Part shown: positions 1 to 64,000 of the stretch, one piece after another
Layout: every line of letters begins with the position of its first letter
Numbering within the stretch: position 1 is the stretch's first letter
Assembly (NCBI GenBank): GCA_045605805.1
Contig: JAZUQR010000027.1
Span: 32,001 to 96,000, forward strand
Length of the DNA: 64,000 nt
Origin: Alphaproteobacteria bacterium
GTDB taxonomy: Bacteria; Pseudomonadota; Alphaproteobacteria; CAAHEQ01; UBA3637
Reading direction: 5' to 3'
The notes under the pieces: model-generated
Told to the model about the DNA's origin: nothing
The model's database searches: none
The model's input: the letters and a program-made list of their open reading frames with translations, nothing else
Translations under genes and position numbers: made by a program

Positions 1-171
1 TTAAACCTTACCTTAAAAGGCGAGATTCAAAAAGCCCAAAACTATTGGATAAATGATTTAAACGGAAAAACCTTACGAGAAAATGCCCTGTCCCGTATGT
101 TTCAAGGTTTAATTGATATTGAAGAAGTGGAAAGATGGACAGGATTTTTGGACCAACTCAATCTGACATAA
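1..171 (+). CDS. C-terminal fragment of a probable type IV pilus/T2SS assembly ATPase (PilQ/GspE-like), truncated by the window edge
   Basis: Frame 1 is open from base 1 to TAA at 169-171 (..AQNYWINDLNGKTLRENALSRMFQGLIDIEEVERW..). It resembles the GspE/PilB-family tail and lies directly upstream of a GspF-family gene. Confidence 0.55.
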   Translation, partial: LNLTLKGEIQKAQNYWINDLNGKTLRENALSRMFQGLIDIEEVERWTGFLDQLNLT

Positions 172-184
172 AAGGAGAAAACAA

Positions 185-1309
185 ATGGTTGTACATGTAA
201 AAGACTCCATGGATAAATCGCTGTCTACCAATGTACTGAACTTATGGTATGCCCGCTATTCTGTACGCATGCATTCCGAAGACCGTTTGGAAGTTTATCG
301 CAAGTTGATGGCGTTGTTAAAAAACCGCTTTTCTTTAATGGATGCACTGGAACGAATATACTCTATTGCCTCCAAAGATGGCAAAAATCCCGATGACAGT
401 ATGGCCATTGCAACGGCACACTGGATGCAACGGGTGCGCAACGGTAGCACCTTTTCAGAATCCTTAAAAGGATGGGTTCCCTCTACTGAAATCCTTACCC
501 TTTCTGTGGGCGATGTAGCCGCATTAGACTTGGCCTTACAACACACAATTCGGGTGGTAGAAGGCATGAACAAAATGCGTTCATTGGTGTGGGGTGCAGT
601 GGCCTATCCATTATTTTTGATGATGATGGTTGTCATAATGATTTGGGCCGTTGCTAAATATATGGTTCCGCCCATGATAGATGCAGTACCAAACCTACAA
701 TGGCGAGGCATTGCCAAATCATTGGTAGATTTATCTAACTTTGTGGATAATCATCCGATTTTGCTGTTTTCTGTTTTACCAATTATCGTTGTGATATGCC
801 TCATTTCATTCCCCTATTGGTCTGGAAAATCACGGGCAAAAGTGGATAACATCCCACCATGGTCCATCTATCGGATTTTTATCGGGGTCAGTTGGCTGCT
901 CGCCTTATCAGCTCTGGTTCGTGCAGGGATGCCTGTGTCAAAGGCTATGCGATCATTGGGAGGCAATGATGCCACACCCTACTTGCGTTTTCGTGTGGAA
1001 CGAGCCTTGATGTATGTCAACAACGGTGATAACTTGGGTGAAGCACTGTACCACGCACAATTAAAGTTCCCTGATGATGAAATTATCGGTGACTTGCGTA
1101 TTTATTCGGAATTGGATACCTTCCCCGAAGCCTTGGAAAATCTGGCCAATAACTGGTTGGAAAGCTCAATCCGACAAATTGATAAAACAACAGCCATCTT
1201 AAACGGTGTGGCTATTTTATCCATCTCAGCCGTCATTGGATGGGTTGTATGGGGTACCTTCGCCATGCAAGAACAAATGGTGTCTGGCATGGGGTTGGGA
1301 GGTGGCTAA
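185..1309 (+). CDS. Type II secretion F-family inner-membrane platform protein (type IVb PilR/BfpE/TcpE-like)
   Basis: 374 aa with two GspF-like cytoplasmic domains and three TM segments (AVAYPLFLMMM.., LLALSALVRAG..). AAGGAG RBS upstream. Confidence 0.8.
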   Translation: MVVHVKDSMDKSLSTNVLNLWYARYSVRMHSEDRLEVYRKLMALLKNRFSLMDALERIYSIASKDGKNPDDSMAIATAHWMQRVRNGSTFSESLKGWVPSTEILTLSVGDVAALDLALQHTIRVVEGMNKMRSLVWGAVAYPLFLMMMVVIMIWAVAKYMVPPMIDAVPNLQWRGIAKSLVDLSNFVDNHPILLFSVLPIIVVICLISFPYWSGKSRAKVDNIPPWSIYRIFIGVSWLLALSALVRAGMPVSKAMRSLGGNDATPYLRFRVERALMYVNNGDNLGEALYHAQLKFPDDEIIGDLRIYSELDTFPEALENLANNWLESSIRQIDKTTAILNGVAILSISAVIGWVVWGTFAMQEQMVSGMGLGGG

Positions 1310-1336
1310 AACAAAACCACATCAAACTGATAAAAA

Positions 1337-1368
1337 GAAAACCCCCGAACAACCGTTCAGGGGTTTTT
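1337..1368. terminator. Bidirectional intrinsic terminator between convergent pilR-like and eno
   Basis: aaaa-ccccgaac-aacc-gttcagggg-ttttt hairpin flanked by A and T runs. Confidence 0.7.
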
Positions 1369-1383
1369 AAGGTGAAATCTCAC

Positions 1384-3240
<1,857 letters not shown>

Positions 3241-3241
<1 letters not shown>

Positions 3242-4107
3242 TATTTACACTCCTTTTTCAATTCCTGGGTCAATTCATTTATTGGCAAACTTTTAGTCAA
3301 AGTATCTAATGCCTGTAAATTTTTCAGCATTGTTTCCATCTGATCCAAAGGAATCATATTCGGGCCGTCACTTGGGGCAGAATTGGGGTGTTCATGTGTT
3401 TCCAAAAAGATGCCTGCAATACCGGCGGTAATTGCCGCATTTGCCAATGTTGGGGCAAATTCGCGTTGCCCACCGCTAGATCCCCCTAAACCACCTGGTT
3501 GTTGCACCGAATGAGTGGCATCAAAAATAACAGGATAACCGGTTTCCTTCATTTGAGGCAAGCCACGCATATCCACCACTAAGGTATTATACCCAAAACT
3601 TGTTCCCCGTTCTGTCAATAAGATATTTTCGTTCCCAGTGCTGGCAATTTTATTGGCCACATTCTTCATATCCCACGGTGCCAAGAATTGCCCCTTTTTG
3701 ACATTGATTGTCTTACCCGTTCTGCCGGCCGCTAATAACAAATCCGTTTGACGACACAAAAAAGCAGGAATCTGTAAAATATCCACAACTTCGGCCGCAA
3801 CAGCACATTGATACGGTTCGTGAATATCCGTCAAACACAAAACATTTAATTTAGATTTGATATCAGAAAAAGCCTGCATACCAGCTTCCAATCCCATGCC
3901 ACGCACACCGTTCACACTGGTTCTGTTAGCTTTGTCAAACGAGGCCTTAAAAACAAAAGGAATACCCAACTTTGTGGTAATTTCTTTCAAAGCAGAGGCC
4001 ATCTCCATCCCATGCGAGGCACTTTCCATCTGGCACGGACCGGCAATCAAAACAAATGGGCTGTCATTATTAAAAACAACACTTCCAATTTGAACGGTTT
4101 TATTCAT
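3241..4107 (-). CDS. kdsA: KDO 8-phosphate synthase
   Basis: Motifs IAGPC, KASFDKANRTS, QIPAFLCRQT, KKGQFLAP, DATHSVQ and SDGPN. Confidence 0.97.
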
Positions 4108-4108
4108 C

Positions 4109-4384
4109 CTATTCTCCTTGTTCTGTGGTTGGCAACAAAGAGGCTTGCGCAGGCTGATTATCCTTTTTAGCCATAACCATCAAAGCCAAAGTCACCACAC
4201 AAAAAGCCACAAAGAAATATTTGGTCAATCTGGATAAGGCATCACCGGCTTGACGAGCGGTTAAAAAGCTGTTGGCACTTTGTCCGCTTAAACCACCCAT
4301 ACCGCCTTCACTGCGTTGTAAAAGAACCAAAATGGTCAATCCCAGTGCTAACAAAATCTGAATCATTAAAACAAACAAATACAT
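4109..4384 (-). CDS. secG: Preprotein translocase subunit SecG
   Basis: Two TM helices, LVLLQRSEGGMGGL motif, usual position after tpiA. Confidence 0.92.
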   Translation of the reverse strand: MYLFVLMIQILLALGLTILVLLQRSEGGMGGLSGQSANSFLTARQAGDALSRLTKYFFVAFCVVTLALMVMAKKDNQPAQASLLPTTEQGE

Positions 4385-4401
4385 TGGGGATACCCTTTCA
4401 A

Positions 4402-5160
4402 TTATAATTGTGTTTCGGCAATCGCCCAAAAGCTGTCTACTTTCAAAGCAGCCCCACCAATTAAAGCCCCATCTACATTTTCAACAGACAGCAACTCTTT
4501 GGCATTTTCTGGTTTCACAGAGCCACCATATAAAATGCGCAGTCCATCGGCCACTTCTTGCCCAAGATTTTTGGCCACTTCGGCACGAATAGCCGCATGC
4601 ATTTCGGCCACATCTTCCACCGTTGGCACCTTACCCGTACCAATAGCCCAAACAGGTTCATAAGCCAACACACAGTTTTCGGCCGTAGCGATAGCCGGCG
4701 TTGATTCACGCACTTGACGTGTCACCACATCCAAGGCTTGACCCGATTCTCTTTCTTCCAAAGTTTCCCCAACACAAATCACAACAGTTAAATTGTTATT
4801 GATGGCATTTTCGGCCTTTTGACGCACAACAGCATCAGTTTCGTGATGATAAGTTCTGCGTTCGGAATGTCCAACCAAAGTCCAAGTCGCCCCCAAATCG
4901 GCCACCATGGCGGCAGATACATCGCCGGTGAACGCACCATTTGGTTTGGCTGTTTCGGCCACATCTTGCGCCCCAACAAAAACAGTTTTATGGGTTTCAT
5001 CGGCCACATACCCTAACACATTCATGGGTGGACACACCAACACATCAAACGGACGATTTTCAACACCGTCAAATTTTTCAAACACCGCCTTTGCCAAAGC
5101 AACAGCATCGGCTTTTAAGCCATTCATTTTCCAGTTTCCGGCAATCAATTTTTTACGCAT
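4402..5160 (-). CDS. tpiA: Triosephosphate isomerase
   Basis: Motifs AGNWKMN, GHSERR, AYEPVWAIGTG and YGGSV. Confidence 0.98.
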   Translation of the reverse strand: MRKKLIAGNWKMNGLKADAVALAKAVFEKFDGVENRPFDVLVCPPMNVLGYVADETHKTVFVGAQDVAETAKPNGAFTGDVSAAMVADLGATWTLVGHSERRTYHHETDAVVRQKAENAINNNLTVVICVGETLEERESGQALDVVTRQVRESTPAIATAENCVLAYEPVWAIGTGKVPTVEDVAEMHAAIRAEVAKNLGQEVADGLRILYGGSVKPENAKELLSVENVDGALIGGAALKVDSFWAIAETQL

Positions 5161-5224
5161 ACAAACTCCTTTGTTAAATATACTTGTTTTTTACCATATT
5201 TTTCATATTTTTGCAAGAAGAAAA

Positions 5225-5473
5225 TCATTTTTTTACAGAACAATCACCGATTTCATAAAAATCAACCGCTTCATTGTCTAAATCAAAAAAAACGGTTTCA
5301 GTACATCCCCCATCACGATAGACCCACATCTCATGTCCCTTTTCACGCATAAAGGAATCAGGCTCCCCTTTTTTTTGACGCACAAAATCCATATTTTCGC
5401 CTTTAATATCCCGAAAATGAGGATGGACACATCCTGCCAACAGCAAACACATTAAAAAATATATTTTCTTCAT
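5225..5473 (-). CDS. Small lipoprotein (BamE/SmpA-like fold possible)
   Basis: MKKIYFLMCLLLAGC lipobox and a GEPD..W.Y pattern; start overlaps the comEC stop. Confidence 0.7.
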   Translation of the reverse strand: MKKIYFLMCLLLAGCVHPHFRDIKGENMDFVRQKKGEPDSFMREKGHEMWVYRDGGCTETVFFDLDNEAVDFYEIGDCSVKK

Positions 5474-7377
5474 AAATCCTCCTTTTGATAAAAAATCTCT
5501 TGCATCCAAGGGCGTTTTTGCTCATTAGCCCCAACCTCTTGAATCAAAATATCCGGAGACAAATAAACATCATAAACTTTTTGCGATTGAGGAATAAATT
5601 GAACCGCATTGACACATAACTTTGATTTTTTCCAAAGAATCGCTAAATCAGCCTTTTGACATAAATCGGGATGAAAGGCAACCATCTTTTGCCCAATCTG
5701 CACAAAATCATCTGAAACAATCCGAGCCTTATCCTGACCATTTTTTCTTAAACGAATTTTGGCCATCCAGTTTTGATTATTCCCTAGAATCTGAAACGAA
5801 CCGTCCTCTTGACGCACAAGAACAGTCCTTCCTTTATCCATAACAACCAAATCTGGCACACGAACAAGACTATAACCAATAATAAAACCGGCCAAAATAA
5901 CAGCACATCCCCAAAATCGCCGTTTGCTTTTAACAAGACAAAGCCAAACAATGCCAAAGGCAACAAAGCCCAAACCCCACATTGAAAAAGAAAGGACAAA
6001 CACCTCGGCATAGGGCAACCGACTTATCCATTCGGCCACAGCCGTAATTTTATCTAACAAAAAGCCAACAATTTTCAAAAGAAAACCTTCCCAACCCAAA
6101 GGCATCAACAAAGTAGAGACAAACAATAACGGCATCACACAAAATGAAAACACCACAGAAGTCACTAAATTACCCATTACAGCATAAGGATTAAATTGAT
6201 TAAAATGGTAAATCACAAAAGGAGCCAACGCAACCGAAACAATCACATTTGCCAAAAGAGCCGTCAATAAAATAACCCCAAAAGAACGAGAAGAAAAAGA
6301 AGCCGATAAATCCTCATATAAGCCAACCAAAATCAACACAGAGATAAACGAAAATTGAAAGCTGATGGAAGTAATCCATTCCGGCCGAATACACAACAAA
6401 ACCACCGCTACCAAAAGCACACTGTACAACGAAACCGTCTTGCGTTCGGTTAAAACGCCCAAAAACACCAACGCAATCATCAAAAAAGAACGAATGGCAG
6501 GCACTTGAAAGCCGGAAATCATCAAATAAAAACCAGTCACTATCAAAGATAAAACAGCAGCCACTTTCTTGGCCGAAAAACGCAAACTGACCACAGGCAT
6601 CAAGGCCAATAATGATTGAACCAAAAAGAAAACAAATGTTGCCAACAACGCCATATGAAATCCAGATACCGAAAGCACATGAGCAATGCCCGCCCGCCGA
6701 TAAATATCGTAAATCTGTGGCGATACAATCTGTTGTTCACCAACAACCAACGGAATGGCAATTTCGGCTTGCTTATCGGATAAAGACGCCCGCAGTTTTG
6801 CCATAATATCCAACCGCAACGCATCCATTTTTGCAACAGAAGCCTGTTGATGGGAAATCACTTTTTTGATTTTACCGCCCGCCCCTATACCTTGATAAAA
6901 AAAACGCCGTGCTTGATGTGCTTGCACAGCAAACAAATGACCTTCAAAACAAACTTTATCCCCTTTATGGAACACAGGTTCTTGCTCATCAAAAGAAACC
7001 CTGGCCTGCCTTGGCACAAAGCCTTTTTGCTTTAAGGAAATGTTTTCTAAAAACAAGGTCTGTCCGCTGTATTTAGAATACGAATCCACCACATCGGCAC
7101 ATATTTCTTGATGCCACAAAGACCGCCATAAAAAAGGTGTATCCACAAATGATGTTCTGAATGAAGCAACAAAAAGGCCTAACAAAACAAAAAAGCTATA
7201 TCTAATCCACACAAAACGAATAAAAAAAGTAAGCCCCAAACAAAACAAAGATAAACTTAAAATAATCGGCCAATATGGCTCAAAAGAAAGGCCAAAATAC
7301 AAAGCGATTCCAAAAACAAATGAAACAAAATACCATAAGATAAAAAATCGATATTCTGACCACAATTTGAATTTCAT
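5470..7377 (-). CDS. comEC: ComEC/Rec2 competence DNA-uptake channel
   Basis: Motifs AGIAHVLSVSGFH, PAIRS, SFQFSF and GNL; many TM segments. Confidence 0.92.
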   Translation of the reverse strand: MKFKLWSEYRFFILWYFVSFVFGIALYFGLSFEPYWPIILSLSLFCLGLTFFIRFVWIRYSFFVLLGLFVASFRTSFVDTPFLWRSLWHQEICADVVDSYSKYSGQTLFLENISLKQKGFVPRQARVSFDEQEPVFHKGDKVCFEGHLFAVQAHQARRFFYQGIGAGGKIKKVISHQQASVAKMDALRLDIMAKLRASLSDKQAEIAIPLVVGEQQIVSPQIYDIYRRAGIAHVLSVSGFHMALLATFVFFLVQSLLALMPVVSLRFSAKKVAAVLSLIVTGFYLMISGFQVPAIRSFLMIALVFLGVLTERKTVSLYSVLLVAVVLLCIRPEWITSISFQFSFISVLILVGLYEDLSASFSSRSFGVILLTALLANVIVSVALAPFVIYHFNQFNPYAVMGNLVTSVVFSFCVMPLLFVSTLLMPLGWEGFLLKIVGFLLDKITAVAEWISRLPYAEVFVLSFSMWGLGFVAFGIVWLCLVKSKRRFWGCAVILAGFIIGYSLVRVPDLVVMDKGRTVLVRQEDGSFQILGNNQNWMAKIRLRKNGQDKARIVSDDFVQIGQKMVAFHPDLCQKADLAILWKKSKLCVNAVQFIPQSQKVYDVYLSPDILIQEVGANEQKRPWMQEIFYQKEDL

Positions 7378-7429
7378 TTGCCTTTTTCCTTCACACTTGA
7401 TATGATACAAATAAAGGAAGAAATTGTCA

Positions 7430-7903
7430 ATGCAAAAACCATTAAATCCAAAAAGATTGGAAAATATCACACTTTATTATCTGGAACGCTTTGATGCGTG
7501 CAGTGGAAAGGTACGCCAAATGCTGAACAAGCGGGTTCAAAAGCAAAAAATGCTGGGCGTGGAAGTGGATAAAAATATCCACAATTGGATTGAACAAACC
7601 ATCCATAAAATGCAACAACTTGGCTATCTGAATGATGAACGCTATACACAAAACAGCATCCACCGCCTGTCCGAACAAGGCAAATCAGGCCGCTATATTC
7701 GGCAAAAATTGGCCACAGAAGGCATCAGTCAAACACTGATATCAACCTATCTGTCCCCCGATGACGAATTAGACAGAGCCATCAAAATGGTTCACAAAAA
7801 GCATTTACAACACACGGAAAAAGATTTGGCAAAATTGGCCCGAGCCGGTTTCACATACGAAACGGCCAAAAAGGCCCTAACACAAGGAGAAGAAAATGTT
7901 TGA
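7430..7903 (+). CDS. recX: RecX regulatory protein
   Basis: YLERF..S, GYLNDERY, QGKSGRYIRQKL..GI and LARAGF patterns. Confidence 0.85.
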   Translation: MQKPLNPKRLENITLYYLERFDACSGKVRQMLNKRVQKQKMLGVEVDKNIHNWIEQTIHKMQQLGYLNDERYTQNSIHRLSEQGKSGRYIRQKLATEGISQTLISTYLSPDDELDRAIKMVHKKHLQHTEKDLAKLARAGFTYETAKKALTQGEENV

Positions 7904-8474
7904 AGAATTGGAAGAAATCCGCACACAATGTACCACCTGTCAAAAATGCGCCTTAGGCAAAACGCGCACAAAGTCGGTTTTTTCGGCAGGCGTTCCTAAC
8001 AATAAAATCGTTTTAATTGGCGAAGCCCCTGGTTTTAACGAAGACCAAACAGGCGAACCCTTTGTCGGCCGAGCGGGTCAGCTTTTAGATAAGATATTGG
8101 AATCCGTTGGTTTTTCTCGCAAAGAAAACATCTATATCTGCAACACAATCAAATGTCGCCCGCCTGAAAATCGGGATCCTCTGCCCGAAGAAAAAAAAGC
8201 CTGCCGAGCCTATCTGGACAAGCAACTGGAAATCTTACAACCCAAAATCATTTTGCTGTGTGGTAAAGTTGCTCTCACCTCTTTTTTAGAAACAAAAGAA
8301 GGCATTACAAAGTTGCGTGGGCGTTGGTTTGATGGGCCAAACGGGGCAAAAATGATGCCCATCTTCCATCCGTCATATCTGTTAAGGAATCAATCTCATG
8401 CCGTAGGCTCCCCCAAGTGGATGATGTGGCAGGATATGAAAAAAATCAAACAAGCCTATGATGAACTAACTTAA
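7896..8474 (+). CDS. Uracil-DNA glycosylase family 4 (4Fe-4S)
   Basis: CxxC, GEAPG, PFVGRAG, KCRPPENR and HPSYLLR motifs. Confidence 0.95.
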   Translation: MFEELEEIRTQCTTCQKCALGKTRTKSVFSAGVPNNKIVLIGEAPGFNEDQTGEPFVGRAGQLLDKILESVGFSRKENIYICNTIKCRPPENRDPLPEEKKACRAYLDKQLEILQPKIILLCGKVALTSFLETKEGITKLRGRWFDGPNGAKMMPIFHPSYLLRNQSHAVGSPKWMMWQDMKKIKQAYDELT

Positions 8475-8529
8475 AAAAAATCCCCCGATTGGGTGTCGGG
8501 GAAAAGAAAGTTGATAGGAAACAGCAATT

Positions 8530-9573
8530 TTATCTGCCATCGCAAGATTTAGGCAACCGCACTTTTGTTTGTTTTGTCATCGCACACAATTGCGCCCAAA
8601 AACCTGTCCGTGCCTTTGATGTACCATTGGAATCTTTAATCACAAAAGTTTGCAACTTACCATTGGCATCATATTTGCCATAAGTACCTTTTTGTTTATC
8701 ATGCAACATAGTAAAAGCAACCTGATTCCGCTCATATTTTTTAACAACGATATTGCCATCTTTATCCATCATTTTTTCGCAAGTTTTCACCCCATTGTCA
8801 TTATAAAACTCTTTTTTTAAAGTTTTATCCGCAAACAAAGTAAGTTTTTCTCGCAACAATCCATTAGGAAAACACCATTTTTCTTGACGTGTTCCATTTG
8901 CTAAAACCCACAACGAATGAGAAATAGCACCATCCTGATGGTATGTCAAACCTTTATAGGCTCCATTTGAAAAACCTGTACTTTCAGATTCCAAAGAACC
9001 GTCCGGATAATAAGACACCGAAATATCTGTACCATCTCTCAAAACAACACTTTCCGATTTAACTGAACCATTCTGATAATAAAAAGTTGTCTTTCTTTTA
9101 CCATCGGAAAACAAGGTCTCATCACTCAATTTAGACCCATCAGTATAATAAGTCGTTTTTTGTTGTTCTCCCCCAAAAACAGTTGTTTGTTCAGAACGAA
9201 CACCACCATTATGATAATAACACACTTCCTTTACTGTAGCATCAGGATATGTCATAGTTTCATTCAATTGAAAGCCCGTTGAATCATACCTTAAACATTT
9301 TTTGATACCATCTGTAAAAACAAATTGAAGTTCCTTTGAACCATCTTGATGGTAAACCATACATTTACTTGTACCATCAGATAACAGTGTCATCTCACAG
9401 CGTTTAGAGCCATCATCATCATAAACCACACTTTTCTTGGACCCATCAGGAAAAAAAGTGGTATCATACTCCACAGAACCGTCCTGACGATAACTCACCT
9501 CTTTCTTTGTACTATCTTCTAAAATCTCACTTTTAACCATCCGACAAGAGGATTTTGTGTCTGAAAAAAACAT
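8530..9573 (-). CDS. MORN-variant/YwqK-like repeat protein
   Basis: Many ~23-aa repeats of the form Y(Y/H)x(D/N)GS(L/V/K)xSE..DG. Confidence 0.75.
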   Translation of the reverse strand: MFFSDTKSSCRMVKSEILEDSTKKEVSYRQDGSVEYDTTFFPDGSKKSVVYDDDGSKRCEMTLLSDGTSKCMVYHQDGSKELQFVFTDGIKKCLRYDSTGFQLNETMTYPDATVKEVCYYHNGGVRSEQTTVFGGEQQKTTYYTDGSKLSDETLFSDGKRKTTFYYQNGSVKSESVVLRDGTDISVSYYPDGSLESESTGFSNGAYKGLTYHQDGAISHSLWVLANGTRQEKWCFPNGLLREKLTLFADKTLKKEFYNDNGVKTCEKMMDKDGNIVVKKYERNQVAFTMLHDKQKGTYGKYDANGKLQTFVIKDSNGTSKARTGFWAQLCAMTKQTKVRLPKSCDGR

Positions 9574-9809
9574 CTTTTCTATTTACTCCTTCATTTTGAT
9601 AAAAAAACAACCGCTATATGATTCATCGGCATCATTACACACAGAACAGGTGTTGTCAAATGTTATAAAAAACAAGACCACACACTTCTGATTGAAAAAC
9701 TGATTTTTGATTATTTAAGGACACATAAGGTTTTGAACCCCAAAAAACACAAGACATTTATTCTCCTTTAGGACTTATATTATACACAATATCAAAAAAA
9801 ATGTCAACA

Positions 9810-9842
9810 AAAAATCCCCCAAGTACACACTTGGGGGAAAAA
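9810..9842. terminator. Intrinsic terminator after ileS
   Basis: tcccccaagt-acac-acttggggga hairpin flanked by A runs. Confidence 0.7.
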
Positions 9843-9853
9843 GCCCTGCGCTT

Positions 9854-12800
9854 TTATACTGCTTTTTGAAGGGCAAAGGCAACTTTGGCATCACCCAATT
9901 CTTCGGTTTTATCGGGCGTTTCAACCCCTTGAATAAAGGAAACAGCCAACACCTGATCCGCAATATACGCCGCATGTTCCTTAAAGGCTTCTTGCACCAA
10001 ATCCGATTCACAAGACCAAGTCAAAACAATGCGATCAGACACATCCAATCCCTTGTCTTTTCGCAACTGTTGCACCATACGCACAAAGTCACGTGCCACA
10101 CCTTCCCGTTCCAATTCAGGCAACACAGTCACATCTAATTGAACAACAGCACGATTATCTGGCAACGCCTGACCTTTGAAGCCTTCTTTCATATTCAACC
10201 GCAGTTCAAATTCATCGGCTGTTAAAGTTTGGCCGGCAATCGCCAAAGTCCCATTGTCATTCACCGACCATTGATTTTGCTTACTGGCAGCCATAATAGC
10301 CCCCATCGCTGCCCCCAAACGCTTACCGATAAGAGGTGTTTTCAAATACAGGAACTTATCAGCCACAGCCGTCACATCTGTGTTAAACACAACTTCTTTC
10401 ACATTGACTTCATCTTTCAACAACTCAACAAAATCGGCTAAGCCTTCTGTGTGTTCGCCAGCCACAGTCATCTTGGCCAAAGGCAAACGATTGCGCAACC
10501 GATTTTCTTCACGAATTGCCTTGGCAGTGGAAGAAATAGACCGCACCATATCCATATATTCAATCAAAGCCTTTTCATCCGCCAAAGCCGATACATCTGG
10601 CCACAAAGTCAAATGCACAGATTCCTCACCGGTCAATCCCCGATAAACCATATCTGTCAAGAAAGGCATCAACGGAGCCATCACCTTGGACAAAGTCACC
10701 AAAACGGTGTACAGTGTATCAAAAGCCTTTGCATCCGTTCCATCCCAGAACCGTTCCCGAGAACGACGAATATACCAGTTATTCAAAATATCCAAAAACT
10801 CGGCAAAGTTTTCGGCTGCCGCCGGCATATCATACGCCACCATCTCGGCCTTTGTGTTTTCTACTAAGTTCTTCAACTTGCCCAAAATATACCGATCAAG
10901 CACATCTGTGGCAGAAGTGGCCATATTGGCCTTCACACCTTCCGCATTGGCATACAAACAGAAGAAATAATAGGCATTCCAAAAAGGCAACACAGCTTTG
11001 CGCATCGCTTTGGCCACATCTTTGCCTTCATAATCCATGCACACATTCCCCCCATGAACCATGGAAGAAGAAAGTAAGAACCATCTAAGCGCATCGGCCC
11101 CAGAAGTATTCAAAATCACATATGGATCAGGATAGTTGCCCAATTTTTTGGACATTTTCACGCCCCCTTCGGCCATCACCAACCCCGTCACCATACAATG
11201 CTTAAAGGCTGGTCTGTGATGCAAGGCCGTTCCTAAAACATGTAAAGAATAAAACCAACCACGAGTTTGGTCTACCCCTTCTGCAATAAAATCGGCCGGA
11301 AAATGATTTTCAAACCATTCTTTGCGTTCAAACGGATAATGCACTTGCCCCACAGGCATAGATCCCGATTCAAACCAACAATCAAACACATCCGGCACCC
11401 GCCGCATCATTGATTTTCCGGTTGGGTCATCTGGATTCGGATAAACCACCTCATCAATGACAGGACGATGTAAATCTTTCACATCAAAACCCGTTTTTTC
11501 TTTAATTTCTGCCACCGAACCAAACACATCTGTGCGTGGATATTGTGGATTATCCGATTGCCACACAGGAATTGGAGCCCCCCAAAACCGTGTTCTGGAA
11601 ATAGACCATTCTCTTGCGCCTTCTAACCATTTACCAAAACGCCCTTCTTTAATATGTTCGGGTGTCCAAGTAATGGATTGATTCAAAGCACATAATTCAT
11701 CACGAAACTTTGGCACATCCACAAACCAACCGGACATAGCCTTATAAATCAAAGGAGTATCCGTTCTCCAACAATATGGATAAGTATGGGTAATCTGTTC
11801 TTTTTTCACCAAAATGTGTTTTTCTTTCAAATAATTCAACACATATTCATTGGCATCAAACACCTGTCTGCCTTGCACCTCTGGCACTTCCGCAGTAAAG
11901 CAACCGGCTTCATCCACAGGGCAAACAATCGGGAAACGGGCATCTTGTTTGCGACAAACTTCAAAGTCATCTGCACCAAAACCTGGGGCAATATGCACCA
12001 AACCAGTCCCATCTTCCGTTGAAACAAACTCACCAGCCAACACCTTAAAACAGCCTTTGTCTTTCAAATGGGCAAAATAAGGGAACATGGGTTCATAGGA
12101 CAAATCAACCAAATCGGCCCCTTTCAATGTGGCAACTTGTGTGGCATTTTCCAATTGTTTGGCATAGCGCCCTTTTAAGGCCTCAGCCAACACATATTTT
12201 TCACCGTTTTCTTCCATAACGGCATAATCAATATCCGCCCCAACAGCAATCATTTGGTTGGAAAACAAAGTCCAAGGCGTTGTTGTCCACACCAACAGAT
12301 TCATCCCATTTTCCAATTTGAACATCACTGTAATGGCTGTATCTACTTTATCCCGATAACACCCCGGTTGATTCACTTCAAAGTTGGACAAAACAGTTTG
12401 CGCTGCCCAAGAATAAGGCTGAACCCGATAATCTTGATAGATTAAACCTTTATCATATAAAGCCTTAAAATTACAAATCACCGACTCCATAAAAGGCAAA
12501 TCCATCGTGCGATATTCCAAATCTGGATCAAGCCAACGCCCCATCCTGTGGAATAAATCCACGAAATCGCTGGAATACTTCAAAACAGCCTCTTGACAAT
12601 ACTTGTTAAACTTATCCACACCATATTCTTCAATGGCTTTATGACCCGAAATTCCCAAAGCCTTTTCAGCATTCATTTCAGCCGGCAATCCATGACAATC
12701 CCAACCAAAAGGGCGTTCCACTTTTTTACCCAACATTGTTTGAAACCGAGCCACAGCATCTTTCACATAAGACACAAAAATATGTCCATAATGGGGTTGA

Positions 12801-12973
12801 CCATTGGCAAATGGAGGGCCATCATAAAACACAAACTCATCCCCCGCCTGACGGGCATCTTTTACTTTTTCAAAAATATGATTCTCATCCCAAATCTTCA
12901 ATACGGATTCTTCCATTTTGGGAAATTCGCATTTTGCATTCAATTCGGGATAGTATTTTTGTTTATCAGTCAT
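9854..12973 (-). CDS. ileS: Isoleucine-tRNA ligase, type 2 (IleRS2)
   Basis: Motifs DGPPFANG.PHYGH, GWDCHGLP, WTTTPWT and KMSKK. Long C-terminus (EGVARDFVRMVQQLRK) with no zinc finger. Confidence 0.96.
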   Translation of the reverse strand: MTDKQKYYPELNAKCEFPKMEESVLKIWDENHIFEKVKDARQAGDEFVFYDGPPFANGQPHYGHIFVSYVKDAVARFQTMLGKKVERPFGWDCHGLPAEMNAEKALGISGHKAIEEYGVDKFNKYCQEAVLKYSSDFVDLFHRMGRWLDPDLEYRTMDLPFMESVICNFKALYDKGLIYQDYRVQPYSWAAQTVLSNFEVNQPGCYRDKVDTAITVMFKLENGMNLLVWTTTPWTLFSNQMIAVGADIDYAVMEENGEKYVLAEALKGRYAKQLENATQVATLKGADLVDLSYEPMFPYFAHLKDKGCFKVLAGEFVSTEDGTGLVHIAPGFGADDFEVCRKQDARFPIVCPVDEAGCFTAEVPEVQGRQVFDANEYVLNYLKEKHILVKKEQITHTYPYCWRTDTPLIYKAMSGWFVDVPKFRDELCALNQSITWTPEHIKEGRFGKWLEGAREWSISRTRFWGAPIPVWQSDNPQYPRTDVFGSVAEIKEKTGFDVKDLHRPVIDEVVYPNPDDPTGKSMMRRVPDVFDCWFESGSMPVGQVHYPFERKEWFENHFPADFIAEGVDQTRGWFYSLHVLGTALHHRPAFKHCMVTGLVMAEGGVKMSKKLGNYPDPYVILNTSGADALRWFLLSSSMVHGGNVCMDYEGKDVAKAMRKAVLPFWNAYYFFCLYANAEGVKANMATSATDVLDRYILGKLKNLVENTKAEMVAYDMPAAAENFAEFLDILNNWYIRRSRERFWDGTDAKAFDTLYTVLVTLSKVMAPLMPFLTDMVYRGLTGEESVHLTLWPDVSALADEKALIEYMDMVRSISSTAKAIREENRLRNRLPLAKMTVAGEHTEGLADFVELLKDEVNVKEVVFNTDVTAVADKFLYLKTPLIGKRLGAAMGAIMAASKQNQWSVNDNGTLAIAGQTLTADEFELRLNMKEGFKGQALPDNRAVVQLDVTVLPELEREGVARDFVRMVQQLRKDKGLDVSDRIVLTWSCESDLVQEAFKEHAAYIADQVLAVSFIQGVETPDKTEELGDAKVAFALQKAV

Positions 12974-13015
12974 CTGTAAATCCTTCAAAAAAAATAAAGT
13001 TAAAATCTAAGGTAG

Positions 13016-13044
13016 ATTGTACCAAAAAATAAGAAAAAAATCAA
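13016..13044 (-). promoter_or_regulatory. Sigma70-type promoter of ileS
   Basis: TTGATT-N17-TACAAT on the minus strand, with a TGn extended -10. Confidence 0.6.
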
Positions 13045-13050
13045 GAAGTT

Positions 13051-13587
13051 TTAAGTTAAAGAAAGAATCAATGTATTTTCGCCCGCATTCAGGCGAATAA
13101 TCAACCCTTCCTCTTGCGCCAAATGAACCAGCCACACAGCCATTACATTTTTAACATCACAAGGGATTTGAGTGCCCATTAAACATTGAATAAAAAGATC
13201 ATCACAATGAAAAGAATCACCATAAATATGAAGGGTTTTGTCCTTCAAAACCAACTTACCGTCTGTGCCAAGCAATTCCAATCCAACCGCCAATAAAGCC
13301 AACTGCAAGCGACAAACACAGTCCCCTTCAAAATCCACATGATAAGCCAAAGTTTGGATATAATTCAAAAATAAATCATTTGTAATAGTTTTGGTATCTG
13401 CCCCAAACAAAGCCCTAAAAAAGTTAAGCCGAGCCACTAACTGGTGCGAACTGGTTTCCAATAAATCCACTGATTCCGGAATAAAGGAAGCATCCATTTT
13501 CATCAAATCCACCGTGTTGGCAAAAGCCCCAACAGCCCCTGCCAAATCATGGCTCATACGCACAACAATTGCTTCATTCAGTGTCAT
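13051..13587 (-). CDS. chpT: Histidine phosphotransferase, ChpT-like
   Basis: VRMSHDLAGAVGAFANTVDLM matches the ChpT H-box (SRLCHDLxxPVGAxxNGLELL); ARLNFFRALFG also matches. Confidence 0.75.
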   Translation of the reverse strand: MTLNEAIVVRMSHDLAGAVGAFANTVDLMKMDASFIPESVDLLETSSHQLVARLNFFRALFGADTKTITNDLFLNYIQTLAYHVDFEGDCVCRLQLALLAVGLELLGTDGKLVLKDKTLHIYGDSFHCDDLFIQCLMGTQIPCDVKNVMAVWLVHLAQEEGLIIRLNAGENTLILSLT

Positions 13588-14459
13588 TTTGACTTGCCTT
13601 TCCCCACCATTTTACCCAAATTATCCACCGAGTCAACCCAAAAAGCACCAGCCTCTGTCAAAACTTGTTTTTTCAAATCAATAATATCGGCAAACCGAAC
13701 TGTTTTCATCCCCAGCAACGGATGCTTATCGGATTTTTCCAACGATCGTCCTGGGATATAAACCCACAAGGGCTTTTTGTTTTTTTGTTTTTTATAAAAA
13801 GCCGCCAACTCATATTCCAATTCACCATGCACTTGACCAATAAGAACAATTTTTTTTGTTTTTTCATCTTTTAACAAAGCCTTCATCGGCTCAACAAACG
13901 AAGTACCAATTAGGTGATCTGCCCCCAAAGAAATAAAAGCAGACAAACCCAATCTTTTATCTTTAAGTTGCGTTGCAGTCTCTAACATAAGCGAGGCTGA
14001 TCGCCCCAACAAAGCCACAGAACCATTCAAAAACAAATGCAACGGCACAGAACCAACAACCGTTTCACCAGCCACACCAATTCCCATTGAGGAAGGGCCC
14101 AACAAACATACTTTTGCACTTTTTGCCAGAGCTTTCATCTTTAACGCATCGTGCATCGGCACCGATTCTGTAATACAAACAATCATTTTGATACCAGCTC
14201 GCACCGCCTCAGTAACATCAGCTAACGCATGCGCAGGTGTTGAAAAAATCACACTGATTTGCGGCTTTTTTTCTCGCACCGCTTCGGCCACCGTCTTAAA
14301 AACAGGCACCCCTAAAAAGTGGCGGATATTTTTGTCTGCACTGATACCGGCAACGATATTTGCCCCATAAGCCAAAGCCAATTCTGTATGCACAGCCCCA
14401 ACTTGGCTGGTAATCCCTTGACATAAAATAGGCGTTTCTTTCTTTGGTAAAAAAAACAT
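13584..14459 (-). CDS. sucD: Succinyl-CoA synthetase alpha-like protein, catalytic motifs degenerate
   Basis: CQGIT, YGANIVAG, PVFKTVAEAV and IVCITE..P.HD give the SucD fold, but RMGHAG is absent. Confidence 0.8.
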   Translation of the reverse strand: MFFLPKKETPILCQGITSQVGAVHTELALAYGANIVAGISADKNIRHFLGVPVFKTVAEAVREKKPQISVIFSTPAHALADVTEAVRAGIKMIVCITESVPMHDALKMKALAKSAKVCLLGPSSMGIGVAGETVVGSVPLHLFLNGSVALLGRSASLMLETATQLKDKRLGLSAFISLGADHLIGTSFVEPMKALLKDEKTKKIVLIGQVHGELEYELAAFYKKQKNKKPLWVYIPGRSLEKSDKHPLLGMKTVRFADIIDLKKQVLTEAGAFWVDSVDNLGKMVGKGKSK

Positions 14460-14461
14460 TT

Positions 14462-15616
14462 TTATCTCCCTTTCACCGCTTGAATAATCGCCCGCACAGC
14501 ATCATCTGTTTTTGTTTTGATAATAAACGGCAAACGAGATTCAAATAAAACCCGTTGACCGATTTCAGCATTCATTCCGTCAATACGCACAACAATCGGC
14601 AACCCAACAGCCATCTCCGGCGAAGCAGCAATAAGGCCTTCTGCCAACAAATCACAACGAGTTGTTCCCCCAAAGATATTGATAAGCACACCATCCACAT
14701 TGGGTTCAGATAAAACCAACTTTAATGCCTTTGTCACCGTTTCTTTTGTGGGCTTTGTTCCCACATCCAACAAAGCAGCCGCCCAACCACCTTTGCGTTG
14801 AATCAAATCTAAGGTTGCCCAGCCTAAACCAATACCATTTACAACACAAGCGATATTGCCTTTAAGTCCCATATATCGGAAATGATTCTGTCTGGCCAAC
14901 TTTTCTCGTTCCTTACCAACCCGAGATTCAATTAAAGAAACCAGCTCTGGAAACTTACCCACAGTATTGGGATCAAAAACCAAACGCCCATCCAAAACTT
15001 TCAAAGAACCATCTTTTAATACAACAATCGGTGATAATTCAACAGCCACCGCCCCATAGTGTTTGAACAACCGATATGTTTTTTTCACAACACCGGAAAA
15101 AGGACAAGACTTTGGCGCCTCTTTACCATAAATAAAGGCCAACGCTTTGTCCATCACAACAGCATTCAATCCATCTGTTAAAACAAAAGATTTGGATTGT
15201 CCCCTGTTGTTTTCAAGTGTAAACATCTCACATTGTTTTTCAAAGTTCACCCGAAAAATCAACCGACATAAAATATCTGCCTGATCAAAACCGGCTTCAA
15301 TATAAATCTTTTGCACTTCAAACAAAGGATGCATACCTGCAATCCAATCGGGCTTTGCAAACAACTTGGCCGCCACCGCAGCCACCTGTTTTTTATCCGT
15401 CACACAAGCATATCCATCCACACAGGTATCTGCCTCTAAAACCCGACCGTATGAACGATGCATATCCATTACTTGGGCCCGCAAAAAGTAAGGTCCTCTG
15501 CCCAATTTAGAAACAAGACAGTCCGCCTCCTCTGGGCTGTAAGCCACTGCCCCTTTTAACACAGGCAAACCAGCCTGCTTAAAAATGCGTTTGACATGAT
15601 ATTCTTGTAATTCCAT
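14462..15616 (-). CDS. sucC: Succinyl-CoA synthetase beta-like protein, ATP-grasp motifs degenerate
   Basis: MELQEY start, GNIACVVNG.GL, LDVG and NIFGG..RCD present; GGRGK missing. Confidence 0.8.
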   Translation of the reverse strand: MELQEYHVKRIFKQAGLPVLKGAVAYSPEEADCLVSKLGRGPYFLRAQVMDMHRSYGRVLEADTCVDGYACVTDKKQVAAVAAKLFAKPDWIAGMHPLFEVQKIYIEAGFDQADILCRLIFRVNFEKQCEMFTLENNRGQSKSFVLTDGLNAVVMDKALAFIYGKEAPKSCPFSGVVKKTYRLFKHYGAVAVELSPIVVLKDGSLKVLDGRLVFDPNTVGKFPELVSLIESRVGKEREKLARQNHFRYMGLKGNIACVVNGIGLGWATLDLIQRKGGWAAALLDVGTKPTKETVTKALKLVLSEPNVDGVLINIFGGTTRCDLLAEGLIAASPEMAVGLPIVVRIDGMNAEIGQRVLFESRLPFIIKTKTDDAVRAIIQAVKGR

Positions 15617-15677
15617 AGAAAAACCCCTTTTATATAAAAAGAGTTTGGCATAAAAAACAAATAAAATCAAGGAAAAA

Positions 15678-18600
15678 TTATACTTGCTTCATTTCCAAAA
15701 TACCACTAATCTGTGACAATTTGGATAAAGTGTCCGGATGCAGCATATACCGCTTTGGCAAAGCCATTTCCACCTCATTTTCACCCGAGGTTAAAATCAT
15801 AAACACACGACTTTTGCCTTCTTTGTCTGCATCTAAAACTTCACTGATTTGGGCAATACATTGGGGATATTTTGCATCAATTTTCAAAATCAAAGTCGTG
15901 GCAGTCTTGCTCATCATATCAGCCAACAATTCCACCGATAAAATACGCAAACTGATTTGTTCTTCCCCTTCTCGTTTCTCTGCCTGAACCGTAAACAGCA
16001 AAGGCTGACCCGAATTCAAATATTCCCGTCCCGCTTCCAAAGTATCCGCAAAACAAATGGCATCAAACGCCCCTGATTTATCACTGGCCGAAACAAACGC
16101 AAAGCGATTGCCTTTTTGACTTATCCGTTCCCGAACATTGGAAACAATGCCGGCAATTTGCCCCCGAAACACACCAGCCGTTTGAACCAAACCAGCAACA
16201 TCCGCATAATCCACCACACGCATTCTTTCCAACACAGATTGAAACGAATCCAATGGATGAGCCGACAAATAAAAGCCTAAGGCTTCCTTTTCATACTCCA
16301 ATTTTTCCATAGAGGGCCATTCGGCAAAAGAAGCCAATTTTAACCGATTTGCATTGGTATCTTGACCAAACAATCCCATTTGAGAACTGTTTTTCGTGGC
16401 TGTCTGATCGGCCGCATAAGCAATCATTTTTTCCACATTGTTAAACAAACAGGAACGATTCGGCTCTAAACATTCAAACGCCCCAGCCTTGGCAAGATTT
16501 TCCACATAGCGTTTATTCAAAGCAGAAACATCTACCCGTCTTAAAAAATCTTCCACAGACTTAAACGGGCCGTTTTTCTCTCTTTCTTCCACAACGGTTT
16601 TCATGCCGGCCTCACCCACATTTTTAACGGCCGACAAAGCATAACGCACAGCCCCATTTTCCACCGTAAAATCCACGCCAGATTGGTTGATATCAGGGGG
16701 CAAAACCTTAAAACCGTTCATATGTAAATCGTTTTTGAAAAATGCCAATTTATCAGTATTGATTTTATCCAAAGTCATAGTTGCAGCCATAAACTCCACA
16801 GGAAAATGAGCTTTCAAATAAGCTGTTTGATAAGCAATAAAAGCATACGCAGCCGCATGCGCTTTGTTAAAACCATATTCGGCAAACTTGGCCATCTTAT
16901 CAAACACTTTTTCGGCCACTTTTTCATCCACACCTTTTTCTTTTGCCCCTGCCATAAACTTCACTTTTTCGGCCGGCAACAGCTCGGCTTTTTTCTTTCC
17001 CATAATCCGGCGCAACAAGTCGGCTCCGCCCAAAGTAAAGCCCGCCATTTCCCGTGAGATTTGCATCACCTGTTCTTGATAAATCATAATACCATAGGTT
17101 TCCTTCAAAATCGGCTCTAACATCGGGTGCATATAATCCGGTTTTTCTTCGCCTTTTTTAACCTTAATATAATCAGGAATAGAATCCATTGGCCCAGGGC
17201 GATAAAGTGATACCAACGCCACAATATCTTCAATCTTGTCCGGTTGCATATCATGCAAAATCTTTTTCATCCCTGTGGATTCTAATTGGAAGACACCGGT
17301 TGTGTCTGCCCGCTTTAACAAGTCAAATGTTTTAACATCATCCAAAGGAATATGATCAATATCCACATCAATACCTTTAAGTTTAATCAAATCCAAAGTC
17401 TTTTTAATGGTTGTTAAAGTTTTAAGGCCCAAAAAGTCAAACTTGATTAAACTGGCTTCTTCCACATATTTCATATCATATTGCGTCACCGGCATATCCG
17501 AAGAAGGATCTTTGTAAATCGGCACAATTTCATCCAAAGGTTTGTTGCCAATCACAACACCAGCCGCATGCGTAGAAGTATTCCGATAAAGCCCCTCTAA
17601 CTTTACAGCAATTTCAAAAAGATATTTAATGGCTTCATCTTTTTCAATTTCTTCTTTAATTTTTGGTTCTTCATCAAAGGCTTTGGATAAAGTCATTTTT
17701 GGATCGGCAGGAATCAGCTTAGACAAACGGTCCACCACAGGATAAGGGATTTGCAACACACGCCCTACATCCCGAATCACAGCCTTTGCCTGCAACTTAC
17801 CAAAAGTAATGATTTGAGCCACATGATCAAAACCATAATGATTTTGTACATATTCAATTGTTTTTTCTCTGCGTTCCTGACAAAAGTCCACATCAATATC
17901 GGGCATATTCACCCGTTCCGGATTCAAAAAGCGTTCAAACACCAAATCAAAGCGCAACGGATCAATATCGGTAATCATCAAACACCAGGCCACAACCGAA
18001 CCGGCACCAGAGCCACGCCCCGGCCCCACAGGCACACCGTTTCGTTTGGACCATTGAATAAAATCAGCCACAATCAAAAAATAGCCTGGGAATCCCATTT
18101 GCTTGATAACACCCAGTTCAAACTCCATCTGTTGATGATATTTTTCAACATCTTCTTCACTTCGGCCTTCCATGCGTTTTTTGAAACCTTCTTCGGCCAT
18201 ATCCCGCAAGGCCTCATCCTCGGTTCTGCCTTGGCAATCAAAGTTCGGAAACGCAGGCTTTTTAACTTCCGCCATAAAAGCACACCGTTTGGCAATTTGT
18301 ACCGTATTTTGTATGGCCTCGGGAATATCCGCAAACAATTGGCACATTTCCTCTTCGGTTTTCAAATAATGTTCTGGCGTCACCCGTCTGCGATTTTGCT
18401 CAGATACATAAGTTTTTTCGGCAATACACAACAAGGCATCATGGGCTTCATACATATCTGGCGTTAAAAAATAAGCATCATTCGTGGCCACAAGCGGAAT
18501 ATCATATTGATAAGCCAAATCAATAAACCCCTGTTCCGTCATCTGTTCAGGCTCAGTCCCATGCCGTTGCAATTCAATATAAAGCCGATTCGGATAGGCT

Positions 18601-19103
18601 TTTTTCAACGCTTCGGTCAATTCCTGAGCAAACTCTTTTTGGCCGTTTAACAAAGGACGCCCTAAAATCCCTTCTACCCCACCGGTCAACAACAATAAAC
18701 CTTCGGTATGCTGTAAAATCTCATCAAAAGTTAAATAAGTTTCTCCGTGTTTATCTTGGCCCATATAATACTTGGAAAAGTATTTTAACAGATTTTGATA
18801 TCCTTGTTCATTTTGAACCAAAAACACAACCTTATCAAAAGTATCCGCCTCATCCGAAAATTGATTTTTGTCTTTCTTGGGTGATTTAACCAATAACTGC
18901 GTTCCCAAAATAGGTTGAATCCCCTTCGGGGGCATCTCATGCATCATCGCCATCGCCCCGCAAATATTGCCCGAATCGGTGGCCGCAATAGCCGGCATAT
19001 TGTGTTCCACAGCCCAATCTGCCAACTTAGGCATTTTAATAGCCCCTTCCAATAAAGAATAGGCAGTATGCACATGCAGGTGTATGTATTTAGGCTCTGA
19101 CAT
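15678..19103 (-). CDS. dnaE: DNA polymerase III alpha subunit
   Basis: PHP domain HLHVHTAYSLLEG; GPGRGSGAGS, MPDIDVDF, KFDFLGL and YGFNKAH. Confidence 0.98.
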   Translation of the reverse strand: MSEPKYIHLHVHTAYSLLEGAIKMPKLADWAVEHNMPAIAATDSGNICGAMAMMHEMPPKGIQPILGTQLLVKSPKKDKNQFSDEADTFDKVVFLVQNEQGYQNLLKYFSKYYMGQDKHGETYLTFDEILQHTEGLLLLTGGVEGILGRPLLNGQKEFAQELTEALKKAYPNRLYIELQRHGTEPEQMTEQGFIDLAYQYDIPLVATNDAYFLTPDMYEAHDALLCIAEKTYVSEQNRRRVTPEHYLKTEEEMCQLFADIPEAIQNTVQIAKRCAFMAEVKKPAFPNFDCQGRTEDEALRDMAEEGFKKRMEGRSEEDVEKYHQQMEFELGVIKQMGFPGYFLIVADFIQWSKRNGVPVGPGRGSGAGSVVAWCLMITDIDPLRFDLVFERFLNPERVNMPDIDVDFCQERREKTIEYVQNHYGFDHVAQIITFGKLQAKAVIRDVGRVLQIPYPVVDRLSKLIPADPKMTLSKAFDEEPKIKEEIEKDEAIKYLFEIAVKLEGLYRNTSTHAAGVVIGNKPLDEIVPIYKDPSSDMPVTQYDMKYVEEASLIKFDFLGLKTLTTIKKTLDLIKLKGIDVDIDHIPLDDVKTFDLLKRADTTGVFQLESTGMKKILHDMQPDKIEDIVALVSLYRPGPMDSIPDYIKVKKGEEKPDYMHPMLEPILKETYGIMIYQEQVMQISREMAGFTLGGADLLRRIMGKKKAELLPAEKVKFMAGAKEKGVDEKVAEKVFDKMAKFAEYGFNKAHAAAYAFIAYQTAYLKAHFPVEFMAATMTLDKINTDKLAFFKNDLHMNGFKVLPPDINQSGVDFTVENGAVRYALSAVKNVGEAGMKTVVEEREKNGPFKSVEDFLRRVDVSALNKRYVENLAKAGAFECLEPNRSCLFNNVEKMIAYAADQTATKNSSQMGLFGQDTNANRLKLASFAEWPSMEKLEYEKEALGFYLSAHPLDSFQSVLERMRVVDYADVAGLVQTAGVFRGQIAGIVSNVRERISQKGNRFAFVSASDKSGAFDAICFADTLEAGREYLNSGQPLLFTVQAEKREGEEQISLRILSVELLADMMSKTATTLILKIDAKYPQCIAQISEVLDADKEGKSRVFMILTSGENEVEMALPKRYMLHPDTLSKLSQISGILEMKQV

Positions 19104-19186
19104 TCGGTATCCTTTGCTAACAAAAGTATATCAGATTTTCCCAAAAAAATCAAGGGAAAACAACCGTCAATTTAAGACAAAAAAAG

Positions 19187-19867
19187 TCATTCCAGTTCTT
19201 GGATTTTACCATCAACCACACAAATACGACGATCCATTTTGGCCGCTAACTCTGGATTATGTGTGGCAAGCAAAGCGGACAAGCCGGTTTCTCGCACAAT
19301 GTTTAAGAAAATATCAAACACTTCATCCGCTGTTTTCGGATCAAGATTACCTGTTGGTTCATCCGCCAATAATAAAGCCGGCCTGTTGGCCAAAGCTCTG
19401 GCAATGGCCACCCGTTGTTGTTCACCACCGGATAATTGTCCTGCCCTGTGGGTTAAACGATGGGAAAGGCCCACAATCTGCAACAACTCTTTGGCCCGTA
19501 CCTTAGCCTGTTTTTTGTCAACACCAGCAATCAGTTGGGGCATCATCACATTTTCCAAGGCATTAAAATCCGGCAACAACAAATGAGATTGATAAACAAA
19601 ACCAACGGTTTTTTGACGCAACTTTGTCCGCCCCTCATCCGTCATTTTTGTGGCATTTTCACCCATCATTTCTATACACCCACCTGTGGGGGCATCTAAC
19701 AATCCAGCAATATGCAATAAAGTTGATTTACCTGAACCACTTGGCCCAACCAAAGCCACAATTTCCCCCGATTTGATTTCTAAATTGATGTCTTTCAAAA
19801 TCTCCAATTTCACCGAGCCTTTTCCAAAACAGCGGCTGATATGTGTCAATTTCAATACACTACTCAT
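19187..19867 (-). CDS. lolD: Lipoprotein-releasing ABC transporter ATPase
   Basis: GPSGSGKST, GFVYQ.H.LLPDF, LSGGEQQRVAIARAL and DEPTGNLD. Confidence 0.93.
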   Translation of the reverse strand: MSSVLKLTHISRCFGKGSVKLEILKDINLEIKSGEIVALVGPSGSGKSTLLHIAGLLDAPTGGCIEMMGENATKMTDEGRTKLRQKTVGFVYQSHLLLPDFNALENVMMPQLIAGVDKKQAKVRAKELLQIVGLSHRLTHRAGQLSGGEQQRVAIARALANRPALLLADEPTGNLDPKTADEVFDIFLNIVRETGLSALLATHNPELAAKMDRRICVVDGKIQELE

Positions 19868-21107
19868 ATCTTAATGCCTCCACAGGATCTGTCTTACTGG
19901 CCTTCCAACTGGGATATAAAGTGGCCACCAACGCCAAAATCAAACTCATCACAGCCACCCAAGTCACCTCCACCAATTCCACTTTGGCAGGCAAATGGGA
20001 AAGAAAATAGATTTCGGCTGAAAACAACTCTTTGCCCGATAAACCTTCCAACCAATTTTTAATGGCATCAATGTTATAGCTGAACGACAATCCCAACAAA
20101 ACACCGGCCAAAGTTCCCACAAAACCAACCGTTAAACCGGCCAATAAAAACACCCGCTGAACGCTGCTTTTACTCATCCCCATCGTGCGTAAAACAGCAA
20201 TATCTTTACCTTTGTCTTGAACCAACATAATCAAACCGGAAATCATATTAAAAGCCGCCACAATAATAATCAAAGTAAGAATTAAAAACATCACATTTCG
20301 TTCCACTTCCACCGCATTAAAAAAGGCCTTATTCGTATGCCGCCAATCATAAACACTGGCCTGATTCCCAACTGCGTCAAAAGTTTCATCTAATGCTTTT
20401 TCGGCATCAGCCAAGTCTGTGGCAAAAACCTCTAAATGAGAAACAGCCTCTTTCATCGCAAAAAACTTTTGGGCATCCGCCAAAGTCATAAACACATAGT
20501 TGCCGTCATATTCGCTCATCCCTGTGTCAAACACACCAATCACCGTATAACTTTTCATTTTGGGCATAGAACCAAAGGCCGTTAAATTGGCTTTTGGAGA
20601 AATAAAAGTAATTTTATCCCCAACACGCACACCTAAACGAGCCGCCAAACGCCATCCCAAAATCACCGTTCCTTTGTCAAAATGAATCAGATTTTCACCT
20701 TGATATTTATCTTTTAATAAAGCTCTGTTTTCAAAATCTTCTTTGGCCATTCCTCGCACCATCACACCAGCTTGGCCGTTTTCTGTGGAAAGCATCGCCT
20801 GCCCATCCACAACAGGAATCACTGCCGAAACATGGTTTAAGGCAACCACTTTTTGCTTCAAAGCATCATAATCTGTCAACATCACATTTTCATAGGCAGG
20901 ATAAACACCCAAATGGCCATTCAAACCCAAAATCCGGCCCATCAGCTCGGCCTTAAAGCCGTTCATCACACTCATCACAATAATCAAAGTGGCAACACCC
21001 AGCATAATGCCCAAAAAAGAAAAACCGGCAATAACGGAAACAAACCCCGTTCGTTTTCTGGAACGCAGATAGCGAAAAGCAATCATTCTCTCGGTTTTAT
21101 TAAACAT
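19860..21107 (-). CDS. lolE: Lipoprotein-releasing ABC transporter permease LolC/E
   Basis: IAFRYLRSR..FVSVI, VMSVMNGF and TLYPSWKA..DPVEALRYE. Confidence 0.92.
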   Translation of the reverse strand: MFNKTERMIAFRYLRSRKRTGFVSVIAGFSFLGIMLGVATLIIVMSVMNGFKAELMGRILGLNGHLGVYPAYENVMLTDYDALKQKVVALNHVSAVIPVVDGQAMLSTENGQAGVMVRGMAKEDFENRALLKDKYQGENLIHFDKGTVILGWRLAARLGVRVGDKITFISPKANLTAFGSMPKMKSYTVIGVFDTGMSEYDGNYVFMTLADAQKFFAMKEAVSHLEVFATDLADAEKALDETFDAVGNQASVYDWRHTNKAFFNAVEVERNVMFLILTLIIIVAAFNMISGLIMLVQDKGKDIAVLRTMGMSKSSVQRVFLLAGLTVGFVGTLAGVLLGLSFSYNIDAIKNWLEGLSGKELFSAEIYFLSHLPAKVELVEVTWVAVMSLILALVATLYPSWKASKTDPVEALRYE

Positions 21108-21256
21108 AGTTGATACTGTACACAGTTTTCTGAAAAAATGCAACGGAATTTTGAAAAACAAAATAAAGATTGACAAAACAATCAAAAACCGTTAAAATAC
21201 TTATCCCTACAAAAAAGGAATAAAAAACCAGTCAAACCAGAGCACAAGCAACAAAA

Positions 21257-22183
21257 ATGACAAAACTGAACACAAAACAACAACAATTAAAAGCAGAACG
21301 GGAAAAAAAAGAAATAACCCTTAAAACTGCATGGGATAAACTCAGCCCGAAACAAAGAAAAATATGTAAACAAAACAAGCAAGAACTCACCCAACAGTTT
21401 TTGCAACACTCTATGGGCAATCCTCTGATATATCAAGAAGGATGGATACAATCACAAGCCATTCGCCGTCTGGAACAAATGACACCGGAAGAAATTATAA
21501 ACTTAAAACAAGATAAAAGTGACCTGACAATCATCATACGTCAATTGGCACAAGAACAAAACGAATGGGATAAACAACACGAACAAGAACAACAAAAAAA
21601 ATATCTGTCACTCCCCACAAATAAGGAAGCATTCCAAAAAGGAATCCAACAAGTCAAACAAAACCTGTTCGACACAAACGATACAAGGGAATATATCAAA
21701 GCCTATCATACGGTTCATAACCAAATCAACAAACTCAATGCGCCTCCCTATCAAAGTTATACCTTTAATACAGAAACAAAAGAACGGATGCAACAAGGTT
21801 TAGATTCCATTGAACCAACCAAATTGATAGAAACAACAGCCTCATATACGCCCACAGAAATGGCTATTACATGCGATATTATCAATTTACAAAAACAAAA
21901 GGAACTAGCCAATAAAAACATTTCAAATCAAAGCCTGCAAACATTGATATTGGGCAGTGCAACAATTGGTTCAGCAAAATATGCCTCCACAAAACAAGGG
22001 AACCCATTTTTAGCATGGGGGATAACAGGCCTGATTGGACTTTTGGCATTCATTAAATTATACCAAACATTCAAAGCAAGTCAACACAGCAAAAACGCCC
22101 AACAAAAAATCAATCGGTACAAACACACCGCAACAATAAAGGCCTTGCTCAATACATTACAAAACAATCAAACAACACATTAA
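21257..22183 (+). CDS. Hypothetical Q/K-rich protein with two C-terminal hydrophobic segments
   Basis: 308-aa ORF with A-rich codons and its own upstream promoter-like region; no family recognised. Confidence 0.65.
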   Translation: MTKLNTKQQQLKAEREKKEITLKTAWDKLSPKQRKICKQNKQELTQQFLQHSMGNPLIYQEGWIQSQAIRRLEQMTPEEIINLKQDKSDLTIIIRQLAQEQNEWDKQHEQEQQKKYLSLPTNKEAFQKGIQQVKQNLFDTNDTREYIKAYHTVHNQINKLNAPPYQSYTFNTETKERMQQGLDSIEPTKLIETTASYTPTEMAITCDIINLQKQKELANKNISNQSLQTLILGSATIGSAKYASTKQGNPFLAWGITGLIGLLAFIKLYQTFKASQHSKNAQQKINRYKHTATIKALLNTLQNNQTTH

Positions 22184-22202
22184 ACGAAAAAAGGAGAATA
22201 AA

Positions 22203-22649
22203 ATGAATCAACAATTTTCACCGGAAGAATTAGATTTACAAAACAAAAAAACACAAATCTATCTGGCCTTGATAGAATATAATGCCCAACAATTAGAACG
22301 CTTAAAAGAAAAAACAAGAACAGCCAGTTCTGATGAACTGTTGGCTCTGGCACTGGGCCGATATGATGAAGCCCAAAAACACATCAATCATTCCTATCAG
22401 GTCATCTCACAACTGTCAAAAGAAGAAATAAATCTGTTGGCAACACAAGTAAAAATACCGGAAATCCTATTTTTGACATGTCTCAACTTGTTTGAATCCA
22501 AAAAAGAACAAGCCAAAAAAACACAAGCAACTCAAAAGGCAAAGAAAAGCATTCAAAGTCTCAGACCGTTGTGTATTTTGGCACACTTAAAACCAAAAGC
22601 AACAAAAAAACAGCTTCCAAAAACAAGGCCTCAAAACAATCGGGATTAA
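22203..22649 (+). CDS. Hypothetical helical protein with basic C-terminus
   Basis: AAGGAG RBS, 148 aa. Confidence 0.65.
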   Translation: MNQQFSPEELDLQNKKTQIYLALIEYNAQQLERLKEKTRTASSDELLALALGRYDEAQKHINHSYQVISQLSKEEINLLATQVKIPEILFLTCLNLFESKKEQAKKTQATQKAKKSIQSLRPLCILAHLKPKATKKQLPKTRPQNNRD

Positions 22650-24808
22650 ATCAGCTCTAAGAACCGAGCCAACACTTTTTTGATACCGCCTTGTTCAAAA
22701 ACAACCGTCAACATATCGCCGGATTCGTTTAACACAACCCCTTTGCCGAAAGTTTCGTGCATCACTTGACGACCTTTTCGGCTGCGGCCGACAAAAGAAG
22801 AAGGGGCAGAAGATTGGGTTTGTTTTTCTCTTGCCCAGGGCATCCGCACATCCGAAAAAGAAGCCCCATATCCCATGCGATTATTGCCCCGTCTGTCAAT
22901 ATGTTCTTCGGGCAATTCATCTACAAAGCGACTGGGCAAAGCATTCTGCCATTGACCATAAACACGACGATTGCTGGCATACGAAATAAAAGCCTGTCTT
23001 CTGGCCCGAGTCAACCCCACATAGGCCAAACGTCTTTCTTCTTCCAAACCATCTTCACCAGCCTCATCTATGGCTCGTTGGTGCGGAAACAGCCCTTCTT
23101 CCCAACCGGTTAAAAACACCGTATCAAACTCCAATCCCTTACTGGCATGTAAAGTCATGACAACCAATTGATCACCTTCAACAGCTTCATCATTTTCTGT
23201 AAGCAAACTGGCATATTCCAAAAATTGTTCAACCGATTCAAACTCTCCATTGGCCAAAACATTAAACAGCTCGTGAATATTTTCCACACGACCTTCTGCC
23301 TCTGGAGATTTATCCAACCGCCACATCATCAAATAACCGGATTGATCCATAATCTCTTTACATAAATCCTCGGGCGAAAGCGAATGGCTGTGTTCTTGCC
23401 ACATCAACACCTGTTGCACAAAAGAAGTTAAAGATTTTTTGGGTACCGTCTTCAAATCGGCCTTTGCCACTGCCTCAAACAAACTGCAACCATGCTGCAT
23501 AGCTGTTTCCCGCAAAGTCCGCATCACAACATCACCCACACCTCTGCGAGGCTTATTCACAATACGCATAAAAGCCAAATCATCGTGTGGATTCAACACA
23601 AGGCGTAAATAAGCCACTGCATCACGAATTTCTTCCCGTTCATAGAACTTAAAGCCGCCAATAATTTTATAAGGAATCCCCGATCGCACCAAAACATCTT
23701 CAAACTCCCGTGTTTGGAAACCGGCCCGCACCAAGATCGCCATATCCGACAAAGTAATTCCCTTGCGTTGAGCATCCTCCACCTGTTCCACAACTTTTTC
23801 GGCTTCCTGTTGGCCATTCCAATAACCTTGAACAACCACCAAAGAACCGGCATTTTTTTCTTCATCCGCCACCCGCAAAGTTTTGCCCATACGCCCAGTA
23901 TTGTTGGCAATCAAAGCAGAAGCAGCACCCAAAATATGGGCCGTAGAACGATAGTTGCGTTCCAAACGCACCACCTTTGCGTCCGAAAAAATCTGGCCAA
24001 ACTTCAAAATATTATCCACATCTGCCCCACGCCACGAATAAATAGATTGATCATCATCGCCCACACAACAAATGTTATTGTGTCCTTTGGCTAAAAGGCG
24101 CAAAAGCATATACTGAGCCACATTTGTATCTTGATATTCATCCACCAAAATATATTTGAATTGATTTTGATATTCGGCCAACACAGCCGCATTATTTCTG
24201 AACAATTCCAACGGCAACAAAAGCAAATCACCAAAATCAACAGCATTCATTTCACGCAGCTTATTTTGATACAACTTATAAAAATCCAAAGCCCTGCCTT
24301 CACAAAACTCACTGTATTCGGCGGGTGTCACTGCCTCTGGTGACAAACCCCGATCTTTCCAACGCTGAATCACCTCTAACATCGTTTTAGGGGCATATTT
24401 TTTAACATCCACACCATATTGTTGCATCATATTTTTCAACAATCTTTCTTGGTCATCACTGTCCAAAACAGCAAAGTTTTGATTCAACCCCACAAAGCCA
24501 CCATATTTACGCAAAATCCGCACTCCAATACGATGGAAAGTGCCAAGCCATACCCCCAAGGCCGCTTCACCCACCATTTTTTCCAATCGCTCCGACATTT
24601 CTCTGGCTGCCTTATTGGTAAAAGTCACCGCCAAAATCTGCCAAGATAAAGCTAATTGTTGAAACAAAATATAGGCAATCCGAGTTGTCAAAACCCGAGT
24701 TTTACCCGTACCAGCTCCTGACAAAACAAGCAAAGGACCTTCGGTTGTCATAACGGCTTCTTGCTGTTCGGGGTTTAAGCCTTCCAAAAAAAACGGGTCT
24801 TCATTCAT
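22646..24808 (-). CDS. uvrD: UvrD/PcrA/Rep DNA helicase
   Basis: GAGTGKT, TFTNKAA, VDEYQDTN, VGDDDQSIY, NYRST, HASKGLEF and EEERRLAYV. Confidence 0.96.
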   Translation of the reverse strand: MNEDPFFLEGLNPEQQEAVMTTEGPLLVLSGAGTGKTRVLTTRIAYILFQQLALSWQILAVTFTNKAAREMSERLEKMVGEAALGVWLGTFHRIGVRILRKYGGFVGLNQNFAVLDSDDQERLLKNMMQQYGVDVKKYAPKTMLEVIQRWKDRGLSPEAVTPAEYSEFCEGRALDFYKLYQNKLREMNAVDFGDLLLLPLELFRNNAAVLAEYQNQFKYILVDEYQDTNVAQYMLLRLLAKGHNNICCVGDDDQSIYSWRGADVDNILKFGQIFSDAKVVRLERNYRSTAHILGAASALIANNTGRMGKTLRVADEEKNAGSLVVVQGYWNGQQEAEKVVEQVEDAQRKGITLSDMAILVRAGFQTREFEDVLVRSGIPYKIIGGFKFYEREEIRDAVAYLRLVLNPHDDLAFMRIVNKPRRGVGDVVMRTLRETAMQHGCSLFEAVAKADLKTVPKKSLTSFVQQVLMWQEHSHSLSPEDLCKEIMDQSGYLMMWRLDKSPEAEGRVENIHELFNVLANGEFESVEQFLEYASLLTENDEAVEGDQLVVMTLHASKGLEFDTVFLTGWEEGLFPHQRAIDEAGEDGLEEERRLAYVGLTRARRQAFISYASNRRVYGQWQNALPSRFVDELPEEHIDRRGNNRMGYGASFSDVRMPWAREKQTQSSAPSSFVGRSRKGRQVMHETFGKGVVLNESGDMLTVVFEQGGIKKVLARFLELI

Positions 24809-25547
24809 CTTTTGAATCCTTTTTTAAGAAATAATCTAACGCAACTTGGGCGCACATTAAACCAAAAATCCCTGTAATTGTGGGCAATGAGCCCATTTCA
24901 TGACGCACTCTGCCATTTTCTGGTTGCGCATCTGCCGGCAATTGCAACCGAGTTGAATCTTGGGACAATTCGGGCGAAAATACCACTGGAAAATCCATAG
25001 CAACGCCTCTTTTGCGCAATCGTTTACGCACAAAAAAAGCCAACGGACAGTTCAATGTCTTTTTCAGCTTCACCACTTTAATCTGGCTCACATCTGTTTT
25101 CAAAGCCGCCCCCATAGACGAAACAAAAGGCACATTTTTTTGAACCAGCAATTCAATCAATGAACACTTGGGATTCAACGAATCAATGGCATCAATCACA
25201 AAATCGGGCTGCACAGCCAAAAGTTGGGGCAAAGACTCTTGGTTCACCATCAAATCCAAACAATCCACTTGAATATCCGCAGAAATATCCTTCACACGAT
25301 TTTTGGCCACCAAAACCTTTTTTTGTCCCACCGTAGAAGTAAGAGCAAATAATTGACGATTGATATTACTGATTGAAACCGTGTCAAAATCAACTAAAGT
25401 TAAATGGCCCACACCAGCACGAGCCAAGGCCTCAATCGCATAACTGCCCACAGCACCACACCCCACAATCATCACATGGGCGTTTTTTAATGTTTCAATT
25501 CCTGTTTCACCCACCATCAGGCGCATTCTTGAAAGTCTATCTTGCAT
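24801..25547 (-). CDS. tcdA: tRNA threonylcarbamoyladenosine dehydratase (ThiF family)
   Basis: GCGAVGS, SNINRQ, VIDAID, SSMGA and CPLA..VRK.LRK. Confidence 0.88.
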   Translation of the reverse strand: MQDRLSRMRLMVGETGIETLKNAHVMIVGCGAVGSYAIEALARAGVGHLTLVDFDTVSISNINRQLFALTSTVGQKKVLVAKNRVKDISADIQVDCLDLMVNQESLPQLLAVQPDFVIDAIDSLNPKCSLIELLVQKNVPFVSSMGAALKTDVSQIKVVKLKKTLNCPLAFFVRKRLRKRGVAMDFPVVFSPELSQDSTRLQLPADAQPENGRVRHEMGSLPTITGIFGLMCAQVALDYFLKKDSKDE

Positions 25548-25645
25548 AAAAACAGTGTAACAAATTTGTTCTGGTTTTTCAAGTAAAATAAGTTGACATT
25601 TGTCACAAGGCCTTCTAAAATGAAAAAGAATCAAAGGATAAAAAA

Positions 25646-27076
25646 ATGCACTTCAAACGAATTTTAGCCATCAATGCATTGATGTTGATATATTGTGGTA
25701 TCTTTATGATGATACCTGCCATAACGGATATGGTAACACAAAAAATGATTTTCAATTCCTTTACAATTTCGGCCTGCATCACAATTTCTATTGGTCTTTT
25801 TTTGCATTTACTATATCCCAAAGATACAGAACCACTGCGTCCAAAAGAAATGTTTTTAACCACCACATTGATGTGGCTTTTATACGCCAGCGTTGCAGCC
25901 ATTCCATTTTATCTTCCGCCACACAACATTTCACTATCTGATGCATTTTTTGAAGCCATGTCAGGCTTAACCGGCACAGGCTCTACTATCTTTACGAATT
26001 TAGAAAATGAAACAGCAGGCACATTGCTGTGGCGGTCTTTAAGTCAATGGCTGGGTGGTATCGGTATTATTGTGGTTGCCATTATTGTGTTGCCCACATT
26101 GAAAATCGGAGGGATGCAACTGTTTGCCACAGAATCAACCTCGCTGACCGAAAGAATCAACCCCACCATGCGACAAAGCATTCGGGATATATTGATTTAC
26201 TTTTGTCTGCTTTCTGTGGTGTGCATGTTATTACTGTGGTGGTCAGGCATGAGTTTTTTTGATGCCGTCAATCACAGTATGACCGCCTTATCTACCGGAG
26301 GATTTTCCACGCATGATAAGGGCATCATGTATTTCAAAAACCCTGCTACAATTTGGATTCTCATTTTTGCCATGGTTTTAGGCGCATTGCCCCTTGTTTT
26401 AGGACCGTATCTTTTCAAACGACGCTGGGAAATCATCCAACAAAATGTTCAAATAAAAACTTTTTTCAAAACATTGATTTTGGGATGTATTCTTTTAATT
26501 CCAGTAGTAGGATTACAAAACTTACAACAAATTATCTTTCAAGTCACCTCTATTTTAACCACCACCGGTTTTGTAATAGCCCCTTACAGCAGTTGGGGTG
26601 TTTATGCAACAACTGTTTTGCTGTTTTTAACAGCCTGCGGTTCTTGCACAGGATCAACCTCAGGGGGCATCAAATCATTTCGCTTTACAATTATCGGCCA
26701 AGTCTTAATTACAAAGATGAAAAGCCTGATCAAACCATTTGGTGTATTTGTTCCCAGCTACGGTACAAAAGTAATTGATGAAGAAATTGTCTCGGGCGTT
26801 TTATTCTTTTTAAGCCTGTTTATTTTAACTTTTGTCTTATCCACATTGGCTCTGACAGCATTGGGGCTTGATCTTTTAACAGCCCTGTCTTCCTCGCTAA
26901 GCTGTGTGGCAAATGTAGGGCCAGCACTGGGGGAAATTGTCGGTCCTGAACAAACCTATGCCAACCTGCCAAATGCCGCCAAATGGATTTTGTCATTTGT
27001 CATGTTAGCCGGCCGCTTAGAGTTCACCAGCCTTATGGTTTTGTTTTTACCATTTTTATGGAGGAAGAATACATGA
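25646..27076 (+). CDS. trkH: Trk potassium uptake membrane protein
   Basis: FFEAMSGLT.TG, QWLGGIG, STGGFS, GSTSGGIK and ML.GRLE. Confidence 0.93.
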   Translation: MHFKRILAINALMLIYCGIFMMIPAITDMVTQKMIFNSFTISACITISIGLFLHLLYPKDTEPLRPKEMFLTTTLMWLLYASVAAIPFYLPPHNISLSDAFFEAMSGLTGTGSTIFTNLENETAGTLLWRSLSQWLGGIGIIVVAIIVLPTLKIGGMQLFATESTSLTERINPTMRQSIRDILIYFCLLSVVCMLLLWWSGMSFFDAVNHSMTALSTGGFSTHDKGIMYFKNPATIWILIFAMVLGALPLVLGPYLFKRRWEIIQQNVQIKTFFKTLILGCILLIPVVGLQNLQQIIFQVTSILTTTGFVIAPYSSWGVYATTVLLFLTACGSCTGSTSGGIKSFRFTIIGQVLITKMKSLIKPFGVFVPSYGTKVIDEEIVSGVLFFLSLFILTFVLSTLALTALGLDLLTALSSSLSCVANVGPALGEIVGPEQTYANLPNAAKWILSFVMLAGRLEFTSLMVLFLPFLWRKNT

Positions 27077-27318
27077 GTTTTTTAGAGGACGCACAAAACT
27101 TTATCAAGCAAAAACAAACCAATATCAGCCCCCAGCAAAACGATTTTTTAACCACCCCACAATCACGCAGTGCTTTTGAAAAAGAGTTGCGAGAACTGTA
27201 CGAAAACGCCACTTGGAATGAAATCAATAAAGCCATAGATTGGGGCATGGAAACAATGGAAAAACCATATAATAAAGACCTGTTTTTGAAAAAAATCAGA
27301 ATAAAGCTGGAAGATTAA
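27073..27318 (+). CDS. Small hypothetical protein
   Basis: 81 aa; ATG overlaps the trkH stop (ATGA), with GGAGG upstream. Confidence 0.6.
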   Translation: MSFLEDAQNFIKQKQTNISPQQNDFLTTPQSRSAFEKELRELYENATWNEINKAIDWGMETMEKPYNKDLFLKKIRIKLED

Positions 27319-27375
27319 AAAAAAACACTTGCCTTCTTCCCCGTTTTTATTAAAATAAAACAAAGGGGAAAAGAA

Positions 27376-30300
27376 ATGAAAAAAATTATTCTATGGACTT
27401 CAATCATATTTCTGGTTTTGGCAACATTATTTGTTTTTGTCGCCTATAAATCTTTTAATACAGAAGCCTTCAAAAATAGCATCATCAAAAACATCCAGCA
27501 AATCACTGGTCGTGAGTTTCAGGTCAATGGAAATTATTCGTTGGTCTGGCAACCCATCCCCACAATGACATTGGAAAATGTCACCCTTTCAAACATTGAA
27601 AAAGCAACCAATGAACAAATGTTAACGGCCGATAAAATACAAATACACATTGAATGGAGTTCTTTACTTTCAAGCCAAACTAAAATCAAAAATATCATTT
27701 TAACAAACCCTTCATTATCCATAGAACGCATCAGCCGATCCATCACAAATATGGACTTTCCAATTTTGTTCAAATCACAAAACAAATTGAATATGGAAGA
27801 CGATTTTTTGTTGAATCAAAATACACCAAATACCAAAGTTGAAAACATCAAGATTGAAAATGGCACAATTCAATACATCAACCATATGACAAAAGAAAAA
27901 TATCAATTACACAACATCAACGGAGATTTGGCCATGGGGGCATTGGATGGCCCGTTTAAGTTTGAAGGCAAAGCTGTTTATCAAACACTTCCGTTAAATA
28001 TCAATACTTCTTTGTCAAAAATAGAGGTCTCTCTCCCAACAATCTTTTCAACAGAAGTCACACACGAAGAATCCGGCAGTAATCTGAAAATCCAAGGAGA
28101 AACACGTTTAACTGAAAGTCAACCCCAAACAAAAACAACCATTGACATAGCATCCCAAAACCCAAACGATATTCTGGGCAAACTACAATGGCCAACGCTG
28201 GCACAAAATCAAACACCCTTGTTTGGCTATATCAACATTAGCCCAAAAGAAAAAAATACAGAAACAGAGCTTGTGTTCAAAACAGGCCCCGAAGACAAAG
28301 CCACAACATTTGATATCAAGGCCACAACACAAGGGAAAAGTCGTCAAATCAAAGCAGAAATAAACGAACTCAACTGGGAAGAATGGCAACCGATTTTCAC
28401 CAACATACCCCTGTCATCCCCCATTTTTCAAAAACAAAATGATTTTACCATAACAGTTAAAAAAGTGATATTAAATGGGCAACAAGCAAACACATTATAT
28501 CTTGTTGGCACACAATTGAATAAACAAATAAACATTTCCGAAGGCTCACTGTTCTTGGCCGGCAATACCACCACACAATTTCACGGCATTCTAAACACAA
28601 AAGGCACAAGCGGCGCAGCCGAAATAGATGTACAAACACAAAACATAAACGAACTTTTACCTGTATTAAAAGGGTCGGACAAATGGCAAATGCTGGTGTC
28701 TCCTTTCCAAAAAGCCGAAGCAAAAATAACAACAAAATGGGATGAAAAGGCAACAACAATCGCCATTCCAGCCTTAATGTTAGACGAGACAACCGGACAA
28801 TTTGAAATTAAAAAAGCCCACAATAAACCAACGGAAATTACATTAGAATTAAATAATTTGAATGTAAATAAATACCTAAACAACACAACAGATGACTCTA
28901 TTTCCTGGGAAGAAATGGAAACAAAAATAAAAAACAAATTGACAACCATTCAATTGCCACAATATCCCCTTGCCACAAACATCACAGTGAACAACCTGAC
29001 ATATAAGGACCAATTGTTTAATGCCTTAACGGCTGTCACAACAAGCGCACAAAACAATTTAGAAACCGAATTTAACTTACAAACAGCAACCGAAGAAACA
29101 TTGGTGGCCAACATAAAACTTCAAGACATTGGATCGCCAAATTGGATGTTGAATAAAGCCTTGTTTGAAATAGCAACAAACAATCCAGAAAAACTGTTCA
29201 AAAACCTGCATATTCTGCCCCCTGAAAACTTTATCAAAAACGCCACAAGTTTGCAAATGGTTGGGTCTATTACCGGACAACCAGAAAATTGGAATGGTCT
29301 TATCAACATCAAAACAAACAAACTGGCATTAAACGCCAAGGGCAAACTCATCAAGAATAGGCCACAAAATATGCACTTTGAGTTAAAGCACAACAGCTCT
29401 CCACACTTGATAGCAGCAATTTTTGAAAAAACACCTTTTCCACAAATCACAGATGCATTTGAAATCAAAACCACCCTCAACACAGACAATAATCAAATCG
29501 TATTGTCCGATTTACAATTGACGATGGATAGCCAAGAATTGTTTGGTTCAGCCATCTATAATTTAGAAACAAAAGAAACAACCTTAAACTTGAAAGCAAA
29601 TAATCTGGATATAACAAACTTCTTACCCAACTTCAACAACTTCTATAATGACGGCACAGGATTTGATAAAACAGCGTTTAATTTTGATTTTCTAAAACAA
29701 TTGAACACAAACTTCACACTGCATGCCAACACTTTAACATATCAATCAAGTTCCTTTGAAGACGCAATAATCCAAGCCACTGTTAAAAACAAAGAAATTA
29801 TGTTAAACGAATTTGCATTATTCTACCCCTCAGGAAAGGCTTCCATTCAAGCCAAAGGCACCCTTCAATTTCAAAAAACCCCAACACTAAATATGTCAAT
29901 CGTCACCCAACAAGTGCCTCTGTCCAATCAATTTACAATGTTCAAAGGTAAAGGATTAAGTGAAGGTTTTCTGTCCAGCGAATGGCATATTCAAGCTGTT
30001 GGAGACAGCTTGTTCCAAATGTCAAATGTCTTAAACGGAAGAGGAAAAATAGCCTTGTTTGAAACAACCTTGATAGGGGCAGACCTAACCAATCTGCAAA
30101 GTCTTATCCAAAAAGCCTTAAACCAAAATCAAACGCAAGAAGTGATAGAACCGCAATTAAAACAAAGCCTGATGACAGGGCGCACAATCGTTGATCAAAT
30201 AACCGGCACTTTCACAATCACAAACGGCAAGTGGCAAATGAATGATGCTGTTTTGAAAACACCAGAAAGCACCACAAAAAACATGAATATACAATGGACA

Positions 30301-31098
30301 ATTCCAACAGGAAACTTGTCCGCAAAAGGGGCGTTTATGATGAATAATTTTCCAAGCCTGCCGGCTATTGAATTTGAATTTACAAAAACGCCTCAAGAAA
30401 GCAATCTAAAAACACAAAGTGATGCCTTTGCCGAATCCATATATGCCGAATTAAAATATCATCAGCAAAAAGCATTGGAAGAAGAAAGACGCAAAAAACA
30501 AGAACAACTTGAACAAGAAAGATTAAACGCACAAAATATGGCCCAACAACAAACAAACAAGTTATCTGAACAAATTCAAAAATTGATACAAAATATCAAT
30601 GAAACACCCAATGTTCAAGCCCAAAAAAACCTGATGCAAATTCAAATGATGGAACAAAACATTCAAGTGCTTTGGCAAGATGCAACCACAACCATTCAAT
30701 ACCAATATATCACTGAACAAACACAGCAAGGACTTGATGAAATCAACAAAACCAATCAAATCCTTGTAAAACAAAGAATCAATAACATCAAAAAGCATTC
30801 GGAACAAATCCAAAACCAAGCAAATGATTATATTTTGAAGCTGAATGAAATCCATCAAAAACGCTCAACAGTTCCCTTGTTAAATGACTTGTTGCAAAAC
30901 GCCATCAATCAACAAGAAATCATTCAACGAGCCATCCAACAATTTGAAAAGCCGCTAACATTGGATCAAGTCGAAAAAGTATTTGATATCATTCAAACCG
31001 CAATTCATAAGATTCAAAAAGCAACCAACATGGCCGAAGAAATCTATACAGGCCGTCAAACAACAACCTCAAATAACATTATTCAAAAGGTTATATAA
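27376..31098 (+). CDS. AsmA-family protein with C-terminal coiled-coil extension
   Basis: N-terminal TM followed by ..ITGREFQVNG..P.PTMTLENVTL (AsmA N-terminus), long beta-rich body and a Q/E-rich helical tail. Confidence 0.8.
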   Translation: MKKIILWTSIIFLVLATLFVFVAYKSFNTEAFKNSIIKNIQQITGREFQVNGNYSLVWQPIPTMTLENVTLSNIEKATNEQMLTADKIQIHIEWSSLLSSQTKIKNIILTNPSLSIERISRSITNMDFPILFKSQNKLNMEDDFLLNQNTPNTKVENIKIENGTIQYINHMTKEKYQLHNINGDLAMGALDGPFKFEGKAVYQTLPLNINTSLSKIEVSLPTIFSTEVTHEESGSNLKIQGETRLTESQPQTKTTIDIASQNPNDILGKLQWPTLAQNQTPLFGYINISPKEKNTETELVFKTGPEDKATTFDIKATTQGKSRQIKAEINELNWEEWQPIFTNIPLSSPIFQKQNDFTITVKKVILNGQQANTLYLVGTQLNKQINISEGSLFLAGNTTTQFHGILNTKGTSGAAEIDVQTQNINELLPVLKGSDKWQMLVSPFQKAEAKITTKWDEKATTIAIPALMLDETTGQFEIKKAHNKPTEITLELNNLNVNKYLNNTTDDSISWEEMETKIKNKLTTIQLPQYPLATNITVNNLTYKDQLFNALTAVTTSAQNNLETEFNLQTATEETLVANIKLQDIGSPNWMLNKALFEIATNNPEKLFKNLHILPPENFIKNATSLQMVGSITGQPENWNGLINIKTNKLALNAKGKLIKNRPQNMHFELKHNSSPHLIAAIFEKTPFPQITDAFEIKTTLNTDNNQIVLSDLQLTMDSQELFGSAIYNLETKETTLNLKANNLDITNFLPNFNNFYNDGTGFDKTAFNFDFLKQLNTNFTLHANTLTYQSSSFEDAIIQATVKNKEIMLNEFALFYPSGKASIQAKGTLQFQKTPTLNMSIVTQQVPLSNQFTMFKGKGLSEGFLSSEWHIQAVGDSLFQMSNVLNGRGKIALFETTLIGADLTNLQSLIQKALNQNQTQEVIEPQLKQSLMTGRTIVDQITGTFTITNGKWQMNDAVLKTPESTTKNMNIQWTIPTGNLSAKGAFMMNNFPSLPAIEFEFTKTPQESNLKTQSDAFAESIYAELKYHQQKALEEERRKKQEQLEQERLNAQNMAQQQTNKLSEQIQKLIQNINETPNVQAQKNLMQIQMMEQNIQVLWQDATTTIQYQYITEQTQQGLDEINKTNQILVKQRINNIKKHSEQIQNQANDYILKLNEIHQKRSTVPLLNDLLQNAINQQEIIQRAIQQFEKPLTLDQVEKVFDIIQTAIHKIQKATNMAEEIYTGRQTTTSNNIIQKVI

Positions 31099-32177
31099 TG
31101 AAAAAAGATATGTTATTATGTGGCGATTCTTTGAAAATAATGGCCACCTTGCCCAGCGAAAGTGTGGATATGATTTTTGCCGACCCGCCTTATTTTATGC
31201 AACTGCATAAAGAATTGGTCCGCCCTGATGCCACCGCCGTAGCAGCCGTCAACGATGAATGGGATAAGTTTCAAGATTTCAAAGCATATGATTCATTCAC
31301 ACAAGAATGGCTGGCCCAAGCCTTCCGAGTGTTAAAAAAAACAGGCACTTTGTGGGTCATCGGCTCTTATCACAACATCTTTCGTGTGGGCTATCATTTG
31401 CAAAATCAAGGTTTTTGGATTTTGAATGACATCATCTGGCGCAAAACAAACCCCATGCCCAACTTCAAAGGAACACGCTTTACAAACGCCCACGAAACAT
31501 TGATTTGGTGTACCAAAGCTCCCCAAACAAAATATACCTTTAACTATGAAAGTATGAAAGCTTTTAATGATGAACTACAAATGCGATCCGATTGGCTGAT
31601 TCCCGTTTGTCACAGCCCCGAACGCCTTAAAAACAGCAAGGGGAAAACCCTTCATTCCACCCAAAAACCGGAAGAGTTGCTCTATCGCATTATTTTATCC
31701 TGTACCCAAAAAAACGATTTAGTTTTAGACCCCTTTGTCGGATCTGGAACAACCGCAGCCGTTGCCAAAAAATTGGGGCGTCACTATATCGGCATTGAAC
31801 AAGATAAAACTTACATCAACTATGCCCAAAAACGCTTAGATTCTGTGGATAAAATTAAATCTGCTTATTTGCCCCAACTGACCAAAGAAAAGCCCGCACA
31901 AATTGCTTTTGGAGATTTGGTGGCAGCTAACATCATACCGGCCGGTACAAGTTTATATGACAAAAACGGTAAAAACAAAGTTTCGGTGTGTTCAGACGGC
32001 AGCTTAAAAAAAGGTAAAACCCAAAGCTCCATTCACCAAATGGCCGCCAAAATCAAACACAGTCCCACCTGTAATGGATGGACATTTTGGCATATAAAAA
32101 AACAACAAAAACTGATACCTATTGACATCTTACGCAAATATGATAAACTAACGAAACAAAAAACAAAGGAGAAATAA
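31098..32177 (+). CDS. ccrM: Cell-cycle-regulated adenine methyltransferase CcrM-like (GANTC family)
   Basis: FADPPY, GSYHNIFRVG, NPMPNFKGTRFTNAHETLIW, HSTQKPE, DPFVGSGTT and C-terminal CNGWTFWH. Confidence 0.9.
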   Translation: MKKDMLLCGDSLKIMATLPSESVDMIFADPPYFMQLHKELVRPDATAVAAVNDEWDKFQDFKAYDSFTQEWLAQAFRVLKKTGTLWVIGSYHNIFRVGYHLQNQGFWILNDIIWRKTNPMPNFKGTRFTNAHETLIWCTKAPQTKYTFNYESMKAFNDELQMRSDWLIPVCHSPERLKNSKGKTLHSTQKPEELLYRIILSCTQKNDLVLDPFVGSGTTAAVAKKLGRHYIGIEQDKTYINYAQKRLDSVDKIKSAYLPQLTKEKPAQIAFGDLVAANIIPAGTSLYDKNGKNKVSVCSDGSLKKGKTQSSIHQMAAKIKHSPTCNGWTFWHIKKQQKLIPIDILRKYDKLTKQKTKEK

Positions 32178-32178
32178 A

Positions 32179-32817
32179 ATGAAAAAAATAATTTTAACAA
32201 CCGCATTGGCCACTTTTCTGTGTGCCTGTACAACCAATCCATACACAGGCGAATCACAAACAGCAAAAACTGTGTGGACAACCGGCATCGGTACCGCAGT
32301 CGGAGCCGGCGCAGGGGCTTTAATCGGTGGGAAAAAGGGTGCTTTAATTGGGGCTGGCGCAGGGGCTGTTGTCGGCGCTGGTACGGGGGCATATATGGAT
32401 ATCCAAGCCTCAAAATTGCGTCAGGAATTATTATCCACAGGTGTTCAAGTACAACAAGTGGATAATAAAATTATCTTGATTATGCCTGGGCATGTCACCT
32501 TCGGCACAAATCAAGCCACAATTCAACCACAATTTGAACCGGTTTTGTCCTCTGTTGCAAAAGTCATCAAAGAATATGACAAAACAAAAGTACAAATCAT
32601 CGGCTATACCGATAGCACAGGCACAGTGGCAACAAATAACACACTGTCTTTGCGCCGTGCCAACTCTGTATCCAATTTCCTGCGCCTAAACGGTGTGGAT
32701 ATCAATCGGATTATTGTGGACGGTTTAGGCCCACAAAACCCAATTGCCACAAACGCAACCGCAGAAGGCCGCAAAAAAAATCGCCGTGTTGAAATTACTT
32801 TAATCAATATGCAATAG
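32179..32817 (+). CDS. OmpA-family lipoprotein (YiaD-like)
   Basis: Lipobox LCAC, glycine zipper, GYTDSTG..N..LS.RRA and NRRVEI. Confidence 0.92.
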   Translation: MKKIILTTALATFLCACTTNPYTGESQTAKTVWTTGIGTAVGAGAGALIGGKKGALIGAGAGAVVGAGTGAYMDIQASKLRQELLSTGVQVQQVDNKIILIMPGHVTFGTNQATIQPQFEPVLSSVAKVIKEYDKTKVQIIGYTDSTGTVATNNTLSLRRANSVSNFLRLNGVDINRIIVDGLGPQNPIATNATAEGRKKNRRVEITLINMQ

Positions 32818-32829
32818 GCAACAAAATTC

Positions 32830-32862
32830 AAAAAACTCCTCATAAAATGGGGAGTTTTTTTT
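32830..32862 (+). terminator. Intrinsic terminator
   Basis: aaaaaactcc-tcataaaatgg-ggagtttttttt. Confidence 0.7.
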
Positions 32863-32868
32863 CAAACT

Positions 32869-32897
32869 TTGACAATTAAACAATTTTCGGCTATAAT
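32869..32897 (+). promoter_or_regulatory. Consensus sigma70 promoter of rlmE
   Basis: Exact TTGACA-N17-TATAAT. Confidence 0.75.
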
Positions 32898-32904
32898 AAT
32901 CTCC

Positions 32905-33591
32905 ATGAACTTTGAAAACAGACCCTTAAAAAATAAACTACATAAAAACAAAAGGCGTTCCGAATCCAGCACAAGATGGTTGCAACGCCAATTAAATGAT
33001 CCCTATGTAGCCGAAGCTCATCGCATGGGATTCCGAGGGCGTGCCGCCTTCAAAATACAACAGTTAAACGATAAGTTTCACTTTTTCAAAGCGGGCAAAC
33101 GGGTGGTAGATTTAGGATGTGCCCCTGGTGGATGGACACAGGTGGCCGTAAAAGCCGTACATTCAACCGAACAAAACCCACTGGTTGTTGGAATGGATTT
33201 ATTACCCACAGCCCCTATTGTGGGGGCCAAAATGGTACAAATGGATTTTACAAGCGAACAAGCCCCTGCTGTTTTACAAGAACTTTTAAGCGGCCACAAA
33301 GCCGATATTGTGATGAGTGATATGGCCGCCAATACCACAGGTAATCACGCCACAGACCACCTGCGTATTATGAATCTGTTAAAAATGGCCTATGACTTTG
33401 CCACCAAAGTTCTCAACCCCAACGGAGTCTTTATCGCCAAGATTTTCCAAGGAGGTACAGAAAACACTTTTTTGGCCCAAATGAAACGAGAGTTCAAAAC
33501 CGTCAAACATGTCAAACCGGATGCAAGCCGCAAAGATTCCTCCGAGTTTTATGTTGTCGCAATGGGCTTTAAGGGGACACATGAAGATTGA
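32905..33591 (+). CDS. rlmE: 23S rRNA Um2552 methyltransferase
   Basis: WLQRQLNDPYV, DLGCAPGGW, SDMA and KPDASR..S.E.Y. Confidence 0.95.
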   Translation: MNFENRPLKNKLHKNKRRSESSTRWLQRQLNDPYVAEAHRMGFRGRAAFKIQQLNDKFHFFKAGKRVVDLGCAPGGWTQVAVKAVHSTEQNPLVVGMDLLPTAPIVGAKMVQMDFTSEQAPAVLQELLSGHKADIVMSDMAANTTGNHATDHLRIMNLLKMAYDFATKVLNPNGVFIAKIFQGGTENTFLAQMKREFKTVKHVKPDASRKDSSEFYVVAMGFKGTHED

Positions 33592-34543
33592 GCAAATCCA
33601 AAAAGCAATTCAAGAATTATTACAACAAATTGATGCGACAACAAAGCCGGCAAACGAGGTTATCAATGCCTATACCCGCTCCAGAAGGTATATCGGCTCA
33701 AAAGACAGAAAAACCATCACACAAAGCGTTTGGAATACATTAAAACAACGCCCCACACCCGATTGGATAAAAAAACTTATCCCCCAAAAAGAACTGGACG
33801 CCATGCAAAGCGAAGCACAAACAATTTTACGAACCAACGGTAATCGGGAAGACATTCAACAAAAACTTAAAACAGAAGGCCTGAACACAACACCAACCCC
33901 ACTATCACCCATCGGATTGATTTTAGAAAAACGCACCAACCTTCAAACAAATCCCTCTTATCAAACAGGATTGATTGAAGTGCAAGATGAAGGCTCACAA
34001 TTGATTGCTTTGGCAACGAAGATTCAGCCCAACGACAGTGTGTTGGATTATTGTGCAGGGGCAGGTGGTAAATCCTTATGCTTTGCCCAAATGATGAACA
34101 ATCAAGGCAAAATAGTGGCACACGATATTTCAAAAATAAGCCTGAACGAACTTCACAAACGGGCCAAACGAGCAAACGCAACACTGATAACAACTACCTT
34201 AAAACCATCAGGATTATTTGACCATGTGGTGGTGGATGCCCCCTGTTCCGGCTCTGGCACATGGCGCAGAAATCCGGACGGTCGCTTAAAATTGACACAA
34301 GAACAATTGAAAAAGATCATTAAAACCCAACAAATGATTTTGGAACAAGCCTGTCAATTGGTGAAAATAGGCGGAAAATTGCATTATATGACTTGCTCGG
34401 TGATAGAACAAGAAAACCAAAAACAAGCCCAATGGTTTGTGAAAAAATATCCAACCTTTCAATTAAAACATCACCAACAATGGACACCGGCCACAACAAA
34501 CACCGATGGGTTCTTTTTGGCCACCTTTGAAAAAATAAAATAA
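33581..34543 (+). CDS. RsmB/NOP2-family RNA m5C methyltransferase
   Basis: EVQDEGSQ, DYCAGAGGKS, DAPCSGSG, TCS and DGFF. Confidence 0.88.
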   Translation: MKIEQIQKAIQELLQQIDATTKPANEVINAYTRSRRYIGSKDRKTITQSVWNTLKQRPTPDWIKKLIPQKELDAMQSEAQTILRTNGNREDIQQKLKTEGLNTTPTPLSPIGLILEKRTNLQTNPSYQTGLIEVQDEGSQLIALATKIQPNDSVLDYCAGAGGKSLCFAQMMNNQGKIVAHDISKISLNELHKRAKRANATLITTTLKPSGLFDHVVVDAPCSGSGTWRRNPDGRLKLTQEQLKKIIKTQQMILEQACQLVKIGGKLHYMTCSVIEQENQKQAQWFVKKYPTFQLKHHQQWTPATTNTDGFFLATFEKIK

Positions 34544-34589
34544 GCCGCCTTGATTAAGACGACTTATTTATAAGGTTTAGCTTAAATCG

Positions 34590-35597
34590 TTAAAACACAG
34601 CCTTCACAACCGCAGATGCCCCATACATGTGCATTGGTTCACTAAACGGTTTGCGTGCATTCAATTGAAGCCCAAGCACAAGGTTTTTGTACGGATAAAC
34701 ATCCAACCCCACATTCCATTGAGCATTAGACCCTTCAGATTTTTGGACGTTAAAGTCAATAGCATACCACTTGCTTGGTTGGATATACAGCCCTGGATTG
34801 TAATAATAACCATGCTCATCCACCCAATCTTTTTCTGTATGACTTGGATCAATAAAGGTTTTGGTATGATCATAAGTGTATGAAGCCGTTAAATAACCCG
34901 TGAACCACCCCCAAGTAGACCCAATAGTAGCCGTTGGTGCCCACGACCAACCAGTCACCCGTTCCACTCGTGAGCCATGTTTGGTTTTTTCACGATGCCA
35001 TGTTCCATCCACCCCAACAAACAAATCAAAATGGCAATAATCCGCCAAATGATAGTTAGTACTGACAGTCACATCATACCCGCTTAAATGCGGCACAGGG
35101 CGTCCCTCTGCAGCCACATATTGATCTGTCTTTGGTGTTGTATATTTCTTACCGCCAAAGGCCTGAATTGTCCAACGATCGGTAATACCATAGGCCATAC
35201 GCATATAGGCCTGCCAACCACGATATTCACCTATATCAATTGGGCCGATTGCATCTTGCCCGATCTTGCGTTTAGGTTCCTTAAACACCCCAGCCACTTC
35301 TTGTGCCGAAATCTGACCTTTTTTCAACACAAACAAGGGGTTGCGAATCCCCAATTCATGATTGCTTTTGCACGAACTTTTTGCCTCTTTCTTCACAGGA
35401 GCCACAGTCTGAGCGCACGCCTCACACAAAGGTTTTGGTTCTGGAACAGTTGTACTTGTATATGAAGTTGTCCGACAACTTGTACAAGCCGGCACTTGAT
35501 ATTGAACCGTTGTGGTTTTAACAGTACCAACTTCCTGAGCCTGTGCCATCACAGAAACACCCATCAAAGCCGAAGTAAATAAGAACATTGTTTTCAT
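34590..35597 (-). CDS. Putative outer-membrane beta-barrel protein
   Basis: Signal peptide (..MAQA), amphipathic beta strands and terminal Phe (VVKAVF). Confidence 0.6.
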   Translation of the reverse strand: MKTMFLFTSALMGVSVMAQAQEVGTVKTTTVQYQVPACTSCRTTSYTSTTVPEPKPLCEACAQTVAPVKKEAKSSCKSNHELGIRNPLFVLKKGQISAQEVAGVFKEPKRKIGQDAIGPIDIGEYRGWQAYMRMAYGITDRWTIQAFGGKKYTTPKTDQYVAAEGRPVPHLSGYDVTVSTNYHLADYCHFDLFVGVDGTWHREKTKHGSRVERVTGWSWAPTATIGSTWGWFTGYLTASYTYDHTKTFIDPSHTEKDWVDEHGYYYNPGLYIQPSKWYAIDFNVQKSEGSNAQWNVGLDVYPYKNLVLGLQLNARKPFSEPMHMYGASAVVKAVF

Positions 35598-35668
35598 AAA
35601 AAATCCTTTCCCCAAATTAAACATTATCTTCATTGTACACTTTTTTGAAAAATAGGCAAGCCCTTATA

Positions 35669-37435
35669 TCACTTTTTTTTATTTTTTTTGAACGAAGCAA
35701 ATAAAGTCTTTTTTTTAACGCCTGCCGGATCCACATCTACACCAACACCCGTCACAATACCATCTGTAATTTCATGAACAACCAATTGCACAGAATCCAA
35801 AGTCAAACGGTCACCTACATCCACATCATCAAACTCTTGTTCAAACAATTCAGCCACCGAATAATCACGAATCCCTTTATCCACAGTCAGCCCATACATC
35901 CATTCCAATTCGGAAAAAGTTGTTGTGGGAGCAATGGGAAAATCACCCAACGGTTTGTTTTGTCCAATACTTCCGCCACCAAAGAAATGGTCCAACAACG
36001 GCCGTTGCAATTCTGAAGAAACAAAAATATAAACTTTATCTCCCTTTTTGAATTGGCGCAAGCGAGCACCTGAGGGATAAGAAATCCCATTACGCACCAC
36101 CAATGTGGGTTTTGCCCATTTGGGCAAGCGTTCGCCACAAACCACAGGCGTTGTGTCTGTCAATTCATACAACACCAAAGAACTGTCTGTTAAATCCGGC
36201 AAATCAATTTCTGTTTTCACAGGGTCCTTTTCCAATTGAGGCAAGGTGACACCACACCAAGCCCCCACCATCGGCAAAGCAAACCCTTGCACAGCCAAAC
36301 TGATTAAAACCATCACAAAGATAATGTTAAAAATCTCATCGGCATAGGGCAAACCAAACACCATCGGAATCAAGGCCAACAAAATGCTTGTTGCCCCCCG
36401 CAACCCAACAAAAGCAATAAAAACCTTTTCTCCAAAACGATAGGCCTTAAATGGATATAACAAAATAAACACCATCAACGGCCGAGCTAAAAACATCAAA
36501 AAAACCGAAATAGCAAAAGCAGGTGCCCACACCTCAACCAATGCAGAAAAACTGACAAACAACCCTAAAATCACAAACATACTGATTTGGCTAAGCCATG
36601 TAAAAGTTTGTTGAAACTTGGAAATCTGGGCATAGGCTTGAATCCGACTGTTGCCCACCAACAAACCAGCAATGTATAAGGTTAAAAACCCACTGCCGCC
36701 CATCAAGTTGGAAACACCAAATCCAACCAAAGCCAATCCCAACACAAAAATCGGATACAAGGCTGCTTCCAAACGAAACCGATTGACCAAAAAATGAATC
36801 ACAGAACTCAATAAAAATCCAACGCCAGCCCCCACCAAAGCCTGAGTTGCAAACGAAGAAAAAATCATAGCCAACGAAACAGCCCCACCTTTCAAACTGT
36901 GTTGAAACAAAAGGGCAAAAGTCAAAGTCATAAAAATGGCCATAGGGTCATTTGTTCCTGATTCAATTTCCAAAGTAGATTTAACTCTGTCTTTCAAAGA
37001 AAGCCCTTTGGAACGCAATAAAAAGAACACAGCGGCGGAATCGGTTGAACTGATGATAGAGACAAGCAACAGAGCACTCAACCAAGAATAATCCATAAGC
37101 CAGATAACTAACGGCGCCAAAAACAAAGCAGTCAAGGCCACTCCAACAGTAGATAAAACAATAGACGGCCCCGCATCTTCCCGATAGTTTTTCATGGGAG
37201 TATGAAAACCACTGTCAAATAAAATCATCGCCAAAGCCACCGACCCAATAAAAAAGATAATTTTTGGATGTTGTAAAGATTGCAACACCTCAAAATTGCC
37301 TGCACCCACGCTTAAACCAATACACAAAAACAACAAAATCAATGGCACACCCATACGGGAAGACAATAAACTTGTTAAAATGCTTATTGTCAACAAAAGG
37401 CCCGCCAATAAAATCGGAAGATTTATAAAATCCAT
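35669..37435 (-). CDS. cvrA: K+/H+ antiporter NhaP2/CvrA
   Basis: ILFDSG, STDSAAVF, LEIESGTNDPMA and GLRGA, followed by TrkA-C/CorC-like tail. Confidence 0.9.
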   Translation of the reverse strand: MDFINLPILLAGLLLTISILTSLLSSRMGVPLILLFLCIGLSVGAGNFEVLQSLQHPKIIFFIGSVALAMILFDSGFHTPMKNYREDAGPSIVLSTVGVALTALFLAPLVIWLMDYSWLSALLLVSIISSTDSAAVFFLLRSKGLSLKDRVKSTLEIESGTNDPMAIFMTLTFALLFQHSLKGGAVSLAMIFSSFATQALVGAGVGFLLSSVIHFLVNRFRLEAALYPIFVLGLALVGFGVSNLMGGSGFLTLYIAGLLVGNSRIQAYAQISKFQQTFTWLSQISMFVILGLFVSFSALVEVWAPAFAISVFLMFLARPLMVFILLYPFKAYRFGEKVFIAFVGLRGATSILLALIPMVFGLPYADEIFNIIFVMVLISLAVQGFALPMVGAWCGVTLPQLEKDPVKTEIDLPDLTDSSLVLYELTDTTPVVCGERLPKWAKPTLVVRNGISYPSGARLRQFKKGDKVYIFVSSELQRPLLDHFFGGGSIGQNKPLGDFPIAPTTTFSELEWMYGLTVDKGIRDYSVAELFEQEFDDVDVGDRLTLDSVQLVVHEITDGIVTGVGVDVDPAGVKKKTLFASFKKNKKK

Positions 37436-37440
37436 AAAAC

Positions 37441-38460
37441 CTATTTCCTTGTCTGTTTCATCCGAGCTTTCAGTTGTTCAAGTTTATGGCTTGCCAGTGC
37501 AGTATCACGGCTGGTTGTTGATAAACGGTCATACATCCGTTGGATTTCCTTGTTCAAATAAGCCGTTTCAATTTTCTGGGTCAAGGTGCGTTTTGCAACC
37601 ACATCTCTTCCCTTAAAAATACGATCTTTTTTGGCCAAAATAGCCCGCACAGTTTCAGACGCATGAGTCCGTCTTTGTTCAATCACATAAGGTAAATCAT
37701 GCACAATGCGTCCCACAACTTCTGCCGCATGTTTTTTGTCCCGAATACGATTACGATAAGCCGAAATCATCCCAAAAGCCACTTCCATTTCAAAGACATC
37801 ATCCACAACAATAAAGGGCATCTGGTCCGCAAAGCCTTTAATGTTGATATCCTTCAAGTATTCCAACAAGTGATGGAAAAAACCGCCCACATTAAACAAA
37901 ATAAACGGTTTTGGTTCCAACAACCCATCTTGCATGGCAATACAATCATAAACAAGTTCATCCAAAGTTCCCAACCCCCCTGGGGCAAACACAACAAAAT
38001 CCGCCCCCAAAAGATGTTGTTTTCTTTCTTCCAAAGTATGGGAAACAATCACATCTGTCAATTCGTTCAAAACAGAATCATCATCGGGATAAAGGCGCTG
38101 ATAATGTTCTGTTGTAATGCCTTGAATCGGTTTAGCAATTTTTTTGTCTTTTTTGTGCCACACTTCCAAAACGCCTTGGGCCACAGCCCCCATAATCCCT
38201 CGGGAAGACAAACCAAAAGTCAATTGGTAATTTCGCCGACCAATAGCCTTACCAAGTAAAAACGCCTGTTCCACATACTCAGGATTATTACCGGAACGGG
38301 AACCACCCGCCACAAAAACCCGAATGGTTGTTTCATTTTTATCCAACTTAAAGTTTTCCGAATATTCAACAACCAAGGCCTTTTTTTGAGGCTTAAAATG
38401 TTGTGCTTTTCTGTCATGTTTGCCACTTTTGGAAAGGGCGGACTTATAATGTTTTGTCAT
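37441..38460 (-). CDS. LOG-family nucleotide phosphoribohydrolase-like protein with N- and C-terminal extensions
   Basis: G.MGAVA.G, ERK and PGGLGTLDEL motifs. Confidence 0.8.
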   Translation of the reverse strand: MTKHYKSALSKSGKHDRKAQHFKPQKKALVVEYSENFKLDKNETTIRVFVAGGSRSGNNPEYVEQAFLLGKAIGRRNYQLTFGLSSRGIMGAVAQGVLEVWHKKDKKIAKPIQGITTEHYQRLYPDDDSVLNELTDVIVSHTLEERKQHLLGADFVVFAPGGLGTLDELVYDCIAMQDGLLEPKPFILFNVGGFFHHLLEYLKDINIKGFADQMPFIVVDDVFEMEVAFGMISAYRNRIRDKKHAAEVVGRIVHDLPYVIEQRRTHASETVRAILAKKDRIFKGRDVVAKRTLTQKIETAYLNKEIQRMYDRLSTTSRDTALASHKLEQLKARMKQTRK

Positions 38461-38740
38461 AGCGTCTCCTTTTGTCTTAAAAAGAGCATACTACATCTAA
38501 AACAAGATAGCAACGACTTTTTATAAAAAAGCAGTGGATAATTTTATTCTATCAAACCATAAATCGCACAAGGCTTACCTGAATAAGCGGCCCATATACG
38601 GTCACCATAACAAGGCTGATACGAAAACTTGTCAAGTTGCTAATAAGTTTTTTCTTGCAGAAAAAGTGCTTGACTTTATCATTGTTTTATGTTCAACTGA
38701 AATTACCATAAACAGTTTAACAAAATAAAAGGATAGAAAG

Positions 38741-39955
38741 ATGGCTTTATTTTTTAATCGAACATCAAAAGAACCCAAAGTAATTCCATTAGGAAAAAGT
38801 AACAGTAAGTTAGTATCTTCTGGTACATCGGATGAATCTGCCCAAAAAATGTTTGATGCGTTGTTGGAAAAGGAGGATAAGGACTTTGAAAAGAATAGTC
38901 ATCCTTATTCCTATATTCAAGACCTTGAACAAACCCCTATCAGAGAGGTTAAATTGGATGGTCAAATGTATTACGTGTGTGCACGTTCCACAAATGCACA
39001 TATTGAGGCGGGGGATCCCAGAAATTCCCATGAAGTCAGCAATGACAAGAAATTGAGTTTATATGTAATGACACCTAATGGATCTATCATCAGATATGAT
39101 GAGAAGACAATAGATCCTGTTGATATCCACGATCATTCTGTATTAGATATCAACGAAATTAGAAAAAAGACAACTAATCAAGATTTAGCAGACGTTATAG
39201 ATAAATTCTTTTTGGTTACCCCAGAAGAACGCCAAGCATTTAACGCTGGTGAAAAACATCCCGATATGTATAGAAAAATTAACCCCAAAGATTTCGCCGA
39301 AGAAGTCAAGGGGTTTGCAGCATACCCTTATGATACACATTATACGCCACAATATTATGCAAAAAGCGCTCGAATTTCGGCACGTCCTGGTAAAGTGGGT
39401 GAAAAAATTACAACTGTGATGAAGGATGGACATAAGGAAACAACAAATACTGTTAAAAACGAAGGGGATATGGTGGCAACCAATCCAAATGGGGAACAAT
39501 ATATTATTGATGCCAAAACTTTTGCAAAGAAATATGAAATTGATCCCAAAAATCCCGACAAATATCGTCCAACGGGTGGGGCTCAAGAGTTTATGACCTT
39601 AGGGGAAAATGTCATGTTTAAAGCTCCTTGGGGTGAACAAATGATGATTAAAAAGGGTGGTGTTTTGAATGTTACCAACATGGATGACATTTATGGTATT
39701 CAACAAGCAGAATTCCAAGAAACATATGCTCCTTGCGACAAGGATGGAAATTTTTCACGTCAAAGTTTGCGTAAATTGCTTCGGGAAGCATATACTGCTG
39801 GTGAACGCAAGCATCTTGCTACTCAATTAAATCAAGGTGATGAAAAAAGAAATGCACGTGCAGAAGAGCTACACAAAATGCGTAAGACACGTGATGAATA
39901 TAATGTTGCCAAAGCAGCGCTAGCAGCTAGACGCGCTAAAACAGGCGGTGAATAA
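38741..39955 (+). CDS. Hypothetical protein with tandem PGDYG-like modules
   Basis: 404 aa; two related units (GDMVATNPNGEQYII..F..KY and GGVL..DDIYGI..F.ETY); composition differs from core genes. Confidence 0.6.
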   Translation: MALFFNRTSKEPKVIPLGKSNSKLVSSGTSDESAQKMFDALLEKEDKDFEKNSHPYSYIQDLEQTPIREVKLDGQMYYVCARSTNAHIEAGDPRNSHEVSNDKKLSLYVMTPNGSIIRYDEKTIDPVDIHDHSVLDINEIRKKTTNQDLADVIDKFFLVTPEERQAFNAGEKHPDMYRKINPKDFAEEVKGFAAYPYDTHYTPQYYAKSARISARPGKVGEKITTVMKDGHKETTNTVKNEGDMVATNPNGEQYIIDAKTFAKKYEIDPKNPDKYRPTGGAQEFMTLGENVMFKAPWGEQMMIKKGGVLNVTNMDDIYGIQQAEFQETYAPCDKDGNFSRQSLRKLLREAYTAGERKHLATQLNQGDEKRNARAEELHKMRKTRDEYNVAKAALAARRAKTGGE

Positions 39956-39968
39956 TACAAGTGTTTCA

Positions 39969-40000
39969 AAAATAACCCCACTTTCGGCTGGGGTTATTTT
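39969..40000. terminator. Bidirectional terminator
   Basis: aaaataacccca-ctttcggc-tggggttatttt. Confidence 0.75.
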
Positions 40001-40029
40001 TATAAGGGGAGGCATGCAAAAGTTCGATA
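39998..40029. repeat. Repeat X copy 1 (32 bp)
   Basis: ttttataaggggaggcatgcaaaagttcgata; 30/32 identical to 41509-41540. Confidence 0.9.
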
Positions 40030-40038
40030 CTGCGAAAG

Positions 40039-40186
40039 CAAAAATAATCCAGTGAATTATTTTTGTGCGCGAAGCAATGAAACACAATGAATTTAAGCGG
40101 TAGCGCAAAATGAATTGATGTCATCATTGCAAAGGCCAACGGGTAAACATAAAAAAAACCCCGAACAAATCGGGGTGTTATGGTGG
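40039..40186. repeat. Repeat Y copy 1 (hairpin plus 112-bp block ending in terminator and TGGTGG)
   Basis: 40075-40186 aligns without gaps to 41707-41818, 97/112 identities by manual count. Confidence 0.9.
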
Positions 40187-40294
40187 AGGGCAATGAACGA
40201 ATATCGAGCAACCCATTCGGTTGATTTAAAAGAATTGGCCTTCAAAATTCAAAACCTGTTTTAAGTTTATCACCCAGGGGAAAAAACTCTTCGA

Positions 40295-41209
40295 TTATCT
40301 CTGTAAAAAGTTCATTCCTTTTTGGATACACAACTCAGGTGTATTACTTTTTGCAGATAATTCTATTGTAATGGATGGAATATGTTGTTTTTCAAAATAA
40401 TCTCTTGCAGTTTGTCCCGATGGTATCAGGATTTTCTTTTGTCGTATCAAAGCTTTCAAGAATTTTTTAAGTGTTGATTGCTTTTTCAAAAGTAAAAATC
40501 CTTGTTTTTCACAACATTTAGAAAGCGGTGTATTTTTAAAATATCTGTTATAAATGACATAATCTTTTTGCGAAACTTCATCACCATGGATATCTATAAT
40601 TGCACAAATATTTGTGAACTGTGAGATTTGTTTTTTGATAGAAGTTAAAAGAGAGTTGTTTTGATTTGCCCAATCTCTATTTAAATCCACCCCACCTGGT
40701 GTTAATCTGTGATTTCTTTTTTGAATCCCCTCCTTATTCACATAGGGAAAAACAAGAAAAGAAAAATTATTTAAAAAAGTACTATCTGATGAGAGTGTTC
40801 TTAAAATACCTTCTAAAAAATAAAGCCCCATTGTTTCTGCTGGATGTTGTCCTGCCATCAACACAATAGTAGGTTTTTCTTCATTTCCTAAAAAGAAAGT
40901 ATTATTTCCTATTTTTTGAAACAAAGAACAAAACTTTTCCATTTTCGCTATATCATAGTTTGGAAACCAACATGCATACTTTGCGTTTTCAGATACAGAA
41001 AATAAAAATGACTTCCCATCATAATGTCCTGGTTGTAATCTTTTCCAAGTTTTTCCATCCATACTTTCAAAAGGTGCATAATCTATCCATCCCTTTTTAT
41101 AAGGAGAATCAGCAGCATTTATAATCTCTACTTTTTTTGTTCCTTCTTCTAATTTACAAAAAAAACTATGTTTTGTTGTTTTTTGTTCTTTTTCCAATAC
41201 AATTTTCAT
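40295..41209 (-). CDS. M14 zinc carboxypeptidase (cytosolic CP/M14D-like)
   Basis: GQHPAE (HxxE), N.EG, GVDLNRDW, IDIHGDE and TIE; very AT-rich. Confidence 0.85.
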   Translation of the reverse strand: MKIVLEKEQKTTKHSFFCKLEEGTKKVEIINAADSPYKKGWIDYAPFESMDGKTWKRLQPGHYDGKSFLFSVSENAKYACWFPNYDIAKMEKFCSLFQKIGNNTFFLGNEEKPTIVLMAGQHPAETMGLYFLEGILRTLSSDSTFLNNFSFLVFPYVNKEGIQKRNHRLTPGGVDLNRDWANQNNSLLTSIKKQISQFTNICAIIDIHGDEVSQKDYVIYNRYFKNTPLSKCCEKQGFLLLKKQSTLKKFLKALIRQKKILIPSGQTARDYFEKQHIPSITIELSAKSNTPELCIQKGMNFLQR

Positions 41210-41394
41210 TTATCTTCCTTTTGATATCGAGTCCAAAAAATGCTTTGCAATTTCTAAATCTTCTTTTCTTTCTCTTTTATGAAAGAAAAATCCTGGATTA
41301 CACATTTCAAATTCTAAAACAGAAGGATGTCCAAATTTTCCTAAATATTCCAAATGTTTTTTATTGTTTCTTCATTTTTCATTAGAAAAATCAT
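41210..41394 (-). pseudogene. Small ORF interrupted by a -1 frameshift at A-AAA-AAC (about 61 aa if joined)
   Basis: AAGGAGG plus ATG at 41394; frame 0 stops at 41341; the -1 frame is open to TAA at 41210, abutting the M14 ATG. Confidence 0.5.
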
Positions 41395-41508
41395 AATAAC
41401 CTCCTTTTAATATAATTTACTTCTAATTATTATGATAGCATGAAGCCTTTTTTTATGCAAGAAAAAATCTCAGAACTCACAGTGGACTTGAATTCGTGTA
41501 AGTGCTTG

Positions 41509-41540
41509 TTTTATAAGGGGAGGTATGCGAAAGTTCGATA
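41509..41540. repeat. Repeat X copy 2
   Basis: ttttataaggggaggtatgcgaaagttcgata; its aaagttcgat (41530-41539) pairs with atcgaacttt (41576-41585). Confidence 0.9.
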
Positions 41541-41641
41541 GTTCACGGATTTTGACGTTTTTTCGCCCCTCAACAATCGAACTTTCCACAATGCTTTCAA
41601 ACAAAAGAAAAAGCCACCGTTTGCACGATGGCTTTTAATCT

Positions 41642-41656
41642 TGGTGGGCCCGGTAG
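41642..41656 (-). repeat. att-like duplicate of the tRNA 3' end
   Basis: tggtgggcccggtag is identical to 41813-41827 and is followed on the minus strand by a terminator-like hairpin at about 41609-41636. Confidence 0.85.
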
Positions 41657-41668
41657 AGCAAGCGTCAG

Positions 41669-41818
41669 CAAAACATCCATTGAGTTTGGATGTTTTGTAG
41701 CGTAGCCAATGAGACACAATAAGTTCAAGTGGTAACGCTGAACGAATTGATGTCGTAATTGCAAAGGCCAACGGGCGGACATAAAAAAAACCCCGAGCAA
41801 ATCGGGGTGTTATGGTGG
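41669..41818. repeat. Repeat Y copy 2, including the tRNA terminator
   Basis: Matches copy 1; ccccga-gcaaa-tcgggg hairpin with an A run at 41783-41806. Confidence 0.9.
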
Positions 41819-41889
41819 GCCCGGTAGGACTTGAACCCACGACCTATCCGTTATGAGCGGACAGCTCTAACCAACTGAGCTACAGGCCC
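41813..41889 (-). tRNA. tRNA with CAT anticodon, probably tRNA-Ile2 (lysidine)
   Basis: GGGCCTGTAGCTCAGTTGGTTAGAGC..CTCATAA..GGTTCAAGTCC..GGGCCCACCA, 77 nt. The G1-C72 pair and absence of a 3GC anticodon stem exclude the initiator; the acceptor stem resembles Ile2. Confidence 0.93.
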
Positions 41890-41903
41890 ACATACAACAT
41901 GGT

Positions 41904-41932
41904 ATTATAGCAAAATAAAAAACAAAAAGCAA
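41904..41932 (-). promoter_or_regulatory. Sigma70 promoter of the tRNA
   Basis: TTGCTT-N17-TATAAT. Confidence 0.65.
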
Positions 41933-42047
41933 GCCTTTTCTGTTCATAAAAAAATCTTTTTGTTTTGTGTCATTTTTTACTGGTTTTTCCCCAAAAAAAA
42001 TGCTATACTATAACTGTTGAGGGAAAACAGAAAGAAACGGAGAAAAA

Positions 42048-42557
42048 ATGTCAAAAGACTATACATTCAACCCCGGTGATTTTGTTGTTTATCCTGCGCA
42101 TGGTGTGGGCCAAGTGACAGAACGTCAAACAACCACGGTTGCCGGACAAAATCTAGATTTAATTGCCGTGCATTTTACAAAAGATAAAATGACCATGAAG
42201 ATTCCATCAACCCAAGCCTTGGAAAAAGGTTTAAGGCAAATCGCAACCCCTGTGATGATGGAAAGCGTGGAAAAAGTTTTAAGTAAAAAGACAAAAGCAA
42301 AACGTGTTCAATGGAGCAAACGATCGGCCGAATATATCACAAAAATCGGCACAGGCGATCCAATTGCTTTGGCCGAAGTGATTCGGGATTTATATAAAGA
42401 CCCTGCTGTGGCCTCCCAAACATACAGCGAACGGCAACTTTACGAAAAGGCCATGAATCGTTTGGCACCCGAATATGCCGTTATTCTTGGCATTGCAGAA
42501 ACAGAAGCACAAGCCAAAATTGAAAGCTGTCTGCGTGGATCTGATTCGGCGGAATAA
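42048..42557 (+). CDS. carD: CarD/CdnL family transcription factor
   Basis: GDFVVYPAHGVG, W.KR..EY..KI.TGD...AEV.RDL and YSERQLYEKA. Confidence 0.92.
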   Translation: MSKDYTFNPGDFVVYPAHGVGQVTERQTTTVAGQNLDLIAVHFTKDKMTMKIPSTQALEKGLRQIATPVMMESVEKVLSKKTKAKRVQWSKRSAEYITKIGTGDPIALAEVIRDLYKDPAVASQTYSERQLYEKAMNRLAPEYAVILGIAETEAQAKIESCLRGSDSAE

Positions 42558-42603
42558 ATAATAAACAAGATAAAAAAACAAAAATGGGGAATATGATTGG
42601 AAA

Positions 42604-43080
42604 CTATTCAATCACTTCCCCATCATATAATCCCCACATAAAACGACGAGGAAACCATCCTTCTAATTGTTCGTTTTCATAATTAAACTGCAACAAGCAA
42701 TAATCTCCCGCCGGGCAAGAATGAACTTTTGCCACTACACCTGGCTGAACATAAGCAATCACACGAGAAGAAACAGACGGCCCTGCCAAAAGTTTATCTT
42801 CGGATTGAATCACCACATAGCGCACCTCTTGCAACGCCCGTTGATGCATCCAACCAATGGTTCCATCAGCCTCACGCACTTGAAGCCAATGTTCAAAGCT
42901 GTCAATCACCTCAAAGGGATAATATCTTTCTTGATACACCCATTTAATGGGAAAGCGTTCAGCTGGCCCCGCCCGTAAATTGACTTTGTCATACCGCAAA
43001 GAACGAAAGCCTTGCTCTTGAGCATAAGCACACACCACAAAAAACATCATCAATAAACACAAAAACCTAAAAATCTTCAT
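42604..43080 (-). CDS. Exported tandem SH3-domain protein (SH3_4 type)
   Basis: Signal peptide; SL..DKVNLRAGP..FPIKWVY and W.QVR..DG..GW. Confidence 0.85.
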   Translation of the reverse strand: MKIFRFLCLLMMFFVVCAYAQEQGFRSLRYDKVNLRAGPAERFPIKWVYQERYYPFEVIDSFEHWLQVREADGTIGWMHQRALQEVRYVVIQSEDKLLAGPSVSSRVIAYVQPGVVAKVHSCPAGDYCLLQFNYENEQLEGWFPRRFMWGLYDGEVIE

Positions 43081-43636
43081 GTTTTATTTCCCCTGAGAAA
43101 CGGTGGCGAATGCTTTTTTGCGGGCGTCGGAACGAAAACATTTTATCTTGGCTTTCTTCCTGTATTTTTTCATGCAAACCCGCATTTTCCAAAATCACTT
43201 TTTGCTCATCCGTCACAGCCCCACGCTCCTGTCCATCCGAAAAGTCTTTCCAAGCCACCTGAACAGCAGGCATGACCACCAATTGAGCAATTCTATCCCC
43301 CCGATGTAATACAACCAAATGAGAAGAAGTATTTTGCACCAATACCGCCAATGGCCCTCTATCAGCCGGATGAACAAGCTGAGGCGCATCCAAAACAACC
43401 AGTCCTTCTTTTTGAGCCATATCAAAAGTACTGACCACAAAACCGCAATAACCTTCCGGCACACCAACAGCAAAACCAACCGGCACCAACGCCCGATCCC
43501 CTGGTTCCAAACGCAAAGCCGAAGGAATAGCAGCTTGAAGATTCAATCCCATATGATAAGGCGAATGATAACTGGGCAACGGCAAATCGTTTCCATCGGC
43601 AGTACGCATAATAGATAAACTTAAAACCTTGGTCAT
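43067..43636 (-). CDS. dUTPase-fold protein lacking catalytic motifs (pseudo-dUTPase)
   Basis: LPLPSY, LEPGDRALVPVG and GDRIAQLV retained; motifs 1, 2, 3 and 5 altered. Confidence 0.75.
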   Translation of the reverse strand: MTKVLSLSIMRTADGNDLPLPSYHSPYHMGLNLQAAIPSALRLEPGDRALVPVGFAVGVPEGYCGFVVSTFDMAQKEGLVVLDAPQLVHPADRGPLAVLVQNTSSHLVVLHRGDRIAQLVVMPAVQVAWKDFSDGQERGAVTDEQKVILENAGLHEKIQEESQDKMFSFRRPQKSIRHRFSGEIKHEDF

Positions 43637-43644
43637 ACCTCTCC

Positions 43645-44628
43645 CTATGTAATTGCTGTAATTGCCCGAATATTGCCATCCCGATTGATTTGCACCACAC
43701 GCAGTTTTTCTTTCATTTCTTTATGAGTCTTTTCCTGATCCAAAGCCGGATTGGAATGCATAATCCGAGAAATAAAAGCCTGATAAGCAGCCTCAGGATT
43801 TTCGGCGTGAATCGTGGCAAAACAATTTTCATGCCCCGAGTTCATCAACTCCCAAATAGCCCCGGCATTTGTGGTAGAAATCTCTCCTCCAATAATGGCA
43901 TCAGGCGTAAAACGCACAACCAAATCCACCACTTGTTTATAATCAAACTTGTTGTTTGCTTCTGTACGAGCCAACACCAAATGCACTCGGTTGGGTTGAT
44001 GCACAATCAATTCACGGGTATCCTCAATCGTAATAATACGCTTATGTTCATCCAAAATCTTAAGCATATTATTCAAAAAAGTCGTTTTACCGGTAGCCGT
44101 TCCCCCACTGATAAGAATATGATCCCCCCGTTTAATAGAAAGCAGTAAACGGTCATAAGGATCATCCGGATCTTCCACATTTTTTAACCGATTTACTTGA
44201 CGCAACCGCCCGCCTTGAACAAGGCCAAATTGATCCAATTTAATATCCACATCCGGTTTATAAACACGAATATCCAAGGCAACGCCACCTTCCAAATCAT
44301 CATCATCATATTTCACATTCTGGCCAATAATGCCTGCAAAACGATGGCCCCCTGGAAGTTCAGTATAAACAGCCGGCACGCCCACTTCTTCTCCAAAGGG
44401 TTTGTCTTGACTGTTGGAAATGATATACATCAAATTACGCAAATACTCCCGTGTCAATTTTGGGTCTTCGTAATAATGCCACGGATGAGCATGTCTGCCC
44501 CGTAAACGCAACCAAATCCCCCCTGGGTTATTCACAGCAACATCTTCCACATTATCCTGTGAATACCAATAAGCCAAAGGTTTCAATACCATTTCTAAAA
44601 TGCGTTGCGATTCCGGCCGTTTTCCCAT
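43645..44628 (-). CDS. virB11: VirB11-family T4SS ATPase
   Basis: Walker A GGTATGKT, Asp box TIEDTRE, Walker B PDAIIGGE and His box TIHA. Confidence 0.9.
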   Translation of the reverse strand: MGKRPESQRILEMVLKPLAYWYSQDNVEDVAVNNPGGIWLRLRGRHAHPWHYYEDPKLTREYLRNLMYIISNSQDKPFGEEVGVPAVYTELPGGHRFAGIIGQNVKYDDDDLEGGVALDIRVYKPDVDIKLDQFGLVQGGRLRQVNRLKNVEDPDDPYDRLLLSIKRGDHILISGGTATGKTTFLNNMLKILDEHKRIITIEDTRELIVHQPNRVHLVLARTEANNKFDYKQVVDLVVRFTPDAIIGGEISTTNAGAIWELMNSGHENCFATIHAENPEAAYQAFISRIMHSNPALDQEKTHKEMKEKLRVVQINRDGNIRAITAIT

Positions 44629-44638
44629 AATTTACTCC

Positions 44639-47600
44639 TTAAAAATAACGATCATCGTCTTGATAAATAGGAGGAGAAACAGGATCAACCTTTCTGTCTT
44701 CTGTATCCTCTGGTACATAGATTTTGTCTGATTCCTCTTGCTCTTCCTCTTGTTCCTCCGTTTCTTCTTCATCAGATTTTGTTCTTTTTTCCACCCAAGA
44801 ATCATTCACAGAAGGCAATTGCGCAGCACTTGGATCACCAAGTCCTTGATCTTCCAAATCTTCCACATCATCATCCACCGAACGCAACCATAAATCCGTA
44901 TTGGAAAAAGCGGTTAAACGAGTTCCTGATGGCACATACAAAATGTTTGGAACTTCACCAGACATTTCCATAAGTTGGCCCCAAATATCCTTAAAATTAT
45001 CAATAAACATTTTGCGTATTTGAGACCCAGGAGTTTCAGATGTCGTTGTGCCATTACTAGCCGTTGAAGAAGAAGCAATCACAGATTTTTCGTTCAGTTC
45101 AGTCAATTTCAAAACAATAGCTTCACCAATACTGCTGCCCACAGGCAACAAAAACTTCCGCATCAACTGCATATCCAAATAAGCGGCCACACCCCCTCGT
45201 CCTTGTGCATCGCCCGAAACGGCTTCAAACTTAAAGGCAGCCCCATCAGGACGAATCAACCGATTCCAAGAAATATCAATTTTGGCGGCTTGATCTGTGC
45301 CAAACTCCATGGCTGAACCAGACAATGAACCAATCAACCGACTGCCGGCAGGAATCAAAATATTGCGTCCTTCTTCGGCATAAATATGTCTTTCCACAAT
45401 GGCCGTCACAGGGGCAGTTGGATATCGGGTATCAATAGAACGCACTAATACCGCCGGAATAGCCTTATCAGCCAACAACACTCTGGACATATCCACAGAC
45501 CATGTAGAAACATTTTTATCCACATCCACACTTGACCAATCCTTGTCTTTTTTGCCTTTGGCTTTGGCTTGAATGGCTTTGCCAGGAAGAATCGTTGGAA
45601 CAGACCCCATTTTTTCCTTCATTTTAAGGCGTCTCTTTTTTTGTAAATCCAAAAATTGCTCTTTAACTTCATCCGGAATCACTATTTCTTTTGGGGGTGG
45701 TGGCGGCTCTCGGTATTCAGGACTTGTTTTATCAGTCTCCCAAATATACGGACGCAGAGTAGAAGGATCCCACGCCCCAACAACCTTACCCTCACCATTC
45801 ACAAGCATTCCTGTGTCTGGATCAATTTCATATGTCTTGCCCCCCCAAGTGATTTTGCGACCACCCGCTCTTTCACCAATAGACGCCAGCCCACAACGTC
45901 TTAAATCCATGCCAAGCCCCCGGAACCATCCATAATCCGTTCCATCCGGATTATAAACCTTTCCATCTGTTGTGGAAGTTAAAATAATATCACCGGCCTC
46001 ATCACGGATATTTCCGTTGGCTTCCAAAAGCCCCATCTTTTCTTCGCCTGGAATCTTAAACAATTCACAATTAAATAATCTGGCCACCGGCTTGTTGGTT
46101 AAATCATATAGCAACACATAGTCATTCTCATCTCCAAACCCTGGCAATGTGTTTCCATACTTATCAGTCATTGTGCCTGTTGTTTGGTTATAGTATCCCA
46201 TAGAAGTACCGTCTCCAGTTTTAACCTCACCGTCTATGGATATTGTATAATCTAAAGTACCACCCGGATTAAAAATCAATCTATCTTCGTTGGAAGCCAT
46301 CCAACCAATTTTGTTACCGTTAAAATCATAGGCGTCATCATTATCCAAACCACCAATCGTTCCTTGAGGTTTACCATCTGTCCCCACAACACGGCCCATA
46401 GCGTCCACACGCCCAAACATCACTTTGTCGTTGTTAAACACAGGACCACGAGCTCTTAACCGCCCAATTGGTTCACCATTGGCATCACGCAACAATTTAT
46501 CACGTCCCACACAACCAACCACAACGCCATCCGGATTCACCACAGTTGAATCGGGTAAAGTGCGCCCCAAATATACCCCTTTTTCGGAAGTAATCGGCCC
46601 ATAACGCACAATAAAGCCCAACTCTTTACCCATAGGATCGGTAGCCACACCTTTTGGCTGCATCCGGCCAATCACATTGCCTTGACCATCCACAACCGTT
46701 CCATCATAGGCAGTTTGTCCAATAACCTTGCAAGAATTATCCACAACCAAAGTTTCTGGAAGAACACCACCCACTTCTTGCAACTTATCTTTCAAAGTTT
46801 GTGCCTCTTCAAAAGTCAAAGGAAGAGCCGCACCATTGCTGGCAAGTGCAGCAACTTCTTCGCCCGCTTCATTCACAACTTTTCCCAAACCATTCACAAA
46901 TCCCAACACAGAATTAGACAAACTCAACACAGGCAAAAACGGAACAATCTGCCCTTCCAACGGCCGTTCCTTGCCCAAAATAGTGGCATCATCCAAAATC
47001 TGATATTTCACAGAACCAGAAGCATCAATCAAATGACCATCCACGGTTGTGCGCCCTAAAACAGAAGGATTATATCCAACCGGCACCCCTTGAACAACCA
47101 AATGCCCCACATAAGGCATGGTATTATAAACAGCCGGCTCCGACACACCCGCCACACTGCCATCCGGCAACACACGCCCTTTGAAGTTCTTATCAAACAT
47201 CACCGAACCATCAGCCGTCACAACCCCAACTTTTTGGGCATAGTCATCCACAACAAACCCTGTTTTCAAAGGTCCGCCTGCCCAAATTGTTTCAGGTGTT
47301 AAAACCGAAGAAAACGCCATACGAGAACCGATTTTCTGACCATTCACACCCCACACCTGCGCACCAAAACCGGATTCTCCAATTTTTTTGCCAGCTTTGT
47401 CAATAATCGTTTCAGCATTAAAAATACCACCAATCAAAGAGCCACCTTGTTCAACAAACCCATTACCAAAAGAAGTACCAATAACTTTGCCCCCCAACCA
47501 AACAGCACCTGTCCAATCCTCCATACCAAGACTCTTTAAGTTATGTGAATTGGCAAATCCAATCTGAGCCGAAGTCCCAACAACCATTTTATCAGAATCC

Positions 47601-50600
47601 ACAATAAAATCGTTCATCATCAATTCCCCCACGGAACGATTTGTTTGTGGTTTATAAACCAGACTGTCCCGACCAACAACACCCATCAAAGAGGAAGAAG
47701 TTAAACCTCTGGCAAATGGGTTTGTACTATGAATACGCCCCACAACAGACCCTTTGTTCATCACATAATCTGGGGCTGCCACAGTGCCGATTTGACTGCC
47801 GGAAGCCGACACAACAGAACCGGTTTCTGTCATAATACCACACATTTTTTCATCTTCATTCAAAGAATATGCTCCAAACGGCACATAGCCGCCCAAAATT
47901 GTGCCTGCAATGTCATTCACACGATTGTTAAAGGCAACCCGCCCAACAACAGCGTTCATATTCATAACAGAGCCATTAAAGCCGGTCCATCCCATAACTT
48001 CCCCGGTGGCATTCAGGGCCAAACCATTCAAAAGAGGCCGCCCAATTAAAGAAGAATCCGCATTGGTTAAATAAGGCATCTGATTGTATGTCATACCCAT
48101 AAAACCGTTTCCATTATAAATCCCGCCATCAGGGGCCACACGGCCAATAAATAAACCATTTTTATCAACAACCGTTGCATTTTTCACCACAGTACCAACA
48201 ATTTTACCGGCAGCATCAAACACAAAACCATCCACACCCAATTGCCCAACAGTTTTGCCTTCACCATTTTCAACATCACCGTTAAAGCGTACAAATCCCA
48301 TAAAATGGCCATCCAAATCAACAACCATACCCAAAGGAAGAGCCGTACCAACCAAGCGACCATCTACACCCAAAACAGTGCCAAAACCAGACACAGCCCC
48401 AACATATGAAGCATTTTTGTCAAATACAGAAGCCTGATATTGCATACTGTTTTCTGTGGAAGCATCCGGCACAACAAAACCAATCACACCGGCCGAAGAA
48501 ACAACCACAGAGGTTTTATTCCACAAGGCGCCAACCACACGATTATCCGGAGTCACCGCAATTTCATTCGGTAACAAAGAGGCCACCTTAGTCCCATCCA
48601 TCATCACATCCCCTTTGATGGAAACCATACCAACATAATCACCAGAAGAAGATAACACAACCCCTTCACCCAAAACACCACCCATCAATTCATTATTGGA
48701 ATTATACACAGCACCATCTGCCAACACTTTTCCAATCACTTGACCAGAAGCATTGACAACCTGCCCTCGGGCATCAAACCGTCCCAACACAGCTCCTTTG
48801 AAATCCGCAAAATAAGAATCCTTTGGAAAAGCTCGTCCCACAATGCGTGTGGCTGTCATATCTAACACAGTACCATCCGGCATTAAACGCCCCAAGGGTT
48901 TGTTATCCACAGAAAGAGCTTGCCCCATAAAGGCATTATAAGTTCCAATAAGCCGACCATTCATATCAAAAATAAAACTATCCGGATGAACCAAACCAAC
49001 AATTTGGCGGGCCTTATTCAATACCCAACCATTCAAGGTTTGAGTTCCAACTTCGTTCTGTTGCGTATCCATACATTTGGAAGCCTTACAAGTCCAACCG
49101 GTGAATAGACCAACATCATTCAACACAGCCCCATTATAAGTACGAGTATCACCTTGCGAACTTGTGCCGTTTGAATTGACACAACCAATAACCTTGCCAT
49201 TCTTATCAATAATCTGGCCATCATAGCGCACCCGACCGGAAAAATCACCTTTTGGTGAAAACAGCGCCCCTGTTGGTGTTAAAACCCCCAAAGATTGTCC
49301 ATTTGCAGCCAGCGGTTCTTTTTCAAGATTGATACAGCCAATGACATTTCCTTTTTGATCAATCACCTGCCCCGACAAAGACAAAAGCCCCATCAAACGA
49401 CATCCTTCTGCCAAAACCGTCCCACGGGGAACAACAACACCCATCACCACAGAAGAGTCATTTAGTGTATATCCGTCCGAACGCACCTTTCCAATGGGTT
49501 GCAACGCAATTGTCACAACCGAACCATCTGGATAAACACTGCCCAAAACATTACAAGAATTACCCACCACACGACCTTTTTGTAAAACACCACCCAACAC
49601 TTGTTTGTCTGTATAAACACTGCCATCTGGTGCAACATTCCCCATAAGACTTCCCTTGCCATCCACAGCTTTCCCTTCGGAATTGACAAAGCCCAACACA
49701 TTTCCATCCATATCCACAACCAAGCTGTTGCCAATGACAGCCCCAATTGTGTTCATATTCGCATCTACCACATCACCATTGGGCATCACACGCCCCACAA
49801 CTTGACCATAAACATCTTTAACCGATCCATTCAAAGAAACTTCACCAAACGAACGACCGCCCAAACCAACAGCGATACCTTGCTTAACCACAGAACCAAC
49901 CAAAACGCCATTAGTATTCACAATAAAACCATTTTGTTGCAAAAAACCTTGAACCTTTTGTTCCGAATCAATCACAGCACCGGTTGGTAAAACAATACCC
50001 AAAACATTGCCTGACAAATCCATGGCCATTCCCCAAGAACGCAACACCCCAATTTGAATGCCAGCATCATCAAAAACAGTTTGATCCACCCGAGGCGTAC
50101 CAATTTTTTTGCCGGCCCCATCCACAACTTTCAATTCATTAGTCGCCTTATCAACCGTCAACTTACCCACAACAGCCCCTTTTGAATTGATAACCGAAAC
50201 CAAAGGAATGGCCGCCCCAAGCACATTAAAATCCGAATCCACAACGGTATTATCCAATAATAAACGCCCTACAAGCTTACCCTCTTTGTCTTCCACCGTC
50301 CTTGAATCGGTCACAAAACCCAAAAACTCATTTTTCAAATTTAACGCCACAAGTCTTGGTTCTGTCACACCCAGAACTTCCCCCTCGGGATTTTTAACAA
50401 TCCCTTCCTCAGGCGGTTCAGCCCCCTCTGGCAACTCTACTTCTGTACCATCAGGCAACACATAAATCGGTCTTGGCTTTTTTTCGGGTTTATTTTCAAC
50501 ACCACAATTTTCACAACAAACACATTCTTTGGAATCAATAGCTGTTCCCTTTAAGGTAATCTGACTCCGTTCATCCTTCAAAACACGGGAATTGTCTTCA

Positions 50601-51100
50601 TGCCACACAATCGTCAAAGTATTTTGAATACTTTGCACTTTAACAGGTGTCCAAGAAACTTTCAATACACATTCTTCATCCACATCCAATTCGGTACGCT
50701 CCATACAATCGCCCGATAAAACAAAGCCATGTTCAGAAATATCCGCCAAATAGCTTTCCACAAAAACCAACGGGCCGTTTTCTGCCCTTAAAAGAACCGT
50801 AGCTTCAGCCGTAGCCCCCAACACAACATCATCAAATGCAACTTCCTGAGGAGAAACAACCAGCTGCGTTCCATCCACAGAAAAATCGGGCAATTTATCA
50901 TCATCAGAAACATCATCCCCGAAGGTATTTATCACATTAGCAGAAACAGGCTCAGTTTGAATCAAATCAACAGGTTGTTCTTTCGGAGCGGAACACAGTA
51001 CCACAAAAAACAAAATCACAACCAACAGTCCAAACAAAGATAAAATCCATGTGGTTCTGCGTTTTGATTGTGCGGATAAACTTTCGTGACTTGTTGCCAT
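44639..51100 (-). CDS. virB10: Giant VirB10/TrbI-family protein with Ig-like domain and ~1550-aa repeat region
   Basis: N-terminal TM; C-terminal TrbI domain (IPAVL..SID, ILIPAGSRLIG, W.RLIRPDG, D..GR.G, VPSGTR); lies between virB9 and virB11. Confidence 0.88.
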   Translation of the reverse strand: MATSHESLSAQSKRRTTWILSLFGLLVVILFFVVLCSAPKEQPVDLIQTEPVSANVINTFGDDVSDDDKLPDFSVDGTQLVVSPQEVAFDDVVLGATAEATVLLRAENGPLVFVESYLADISEHGFVLSGDCMERTELDVDEECVLKVSWTPVKVQSIQNTLTIVWHEDNSRVLKDERSQITLKGTAIDSKECVCCENCGVENKPEKKPRPIYVLPDGTEVELPEGAEPPEEGIVKNPEGEVLGVTEPRLVALNLKNEFLGFVTDSRTVEDKEGKLVGRLLLDNTVVDSDFNVLGAAIPLVSVINSKGAVVGKLTVDKATNELKVVDGAGKKIGTPRVDQTVFDDAGIQIGVLRSWGMAMDLSGNVLGIVLPTGAVIDSEQKVQGFLQQNGFIVNTNGVLVGSVVKQGIAVGLGGRSFGEVSLNGSVKDVYGQVVGRVMPNGDVVDANMNTIGAVIGNSLVVDMDGNVLGFVNSEGKAVDGKGSLMGNVAPDGSVYTDKQVLGGVLQKGRVVGNSCNVLGSVYPDGSVVTIALQPIGKVRSDGYTLNDSSVVMGVVVPRGTVLAEGCRLMGLLSLSGQVIDQKGNVIGCINLEKEPLAANGQSLGVLTPTGALFSPKGDFSGRVRYDGQIIDKNGKVIGCVNSNGTSSQGDTRTYNGAVLNDVGLFTGWTCKASKCMDTQQNEVGTQTLNGWVLNKARQIVGLVHPDSFIFDMNGRLIGTYNAFMGQALSVDNKPLGRLMPDGTVLDMTATRIVGRAFPKDSYFADFKGAVLGRFDARGQVVNASGQVIGKVLADGAVYNSNNELMGGVLGEGVVLSSSGDYVGMVSIKGDVMMDGTKVASLLPNEIAVTPDNRVVGALWNKTSVVVSSAGVIGFVVPDASTENSMQYQASVFDKNASYVGAVSGFGTVLGVDGRLVGTALPLGMVVDLDGHFMGFVRFNGDVENGEGKTVGQLGVDGFVFDAAGKIVGTVVKNATVVDKNGLFIGRVAPDGGIYNGNGFMGMTYNQMPYLTNADSSLIGRPLLNGLALNATGEVMGWTGFNGSVMNMNAVVGRVAFNNRVNDIAGTILGGYVPFGAYSLNEDEKMCGIMTETGSVVSASGSQIGTVAAPDYVMNKGSVVGRIHSTNPFARGLTSSSLMGVVGRDSLVYKPQTNRSVGELMMNDFIVDSDKMVVGTSAQIGFANSHNLKSLGMEDWTGAVWLGGKVIGTSFGNGFVEQGGSLIGGIFNAETIIDKAGKKIGESGFGAQVWGVNGQKIGSRMAFSSVLTPETIWAGGPLKTGFVVDDYAQKVGVVTADGSVMFDKNFKGRVLPDGSVAGVSEPAVYNTMPYVGHLVVQGVPVGYNPSVLGRTTVDGHLIDASGSVKYQILDDATILGKERPLEGQIVPFLPVLSLSNSVLGFVNGLGKVVNEAGEEVAALASNGAALPLTFEEAQTLKDKLQEVGGVLPETLVVDNSCKVIGQTAYDGTVVDGQGNVIGRMQPKGVATDPMGKELGFIVRYGPITSEKGVYLGRTLPDSTVVNPDGVVVGCVGRDKLLRDANGEPIGRLRARGPVFNNDKVMFGRVDAMGRVVGTDGKPQGTIGGLDNDDAYDFNGNKIGWMASNEDRLIFNPGGTLDYTISIDGEVKTGDGTSMGYYNQTTGTMTDKYGNTLPGFGDENDYVLLYDLTNKPVARLFNCELFKIPGEEKMGLLEANGNIRDEAGDIILTSTTDGKVYNPDGTDYGWFRGLGMDLRRCGLASIGERAGGRKITWGGKTYEIDPDTGMLVNGEGKVVGAWDPSTLRPYIWETDKTSPEYREPPPPPKEIVIPDEVKEQFLDLQKKRRLKMKEKMGSVPTILPGKAIQAKAKGKKDKDWSSVDVDKNVSTWSVDMSRVLLADKAIPAVLVRSIDTRYPTAPVTAIVERHIYAEEGRNILIPAGSRLIGSLSGSAMEFGTDQAAKIDISWNRLIRPDGAAFKFEAVSGDAQGRGGVAAYLDMQLMRKFLLPVGSSIGEAIVLKLTELNEKSVIASSSTASNGTTTSETPGSQIRKMFIDNFKDIWGQLMEMSGEVPNILYVPSGTRLTAFSNTDLWLRSVDDDVEDLEDQGLGDPSAAQLPSVNDSWVEKRTKSDEEETEEQEEEQEESDKIYVPEDTEDRKVDPVSPPIYQDDDRYF

Positions 51101-51110
51101 TGATAAATCC

Positions 51111-52769
51111 TTATTTCACCCTAATCACCGAACAAGAATAACCTCTTTTTCCTAATTTACGACACAGAGCATCGGCCATTTCTGCATTATCCAACGAACC
51201 AACACGCAACCGGAAAGTATCGGCCACGCCACCATTTGCCGCTGTATCCACAGAATAATATGGAACATATCCGCCAAGCAAATCAGCATTACTGGCATAA
51301 ATTTGTTCCCATAATTTTTCCAATTCACTAATTTCCGGTGAAGTTCCAAACTCAACCGAAATGGTTTCCTCCGGCACCACAGACAAATCAGAAACATCAT
51401 ATCCCACAGCAGGCACAGAAACAGGCGCACTGCCCCCAAAAACAGGCTCAGTGTTCACCACACCACAAGCTGTCGTTGAACCATTACAATAAGGATTGAT
51501 AGCACCTGCATAAGGATTCAATCCCCCTGTTTCGGTGGCATATCCTAAAGTCATCGCACCCGCATTCTGAGCCGGCACATAAGGATTTTGACCATGCAAT
51601 ACCGAACCACCCTTCACCGTCACTTCTGAATTCGGTACATCAGATGCCTGTACAGGCAATTGATTATGATACGCATAAGGCTGTTCGGCATAACCCGAAT
51701 AGTCGGTATATTCCAAACCGGCAGCCGGATCTCGTCTTAATTTAATACAAATCACCTTTTGTCCATTGCGCAATACCAAATCACCAATAGCTTCCACAAC
51801 AATCAATCGGCTGTTTGCGCCCCGAGTTCTAAACCCAACAGGAACTTCTGTTCCTTGAACAAGCAGGCTGACCACAGGCCGTTGTGTCATAGTTAAAGCC
51901 TTTGGCCCCAAATCAATATAAGTAAAGATATTATCCCGCCACACATTGTCCGGAGCAATATCCACATCATCCGGATTCGGCAAGAACATATCCAAATCAA
52001 ACTTTAATTGTTCAGGATCCATCGGAACCGTATTCCCCCATTCGCTTGCCTTATTTTGCGCAACCGAGTTGGCCTTTGTACTGACCGCAGTAGCCACACC
52101 AGAATGATTGATAGGCATAGAAGCCATTGTGGAAACCAACGATTCATTTTGCAACTGCCCCCCATTTGCAACGGGCGTCCATCTTGATCCCACTAACACA
52201 TCCACAACCGTTTGTGTAATTTTATCCGTATTAAAAGTTTCACTTCTTAAATAAAAAGCATAGCGATTACCGGAATGCCCAAACACAATCATATTACCAT
52301 CCACACCCAAAGAAGAAGGATCGGCATAAATCATCACAGAATTGGCCGACACAACCTCTCCATTAAAAGCATCAGGTGAACCAATATGCACTTTTTCAAT
52401 CAATTCCCACGAAGGCAAATTGATTAAAGTCATCATACCCTCCCGCACACGAATCGGCAAAACCGTATCTGGCGTCCAATTATACTTTGAATACCCTGGT
52501 TTAGATTGACCTGCCCCCATATGTGCCAAAGGATTATTCCACGCCTTTTGTTGCATCCCCAAAGCATGAATATAATCCAAATTCACATCATTATATTCAC
52601 CACTGGAAGCAGCAATAGCATCAGCAATTTGTTCTGATTGAGTATCTGTCGGCAAATGTACCTCAGCTTTAACAGAATTTGAAATCAGGCCCAAAATCCC
52701 TGTCAAAACTGGCAAAACTCCCCTAAAAAATACATTTTTATTCACCGGTTCCTCCTTATATCTAGACAT
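51111..52769 (-). CDS. virB9: VirB9/TrbG-family protein with C-terminal SPOR-like domain
   Basis: N-terminal hydrophobic segment; GNMIV...NRYAFYL, P..VWRD..FTYI, P.VS, LVLRNGQKVICI; tail FRLRVG....A..LC.KL..RG.SC. Confidence 0.82.
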   Translation of the reverse strand: MSRYKEEPVNKNVFFRGVLPVLTGILGLISNSVKAEVHLPTDTQSEQIADAIAASSGEYNDVNLDYIHALGMQQKAWNNPLAHMGAGQSKPGYSKYNWTPDTVLPIRVREGMMTLINLPSWELIEKVHIGSPDAFNGEVVSANSVMIYADPSSLGVDGNMIVFGHSGNRYAFYLRSETFNTDKITQTVVDVLVGSRWTPVANGGQLQNESLVSTMASMPINHSGVATAVSTKANSVAQNKASEWGNTVPMDPEQLKFDLDMFLPNPDDVDIAPDNVWRDNIFTYIDLGPKALTMTQRPVVSLLVQGTEVPVGFRTRGANSRLIVVEAIGDLVLRNGQKVICIKLRRDPAAGLEYTDYSGYAEQPYAYHNQLPVQASDVPNSEVTVKGGSVLHGQNPYVPAQNAGAMTLGYATETGGLNPYAGAINPYCNGSTTACGVVNTEPVFGGSAPVSVPAVGYDVSDLSVVPEETISVEFGTSPEISELEKLWEQIYASNADLLGGYVPYYSVDTAANGGVADTFRLRVGSLDNAEMADALCRKLGKRGYSCSVIRVK

Positions 52770-52821
52770 GCCTTTTTTTCAGCTTATCTAAAAATGAAAT
52801 GAAAGTCCAGCAAAAAAACAA

Positions 52822-53526
52822 TTATTTATCTTTTTTTTCCAGAGAAAATCTATCCACTACAAAACCAAGCGGATTTTTTAAGCGATCAGCCCATGTCAAA
52901 TTTTTACGAGTTGGACGAAAAGAAGTTTCCAAGGTAGCAACCACTTCAAGCTCTTTGGGTTCAGCAGATGTCCGATCTGTATCAGTGAACTTTAATACAG
53001 CCGTCCATCGATCCGAACCATTTCTTCCCCCAGTGTGGGTTCTGCCCAAACTTGAAATCCGAACATTTCGGATAAAGTTGTCTTCAAAGGCCAAAGTCTG
53101 CCCCGGTTTAGATTCCTTTTCCACAAAATCATCATATACAGATTGAGAACTCATCCAAAAAACAACACCGGTAGACCCCCACCGTTCCTCCAACTCTTTC
53201 AAATCAGAACCAATACCGTAACGAGCCAACAGATATTGCCGCACCAACGATTCACTCAAATCCTTGGAATCCAATGTTTCTGCATCAGGGCGTTTAATGG
53301 CAATAATTTGCTGATCTTTATTCTGAACTTCCAAATAAAAAGGTTGCACACGCAACACAGGCGTCACATTAGCCAAAGCAATCAACAGAATAAGGTCACA
53401 CACAAGGGCCAAAACCATCATCACAACAAACGCCCGAGCCATCCACAAATAACGTTCTTCCTGCAACATGGCATGTGGTTCACGAACAGCTCTTTCTTCT
53501 GATTGAATAGGTGTATTTTCGGACAT
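52822..53526 (-). CDS. virB8: VirB8-family protein (copy 2)
   Basis: Single TM, QYLLARY and C-terminal KNPLGFVV (NPxG). Confidence 0.85.
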   Translation of the reverse strand: MSENTPIQSEERAVREPHAMLQEERYLWMARAFVVMMVLALVCDLILLIALANVTPVLRVQPFYLEVQNKDQQIIAIKRPDAETLDSKDLSESLVRQYLLARYGIGSDLKELEERWGSTGVVFWMSSQSVYDDFVEKESKPGQTLAFEDNFIRNVRISSLGRTHTGGRNGSDRWTAVLKFTDTDRTSAEPKELEVVATLETSFRPTRKNLTWADRLKNPLGFVVDRFSLEKKDK

Positions 53527-53540
53527 AAAAACCCCTTATT

Positions 53541-53717
53541 TTACGAAAAATATCCCACTCCTTCAGGGGCTTTTTTCAATTCCAAACAAGCACAAGGTGA
53601 TTTTTTCAATTCAGAATACTCCATTCCAATGCCCACAGGGGCCTTTTCATAAACCGAACCACAAGCAGCCAAAACAACACCCACCAAGGCAATAACCACA
53701 TAAAAAATCTTACTCAT
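53541..53717 (-). CDS. Small lipoprotein, VirB7-like
   Basis: 58 aa with lipobox VLAAC, KSPCAC motif and AGGAGG RBS; lies between two virB8 genes. Confidence 0.7.
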   Translation of the reverse strand: MSKIFYVVIALVGVVLAACGSVYEKAPVGIGMEYSELKKSPCACLELKKAPEGVGYFS

Positions 53718-53784
53718 AAAACTTCCTCCTTTTGCCAAACATATAACTAATTTAACACAAACAAAAAAAATATCAACAAAAAAA

Positions 53785-54402
53785 TCACTTGCGTTCAGAT
53801 TCATCTACCCGAATAACCACAAAACCGTTTGGATTTGCAAAACGCTTTGCCAGCACAGCCCGAGACGGCCAATAATTAAACTCAACAACAAGTCGTTTTT
53901 GTTTTTTTTGCCACTGTAAAAAATTATCAAAGGTATATAAATCATAATCAACAGAATAATATCCAGATTCTCTTGTAACCGATAAAATATCTATGGTTTG
54001 GGGCGGCATATTGGCTATTTTTTCAAAAGAAGGATATTCTTTCAAAAAGGCCTGATAGCTGGCAGGCGAAGAAAGATAAGATAAAAGTCCATAAGCCCCC
54101 CACCTTCGTTCCATTTCTGCCACATCTGGGATACGAGTATAACGCAAGTCTAAATAATAACGCAATAACATTTCATCCGTTTGTGTGCGATTCACACCTT
54201 CCAGCGGATATATTTGCGCTAAATCCTCGTTAAAAACATTAAAAACACGATCCTTATCTTGAAAGACCTGCGCCACAACCTGTATTTGCAAAACGGCCTG
54301 AAAAACGGTCACAGTAAGGAAAAAAGTAAAAATCCACAAAACCCAACATACAAGCATAAACAAACGAGTTCTGTACCACGGACTTTGTTCCTTAAAGGAC
54401 AT
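53785..54402 (-). CDS. virB8: VirB8-family protein (copy 1)
   Basis: Single TM, YYL.LRY, ERRWG shared with copy 2, and ANPNGFVV (NPxG). Confidence 0.75.
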   Translation of the reverse strand: MSFKEQSPWYRTRLFMLVCWVLWIFTFFLTVTVFQAVLQIQVVAQVFQDKDRVFNVFNEDLAQIYPLEGVNRTQTDEMLLRYYLDLRYTRIPDVAEMERRWGAYGLLSYLSSPASYQAFLKEYPSFEKIANMPPQTIDILSVTRESGYYSVDYDLYTFDNFLQWQKKQKRLVVEFNYWPSRAVLAKRFANPNGFVVIRVDESERK

Positions 54403-54413
54403 AGCAATTCTCC

Positions 54414-55580
54414 CTACAAAGGCTTGCAAAAATCAAAATTACCTTGAAGGCTTTGTGCCTGTTGTACACTTTGATTGACCATTTTTTCCGACTCTGTTTG
54501 CAGGGCAGAAATCATCTTGCGATGCGAAGTATTTTCAGCCATTTTCTGTTCTACCTCAAAAGCATTGGTTTCGGTCAAGAAAACAATACCGTTTTCATCT
54601 TTTTCCATCGCATCAATCAACACTTGTTGTCGTGCCTGTGGCGAATACTGGTCAAAACGCTGCATTTCGGCAAAAGCCTCAGGGAATTGAGATTCAACTG
54701 CTGACAACACCTGTTGTTTGGTTTTGGAACGGGTATTGCGACGAGCCGCAGCCTTTGGATACTTTTGATCTTGCAAATTTAATTTTTCAACATACGCCTT
54801 TGCCTCTTCCAAATAGACAGATTTTAGGCTCTGTAAAGATTTGCGCACTTGACGCACCTCTGACACCTTTTTGGGATCAAACGCAGGCATCTGAATACCC
54901 ACCTTGGATAATTTAGCCACAAAATCAGAAATCATTTTTTTATAAGTTTTTTCAAAATCTGATTGCGCTATCCCCATATTGTGTTTTGAATCATCTGCCA
55001 GAACAAGTTCTTCCAAACCAAAACCAACGAGATTTTCTTTAAGATCTTCCGGTACCTTCCGCTTTTTCTTATCAACAGGTTCCGCCCCCCATTTTTTGTT
55101 ATTTTCAAGGGTGTCTGTAATCAAAGCAACCTCAATATTCTTTTTGCGTTCCAACAAAGATTGGCGATCCAATGCAGAAGCGGGAAAAATGCTGTCAGGC
55201 GCATAAACCCTGTTGGATTGCATATTTTTGGTCTGTTCTTTATAAGCCGCACTAACCTTTTTCAAAACCTCTGATGCATTCTTAAACCGACCAAAGCGTT
55301 TTTCATTACATTCAAAAATCTCATCAAAATAGCTTTGAGCCTCTTTAACATTTTTCAACAGCTGATCATGTTGTTCGGCAAGCGTTTGCAAATCCGGCAA
55401 TTGAGTCATCAAATTATGCACATCCAAAGCCTTGTATAACGAGTCATTATGCTCAGGCAGAACCTTGGTTAAAGTCCGTGTTTCAATTTTAATCACAGGA
55501 GGAGCCCCAAAGCGAAGTGCCTCAGCACTGGTGCTAATCAAAACAAAAGAACAAACACAAATCAATAAAGTCTTTTTCAT
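54414..55580 (-). CDS. Exported coiled-coil hypothetical protein in the T4SS cluster
   Basis: Signal peptide (..SAEA), helical, 388 aa. Confidence 0.7.
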   Translation of the reverse strand: MKKTLLICVCSFVLISTSAEALRFGAPPVIKIETRTLTKVLPEHNDSLYKALDVHNLMTQLPDLQTLAEQHDQLLKNVKEAQSYFDEIFECNEKRFGRFKNASEVLKKVSAAYKEQTKNMQSNRVYAPDSIFPASALDRQSLLERKKNIEVALITDTLENNKKWGAEPVDKKKRKVPEDLKENLVGFGLEELVLADDSKHNMGIAQSDFEKTYKKMISDFVAKLSKVGIQMPAFDPKKVSEVRQVRKSLQSLKSVYLEEAKAYVEKLNLQDQKYPKAAARRNTRSKTKQQVLSAVESQFPEAFAEMQRFDQYSPQARQQVLIDAMEKDENGIVFLTETNAFEVEQKMAENTSHRKMISALQTESEKMVNQSVQQAQSLQGNFDFCKPL

Positions 55581-55583
55581 TTT

Positions 55584-56642
55584 TTATTGCCCTCCTCCTG
55601 CAGAAAATTCAGGTCTGTTATCATTTCCAACAATTTCAAGTTCTTTTTTCAATGGCTTGAAATCAAGTTCCAAAGTTTCGGCCCGCACTTTTGTTCTGAC
55701 GGCTAAAACATTCATTTTCAAAAGCATTAAAGAATCATATAAAGCCCGTCTGGTTGCCAAAGTGTTCAACGCTTGGTTTTTGGAATTATATTGTGCCTGT
55801 ATCTTGGCATCCATCTCTGCCAAAGAAGATAACTGACGTTTCAATTCCATTGCCGAAGCCATAGCCTTAATACTGCGCTGTTGCGCCCGATAACGAATTG
55901 CCCGTTGTTCTTTGGCCACATTTTGTAAAGAACGTTGATCTTCCAAAAGTTCATTTCTGCGATATTCCATCAATTCACGAGGCGAAGCAGACGAAGCATC
56001 CTGCAAGTTTTGATACATATCTTTATCAAAAGACACTGCCTGCAAACGAGTTGGATCAATACCCAATTTATCCATAATCGCCACAATCAAATTTCTATCA
56101 GCCGGCCCAATCCATTTATCAGTCACATGGCCTTGAACCCCCGCAAAATCGGCCGTGATTTTGGTTGAATCACGCATAAACTGGTTCACCGCCGCATGTC
56201 CCAATTGAGAAACGCCAGATAACCCATCCAAAGTAATGCCCAACCCAACCCACGCAGATTCAGCATGAATAGGTGCTTGCGCTGTAGTTGTAAGGGTCTG
56301 ACTCATTTTCCAAGAAGGAAGATACTGTTTCAGCTGTTGAATCGGCCAGCCCACTGCCATACCAGTTAATGGTGTAGACAGTGCCATATCCACCATAGCC
56401 GCTGAATCACCAGCATCGCTAGAATAATCTGCACCACCAGCCGTATGTTCCACTGGAGTGGCTTCAGGATTTGATTCAGGTAAATCCTTTGAAGTATCAA
56501 AGGCCTGCGCTCGTGAAGTATCCGCTAGTGATTCTCTAGTTTCTCTACCCACTAGGAATTCTGTAATTCCAGCAGTCACCGGCATCACCAAAACACCGTT
56601 TAGCAAAGAAATCGCACAAACACCTAATAATAATTTTTTCAT
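55584..56642 (-). CDS. Exported protein with VirB5-like helical C-terminus
   Basis: Signal peptide; C-terminal ~100 aa share a pattern with neighbours. Confidence 0.6.
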   Translation of the reverse strand: MKKLLLGVCAISLLNGVLVMPVTAGITEFLVGRETRESLADTSRAQAFDTSKDLPESNPEATPVEHTAGGADYSSDAGDSAAMVDMALSTPLTGMAVGWPIQQLKQYLPSWKMSQTLTTTAQAPIHAESAWVGLGITLDGLSGVSQLGHAAVNQFMRDSTKITADFAGVQGHVTDKWIGPADRNLIVAIMDKLGIDPTRLQAVSFDKDMYQNLQDASSASPRELMEYRRNELLEDQRSLQNVAKEQRAIRYRAQQRSIKAMASAMELKRQLSSLAEMDAKIQAQYNSKNQALNTLATRRALYDSLMLLKMNVLAVRTKVRAETLELDFKPLKKELEIVGNDNRPEFSAGGGQ

Positions 56643-57487
56643 GCACCTTCTCCTTCTTCATCATCGGCCACATCACCTGCACCTGCCTCACCTGCACCGG
56701 CATTATCGGCCTCATCTGTTGCCGCCACATCTTCTTCTGTCATCAACAAAATGGGTTGAACACTTAAAAACTTGGCCGCATCCAGTTCCATCAATTGTAT
56801 CTGCATCACAATATCCGCCATCAAGGCCCGATTGATTGCCTTCCATGTCTGGTCCGTTCCGGAAGTCGCCCCAATAGAGCCATCCCCGTTGATATCAGAA
56901 GAAACCACATTCATATCCTCAATCAACTTTTCTTGAACGGTATAAGCCGTTTTAACATATTCCTTGGCAATTTTGGTTAAATATTTTTCTCGTTCTTTAC
57001 GAATAGCCTCCTGTTTTTCTTCTGTGGCATCGGCATTATTTTCCAAAAAGAACATCTCCTTCACAACTTGCTCCATATCGGCCGAATCAGTCAGTTTTTT
57101 ATTCAAAGGCGAATAAGGCGTTTTAATTTTATCGGTTAAATAGGTATTATGTAAATAGGTATAAGTATCCAAGGGCATAGTGCCGGAATCTGGTTTGCCT
57201 GTCCCTGGTTCAGACACATACGAAGTGGTACCATCCACCAAAGCCCCAACATCGGCCTGTGTCACATTTAACCTCGCCCCCATTTCGGGCTCTTCCCCCA
57301 AGGCCAGCAAATTTAGAAGAGCCGATCCCGTGTTACGCACAGAGTCAGTAATTGATACAGGATCTGATACTTTGTCAGGCACCACCTTCATCGTCTTAGG
57401 AGGAAGGTCCGCCCCCCACACATCCGAAACATATACGGAAGATAAACATCCCAAAGCAATCAAAAAACGAAACATAAAACTTTTCAT
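56639..57487 (-). CDS. Exported protein with VirB5-like helical C-terminus
   Basis: Signal peptide (..DVWG); TEEKQEAIRKER..A..QLMELDAAKFL. Confidence 0.6.
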   Translation of the reverse strand: MKSFMFRFLIALGCLSSVYVSDVWGADLPPKTMKVVPDKVSDPVSITDSVRNTGSALLNLLALGEEPEMGARLNVTQADVGALVDGTTSYVSEPGTGKPDSGTMPLDTYTYLHNTYLTDKIKTPYSPLNKKLTDSADMEQVVKEMFFLENNADATEEKQEAIRKEREKYLTKIAKEYVKTAYTVQEKLIEDMNVVSSDINGDGSIGATSGTDQTWKAINRALMADIVMQIQLMELDAAKFLSVQPILLMTEEDVAATDEADNAGAGEAGAGDVADDEEGEGA

Positions 57488-58344
57488 TCTGTATCCTCCT
57501 TCAATTCAGAAACATCCACACGATCAATACCGCTGAAAATGATATTTCGATACGATTGCGCCCGTAAATCATCGGCATATAAAAATAACATATCCACCGC
57601 AGCCGAAGAAGCATAAACCGATAAATCGCCCAAACCGGCTCCAACGAATTCCGCCAAAGTCTCTTTGGCAGCCACACTGTTCACCAATTTTTCCAAATTA
57701 TCATAATTGGCATCCACATCCTGTAAATAAGAATCCGCCATACTGGATGCGGCCGTGGATGAAGCCACCAAAACCTCGTTTTGCCGTGCCTGAGCACATT
57801 CAGAAGGTTCACACTCTTCACCGGTTCCCACCGAACAGACGCAATCTTGGTTCACAGCCAAATCATCCGATACAAACATATACGAAGCCACATTCTCACG
57901 CACCCGATCAAAAGTATCGCCTTTTTTACCCATTTTATCCTTGGCATCTTCCCCCAAAACCAAAGTACCATCTTCTTCACTTTGTGTAATAATGGCAATT
58001 GTGCTGTCTGGGATAGACATAGCCAATTCTTCTGCCTTCATAATTTCTTCTTGTGCAGATTCGGGCGTTTTGGTATCACATCCTGAATTGCCGGTTGCCG
58101 ACACGCCACAATGGCCTTGCTCACGATACATCCCAATGTTTGTTTGCAACTTTTCTAACCCATTTGTCACATCATAATGAATTGTTTCCTGCTTACGATT
58201 CCATTCCCGTGCCATATAACCAAACGTCGTTTCCATAGCAGTCTGATAAAGACAACCAATAGATGGACACCAACTGGCTGCATAACAAGGGGCAGCACCA
58301 AGCAACCCTATACATCCCACCGAAACAAATAAAAGTTTTCTCAT
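57484..58344 (-). CDS. Exported Cys-containing protein with VirB5-like helical C-terminus
   Basis: Signal peptide MRKLLF..CYA; ARQNEVL..A.S.A..LEKLV. Confidence 0.6.
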   Translation of the reverse strand: MRKLLFVSVGCIGLLGAAPCYAASWCPSIGCLYQTAMETTFGYMAREWNRKQETIHYDVTNGLEKLQTNIGMYREQGHCGVSATGNSGCDTKTPESAQEEIMKAEELAMSIPDSTIAIITQSEEDGTLVLGEDAKDKMGKKGDTFDRVRENVASYMFVSDDLAVNQDCVCSVGTGEECEPSECAQARQNEVLVASSTAASSMADSYLQDVDANYDNLEKLVNSVAAKETLAEFVGAGLGDLSVYASSAAVDMLFLYADDLRAQSYRNIIFSGIDRVDVSELKEDTE

Positions 58345-58360
58345 AATCGTTCCCCCTTTG

Positions 58361-59467
58361 TTATTCAACCATCTGCAACGCACTGGCCGCTTCATTGGCC
58401 ACCTGTTGACCTTGCACCATATTCAACAAGTTCAATCGTTGAGCCAAAGTTAAATCCAAGCTCACCAAAACTTTTGTGTTGGCCACAACACTGCCCCCGC
58501 CCGATCCGATATAAGTAGAAAGGCGGTCAAATTGTGCTTTTTCCGAAGCCGCAAGACTGGAAGCCAAATCAGCCCGAGCCACACCAGCCGTCCCCACCAT
58601 TTGAATGTGTGCTTTTCGTCTGAAATCAGCCTTGCGCTTTTCCTCCTCAGTCATTTGATCAGAAGGGTCACTGCTGTTGAAGGAACCACCAAAAACCGAG
58701 TAATCTGAAAAAGCGGATTGCATAGAAGACCCAAAGTCTGTGATATAACCACTCCAAACAACAGAAGAATTAGATGTTTTATTGGTATCCGTGGTTATCT
58801 CTTGTAATTCGGCAGTTTTTGTGCCAAAACCCGCCTGAATCACCGGATTAGCCCCAATCAACTCTTCGGCTTGTGTTAAAGGGCTTTCGGCCACATCTTC
58901 CAAAGCCTCTAAGCCCACATTTTTCAAAGTGGAAACATGCACTTCGGTTTCATCCAAAGTTGCACTGACCATATTACAGAAAAAACCGCCTGTACCACCC
59001 GATTCTTTAATTTTTTCACATTCGGATTCAATACTGCCCAAACTACCAATATGACGAATCTGAGACTGTAATTCCGGAATATCTTTACTCCATTGGGCCT
59101 CTTTCGTGCGGGCATCATTTAATTGCACAATATCCAAAGATGCCCCCGCCACATCCCAATTCAATCCAAAAGTATCTGAACCAGTAAATACATAAGGAGT
59201 AGGCTCTCCTTCAGGAGTCACAACAACTCCAGGCTTCGATATAGAAAAGTGTGCCTGCACGAAAGAAGTCACACCAGTAATGAAACCCCAGGCCGCCAAT
59301 CCTTGACTTAATGCCTTTTGTGCTTTGGCCGTACCAGAAGAAACTTGGTTGGTTGCCAAACCACCTTGTTGCCACACCTCACCTTCTTCGGCCACGGCCA
59401 CCATCACACCGCCCGACACGCCACACAACAGCAATGCTGACATCAAAAGTTTTTTACTGAATTTCAT
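58361..59467 (-). CDS. Exported protein with VirB5-like helical C-terminus
   Basis: Signal peptide (..AVA); TEEE..RR..A.A..NTKVL..QQVANEAASALQ. Confidence 0.6.
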   Translation of the reverse strand: MKFSKKLLMSALLLCGVSGGVMVAVAEEGEVWQQGGLATNQVSSGTAKAQKALSQGLAAWGFITGVTSFVQAHFSISKPGVVVTPEGEPTPYVFTGSDTFGLNWDVAGASLDIVQLNDARTKEAQWSKDIPELQSQIRHIGSLGSIESECEKIKESGGTGGFFCNMVSATLDETEVHVSTLKNVGLEALEDVAESPLTQAEELIGANPVIQAGFGTKTAELQEITTDTNKTSNSSVVWSGYITDFGSSMQSAFSDYSVFGGSFNSSDPSDQMTEEEKRKADFRRKAHIQMVGTAGVARADLASSLAASEKAQFDRLSTYIGSGGGSVVANTKVLVSLDLTLAQRLNLLNMVQGQQVANEAASALQMVE

Positions 59468-62400
59468 TATCAACCTCCCGTTCATTCAACAACCGAGCCG
59501 CTTGCACACCCATTTGGGCCGAAGACAAAGCCACAGCACGCAAACTTTCAAGCAAGACATAGCGCCCCACATCCTGAGTCAAGCCAAACGCCCCCGCTTC
59601 ATTTTGCACACCTTCCGAGAAAGAAATCAACACATTGGCCCGATCAGCAAACTTGTTGGACACAGCGTTCATTCCTTCGGAAATCTGCACCGCCGCATTT
59701 ACATATTGTTTCAAAAGCATTTGGCGTTTTGCCTGAATCAAAGCCACCTGTTCATCGGTCAGATATTTCTTTTCATCCTCTGGTTTTTCCTCTTTTTCTT
59801 CTTCTGGCACTTCCAAAGAGGCAGAAGTCCCCGCTTGTGAGCCAGCACCAGCCAGTGTACCGGTTTGAACCACCGTTTTTGCTTCTTCTTCTTCAAAAGT
59901 TTCATCCAAAAGTTTCAAATCCACATTGGCGTTCTTTAACAATTCGGCCACAACCATTGCCGACCCCGACACAGTGCTGGGCATAGAAGCATCCACATCC
60001 ACATCCGACAAAGCCGTGTCATCCACAGTCCCCACAGCGGCACCAATCTCACCGGCCAAAACGTTCACATCCTTCCGCAAAGCAAGCTCTGTTTCCGTCA
60101 CGAACGGTGTCATAGCCACCGTACCAATCCGCACCAGATCCTGTAAATCAACCTCCCGTGGGGTTTCTGCGCCTTGTTGAACTTGATTCACCTCTGCCTC
60201 TTTGGCATCAGCTTCCGCTTTCGTCCCCTCAACAGTGGCAATTTTGTTATTAAGTTCCTCGAACTCATCGGAAGAAATCGTTTTATTATTCAAAGCATCA
60301 TACGCCAACGATCTGGCAGTCTCAAAGTCACTGCTGTTTATCGCATCAGCAAACTGATTGCTCCGAACTGTGTCATTCCTAAAGAAGTTTTCAGCAGTCG
60401 ATAAAGCAGCGCTCTTTGCTATTGTATAGTTCTTCTTCGCAGCAGTCACTATGGAATCCAGTTCAGTTATAGTAGCATTATACTTATCTATATCACCCTT
60501 TCCATCTTCTTTGGCTTTTCCTAACGCTTTCTGCGCTTCACCAAGTTCCTCTCGCGCTTTTTGAATTTCTTTCTGTGTTCCTTTCGTCACAATTAGTTTT
60601 TTCACCTTAGCCTGCGCCTCATCCACTTTTACCTGTGCCGCATCAATAGCATATTGTCTATACCTATACTGATTCGTATTTTGCGCATGGTCTTGCAACA
60701 AGCTTTGATAGCCTTTTCCGCCATTAACACTAGATAGCTGATTTATATAGTTCATAATATCAGCCCCAAAATCGTCTTCTTTTCCAGAAAAACGAATTTG
60801 CTGATTCGCTGAATCAAAAGTAATGCCATACAGATTCTTCAATGTTGCTGCTTGTTCACTTGTCATGGTATAACCATTATCCGACCAACCAAGATCCTCC
60901 CCACCCAATAAATTGCCTATCGCACTTGCGTTGTCGTGGTTCAAATCGGAATACAAAACCGCATCACCGGCCCCCATATCTGCTGCGTCCGTCAATATTT
61001 GGTTGGAGCGATTCACAATAGCATCAGAGTTTTTCTTAACTTCCTCATATGATATTTCTTCAACATTACCTTCGGCGTCAAGTTTTACGCCAGAGTCATT
61101 TTTCTCGTCGCCATCTTGGGCTTCTGCCCCTGCCTTTGCGCCACCTTCTTTGTCTTGATTTATGCTAGCCGTTACCTTTTTTTCCTCCTTTGGGTCCTCC
61201 GCTTTGGCTATATTTTTAGTTTTGGTCCCGGCCGAATCTGCATTAGCAAATTGTGTTGCTTCGGCCTTTTTGTCCGTCGTCTCATCAATCACTTCCCCTT
61301 CAGATTGAGCCGTCACTGCCTCTGGTGTGGCAACCGCGTTAATTTTTAAGCTTGATGAATCCCCGTCTTTAGTAGGGGGGACACCGCCTTGTTGAGCAGG
61401 GGGCTCATCCCCTTTCCCATCCACCTTTAGCGTTGCTACACCATTTTTGGCTTCTACTTTTGCGTTAACTCCTACAGAGCCATCCTCAGACGTTGTCTTA
61501 GCCTTCACCTGATTCTCGTTCAGCGAAGCACCAGTCCCTGTTTCAGTCCTCTTGGCTCCCACACGACTTTCTCCTGTTTCGTACCGACCAGTAGTTTGTC
61601 CATCCTTAGTCTGGGCCACATAACTACCATTGGTAAATTCTACAACAGACGAACCATCGGAAAAAACACTAACGCTTTTAACATCGTTCAAATGACTTCC
61701 ATCACCCATGATTGCCGACACGTCTGCCTGTTGTACCAAATCTTTATGCCAGAAACTTCCCGAATCCCATTTGTTCTTGCTCTCATCCCAGGTGTATGAA
61801 CGCCCATCAACGGTGATAGTCTTACTGTCGCCAGCCGTAAAGACCTCATAAACACCCCCATTTACCACAACATACTTACCCTTTGGTACTGGAGGAAGGG
61901 TTGCTGCAGATGTTTGCGAGGATGAAATAGTTGGTATTGTTCCGTCTTGTATAATCGTCTCATTCCGGGCATTGGTTTCCAACGTCACGGTCTTGTTTTG
62001 ATTGCTCAGACCTTGCTTAGCACCATCAGCAGTCACTGTCTGCCCTGTTTTAGATGTCTTTCCATTATTCGTATTGGTAGAAGTCTGTGTAACCTCATTA
62101 GCAGTAATATCCTGATTCTGTTCGCTGGAACTACCATTGCGATTATTCAGGTTCTGACTAGTCTTCACATTGTCCAGTGTCTGATTAAAAGAGCCACCTC
62201 CCTTTCCTGCTGCTGATTCCACCCTCCACGTACCTGACACTTCTTTCTCCCCTGGCCTCAAGGTCACAGAAGCATTCGCCTTCCCATCATTGGCCTTTGC
62301 AGTCAGACTATTGTCTCCCATATAGGCCGAAGCCGTTGCATTAGAATCAGCACTTATACGATTCTCCATACCAACTTTTATTTCATTTCCGCTTTTATCC

Positions 62401-63065
62401 GTATAAGATCGGGCTACAACAGTCCCTTTACCAGTGTCACCCACTGCAACCTGCGAAGGGGGAACATAATTATTTTTCCCCTCTGTTCCTTGCGCAGGAT
62501 AATATATCTTTGCCGCACCATTTACTGACTCCACATAGACATAACCAGATTGATTCTTCTTAGTGGGATCAGTTGTGACAGTCCAAGAACGGCCAAGAAC
62601 ACCACCAGCCTCCGTCACATTCACAGCGTTTGTAATATTTTGTCTGCCAGCTTCATATTGAGTCCCTTGATAGTTTATATACCGAGCTTGAGAAATCCCA
62701 CCAGAAGCGTCCCTATGATAAGTGTTGCCATTCACTGTTGTAGATGTTTCATCGTCATAAAAATTCACAACAGTCATATTACCCTTACCATTGTTCGGAT
62801 TCACCACATATGTTTGTAGTTTCACCGGACCACTGGATGAAACACGCCCATATCGTCTAGCTGTTTCATTGGCAGTATAATAACTGCCCTGTTTTAATTC
62901 TGCCGCCTTATGTGTGCTATAATAATGACCATTGGCACCTTTATACAATGTTTTACCGTTTGCAAATTGCACTTTTTCAACCTTTGCCCACACATCATTC
63001 GGCAACAACACACAGGCACTGGCCAAAACCGTGCCAACAAGCAAGACTTTAACGAAATTTCGCAT
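59454..63065 (-). CDS. Large exported adhesin-like protein with VirB5-like helical C-terminus
   Basis: Signal peptide (..DVWA); 1203 aa with T/N/S/G-rich beta region, coiled coil and LTDEQ..KR..QMGVQAARLL tail. Confidence 0.65.
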   Translation of the reverse strand: MRNFVKVLLVGTVLASACVLLPNDVWAKVEKVQFANGKTLYKGANGHYYSTHKAAELKQGSYYTANETARRYGRVSSSGPVKLQTYVVNPNNGKGNMTVVNFYDDETSTTVNGNTYHRDASGGISQARYINYQGTQYEAGRQNITNAVNVTEAGGVLGRSWTVTTDPTKKNQSGYVYVESVNGAAKIYYPAQGTEGKNNYVPPSQVAVGDTGKGTVVARSYTDKSGNEIKVGMENRISADSNATASAYMGDNSLTAKANDGKANASVTLRPGEKEVSGTWRVESAAGKGGGSFNQTLDNVKTSQNLNNRNGSSSEQNQDITANEVTQTSTNTNNGKTSKTGQTVTADGAKQGLSNQNKTVTLETNARNETIIQDGTIPTISSSQTSAATLPPVPKGKYVVVNGGVYEVFTAGDSKTITVDGRSYTWDESKNKWDSGSFWHKDLVQQADVSAIMGDGSHLNDVKSVSVFSDGSSVVEFTNGSYVAQTKDGQTTGRYETGESRVGAKRTETGTGASLNENQVKAKTTSEDGSVGVNAKVEAKNGVATLKVDGKGDEPPAQQGGVPPTKDGDSSSLKINAVATPEAVTAQSEGEVIDETTDKKAEATQFANADSAGTKTKNIAKAEDPKEEKKVTASINQDKEGGAKAGAEAQDGDEKNDSGVKLDAEGNVEEISYEEVKKNSDAIVNRSNQILTDAADMGAGDAVLYSDLNHDNASAIGNLLGGEDLGWSDNGYTMTSEQAATLKNLYGITFDSANQQIRFSGKEDDFGADIMNYINQLSSVNGGKGYQSLLQDHAQNTNQYRYRQYAIDAAQVKVDEAQAKVKKLIVTKGTQKEIQKAREELGEAQKALGKAKEDGKGDIDKYNATITELDSIVTAAKKNYTIAKSAALSTAENFFRNDTVRSNQFADAINSSDFETARSLAYDALNNKTISSDEFEELNNKIATVEGTKAEADAKEAEVNQVQQGAETPREVDLQDLVRIGTVAMTPFVTETELALRKDVNVLAGEIGAAVGTVDDTALSDVDVDASMPSTVSGSAMVVAELLKNANVDLKLLDETFEEEEAKTVVQTGTLAGAGSQAGTSASLEVPEEEKEEKPEDEKKYLTDEQVALIQAKRQMLLKQYVNAAVQISEGMNAVSNKFADRANVLISFSEGVQNEAGAFGLTQDVGRYVLLESLRAVALSSAQMGVQAARLLNEREVDNEIQ

Positions 63066-63099
63066 AAAAACCTCCCCTTAAAAAAAGTACTTTTAATTC

Positions 63100-63128
63100 A
63101 CTGTACATACTTTTTTGATGCATTGCAA
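63100..63128 (-). promoter_or_regulatory. Putative promoter of the T4SS cluster
   Basis: TTGCAA-N17-TACAGT, followed by palindrome aaaagtactttt (63083-63094) and a GGGGAGG RBS. Confidence 0.5.
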
Positions 63129-63200
63129 CACTTTTTTTCAAAAAAACAAAAAAAAACGCCCGCAAAGTGACGTTTTTTTCTTTCCCCCTTCCATAAAGGC

Positions 63201-63752
63201 TTATTTGGGCGATACCAACATCCCCATATTGCGCCCTTCCAACTTAGGCGCTTGTTCAATTTTCGCCACTTCGGCCACATCTTCGGCCACCCGCTTCAAA
63301 ACAGCCTCGCCCAAATCTTGATAGGACAATTCACGCCCACGAAACCGCAAAGTGAACTTCACCTTGTTGCCTTCGGCCAAAAACTTTTTCGCATTGCGCA
63401 TTTTCACCAAATAATCATTGTCCCCAATGTTGGGGGTGAACTTGATTTCTTTGGTTTCCTGTGTTTTTTGCTTTTTCTTGGCTTCGTTTTTGCGTTTTTG
63501 CAATTCATATTTATATTTGCCGGCATCCATAATTTTACACACAGACCCACTTGGGTTGGCCGATATTTCCACCAAATCCAAACCGGCCTCATCCGCCCGC
63601 CGCAACGCCTCACGCAAGGACACAAGCCCCACATTGATGCCGTTTTCGTCAATCAACCGAATTTGTAATGCATTGATTTTGCCATTGATGCGTGGTTCAT
63701 CTTTATTTGTGTTAGGCGCACGCATATCGCCTCTGTCAAAGTTTTGAATAAT
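63201..63752 (-). CDS. infC: Translation initiation factor IF-3 (probable ATT start)
   Basis: RLID..G, GLDLVEIS, CKIMD.GKYKYE, KEIKF, FRGRE and PKLEGR; GGAGG lies 8 nt before an in-frame ATT. Confidence 0.96.
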   Translation of the reverse strand: MIQNFDRGDMRAPNTNKDEPRINGKINALQIRLIDENGINVGLVSLREALRRADEAGLDLVEISANPSGSVCKIMDAGKYKYELQKRKNEAKKKQKTQETKEIKFTPNIGDNDYLVKMRNAKKFLAEGNKVKFTLRFRGRELSYQDLGEAVLKRVAEDVAEVAKIEQAPKLEGRNMGMLVSPK

Positions 63753-63841
63753 GGTATAATCCTCCAAAAAAGTTTATAAACAAACTCATTATATTCATTT
63801 TTTTCAAGACATTCAAGTTTTTTTTTGCTATCCTCTTTATT

Positions 63842-64000
63842 ATGAAAAGTTTTTTATGTTTTTTGGCCTTGGTCTTTTTGAGCCTCAACTCAGTCTGGGC
63901 AAAACAACCCGATAAAGTGTTGCCCATGCCGTTTCAAGAACTGCACCTTTTGTCTTGCACCACAACTTTGCGCCAATCAGACCCGCTGTATTTGGGCGTG
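63842..64000 (+). CDS. N-terminus of an exported protein, truncated by the window edge
   Basis: MKSFLCFLALVFLSLNSVWA signal peptide; frame open to the end of the window. Confidence 0.55.
   Translation, partial: MKSFLCFLALVFLSLNSVWAKQPDKVLPMPFQELHLLSCTTTLRQSDPLYLGV

Follow-up and report, generated by a model that had tools for sequence, protein, structure and literature searches.

The locus studied here lies in a window of 64,000 nucleotides, the whole stretch of DNA that was analysed, on contig JAZUQR010000027.1 of an alphaproteobacterial genome. It comprises a run of 14 genes from position 63065 to 42604, all on the minus strand, in which neighbouring genes overlap or are separated by at most 52 nt. 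The run encodes, in order, six exported proteins (E1–E6), a VirB8-like protein, a VirB7 lipoprotein, VirB8, VirB9 with a SPOR domain, VirB10, VirB11, a degenerate dUTPase and an SH3 protein (Table 1). A preliminary description of this DNA had reported ~20 kb of co-oriented, abutting or overlapping genes, with two virB8 genes around a small lipoprotein followed by virB9, virB10 and virB11. The ORF coordinates agree with this layout, and Pfam matches, family profiles and the lipobox agree with the gene assignments. The core genes infC (63201–63767) and carD (42048–42557) were located beside the operon as described, and we likewise obtained no match to relaxase, VirB4, VirB6, VirD4 or integrase families among the 49 window ORFs scanned. 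All 14 ORFs of the operon are intact and the GC content is even at the locus.

A terminator-like hairpin between infC and E1 suggests, if weakly, that the operon has its own promoter; scans for promoters and terminators gave a signal no better than chance. Contigs from an RNA library, 95–99% identical, cover parts of virB10, virB9 and E5, and DNA may be present in such a library. Read mapping left positions 61075–61741 in E1 uncovered in four of four runs; a coverage hole alone proves nothing and was not taken as a sign of hypervariability.

Table 1 Features of the locus in the order of the gene run (window coordinates)
Feature	Position	Strand	Description and evidence
Terminator-like hairpin and T-run	63148..63181	-	Between infC and E1; 13-pair stem; weak, scan overall at chance level
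E1	59454..63065	-	Exported, 1203 aa, family-less; operon's first gene; no Pfam/NCBIfam match; N-terminal signal-like segment
E2	58361..59485	-	Exported, 374 aa, family-less; no Pfam match; signal-like N-terminus
E3	57484..58395	-	Exported, 303 aa, Cys-containing; conserved accessory gene; no family match
E4	56639..57487	-	Exported, 282 aa; predicted divergent VirB5 homologue (minor pilin/tip adhesin family); hhalign
E5	55584..56642	-	Exported, 352 aa, family-less; conserved accessory gene
E6	54414..55580	-	Exported, 388 aa, family-less; invariably directly upstream of virB8a
VirB8a	53785..54429	-	Divergent VirB8 paralogue; NPxG motif kept; Pfam VirB8 E = 2e-3 (weak)
VirB7	53541..53804	-	Lipoprotein, 87-aa ORF; lipobox VLAAC; motif LKKSPCAC
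VirB8b	52822..53526	-	Canonical VirB8; Pfam E = 1.6e-16; profile against PDB VirB8 E = 1.7e-14
VirB9 with SPOR	51111..52769	-	VirB9 at residues 94–343; Pro/Gly/Ala-rich linker; C-terminal SPOR at ~470–552
VirB10	44639..51100	-	2153 aa; Pfam TrbI, seven Bflower_2 stretches, ASH
VirB11	43645..44628	-	ATPase; Pfam T2SSE; Walker A GGTATGKT; NCBIfam VirB11 150.7 bits (cut-off 249.95)
Pseudo-dUTPase	43067..43636	-	189 aa, no signal peptide; Pfam dUTPase; NCBIfam 91.6 bits (cut-off 103)
SH3 protein	42604..43080	-	Exported, two bacterial SH3 domains; operon's last gene; SH3_4 E = 4.6e-17, SH3_3 E = 2.5e-11

Core subunits and the enlarged VirB10

The family profile of VirB8a matched VirB8/TrwG chains in the PDB (E = 5e-8), and the protein was found in 76 of 80 related loci. 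Single-sequence searches of VirB8a, VirB8b and VirB9 against the PDB gave only E values of 0.14 to 0.68. VirB7 was assigned by its lipobox, its position and its homology to a plasmid VirB7, being 47% identical to the small lipoprotein that precedes VirB8 on Microvirga pMVF16-3. Its start is likely at 53720, giving a product of 59 aa; the ORF is homologous to lipoproteins of 58–75 aa in 77/80 related loci, and the motif [KI]KSP..C is present in 62 of 78 family members. VirB9 matches CagX in Pfam (E = 1.2e-16), and Cys341 is invariant in the family alignment. The SPOR domain scores 20.7 bits against a cut-off of 21 in the window's protein and matches seven of ten family members, with a best E value of 3e-6.

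VirB10 is about fourfold its usual size, in line with the unusually long scaffold noted in the preliminary description. A cytoplasmic N-terminus is followed by a transmembrane segment (~14–44), an ASH/Ig-like domain (80–165), ~1500 aa of beta-hairpin (beta-flower) repeats (230–1790), a proline-rich linker (~1795–1810), the TrbI/VirB10 domain (1875–2072) and an acidic tail. The repeat region matches Bflower_2 over seven stretches (E = 1.9e-64) and contains 76 hairpin tips of the form [DNEQ]xxG, against eight in the other 592 residues. Unit matches with E < 1e-10 number 19, the array amounts to ~15 domains' worth, and no tandem repeats were found at the DNA level. Bflower and TrbI are combined in 117 of 120 homologues among the matches listed. 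In related families VirB10 is split into two genes, the second half carrying its own signal peptide; VirB10 can thus grow fourfold and can even be distributed over two genes.

The beta-flower fold (PF21784/PF21785) was defined recently, and the accessible part of its description presents one small domain, which spans 96 residues in the founding example and is found in some proteins with lipoprotein motifs, and gives no known function (Durairaj et al. 2023, PMC10584680). The VirB10 insert shares with these proteins the Bflower_2 matches and the [DNEQ]xxG tip motif. It differs from the single domain set out there in that ~15 domains' worth are inserted in a T4SS scaffold. The fold is thereby found in a machine whose workings are well understood, and its role becomes testable there.

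Trimeric dUTPases carry five motifs, I to V. In an alignment with the true Dut of the genome (contig C21), the dUTPase-like protein shows no motif II, III or V and an exchange of D for N in motif I, which bears out its earlier labelling as degenerate. These losses are common to all 11 aligned dUTPase-like sequences (the window's and ten orthologues), and the protein has a conserved basic C-terminal tail, SSRRxxKxxRHRF, which may serve as a secretion signal. It occurs in 17/80 loci, in a genus-level group only. The SH3 protein that follows, whose identification is borne out by its SH3_3 and SH3_4 matches, is also present in 17/80 loci.

The exported proteins E1–E6

Six signal-peptide proteins had been reported ahead of the virB8 genes, and our reading of the sequences agrees; a hydropathy scan flags five of the six, and the signal peptide of E4 was recognised by eye. 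Homologues were counted by iterated profile searches (jackhmmer) over the 80 related loci. E1 has homologues in 20 loci, restricted to a genus-level group, and E2, whose true start is probably the Met at 59467, in 14. E3 is present as a single copy in 45 loci, always ahead of E4. E4 was found in 52 loci (one copy in 50, two copies in 2), and E5 and E6 are single-copy in 57 and 62 loci, respectively, E5 including loci of families f39 and f24 and E6 also occurring in f39, f108 and f24. E3–E4–E5–E6 are collinear orthologues in one fixed order, and they have diverged to a similar degree as VirB8a and VirB10. The preliminary description had proposed interchangeable tip proteins; judged by this gene order and divergence, the exported array does not consist of interchangeable cassettes. 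Weak C-terminal hhalign signals among E1, E2, E3 and E4 (E = 0.0015–0.04, probability 1–17%) were not counted as evidence of paralogy.

E4 was compared by hhalign, alongside five negative controls, with plasmid proteins whose genes follow virB4 in Erythrobacter, Microvirga and Paracaedimonas, giving probabilities of 83.6% (E = 8e-6) and 94.9% (E = 4e-8). PF07996 matches two of the 52 E4 family members scanned, and these two share 86% identity. On these profile comparisons, E4 is best classed as a divergent VirB5. The same approach gave probabilities of 0.2–0.3% for E3 against the plasmid proteins in the VirB5 position and those of the next gene. Pfam scans of all E4, E5 and E6 alignment members revealed no consistent family. 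For E5, no consistent match was present among 16 members, and a SAPIS-gp6 match in one of the 16 was taken as chance. A search of 5.8 billion proteins with E6 returned 18 matches, none with a Pfam domain, the sole named one being a ‘hypothetical protein’. Family profiles of E4 and E6 gave nothing meaningful against the PDB.

In the Bordetella Ptl system, the ptx genes precede the ptl genes in one operon and secretion proceeds in two steps. Some or all of E1–E6 could, by analogy, be exported by Sec, assembled in the periplasm and carried across the outer membrane as T4SS cargo. This would suit six Sec-type proteins whose genes immediately precede the structural genes in the same orientation and overlap at their stop and start codons; E4 excepted, the six belong to no known family. 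We nevertheless consider such two-step secretion unlikely: the genome encodes a VirD4, which a periplasm-fed system does not need, E4 resembles VirB5, and the collinearity of E3–E6 across genera, their near-uniform single-copy state and their VirB8a/VirB10-like rate are as structural partners would show.

The rest of the system and its conservation

Outside the window, the 1.21-Mb genome encodes VirB2, a VirB3-like ORF, VirB4, three tandem VirB6-like genes, a third VirB8 paralogue and VirD4, and the T4SS genes are dispersed over five separate places. The absence of VirB4, VirB6 and VirD4 from the locus, which the preliminary description had reported correctly for the window, is therefore an effect of the window and does not extend to the genome; the suggested search for virB2, virB3, virB4, virB6 and virD4 elsewhere located them all, VirB3 only as a VirB3-like ORF. 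VirB4 is single, scoring above the cut-off for PF03135 (42.8 bits) and below it for TIGR00929 (E = 2.9e-108), with Walker A present. VirB2 was identified by a TrbC match above the cut-off, and its gene lies beside type IVb pilus genes. The VirB3 candidate is a 105-aa ORF with two transmembrane segments that overlaps the start of virB4; it has no Pfam match and is 30% identical (E = 1e-8) to an annotated Microvirga VirB3. The three TrbL-like ORFs (contig C26) are all polytopic, one scoring above and two below the TrbL cut-off. The Walker A pattern applied to VirD4 gave no match. In a search of all 9505 genome frames with clade-specific HMMs, VirB8 is present in three copies and VirB7, VirB9, VirB10 and VirB11 are single. 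PF03524 finds one VirB9, and the clade HMM one strong match and one weak match (E = 2e-5, contig C21), the latter provisionally taken to be a SPOR protein.

Together, VirB4, the VirB7/9/10 core and VirB8, VirB6, VirB3, VirB2 and VirB5 make up the complement of a P-type (VirB/D4-like, MPF-T) system, with VirB3 the weakest assignment; for the core complex, both the CagX and the TrbI matches exceed their Pfam cut-offs. All T4SS matches fall below the NCBIfam equivalog cut-offs (VirB9 44/218, VirB10 79/220, VirB11 151/250, VirB4 363/643 and VirD4 132/728 bits), so function cannot be transferred with confidence. By these scores, the system is a divergent superfamily member and not an equivalog of characterised T4SSs.

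Among named systems, the nearest relatives are plasmid clusters that carry MobA/MobL, and a tRNA-Met lies ~700 nt past the operon end; both would fit an ordinary conjugative element, whether an ICE or an integrated plasmid, or the decaying remains of one. Against this origin, carD stands between the tRNA and the operon, no direct repeat pairs were found bracketing 42.6–63.1 kb, and no integrase matched among the 49 window ORFs scanned. No relaxase matched PF03432, PF03389 or PF08751 (three families) at E ≤ 0.1 in a genome that is 98.85% complete. With all 14 operon ORFs intact, the T4SS genes dispersed over five places and the locus conserved over nine families, we regard a conjugative element as highly improbable. 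The relaxase and att ends of an ordinary ICE, named beforehand as evidence that would tell against a domesticated, non-conjugative, chromosomal machine, were thus not encountered among these families and in the window, and the core-gene flanks and the presence of VirB9 in 23 of 24 same-family genomes (the one miss being a 59%-complete genome) also support that description.

The proposed examination of synteny in related genomes showed the core order B8–B7–B8–B9–giant B10–B11 kept in 80/80 related loci, as far as contigs reach, and the core genes are present in 69 to 80 of the 80. A VirB9 relative is encoded in 355 of 417 candidate stretches of species genomes, and VirB11 at ≥60% identity was found in 18 of 401 class genomes, from nine families. 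The related loci appear, from their record titles, to stem from animal gut and rumen metagenomes, and the stretch is present in animal gut or faeces runs from ten studies. The best explanation is vertical inheritance of the locus in a large clade of reduced-genome gut Alphaproteobacteria. One ankyrin ORF exceeded its cut-off and four matched weakly, too few to make a case for a eukaryotic partner. A TLC search matched no control genome.

Proposed function and comparison with known systems

We consider it reasonably probable that the locus forms the chief structural islet of a complete, dispersed, non-conjugative P-type T4SS, probably a contact-dependent, VirD4-coupled translocator with an enlarged periplasmic core. 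VirD4 would recruit cytoplasmic protein substrates, and VirB4 and VirB11 would supply the energy. The outer-membrane core would be built from VirB7, VirB9 and the C-terminal domain of VirB10 and anchored to peptidoglycan through the SPOR domain of VirB9. The single N-terminal transmembrane segment of VirB10, and the signal peptide on the second half in the split families, suggest that the ~1500-aa beta-flower array of each VirB10 lies in the periplasm, where it may build, with E3, E5 and E6, a much enlarged cage or ring. VirB2 and the VirB5-like E4 are predicted to make up the filament or tip at the cell surface that reaches a partner cell, into which the system most likely delivers putative effectors.

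Trw systems are not known to have a VirD4, and their pilus genes are amplified. An adhesion-only device of this kind, displaying variable surface filaments for attachment and translocating nothing, would accord with the virB2 gene beside type IVb pilus genes, the VirB5-like E4 and the fast evolution of the exported proteins. Here, in contrast, VirD4 is kept and its similarity to relatives is roughly on a par with that of VirB4 and VirB11, neither VirB2 nor VirB5 genes are amplified, and E4 is present in one copy in 50 of 52 loci. We therefore rate attachment without translocation as improbable.

ComB systems are not known to have VirB11 or VirD4, both of which are present here; this makes a ComB-like machine for DNA uptake or release, importing DNA as a nucleotide source or for transformation, quite unlikely. 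The VirB10 C-terminal domain scores 76.5 bits against the ComB10 model and 78.6 against the VirB10 model, and a ComEC is encoded in the window at 5470–7470. Genomes of the order Rs-D84, to which the window's genome may belong, lack nucleotide synthesis (PMC12306168). The [KI]KSP–Cys motif of VirB7 is shared with ComB7, as given in the accessible part of PMC2653234; the same motif occurs in a relaxase-bearing plasmid system and is thus not specific to ComB.

For the VirD4-coupled translocator that we favour, a possible context is a partner-dependent life, inferred from missing pathways, with no machinery named, for a similar lineage to which the window's genome may belong (PMC12306168). A T4SS that is complete, conserved and coupled through VirD4 is a concrete candidate for such machinery. 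In a further reading, which we put forward as a long shot, the ~15-domain array and E3, E5 and E6 form a new, very large periplasmic or trans-envelope structure, and the T4SS serves as a stable intercellular bridge for feeding on a partner cell. If true, this would give the beta-flower fold its first biological role and would mean that metabolically crippled gut Alphaproteobacteria feed through a T4SS bridge.

Our searches of the literature on RF32 type IV secretion and on VirB10 with beta-flower found no description of this system, and no relevant reports on CAG-239, on Rs-D84/Enterousia secretion systems or on large VirB10 in gut Alphaproteobacteria. Among characterised machines, the Helicobacter pylori Cag system (CagY, CagX) likewise has a VirB10 hugely enlarged by internal repeats, a large VirB9 and extra system-specific subunits. 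The repeats here differ in being beta-hairpin/beta-flower units without tandem repetition at the DNA level, and scans with Pfam and NCBIfam gave no match to Cag-specific families.

The named systems most closely related to this one are VirB/D4 clusters, contiguous and linked to MobA/MobL, that reside on megaplasmids of Alphaproteobacteria (Microvirga pMVF16-3, Erythrobacter aureus and Sphingosinicella). Their VirB4 is 35–39% identical to that described here, compared with ~25% for classical VirB4, and B2, B3, B4, B7, B8, B9, B10 (C-terminal domain), B11 and D4 are 26–47% identical to those of a megaplasmid relative. The clusters share the VirB7 motif KKSPCAC, and the protein after their VirB4 is homologous to E4. 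They differ in that all genes stand together in one cluster, which includes a relaxase and a DnaB-like gene, and in having a single VirB8 and a VirB10 of 529–590 aa; no homologues of E3, E5 or E6 were detected in them.

The earlier suggestion of an undescribed system stands in part when set against Rickettsia rvh. According to the accessible text of PMC2653234, rvh genes are scattered in islets, and islet C has the order virB8–virB7–virB8–virB9–virB10–virB11; the present system has this order and this scattering. Further likenesses to rvh as presented there are one divergent VirB8 copy, multicopy VirB6, a virB2 that stands alone, a VirB7 [KI]KSP motif adjoining a second Cys and a reduced-genome alphaproteobacterial host. 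The rvh hallmarks listed in the accessible part of PMC11077975 are duplication of VirB8, VirB9 and VirB4, multicopy VirB6 and the lack of a VirB5 analogue. Of these five, two are found here, VirB8 duplication (three paralogues) and multicopy VirB6 (three), while VirB9 and VirB4 are single and a VirB5-like E4 is present. The present system also differs from rvh in that virD4 does not adjoin virB11 and virB6 does not adjoin virB4, and in its giant VirB10, the SPOR domain on VirB9 and the additional E3, E5 and E6. In a VirB4 tree that contains no named rvh sequences, plasmid systems fall between this clade and other lineages with small genomes. Neither the rvh-like ‘archipelago’ layout nor the virB8–B7–B8 arrangement is confined to recognised Rickettsiales, and a bold proposal would be that a single ancestral domestication, predating that order, gave rise to both this system and rvh.

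Operon and scattered genes of the secretion system

The main islet of the type IV secretion system (T4SS) is a run of 14 minus-strand ORFs from 63065 to 42604, overlapping or at most 52 nt apart. ORF coordinates, Pfam matches and the infC and carD flanks agree with the preliminary description of this run. The remaining window contains housekeeping genes, with even GC content. The preliminary description also noted that VirB4, VirB6 and VirD4 are absent from the window; the T4SS is complete but scattered over the genome (1.21 Mb, 31 contigs, 98.85% complete), and virB2, virB3 (as a VirB3-like ORF), virB4, virB6 and virD4 were all located outside the window. Clade-specific HMMs run against all 9505 frames found VirB7, VirB10 and VirB11 to be single-copy. 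VirB9 gave one strong match and, on contig C21, one weak match, the latter putatively to a SPOR protein. No match to three relaxase families (PF03432, PF03389 and PF08751) was obtained in the genome at this completeness. Two SLT-domain genes are present.

Features of the T4SS and its surroundings. Positions are those of the window unless prefixed by a contig (C27 carries the window as C27:32001-96000) or a fetched locus (L); identity is the mean against the five nearest loci (37–44% across E1–E6).
Feature	Position	Size	Strand, order	Family match or note	Identity
infC	63201-63767			operon flank	
E1		1203 aa	minus, 1		
E2		374 aa	minus, 2		
E3		303 aa	minus, 3		
E4		282 aa	minus, 4		
E5		352 aa	minus, 5		
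E6		388 aa	minus, 6		
B8a, VirB8-like			minus, 7		44%
VirB7 lipoprotein		within 87-aa ORF	minus, 8		73%
B8b, VirB8			minus, 9	VirB8	55%
VirB9			minus, 10	CagX/VirB9, SPOR	68%
VirB10		2153 aa	minus, 11	TrbI, seven Bflower_2 stretches (E 1.9e-64), ASH	49%
VirB11			minus, 12	T2SSE	86%
dUTPase-like			minus, 13	dUTPase	57%
SH3 protein			minus, 14	SH3	69%
carD	42048-42557			operon flank	
VirB2 pilin gene	C27:24324-24662				
VirB4	C27:222720-225170				
VirB3-like ORF	overlaps and precedes virB4	105 aa		2-TM; 30% identity to annotated VirB3	
VirD4	C4	738-aa ORF			
VirB6-like, three tandem ORFs	C26			polytopic; one of three above Pfam cut-off	
Third VirB8 paralogue	C24 (L118:8796-9614)	272 aa		NPLG motif; E 1e-18 to clade HMM	
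virD4 neighbours	C4 (L117:3866-5014 and 997-1632)				
Type IVb-pilus-like set	C27:24800-32000 and window 185-1309				
Cys-rich ORF 3' of virB4	C27:225174-227135 (L003:11175-13139)	654 aa			
comEC	5470-7470				
Uracil-DNA glycosylase family gene	7896-8474				
Direct repeats	40000-40186 and 41511-41818			87–93% identity	
tRNA-Met	41813-41889				

The third VirB8 paralogue is isolated, with housekeeping genes on all sides. The neighbours of virD4 are a membrane protein with a NERD domain and two small ORFs that match no known family, all candidate substrates or adaptors. The VirB2 pilin gene adjoins, on the opposite strand, a type IVb-pilus-like set (TcpQ, secretin, R64-type PilO, T2SSB-like protein, secretion ATPase and T2SSF) that extends into the window from immediately upstream. 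The ORF directly 3' of virB4 combines a type-IV-pilin-like N terminus with a very Cys-rich body and has paralogues on contigs C10, C3, C20, C8 and C18, of which that on C10 (1120 aa) matches Ephrin_rec_like and TNFR-like Cys-repeat families; these proteins look like giant Cys-rich pilins. The window also encodes the competence channel ComEC and a second uracil-DNA glycosylase family protein. Its direct repeats, the second abutting tRNA-Met, enclose an M14-peptidase-like ORF and the GC minimum of the window (0.337), and the region from 40000 to 41889 could represent a small tRNA-associated insertion, with carD standing between it and the operon.

Enlarged VirB10 and its partners

VirB10 carries a single N-terminal TM segment, an ASH domain and ~1500 Gly- and Val-rich residues (230–1790); C-terminal to these lie a Pro-rich linker, TrbI domain and acidic tail. 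Hairpin tips of the form [DNEQ]xxG number 76 in the Gly- and Val-rich region, compared with 8 in the 592 residues outside it. The repeat units gave 19 matches at E<1e-10; no tandem repeat was found at the DNA level in the gene. The beta-flower, a fold defined in 2023, is not known to have a function (PMC10584680). Bflower and TrbI are combined in 117 of 120 among the listed homologues of the repeat region, which are named, if at all, 'TrbI/VirB10 family protein' or 'hypothetical protein'. Across cluster representatives, VirB10 sizes form a continuum down to the classical protein. Two other families encode the giant VirB10 as a pair of adjacent ORFs (L122:7851-15994 and L123:5018-14995): one bears repeats and the TM segment, its partner a signal peptide of its own, further repeats and the TrbI domain. 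The literature searched yielded no description of this T4SS, and PMC12306168, the one paper located on a lineage of this kind (order Rs-D84, to which this genome may belong), mentions neither a T4SS nor any other secretion system.

A C-terminal SPOR domain was found in 7/10 VirB9 members scanned, and this domain, together with the SH3 protein, suggests anchoring to peptidoglycan. VirB7 contains the conserved motif LKKSPCAC, with [KI]KSP..C in 62 of 78 members. A [KI]KSP-type motif is noted for Rickettsia VirB7 and ComB7 in PMC2653234; because the LKKSPCAC type also occurs in a Microvirga plasmid VirB7, it is not specific to the Rickettsiales vir homolog (rvh) T4SS.

All five motifs occur in the true Dut encoded on contig C21. 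The copy in the operon has neither motif II, III nor V, and its motif I Asp is replaced by Asn (11/11 dUTPase-like sequences aligned). It has a conserved basic C-terminal tail and no signal peptide, and its gene occupies the position of virD4 in related systems; it could be a candidate VirD4 substrate or adaptor.

Conservation and the exported proteins

A search for VirB9 was positive in 28 of 41 relatives and in 23 of 24 same-family genomes, the sole exception among the latter being 59% complete. A species scan (one genome each) returned 417 candidate stretches, 355 encoding a VirB9 relative, from which we retained the 80 best loci. Almost all of them are MAGs titled 'Alphaproteobacteria bacterium', many with gut or rumen sample names, and several end at contig ends. 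Core gene order is kept in these related MAGs up to the contig ends, with core genes detected by blastp in 69–80 of the 80 loci (B8a 76, VirB7 77, B8b 77, VirB9 80, VirB10 79 and VirB11 69) and uncut VirB10 measuring 2048–2676 aa. Among 401 sampled class genomes, VirB11 occurs at E<=1e-25 in 43 and at >=60% identity in 18, from nine families. Six loci from six of these families encode giant VirB10 (1930–2831 aa where unsplit; two ORFs in L122 and L123), none with virD4 beside virB11; five keep the order B8-(B7)-B8-B9, and only one VirB8 was detected in L125.

Five further small-genome families have VirB11 at 38–42% identity. VirB10 is 506–579 aa in four of their five loci, and virD4 lies directly 3' of virB11 in four, and ~2 kb further in L131. 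Normal-sized VirB10 of distant small-genome Alphaproteobacteria (L129:14187-15926, L131:14486-16006 and L133:14334-16049) has a lipobox-like start (for example, LAACG), and an extra lipoprotein gene directly follows VirB9 in L131 and L133.

E1–E6, the exported proteins at the operon start, matched no Pfam or NCBIfam family. Their N termini look like putative Sec signal peptides; a hydropathy scan flagged an N-terminal segment in five of the six, and the sequences were otherwise read directly. By blastp, E1–E6 were found in 6 to 25 of the 80 loci, the picture of a variable array. Iterated profile searches recovered E3, E4, E5 and E6 in 45, 52, 57 and 62 loci, with E3, E5 and E6 single-copy throughout and a second E4 match in two. 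The order E3-E4-E5-E6-B8a is fixed except in L084, where an extra E4-like ORF precedes E3, and E5 and E6 also precede B8a in loci of other families. Confined to a genus-level group are E1 (20 loci), E2 (14), the pseudo-dUTPase (17) and the SH3 gene (17). The interchangeable tip proteins of the preliminary description thus give way, for E3–E6, to an essentially single-copy set in one order. At their mean identities, the E proteins diverge at about the rate of periplasmic machine components (B8a and VirB10), and they are not cassettes.

E4 is a divergent VirB5 homologue. PF07996 matches 2 of 52 E4-family members scanned, themselves 86% identical, at best with E 2.5e-6 and 28.5 bits (cut-off 24.7). 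When compared profile to profile with the products of the genes immediately following virB4 on three named plasmids, E4 reached probabilities of 83.6% and 94.9%, and E3, E5 and E6 0.2–4.3%. A collection of 5.8 billion proteins held 18 E6 homologues, none with a Pfam domain.

In one metatranscriptome library, contigs mostly 95–99% identical cover parts of virB10, virB9 and E5 (22/30 bins touched), although DNA is possible in such libraries. Near-identical DNA occurs in sequencing runs on animal gut or faeces belonging to 10 studies. The T4SS is a domesticated, complete, VirD4-coupled system. Its core is strongly enlarged, four exported partners (VirB5 among them) are conserved and specific to the lineage, and the system is conserved in a broad clade of gut Alphaproteobacteria. 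Any roles of E3, E5, E6 and the beta-flower array in it are putative.

Relation to plasmid and rvh systems

The best plasmid match to VirB4 is Microvirga pMVF16-3 (39% identity), followed by Sphingosinicella (36%), Erythrobacter aureus (35%) and Paracaedimonas acanthamoebae plasmids (30%); classical VirB4 stands at ~25%. The Microvirga and Erythrobacter clusters inspected are contiguous, unlike the scattered genes here, in the order MobA/MobL, DnaB-like, VirB2, VirB3, VirB4, VirB5-position protein, further ORFs, VirB7, VirB8, VirB9, VirB10, VirB11 and VirD4, with two small ORFs between VirB11 and VirD4 in Microvirga. Their VirB10 has 529–590 aa.

A quick VirB4 tree, inferred by maximum likelihood from 25 rows, places the window's clade (nine rows, seven families, support 99) as sister to two 0.9-Mb lineages (support 99). 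The Microvirga and Erythrobacter plasmids branch next outward (support 91 and 92), their positions unsure because of long branches, and then a clade of five other small-genome families (support 98).

The rvh hallmarks listed in PMC11077975 are duplicated RvhB8, RvhB9 and RvhB4, RvhB6 in multiple copies and the absence of VirB5. This genome shares two of the five, VirB8 duplication and multicopy VirB6, and differs in three, with single VirB9, single VirB4 and the VirB5-like E4. Islet order and scattering match Rickettsia islet C, save virB9a and virD4 (PMC2653234), a likeness of layout.

Follow-up and report, generated by a model that had tools for sequence, protein, structure and literature searches.

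The gene lying between virB9 and virB11 in the analyzed stretch of DNA (64,000 nt in total, hereafter the window) raises the question of whether a protein five times the usual VirB10 size, with a repeat array between its two membrane anchors, is still a VirB10, and what the array may do there. In P-type T4SS, VirB10 is the core subunit that spans the envelope. The giant virB10 ORF (44639..51100) is encoded on the minus strand, as are all features described below, and starts 10 nt past the virB9 stop codon. It is a single intact ORF of 2153 aa and a stop codon, without internal stops and with a TrbI domain, which bears out the repeat-expanded VirB10 proposed in an earlier account of this DNA (the sequence-only reading).

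The TrbI/VirB10 C-terminal barrel domain (aa 1875-2072, 44885..45478) scored 86.4 bits (gathering cut-off 35) with the Pfam TrbI HMM, the match on which the sequence-only reading had staked its claim. The PDB profile search with the C-terminal half retrieved ComB10 2bhv (4e-23), CagY (3e-9), TrwE (3e-8), X. citri VirB10 (4e-7), and TraF (3e-4). Foldseek returned the VirB10 C-terminal domains 6gyb_C (TMt 0.54), 2bhv, 7o3j, 6x6s, and 3jqo, all with a probability of 1.0. Two long helices predicted within the domain (about aa 1974-2008 and 2024-2049) occupy an antenna-like position. The score against NCBIfam T4SS_VirB10 was 78.6 bits, below the cut-off of 220. Homology to VirB10 is supported by Pfam, the PDB profile search, Foldseek, and the place of the gene between virB9 and virB11, and the protein is very probably a genuine VirB10 carrying a conserved hairpin array.

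The N-terminus comprises a cytoplasmic tail and a single TM helix at about aa 17-37 (together aa 1-37, 50990..51100), delimited from the sequence, AlphaFold2 (AF2), and invariant columns. S7 and S9 are invariant in the conserved tail, KRR precedes the TM helix, and AF2 places the N-terminal helix at aa 8-36. A PapD/ASH-like Ig domain (aa 78-188, 50537..50869), described earlier as an Ig-like segment, was identified by Pfam ASH over aa 80-165 (27.4 bits, barely at the cut-off of 27), AF2 (pLDDT 86-92), and Foldseek matches to the ASH/PapD-like structures 6fvi (TMt 0.58) and 2ys4 (TMt 0.64), both with a probability of 1.0; its C132 and C144 are Cys in 51/51 aligned sequences. The CVCCENC motif and a Pro/Glu-rich linker follow (aa 189-231, 50408..50536; sequence, Cys columns, and AF2). 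The motif occupies aa 193-199, with C193 and C196 being Cys in 51/51 aligned sequences, and the AF2 pLDDT is below 50 over aa 191-204. Beyond the array, AF2 and the sequence define a poly-Pro linker, a basic helix, and a TrbI lead-in (aa 1787-1874, 45479..45742), with PPPPP located at aa 1799; both this linker and CVCCENC are present as noted before. An acidic tail (aa 2073-2153, 44642..44884) with 30 D+E in 81 residues and an AF2 pLDDT below 50 ends the protein, closing with a conserved terminal aromatic-Phe.

The array of 17-aa beta-hairpins (aa 232-1786, 1555 aa, 45743..50407) was delimited using Pfam, a PSSM, autocorrelation, and AF2. It corresponds to the span 45760-50400 (aa 233-1780) marked in the sequence-only reading, whose quoted repeats are located at about aa 492 (DGSVYTDKQVLGGV), 577 (GQVIDQKGNVIGCI), and 1466 (DGTVVDGQGNVIGRM). 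The consensus of the unit is D-G-x-V-V-D-x-x-G-x-V-I-G-x-V-x-P. The PSSM scan yielded 72 matches, 69 of them inside aa 232-1779, versus 2.9 ± 1.5 in composition-preserving shuffles (50 shuffles per round), a comparison that is partly circular because the PSSM was trained on the protein itself. Successive matches were spaced by exactly 17 residues in 46/71 cases; across the 69 units, G13 occurred in 65, [DN] at position 6 in 47, G9 in 44, and [DNEQ]xxG in 33. In a non-circular check, BLOSUM62 autocorrelation peaked at lags 17, 34, 51, 68, and 85, with a value of 0.06 at lag 17 versus -0.92 ± 0.06 in shuffles. The external, likewise non-circular, Pfam profile Bflower_2 matched 11 stretches of the array (E 1.9e-64, 214.9 bits vs. 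a cut-off of 38). The array repeats far beyond chance, and its hairpins belong to the beta-flower/DUF3659 repeat family. The best family is beta-flower PF21785/PF21784, whereas DUF3659, suggested earlier, is marginal here (E 0.096, 13 bits vs. a cut-off of 24.8) and significant in orthologues. At the DNA level, the divergence of the repeats reported earlier was confirmed: TRF found no tandem array in the repeat-coding DNA, reporting only three micro-arrays of 20-21 nt, all in the linker and tail, and the DNA repeat search gave 24 families with pieces of 20-62 nt at 60-85% identity.

AF2 predicted the array as 168 short strands (~84 hairpins) with the pattern EEE-turn-EEEEE-loop and a pLDDT near 90; hairpin counts differ by method, with 69 units obtained by PSSM and ~84 hairpins by AF2. 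The N-terminal half model had a mean pLDDT of 83.8 and a pTM of 0.73, the array in the C-terminal half had a pLDDT of about 85-96, and the two independent half models concur where they overlap (aa 1018-1142). Foldseek global TM-scores were 0.05-0.12 against every solved hairpin-repeat protein, and therefore no template backs any particular superstructure of the array. Additional information came from the Cys columns, scored in 51 aligned sequences. C516/C589 were kept in 49/51, both being replaced in the same two; C567/C640 in 51/51; and C1457/C1530 in 47/51, both missing in the same four, while for C1678/C1736, 39/51 sequences had Cys at both positions and 12 at neither. Columns 415 and 488 were each Cys in 45/51 (counted separately) but are not Cys in the protein described here. 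In four of the five pairs the residues are 73 apart, so position 9 of unit i faces position 14 of unit i+4. This pattern suggests that disulfide staples join hairpin i to i+4, a pairing deduced only from spacing and joint loss. Pairs 516-589 and 567-640 interleave and therefore misfit separate five-unit domains. Staples of this kind would imply a periplasmic, continuously stacked array, and continuous stacking rather than discrete flowers appears reasonably probable. As a rough estimate, if the ~84 hairpins formed a straight rod with 4-5 of them in each turn, it would extend over several tens of nm; this equals or exceeds the typical periplasm width, and such a rod would therefore need bending, tilting, or a tangential course.

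In total, 311 proteins of 1184-3768 aa matched at E ≤ 1e-3; among the 120 matches listed, PF21784 and/or PF21785 were present in 120/120 and TrbI in 119/120. The search of genome contigs gave candidates of which 106/119 were confirmed. Among 76 loci with an ORF above 1000 aa, 68 have one of 2133-2609 aa that is full-length and colinear, and full-length orthologues were traced down to about 28% identity. Their sources are MAGs of uncultured Alphaproteobacteria from the gut and rumen. The arrays of orthologues align colinearly, one unit after another, with invariant Gly columns and a repeat number that is nearly fixed (few indels, at three hot spots) and not strain-variable. With a majority-residue fraction of 0.36-0.67, the array is about as conserved as the Ig domain. 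The DNA repeat scans, orthologue alignments, and AF2 all agree with the sequence-only reading that the array is old, selected, and beta-rich. In the tree of 248 TrbI domains, one split has all 155 proteins with at least 10 units on the same side, with a support of only 0.47 for the branch joining the repeat-bearing forms. The array design is conserved over many related species, yet it is apparently undescribed, and no publication was found.

The virB9 homologue (552 aa, 51111..52769) contains a CagX domain (61.6 bits) and a C-terminal SPOR-like domain, the latter matching with 20.7 bits, slightly below the cut-off of 21, and present in 11/13 VirB9 orthologues at E ≤ 0.01. The virB8 homologue (234 aa, 52822..53526; 61.2 bits vs. 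a cut-off of 23.2) had a tblastn match in 69/80 loci. A small lipoprotein in the VirB7 position (53541..53717), with a signal peptide and lipobox LAAC, was read from the internal Met30 of an 87-aa ORF; it is conserved in 69/80 loci, with 47-74% identity among the 18 loci tabulated. Family searches gave no match for it, and it is putatively VirB7-like, judged by position and lipobox only. A 214-aa bitopic protein (53785..54429), conserved in 66/80 loci, is weakly VirB8-like (Pfam VirB8 E 0.0023 with 18.2 bits vs. a cut-off of 23.2; E 0.68 against VirB8 4mei in the PDB) and is possibly a divergent second VirB8. The virB11 homologue (327 aa, 43645..44628; family match) was found in 79/80 loci, being 93% identical in locus L001, and is followed in the window by a dUTPase gene, not by virD4. 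The VirB8-VirB9-VirB10-VirB11 order occurs in the window and in 69-79 of 80 loci, and the islet order VirB8-like/VirB7-like/VirB8/VirB9-SPOR/VirB10/VirB11 is conserved among related loci. The gene order is P-type, as proposed earlier, but not generic: it matches the Rickettsiales rvh islet specifically, a match that depends on the weak VirB8-like assignment. VirB2, VirB3, VirB4, VirB6, and VirD4 were found neither in the window nor within 10 kb in the loci. Six fast-evolving secreted proteins without a known family are encoded directly upstream.

On balance, the best overall explanation, slightly on the probable side, is a VirB10 of an rvh-like P-type T4SS with the array as a periplasmic scaffold. 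The protein would be a subunit of a chromosomal secretion system in an uncultured gut/rumen alphaproteobacterium. It retains both VirB10 ends, namely the cytoplasmic tail with the inner-membrane helix and the TrbI barrel, which with VirB9 and VirB7 would form the outer-membrane cap. The short flexible Pro-rich periplasmic linker usual in VirB10 is swapped for the PapD-like Ig domain and ~84 seventeen-residue beta-hairpins. The array would lie in the periplasm, where disulfides may link the tip of hairpin i with the long strand of hairpin i+4; such stapling would therefore give a rigid rod or spiral in which the hairpins stack without interruption, instead of a chain of individual, closed five-petal flowers. 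Canonical T4SS cores contain about 14 VirB10 copies. Assuming this number, the arrays could together form a large strut, collar, or cage in the periplasm that ties the inner-membrane anchor to the peptidoglycan-anchored (VirB9-SPOR) outer-membrane cap. For the structural scaffolding role as such, the chances are about even, and the stalk or cage that, in the sequence-only reading, widens or lengthens the channel is likewise putative. The scaffold would resemble the collar into which the repeat regions of DotG and CagY have been proposed to assemble, a periplasmic structure with the symmetry of the outer-membrane core (bioRxiv 10.1101/2023.03.22.533729).

The array might also be a glycan- or peptidoglycan-binding solenoid that, in the cell-wall-binding or CROP manner, fixes the machine in the sacculus or measures or crosses it. 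VirB9 has the SPOR-like peptidoglycan-binding domain, so wall contact matters in the machine, and local Foldseek matches of the array include TcdA CROPs and large clostridial toxin repeats (probability 0.25-0.51). These matches, however, have TM-scores of 0.03-0.06, no carbohydrate-binding family matched the array in the Pfam search, and choline- and glycan-binding repeats typically carry aromatic residues that are missing from the units, which makes such binding unlikely. It is compatible with a scaffold, not exclusive of it. Exposure of the array on the cell surface or outside it, where it would serve as an adhesin or in contact with host or prey as proposed for the CagY repeat regions, is quite unlikely. 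CagY has been described as decorating the bacterial surface and variable DotG segments as possibly surface-exposed (PMC6761968), and the six secreted proteins upstream suggest an interaction interface nearby. Nevertheless, the array is flanked by the inner-membrane helix on one side and the outer-membrane TrbI domain on the other, a topology that puts it in the periplasm; unlike in CagY and DotG, the repeat number is nearly fixed and there are no recombinable DNA-level repeats; and its conservation is like that of the Ig domain. The covarying Cys pairs suit the oxidising periplasm, though the outside would suit too. A Rhs/YD-type shell around cargo is very improbable, even though teneurin and Rhs YD shells were the top Foldseek matches for both halves (E 5e-13 to 1e-7, probability up to 0.99, 850-1500 aligned columns) and Pfam RHS_repeat was found in several orthologues (e.g., 45.7 bits vs. 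a cut-off of 22 in L080 ORF1). The TM-scores were 0.05-0.11 with an rmsd of about 30 Å, so only local hairpin geometry is in common. Moreover, the giant VirB10 has no RHS_repeat match at E ≤ 0.1, no DPxGL motif, merely four YD dipeptides in 1555 aa, and no toxin or plug domain found, and the i/i+4 spacing of the Cys pairs implies that the stack is narrow rather than a wide shell. Finally, an assembly chimera or annotation artefact joining a repeat protein to a VirB10 fragment, conceivable for an uncultured organism and repeat-rich genes prone to misassembly, is refuted for practical purposes by the colinear full-length orthologues in 68/76 long-ORF loci from many independent assemblies, the conserved flanking genes, and the lack of near-identical DNA repeats to mislead an assembler.

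The giant VirB10 shares with canonical VirB10/TrbI proteins (TrwE of R388, X. citri VirB10, pKM101 TraF, and H. pylori ComB10) the bitopic inner-membrane anchor, a Pro-rich segment, a TrbI barrel at the C-terminus that bears a helical projection, and the virB9-virB11 placement. The solved canonical chains have a full length of 395-406 aa versus 2153 aa; ~1700 extra residues (Ig domain and array) replace the linker, and the 81-aa acidic tail is added. RvhB10 is also of ordinary size (about 480 aa). In Rickettsiales, rvh genes are scattered in islets, and the relevant islet comprises rvhB8-II, rvhB7, rvhB8-I, rvhB9-II, rvhB10, rvhB11, and rvhD4 (PMC4676284). The present locus similarly contains a divergent VirB8-like protein, a small lipoprotein, VirB8, VirB9, VirB10, and VirB11, and its remaining T4SS genes are not adjacent, as in rvh. 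It differs in having dUTPase instead of virD4 after virB11 and in the weak assignment of its second VirB8 (18.2 bits), and its host is not a known member of Rickettsiales.

Beta-flower proteins (Pfam PF21784, PF21785, and PF21786) resemble the array in their short antiparallel hairpins with [DNEQ]xxG at the hairpin tip. Those described are about 96 aa long and form closed barrels of 8, 10, or 12 strands, in many cases around a C-terminal helix; lipoproteins are found among them, and none has a known function (Durairaj et al. 2023, PMC10584680). Here, in contrast, ~84 hairpins run continuously without linkers or helices in a secretion-system subunit. Rhs/YD and teneurin shells are likewise long runs of ~20-aa beta-hairpins with a D-x-x-G turn and are the best local 3Di matches to the array, orthologues giving weak RHS_repeat HMM matches; the giant VirB10, however, lacks the YD signature, the DPxGL autoprotease motif, and a toxin domain, and the array does not superpose globally on these shells (TM 0.05-0.11).

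The known repeat-bearing relatives are those already named in the sequence-only reading. CagY of H. pylori, about 1900 aa in length with largely helical repeats, is also a VirB10 homologue with a large repeat region before the TrbI domain, and its C-terminal domain matches the giant VirB10 in both sequence and fold. The CagY repeat region is proposed to reach the periplasmic collar (bioRxiv 10.1101/2023.03.22.533729), and its DNA-level repeats recombine, altering the protein between strains (PMC6761968). The giant VirB10, in contrast, has diverged repeat DNA, a fixed unit number, and a different repeat type. In Legionella/Coxiella DotG (IcmE), another VirB10 homologue whose middle region is rich in repeats, the units are of 10 aa ([KR]-x-A-G-[FY]-[STND]-x-x-x-[LI]), vary in number, and have low-confidence models (bioRxiv 10.1101/2023.03.22.533729). 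The motif scan found 0 occurrences of this repeat in the giant VirB10, whose units are of 17 aa, fixed in number, and predicted with a pLDDT of about 90. The protein is best read as adding to CagY and DotG a third and independent type of VirB10 expanded by repeats.

The giant VirB10 is encoded by one uninterrupted ORF of 2153 aa (window 44639..51100, minus strand), which starts 10 nt past the stop of the virB9 homologue and is followed by the virB11 homologue, placing it between virB9 and virB11 of a T4SS locus. Its layout was drawn from Pfam, NCBIfam, and two AlphaFold2 (AF2) models based on 38-row orthologue alignments. The protein begins with a conserved cytoplasmic tail and one transmembrane (TM) helix (aa 1-37; hydrophobic stretch at about aa 17-37 after KRR, AF2 helix 8-36), followed by a disordered segment (aa 38-75), a PapD/ASH-like Ig domain (aa 78-188), a CVCCENC motif with a Pro/Glu-rich linker (aa 189-231), and the repeat array (aa 232-1786). 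The C-terminal part comprises a region with PPPPP (aa 1799) and then a basic helix (aa 1787-1874), the TrbI domain (aa 1875-2072), and an acidic tail with 30 D+E among 81 residues (aa 2073-2153; window 44642-44884, minus strand). The stretch 45760-50400, to which the sequence-only reading had assigned the expansion, corresponds to aa 233-1780. The CxxC pair C193/C196 directly after the Ig domain (window 50513-50524, minus strand) is Cys in all 51 aligned sequences and sits in a linker of low AF2 confidence; it may bind a metal or form a disulfide between subunits. The acidic 81-aa tail terminates in an aromatic residue and Phe, and the Phe (LF, YF, or MF) is retained by most orthologues; we take this ending to resemble the C-terminal signal of outer-membrane proteins.

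VirB10 is the sole T4SS subunit that extends across both membranes, and it links the inner-membrane ATPases to the outer-membrane pore. Both the sequence and the AF2 model give the giant VirB10 the single N-terminal TM helix and short cytoplasmic tail expected of a VirB10. The earlier assignments of an Ig-like segment behind the TM helix and of a TrbI/VirB10 C-terminus were both borne out, the former by Pfam ASH (27.4 bits, cut-off 27) and by Foldseek matches to 6fvi and 2ys4 at probability 1.0, the latter by TrbI PF03743 (86.4 bits against a gathering score of 35, covering aa 1875-2072 and positions 2-188 of the 188 in the profile). The C-terminal fold, modeled with moderate confidence only (pLDDT 29-82), superposes on five solved VirB10 C-terminal domains, all at a Foldseek probability of 1.0 (TMt: 6gyb_C 0.54, 7o3j_A 0.50, 6x6s_AY 0.50, 3jqo_A 0.51, and 2bhv_C 0.46). 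Two AF2 helices inside the TrbI domain (aa 1974-2008 and 2024-2049; pLDDT 29-54) may correspond to the two-helix antenna. The protein scored below the cut-offs of NCBIfam T4SS_VirB10 (NF038091, 78.6 vs. 220 bits) and ComB10 (NF038092, 76.5 vs. 300) and is therefore a divergent family member, equivalog of neither.

The array is built of a 17-residue unit with the consensus D-G-x-V-V-D-x-x-G-x-V-I-G-x-V-x-P. Since HMMER-based iteration on this unit proved unstable, the motif being too short, a PSSM scan with shuffled controls was chosen. It returned 72 matches, 69 of them within aa 232-1779, compared with 2.9 +/- 1.5 in shuffles, and 46 of the 71 successive spacings were exactly 17. Between aa 322 and 640, 19 units follow each other at a near-exact spacing of 17 aa without linkers. 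Because the PSSM was trained on the giant VirB10 itself, autocorrelation and Pfam were also relied on as independent checks. Autocorrelation peaked solely at multiples of 17 (0.06 at lag 17 vs. -0.92 +/- 0.06 in shuffles), and Bflower_2 PF21785 matched 11 stretches with 214.9 bits against a gathering score of 38, together with Bflower PF21784 (44.8 bits against 25). At the domain level, the giant VirB10 passes as a member of both VirB10/TrbI and the beta-flower family.

Of the 69 units, 65 have G13, 47 have [DN] at position 6, 44 have G9, and 33 have the complete [DNEQ]xxG turn. The position of this turn is consistent with the AF2 strand pattern, and a passage of PMC10584680 describes a semiconserved [DNEQ]xxG motif at the tips of beta-flower hairpins. 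The array was modeled as 168 short strands forming ~84 hairpins, each with a 3-residue strand, a 4-residue turn, a 5-residue strand, and a 5-residue loop, at a pLDDT mostly of 85-96. The pTM was 0.73 in the model of the N-terminal 1150 aa and 0.63 in that of the C-terminal 1154 aa, and the models were concordant where they overlapped. The beta-hairpin character proposed from sequence agrees with the prediction. The claim that the repeats are diverged at the DNA level and old also stands, since the coding part of the array has no tandem repeats, merely 20-62 nt pieces of 60-85% identity. The suggested family DUF3659 (PF12396) gave way to Bflower_2, being marginal and below the gathering score in this protein (13 bits vs. 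24.8, E 0.096); many orthologues do reach that score, e.g., locus L069 with 129.1 bits.

Other structural matches pointed to Rhs proteins. An Rhs/YD-repeat protein (PF05593) forming an Rhs cocoon was rejected, as there was no RHS_repeat match at E<=0.1 and no DPxGL motif of the C-terminal autoprotease that precedes a toxin domain in such proteins. The top Foldseek matches of both halves were the YD shells of teneurin and Rhs proteins (E 5e-13 to 1e-7), but with a TM of 0.05-0.11 and an rmsd of ~30 Å to the solved shells. The resemblance of the modeled array to these shells is local only. Searching the PDB with a sequence profile of the N-terminal half returned nothing significant (best E 0.43). 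In the ESM Atlas, which contains no structure of the giant VirB10, the leads to Bflower/DUF3659/RHS clusters all stayed below 0.9.

A word-seeded protein search limited to lengths of 1184-3768 aa matched 311 proteins at E<=1e-3. All 120 matches listed of these 311 carried PF21784 and/or PF21785, and 119 of the 120 carried TrbI. The listed matches came from Alphaproteobacteria MAGs and were named only 'TrbI/VirB10 family protein', 'DUF3659 domain-containing protein', or 'hypothetical protein'; the architecture is already visible in public annotation. In a scan in which each species was represented by one genome, 106 of 119 candidate stretches were confirmed and 80 loci were retained, nearly all labeled uncultured Alphaproteobacteria from gut or rumen assemblies. 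An ORF of more than 1000 aa was present in 76 of the 80 loci, and its length was 2133-2609 aa in 68 of the 76. Of the other eight, three are ORFs shortened by a contig edge or possible frameshift (L032, L066, and L068), three are split (L073, L077, and L080), one is complete at 1273 aa (L069), and one is unrelated (L071). Conservation of the expanding repeat extends to more than 100 species-level genomes of gut and rumen Alphaproteobacteria that are common yet uncultured. RF32 and Rs-D84 are possible GTDB homes of these MAGs.

The giant VirB10 was aligned with 50 complete orthologues of 2100-2300 aa, the range chosen for this comparison. The array was colinear throughout, with Gly columns invariant unit by unit, a majority-residue fraction of 0.36-0.67, comparable to that of the Ig domain, and few indels, clustered near aa 650, 1650, and 1740. 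Comparison of repeat number across orthologues, which had been proposed earlier, therefore ruled out strain-level repeat variation; PSSM unit counts in full-length orthologues ranged from 58 to 96. A chimeric assembly was also ruled out, because the orthologues are widespread and colinear with invariant Gly columns and few indels.

Shorter and divided forms were also found. The complete short form (L069, 2598-6416; 1273 aa) has 35 units and shares N- and C-terminal motifs with the giant VirB10; its array gave weak Bactofilin, DUF6799, and PARP-like matches. In three more distant species the protein is split into two adjacent ORFs totaling ~2935-3033 aa (L073, 9341-18154; L080, 8709-17815; L077, ORF2 at 13106-18160). 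In L073 and L080, the pair lies between virB9 and virB11; ORF1 (1243-1293 aa) carries the TM helix and then repeats, with an Ig-like segment in the L073 translation, and ORF2 (1692-1740 aa) carries repeats and TrbI, with a signal peptide-like N-terminus in L073. The third form, L077, is similar as judged by ORF2 and tblastn positions only. The units of the split forms are far more regular, and such forms suit a modular scaffold whose halves are able to associate without a covalent link.

To trace the origin of the array, 1.84 billion representatives were searched with the C-terminal 374 aa; there were 3368 matches at E<=1e-3, of which 87 reached E<=1e-30. Among 36 of the 150 matches listed, picked for intermediate length and scanned with Pfam, 24 had Bflower_2 and TrbI (584-2406 aa, some probably fragments), and 12 had TrbI alone (~580-940 aa, plus one 1278-aa TrbI-T2SSE fusion). 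This fusion, representative P0217, has TrbI and then a T2SSE ATPase domain, lacks hairpin repeats, and apparently joins VirB10 to VirB11. When 248 TrbI domains were placed in a FastTree tree, a single split with a branch support of just 0.47 placed all 155 proteins with at least 10 units on one side, along with 18 short proteins (206-584 aa) resembling N-terminally truncated fragments, and the remaining 75 proteins, all with fewer than 10 units, on the other. From this split, the array was probably gained once and then expanded.

The proteins of the window were compared with the 80 loci using tblastn. VirB11 was present in 79, VirB9 in 75, VirB8 in 69, a small upstream ORF in 69, and a 214-aa ORF in 66 loci. 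When read from Met30, the small ORF is a lipoprotein with the lipobox LAAC in the VirB7 position and, by lipobox and position only, a putative VirB7. The 214-aa protein is weakly VirB8-like (Pfam 18.2 bits, under the cut-off of 23.2; PDB 4mei, E 0.68); together, these two genes lie ahead of virB8 (window 53541-54429, minus strand). The islet order is VirB8-like, lipoprotein, VirB8, VirB9, VirB10, and VirB11, with the second VirB8 sub-threshold, and equals that of rvhB8-II, rvhB7, rvhB8-I, rvhB9-II, rvhB10, and rvhB11 in R. typhi as given in the legend of Fig. 5D of PMC4676284. According to passages of the same source, rvh genes are dispersed in islets, and divergent RvhB8-II proteins are absent outside Rickettsiales. 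For the duplicated divergent VirB8 typical of rvh, the islet offers the sub-threshold second VirB8 only. No VirB2, VirB3, VirB4, VirB6, or VirD4 was found in the window with Pfam/NCBIfam, which is consistent with rvh-style scattered islets.

The VirB9 homologue (window 51111-52769, minus strand) is, at 552 aa, roughly double the normal length; at its C-terminus it carries a SPOR-like peptidoglycan-binding domain (20.7 bits vs. a cut-off of 21 in the window), a fusion found in 11 of 13 orthologues at E<=0.01 and in 8 of 13 at the Pfam cut-off. Identity to the orthologous locus L001 was 93% for VirB11, 72% for VirB9, and 55% for VirB10, indicating strongly unequal rates within the islet. A dUTPase gene comes after virB11. 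Further upstream, six consecutive ORFs (window 54414-63065, minus strand; 388, 352, 282, 303, 374, and 1203 aa) have signal-peptide-like N-termini and no Pfam/NCBIfam family; tblastn detected them in only 6-22 of the 80 loci, with identities of 25-50% among the loci tabulated, and they could be fast-evolving secreted T4SS partners or substrates. The genes for CcrM, ChpT, LolCDE, KDO8P synthase, and an OmpA-like protein identify the host as a diderm alphaproteobacterium. The window also contains a GspF/PilC-like gene (185-1309), a ComEC/Rec2 gene (5470-7470), a 1240-aa ORF with an N-terminal AsmA domain (27376-31098, plus strand), and a 347-aa ORF (8530-9573, minus strand) with sub-threshold MORN_2 and Tcp10_C repeat matches, which may encode another short-hairpin repeat protein.

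The arrangement of the hairpins was approached through Cys pairs read from the 51 aligned sequences. Five pairs of the array behave as units, co-occurrence being tabulated for four. C567/C640 is Cys in all 51 sequences and C516/C589 in 49, with both residues replaced in the same two. C1457/C1530 is Cys in 47, both missing in the same four, and C1678/C1736 is Cys at both positions in 39, both missing in 12. Columns 415 and 488 are Cys in 45 of the 51 sequences each and other residues in the giant VirB10. The distance is exactly 73 residues in four of the five pairs, a spacing that sets the turn Gly position of unit i (position 9) opposite position 14 of unit i+4, which lies in the long strand. 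The pairs are read as disulfides, each of which would staple the tip of one hairpin to the hairpin four units further along. A beta-flower closes into a barrel of 8, 10, or 12 strands with 4-, 5-, or 6-fold symmetry, and a string of such barrels, like beads, is one conceivable form of the array. The period of 68, 85, or 102 aa expected of tandem closed flowers was not found in the array, where autocorrelation merely decays with lag, and pairs 516-589 and 567-640 interleave, which is incompatible with separate five-unit barrels. The interleaving, the 19 evenly spaced units, the lack of a longer period, and the high pTM make separate beads less likely than an 'unclosed' beta-flower, in which the hairpins stack or spiral continuously.

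The shape, disulfides, stoichiometry, and function of the array are inferences. It would lie in the periplasm, since the topology puts it between the inner-membrane helix and the outer-membrane TrbI domain. Canonical cores contain ~14 VirB10 copies (entries 6gyb, 3jqo, and 3zbi list 14 chains each); by analogy, the arrays may together make up a strut, collar, or cage of large size in the periplasm, under the peptidoglycan-anchored cap. It is possible, if rather doubtful in its entirety, that the ~84 hairpins form one disulfide-stapled continuous rod or spiral whose multimer is a rigid periplasmic cage or collar of a new type, belonging to an rvh-like T4SS spread through gut and rumen Alphaproteobacteria of an order-level clade that is separate from Rickettsiales.

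Literature searches, covering mostly titles and abstracts and few subscription journals, found nothing linking VirB10/T4SS to beta-flower or DUF3659 repeats or describing a giant-VirB10 system. Nothing was found for VirB10 with DUF3659 or for RF32 with Alphaproteobacteria type IV secretion, and the titles and abstracts on Rs-D84/RF32/CAG-239 secretion systems and on VirB10, rumen, and Alphaproteobacteria held nothing on this T4SS or related to it. PF21785 appeared only in the Durairaj paper and its preprint, PF21784 in an integron/anti-phage preprint, and PF12396 in a fungal lipid-droplet preprint. With the giant VirB10, the beta-flower/DUF3659 family acquires a definite place in the cell. The protein shows that T4SS cores are open to elaboration through VirB10 itself and draws attention to an rvh-like secretion system in a biologically little-explored gut lineage. 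If the proposed architecture is true, it would be a third, independent invention of a giant VirB10, the first functional setting of this orphan repeat family, and a confidently modellable stand-in for the still unresolved Cag and Dot/Icm collar.

To our knowledge, repeat-expanded VirB10 was previously known solely from the Cag and Dot/Icm machines, whose VirB10 repeat parts are unresolved and poorly predicted. The giant VirB10 resembles CagY of H. pylori and DotG of Legionella/Coxiella in being a repeat-expanded VirB10. The strut, collar, or cage suggested for its array can be likened to the collar that a passage of bioRxiv 10.1101/2023.03.22.533729 proposes for the DotG and CagY repeat regions. 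Between-strain variation of DotG and CagY is described in part of PMC6761968, whereas the array lacks DNA tandem repeats and its copy number is conserved; CagY is set apart on these two points, and the 10-aa DotG motif occurs 0 times in the giant VirB10. The expanding repeat differs from those of Cag and Dot in being a 17-aa hairpin of the recently named, function-less beta-flower family, fixed in copy number and confidently predicted.
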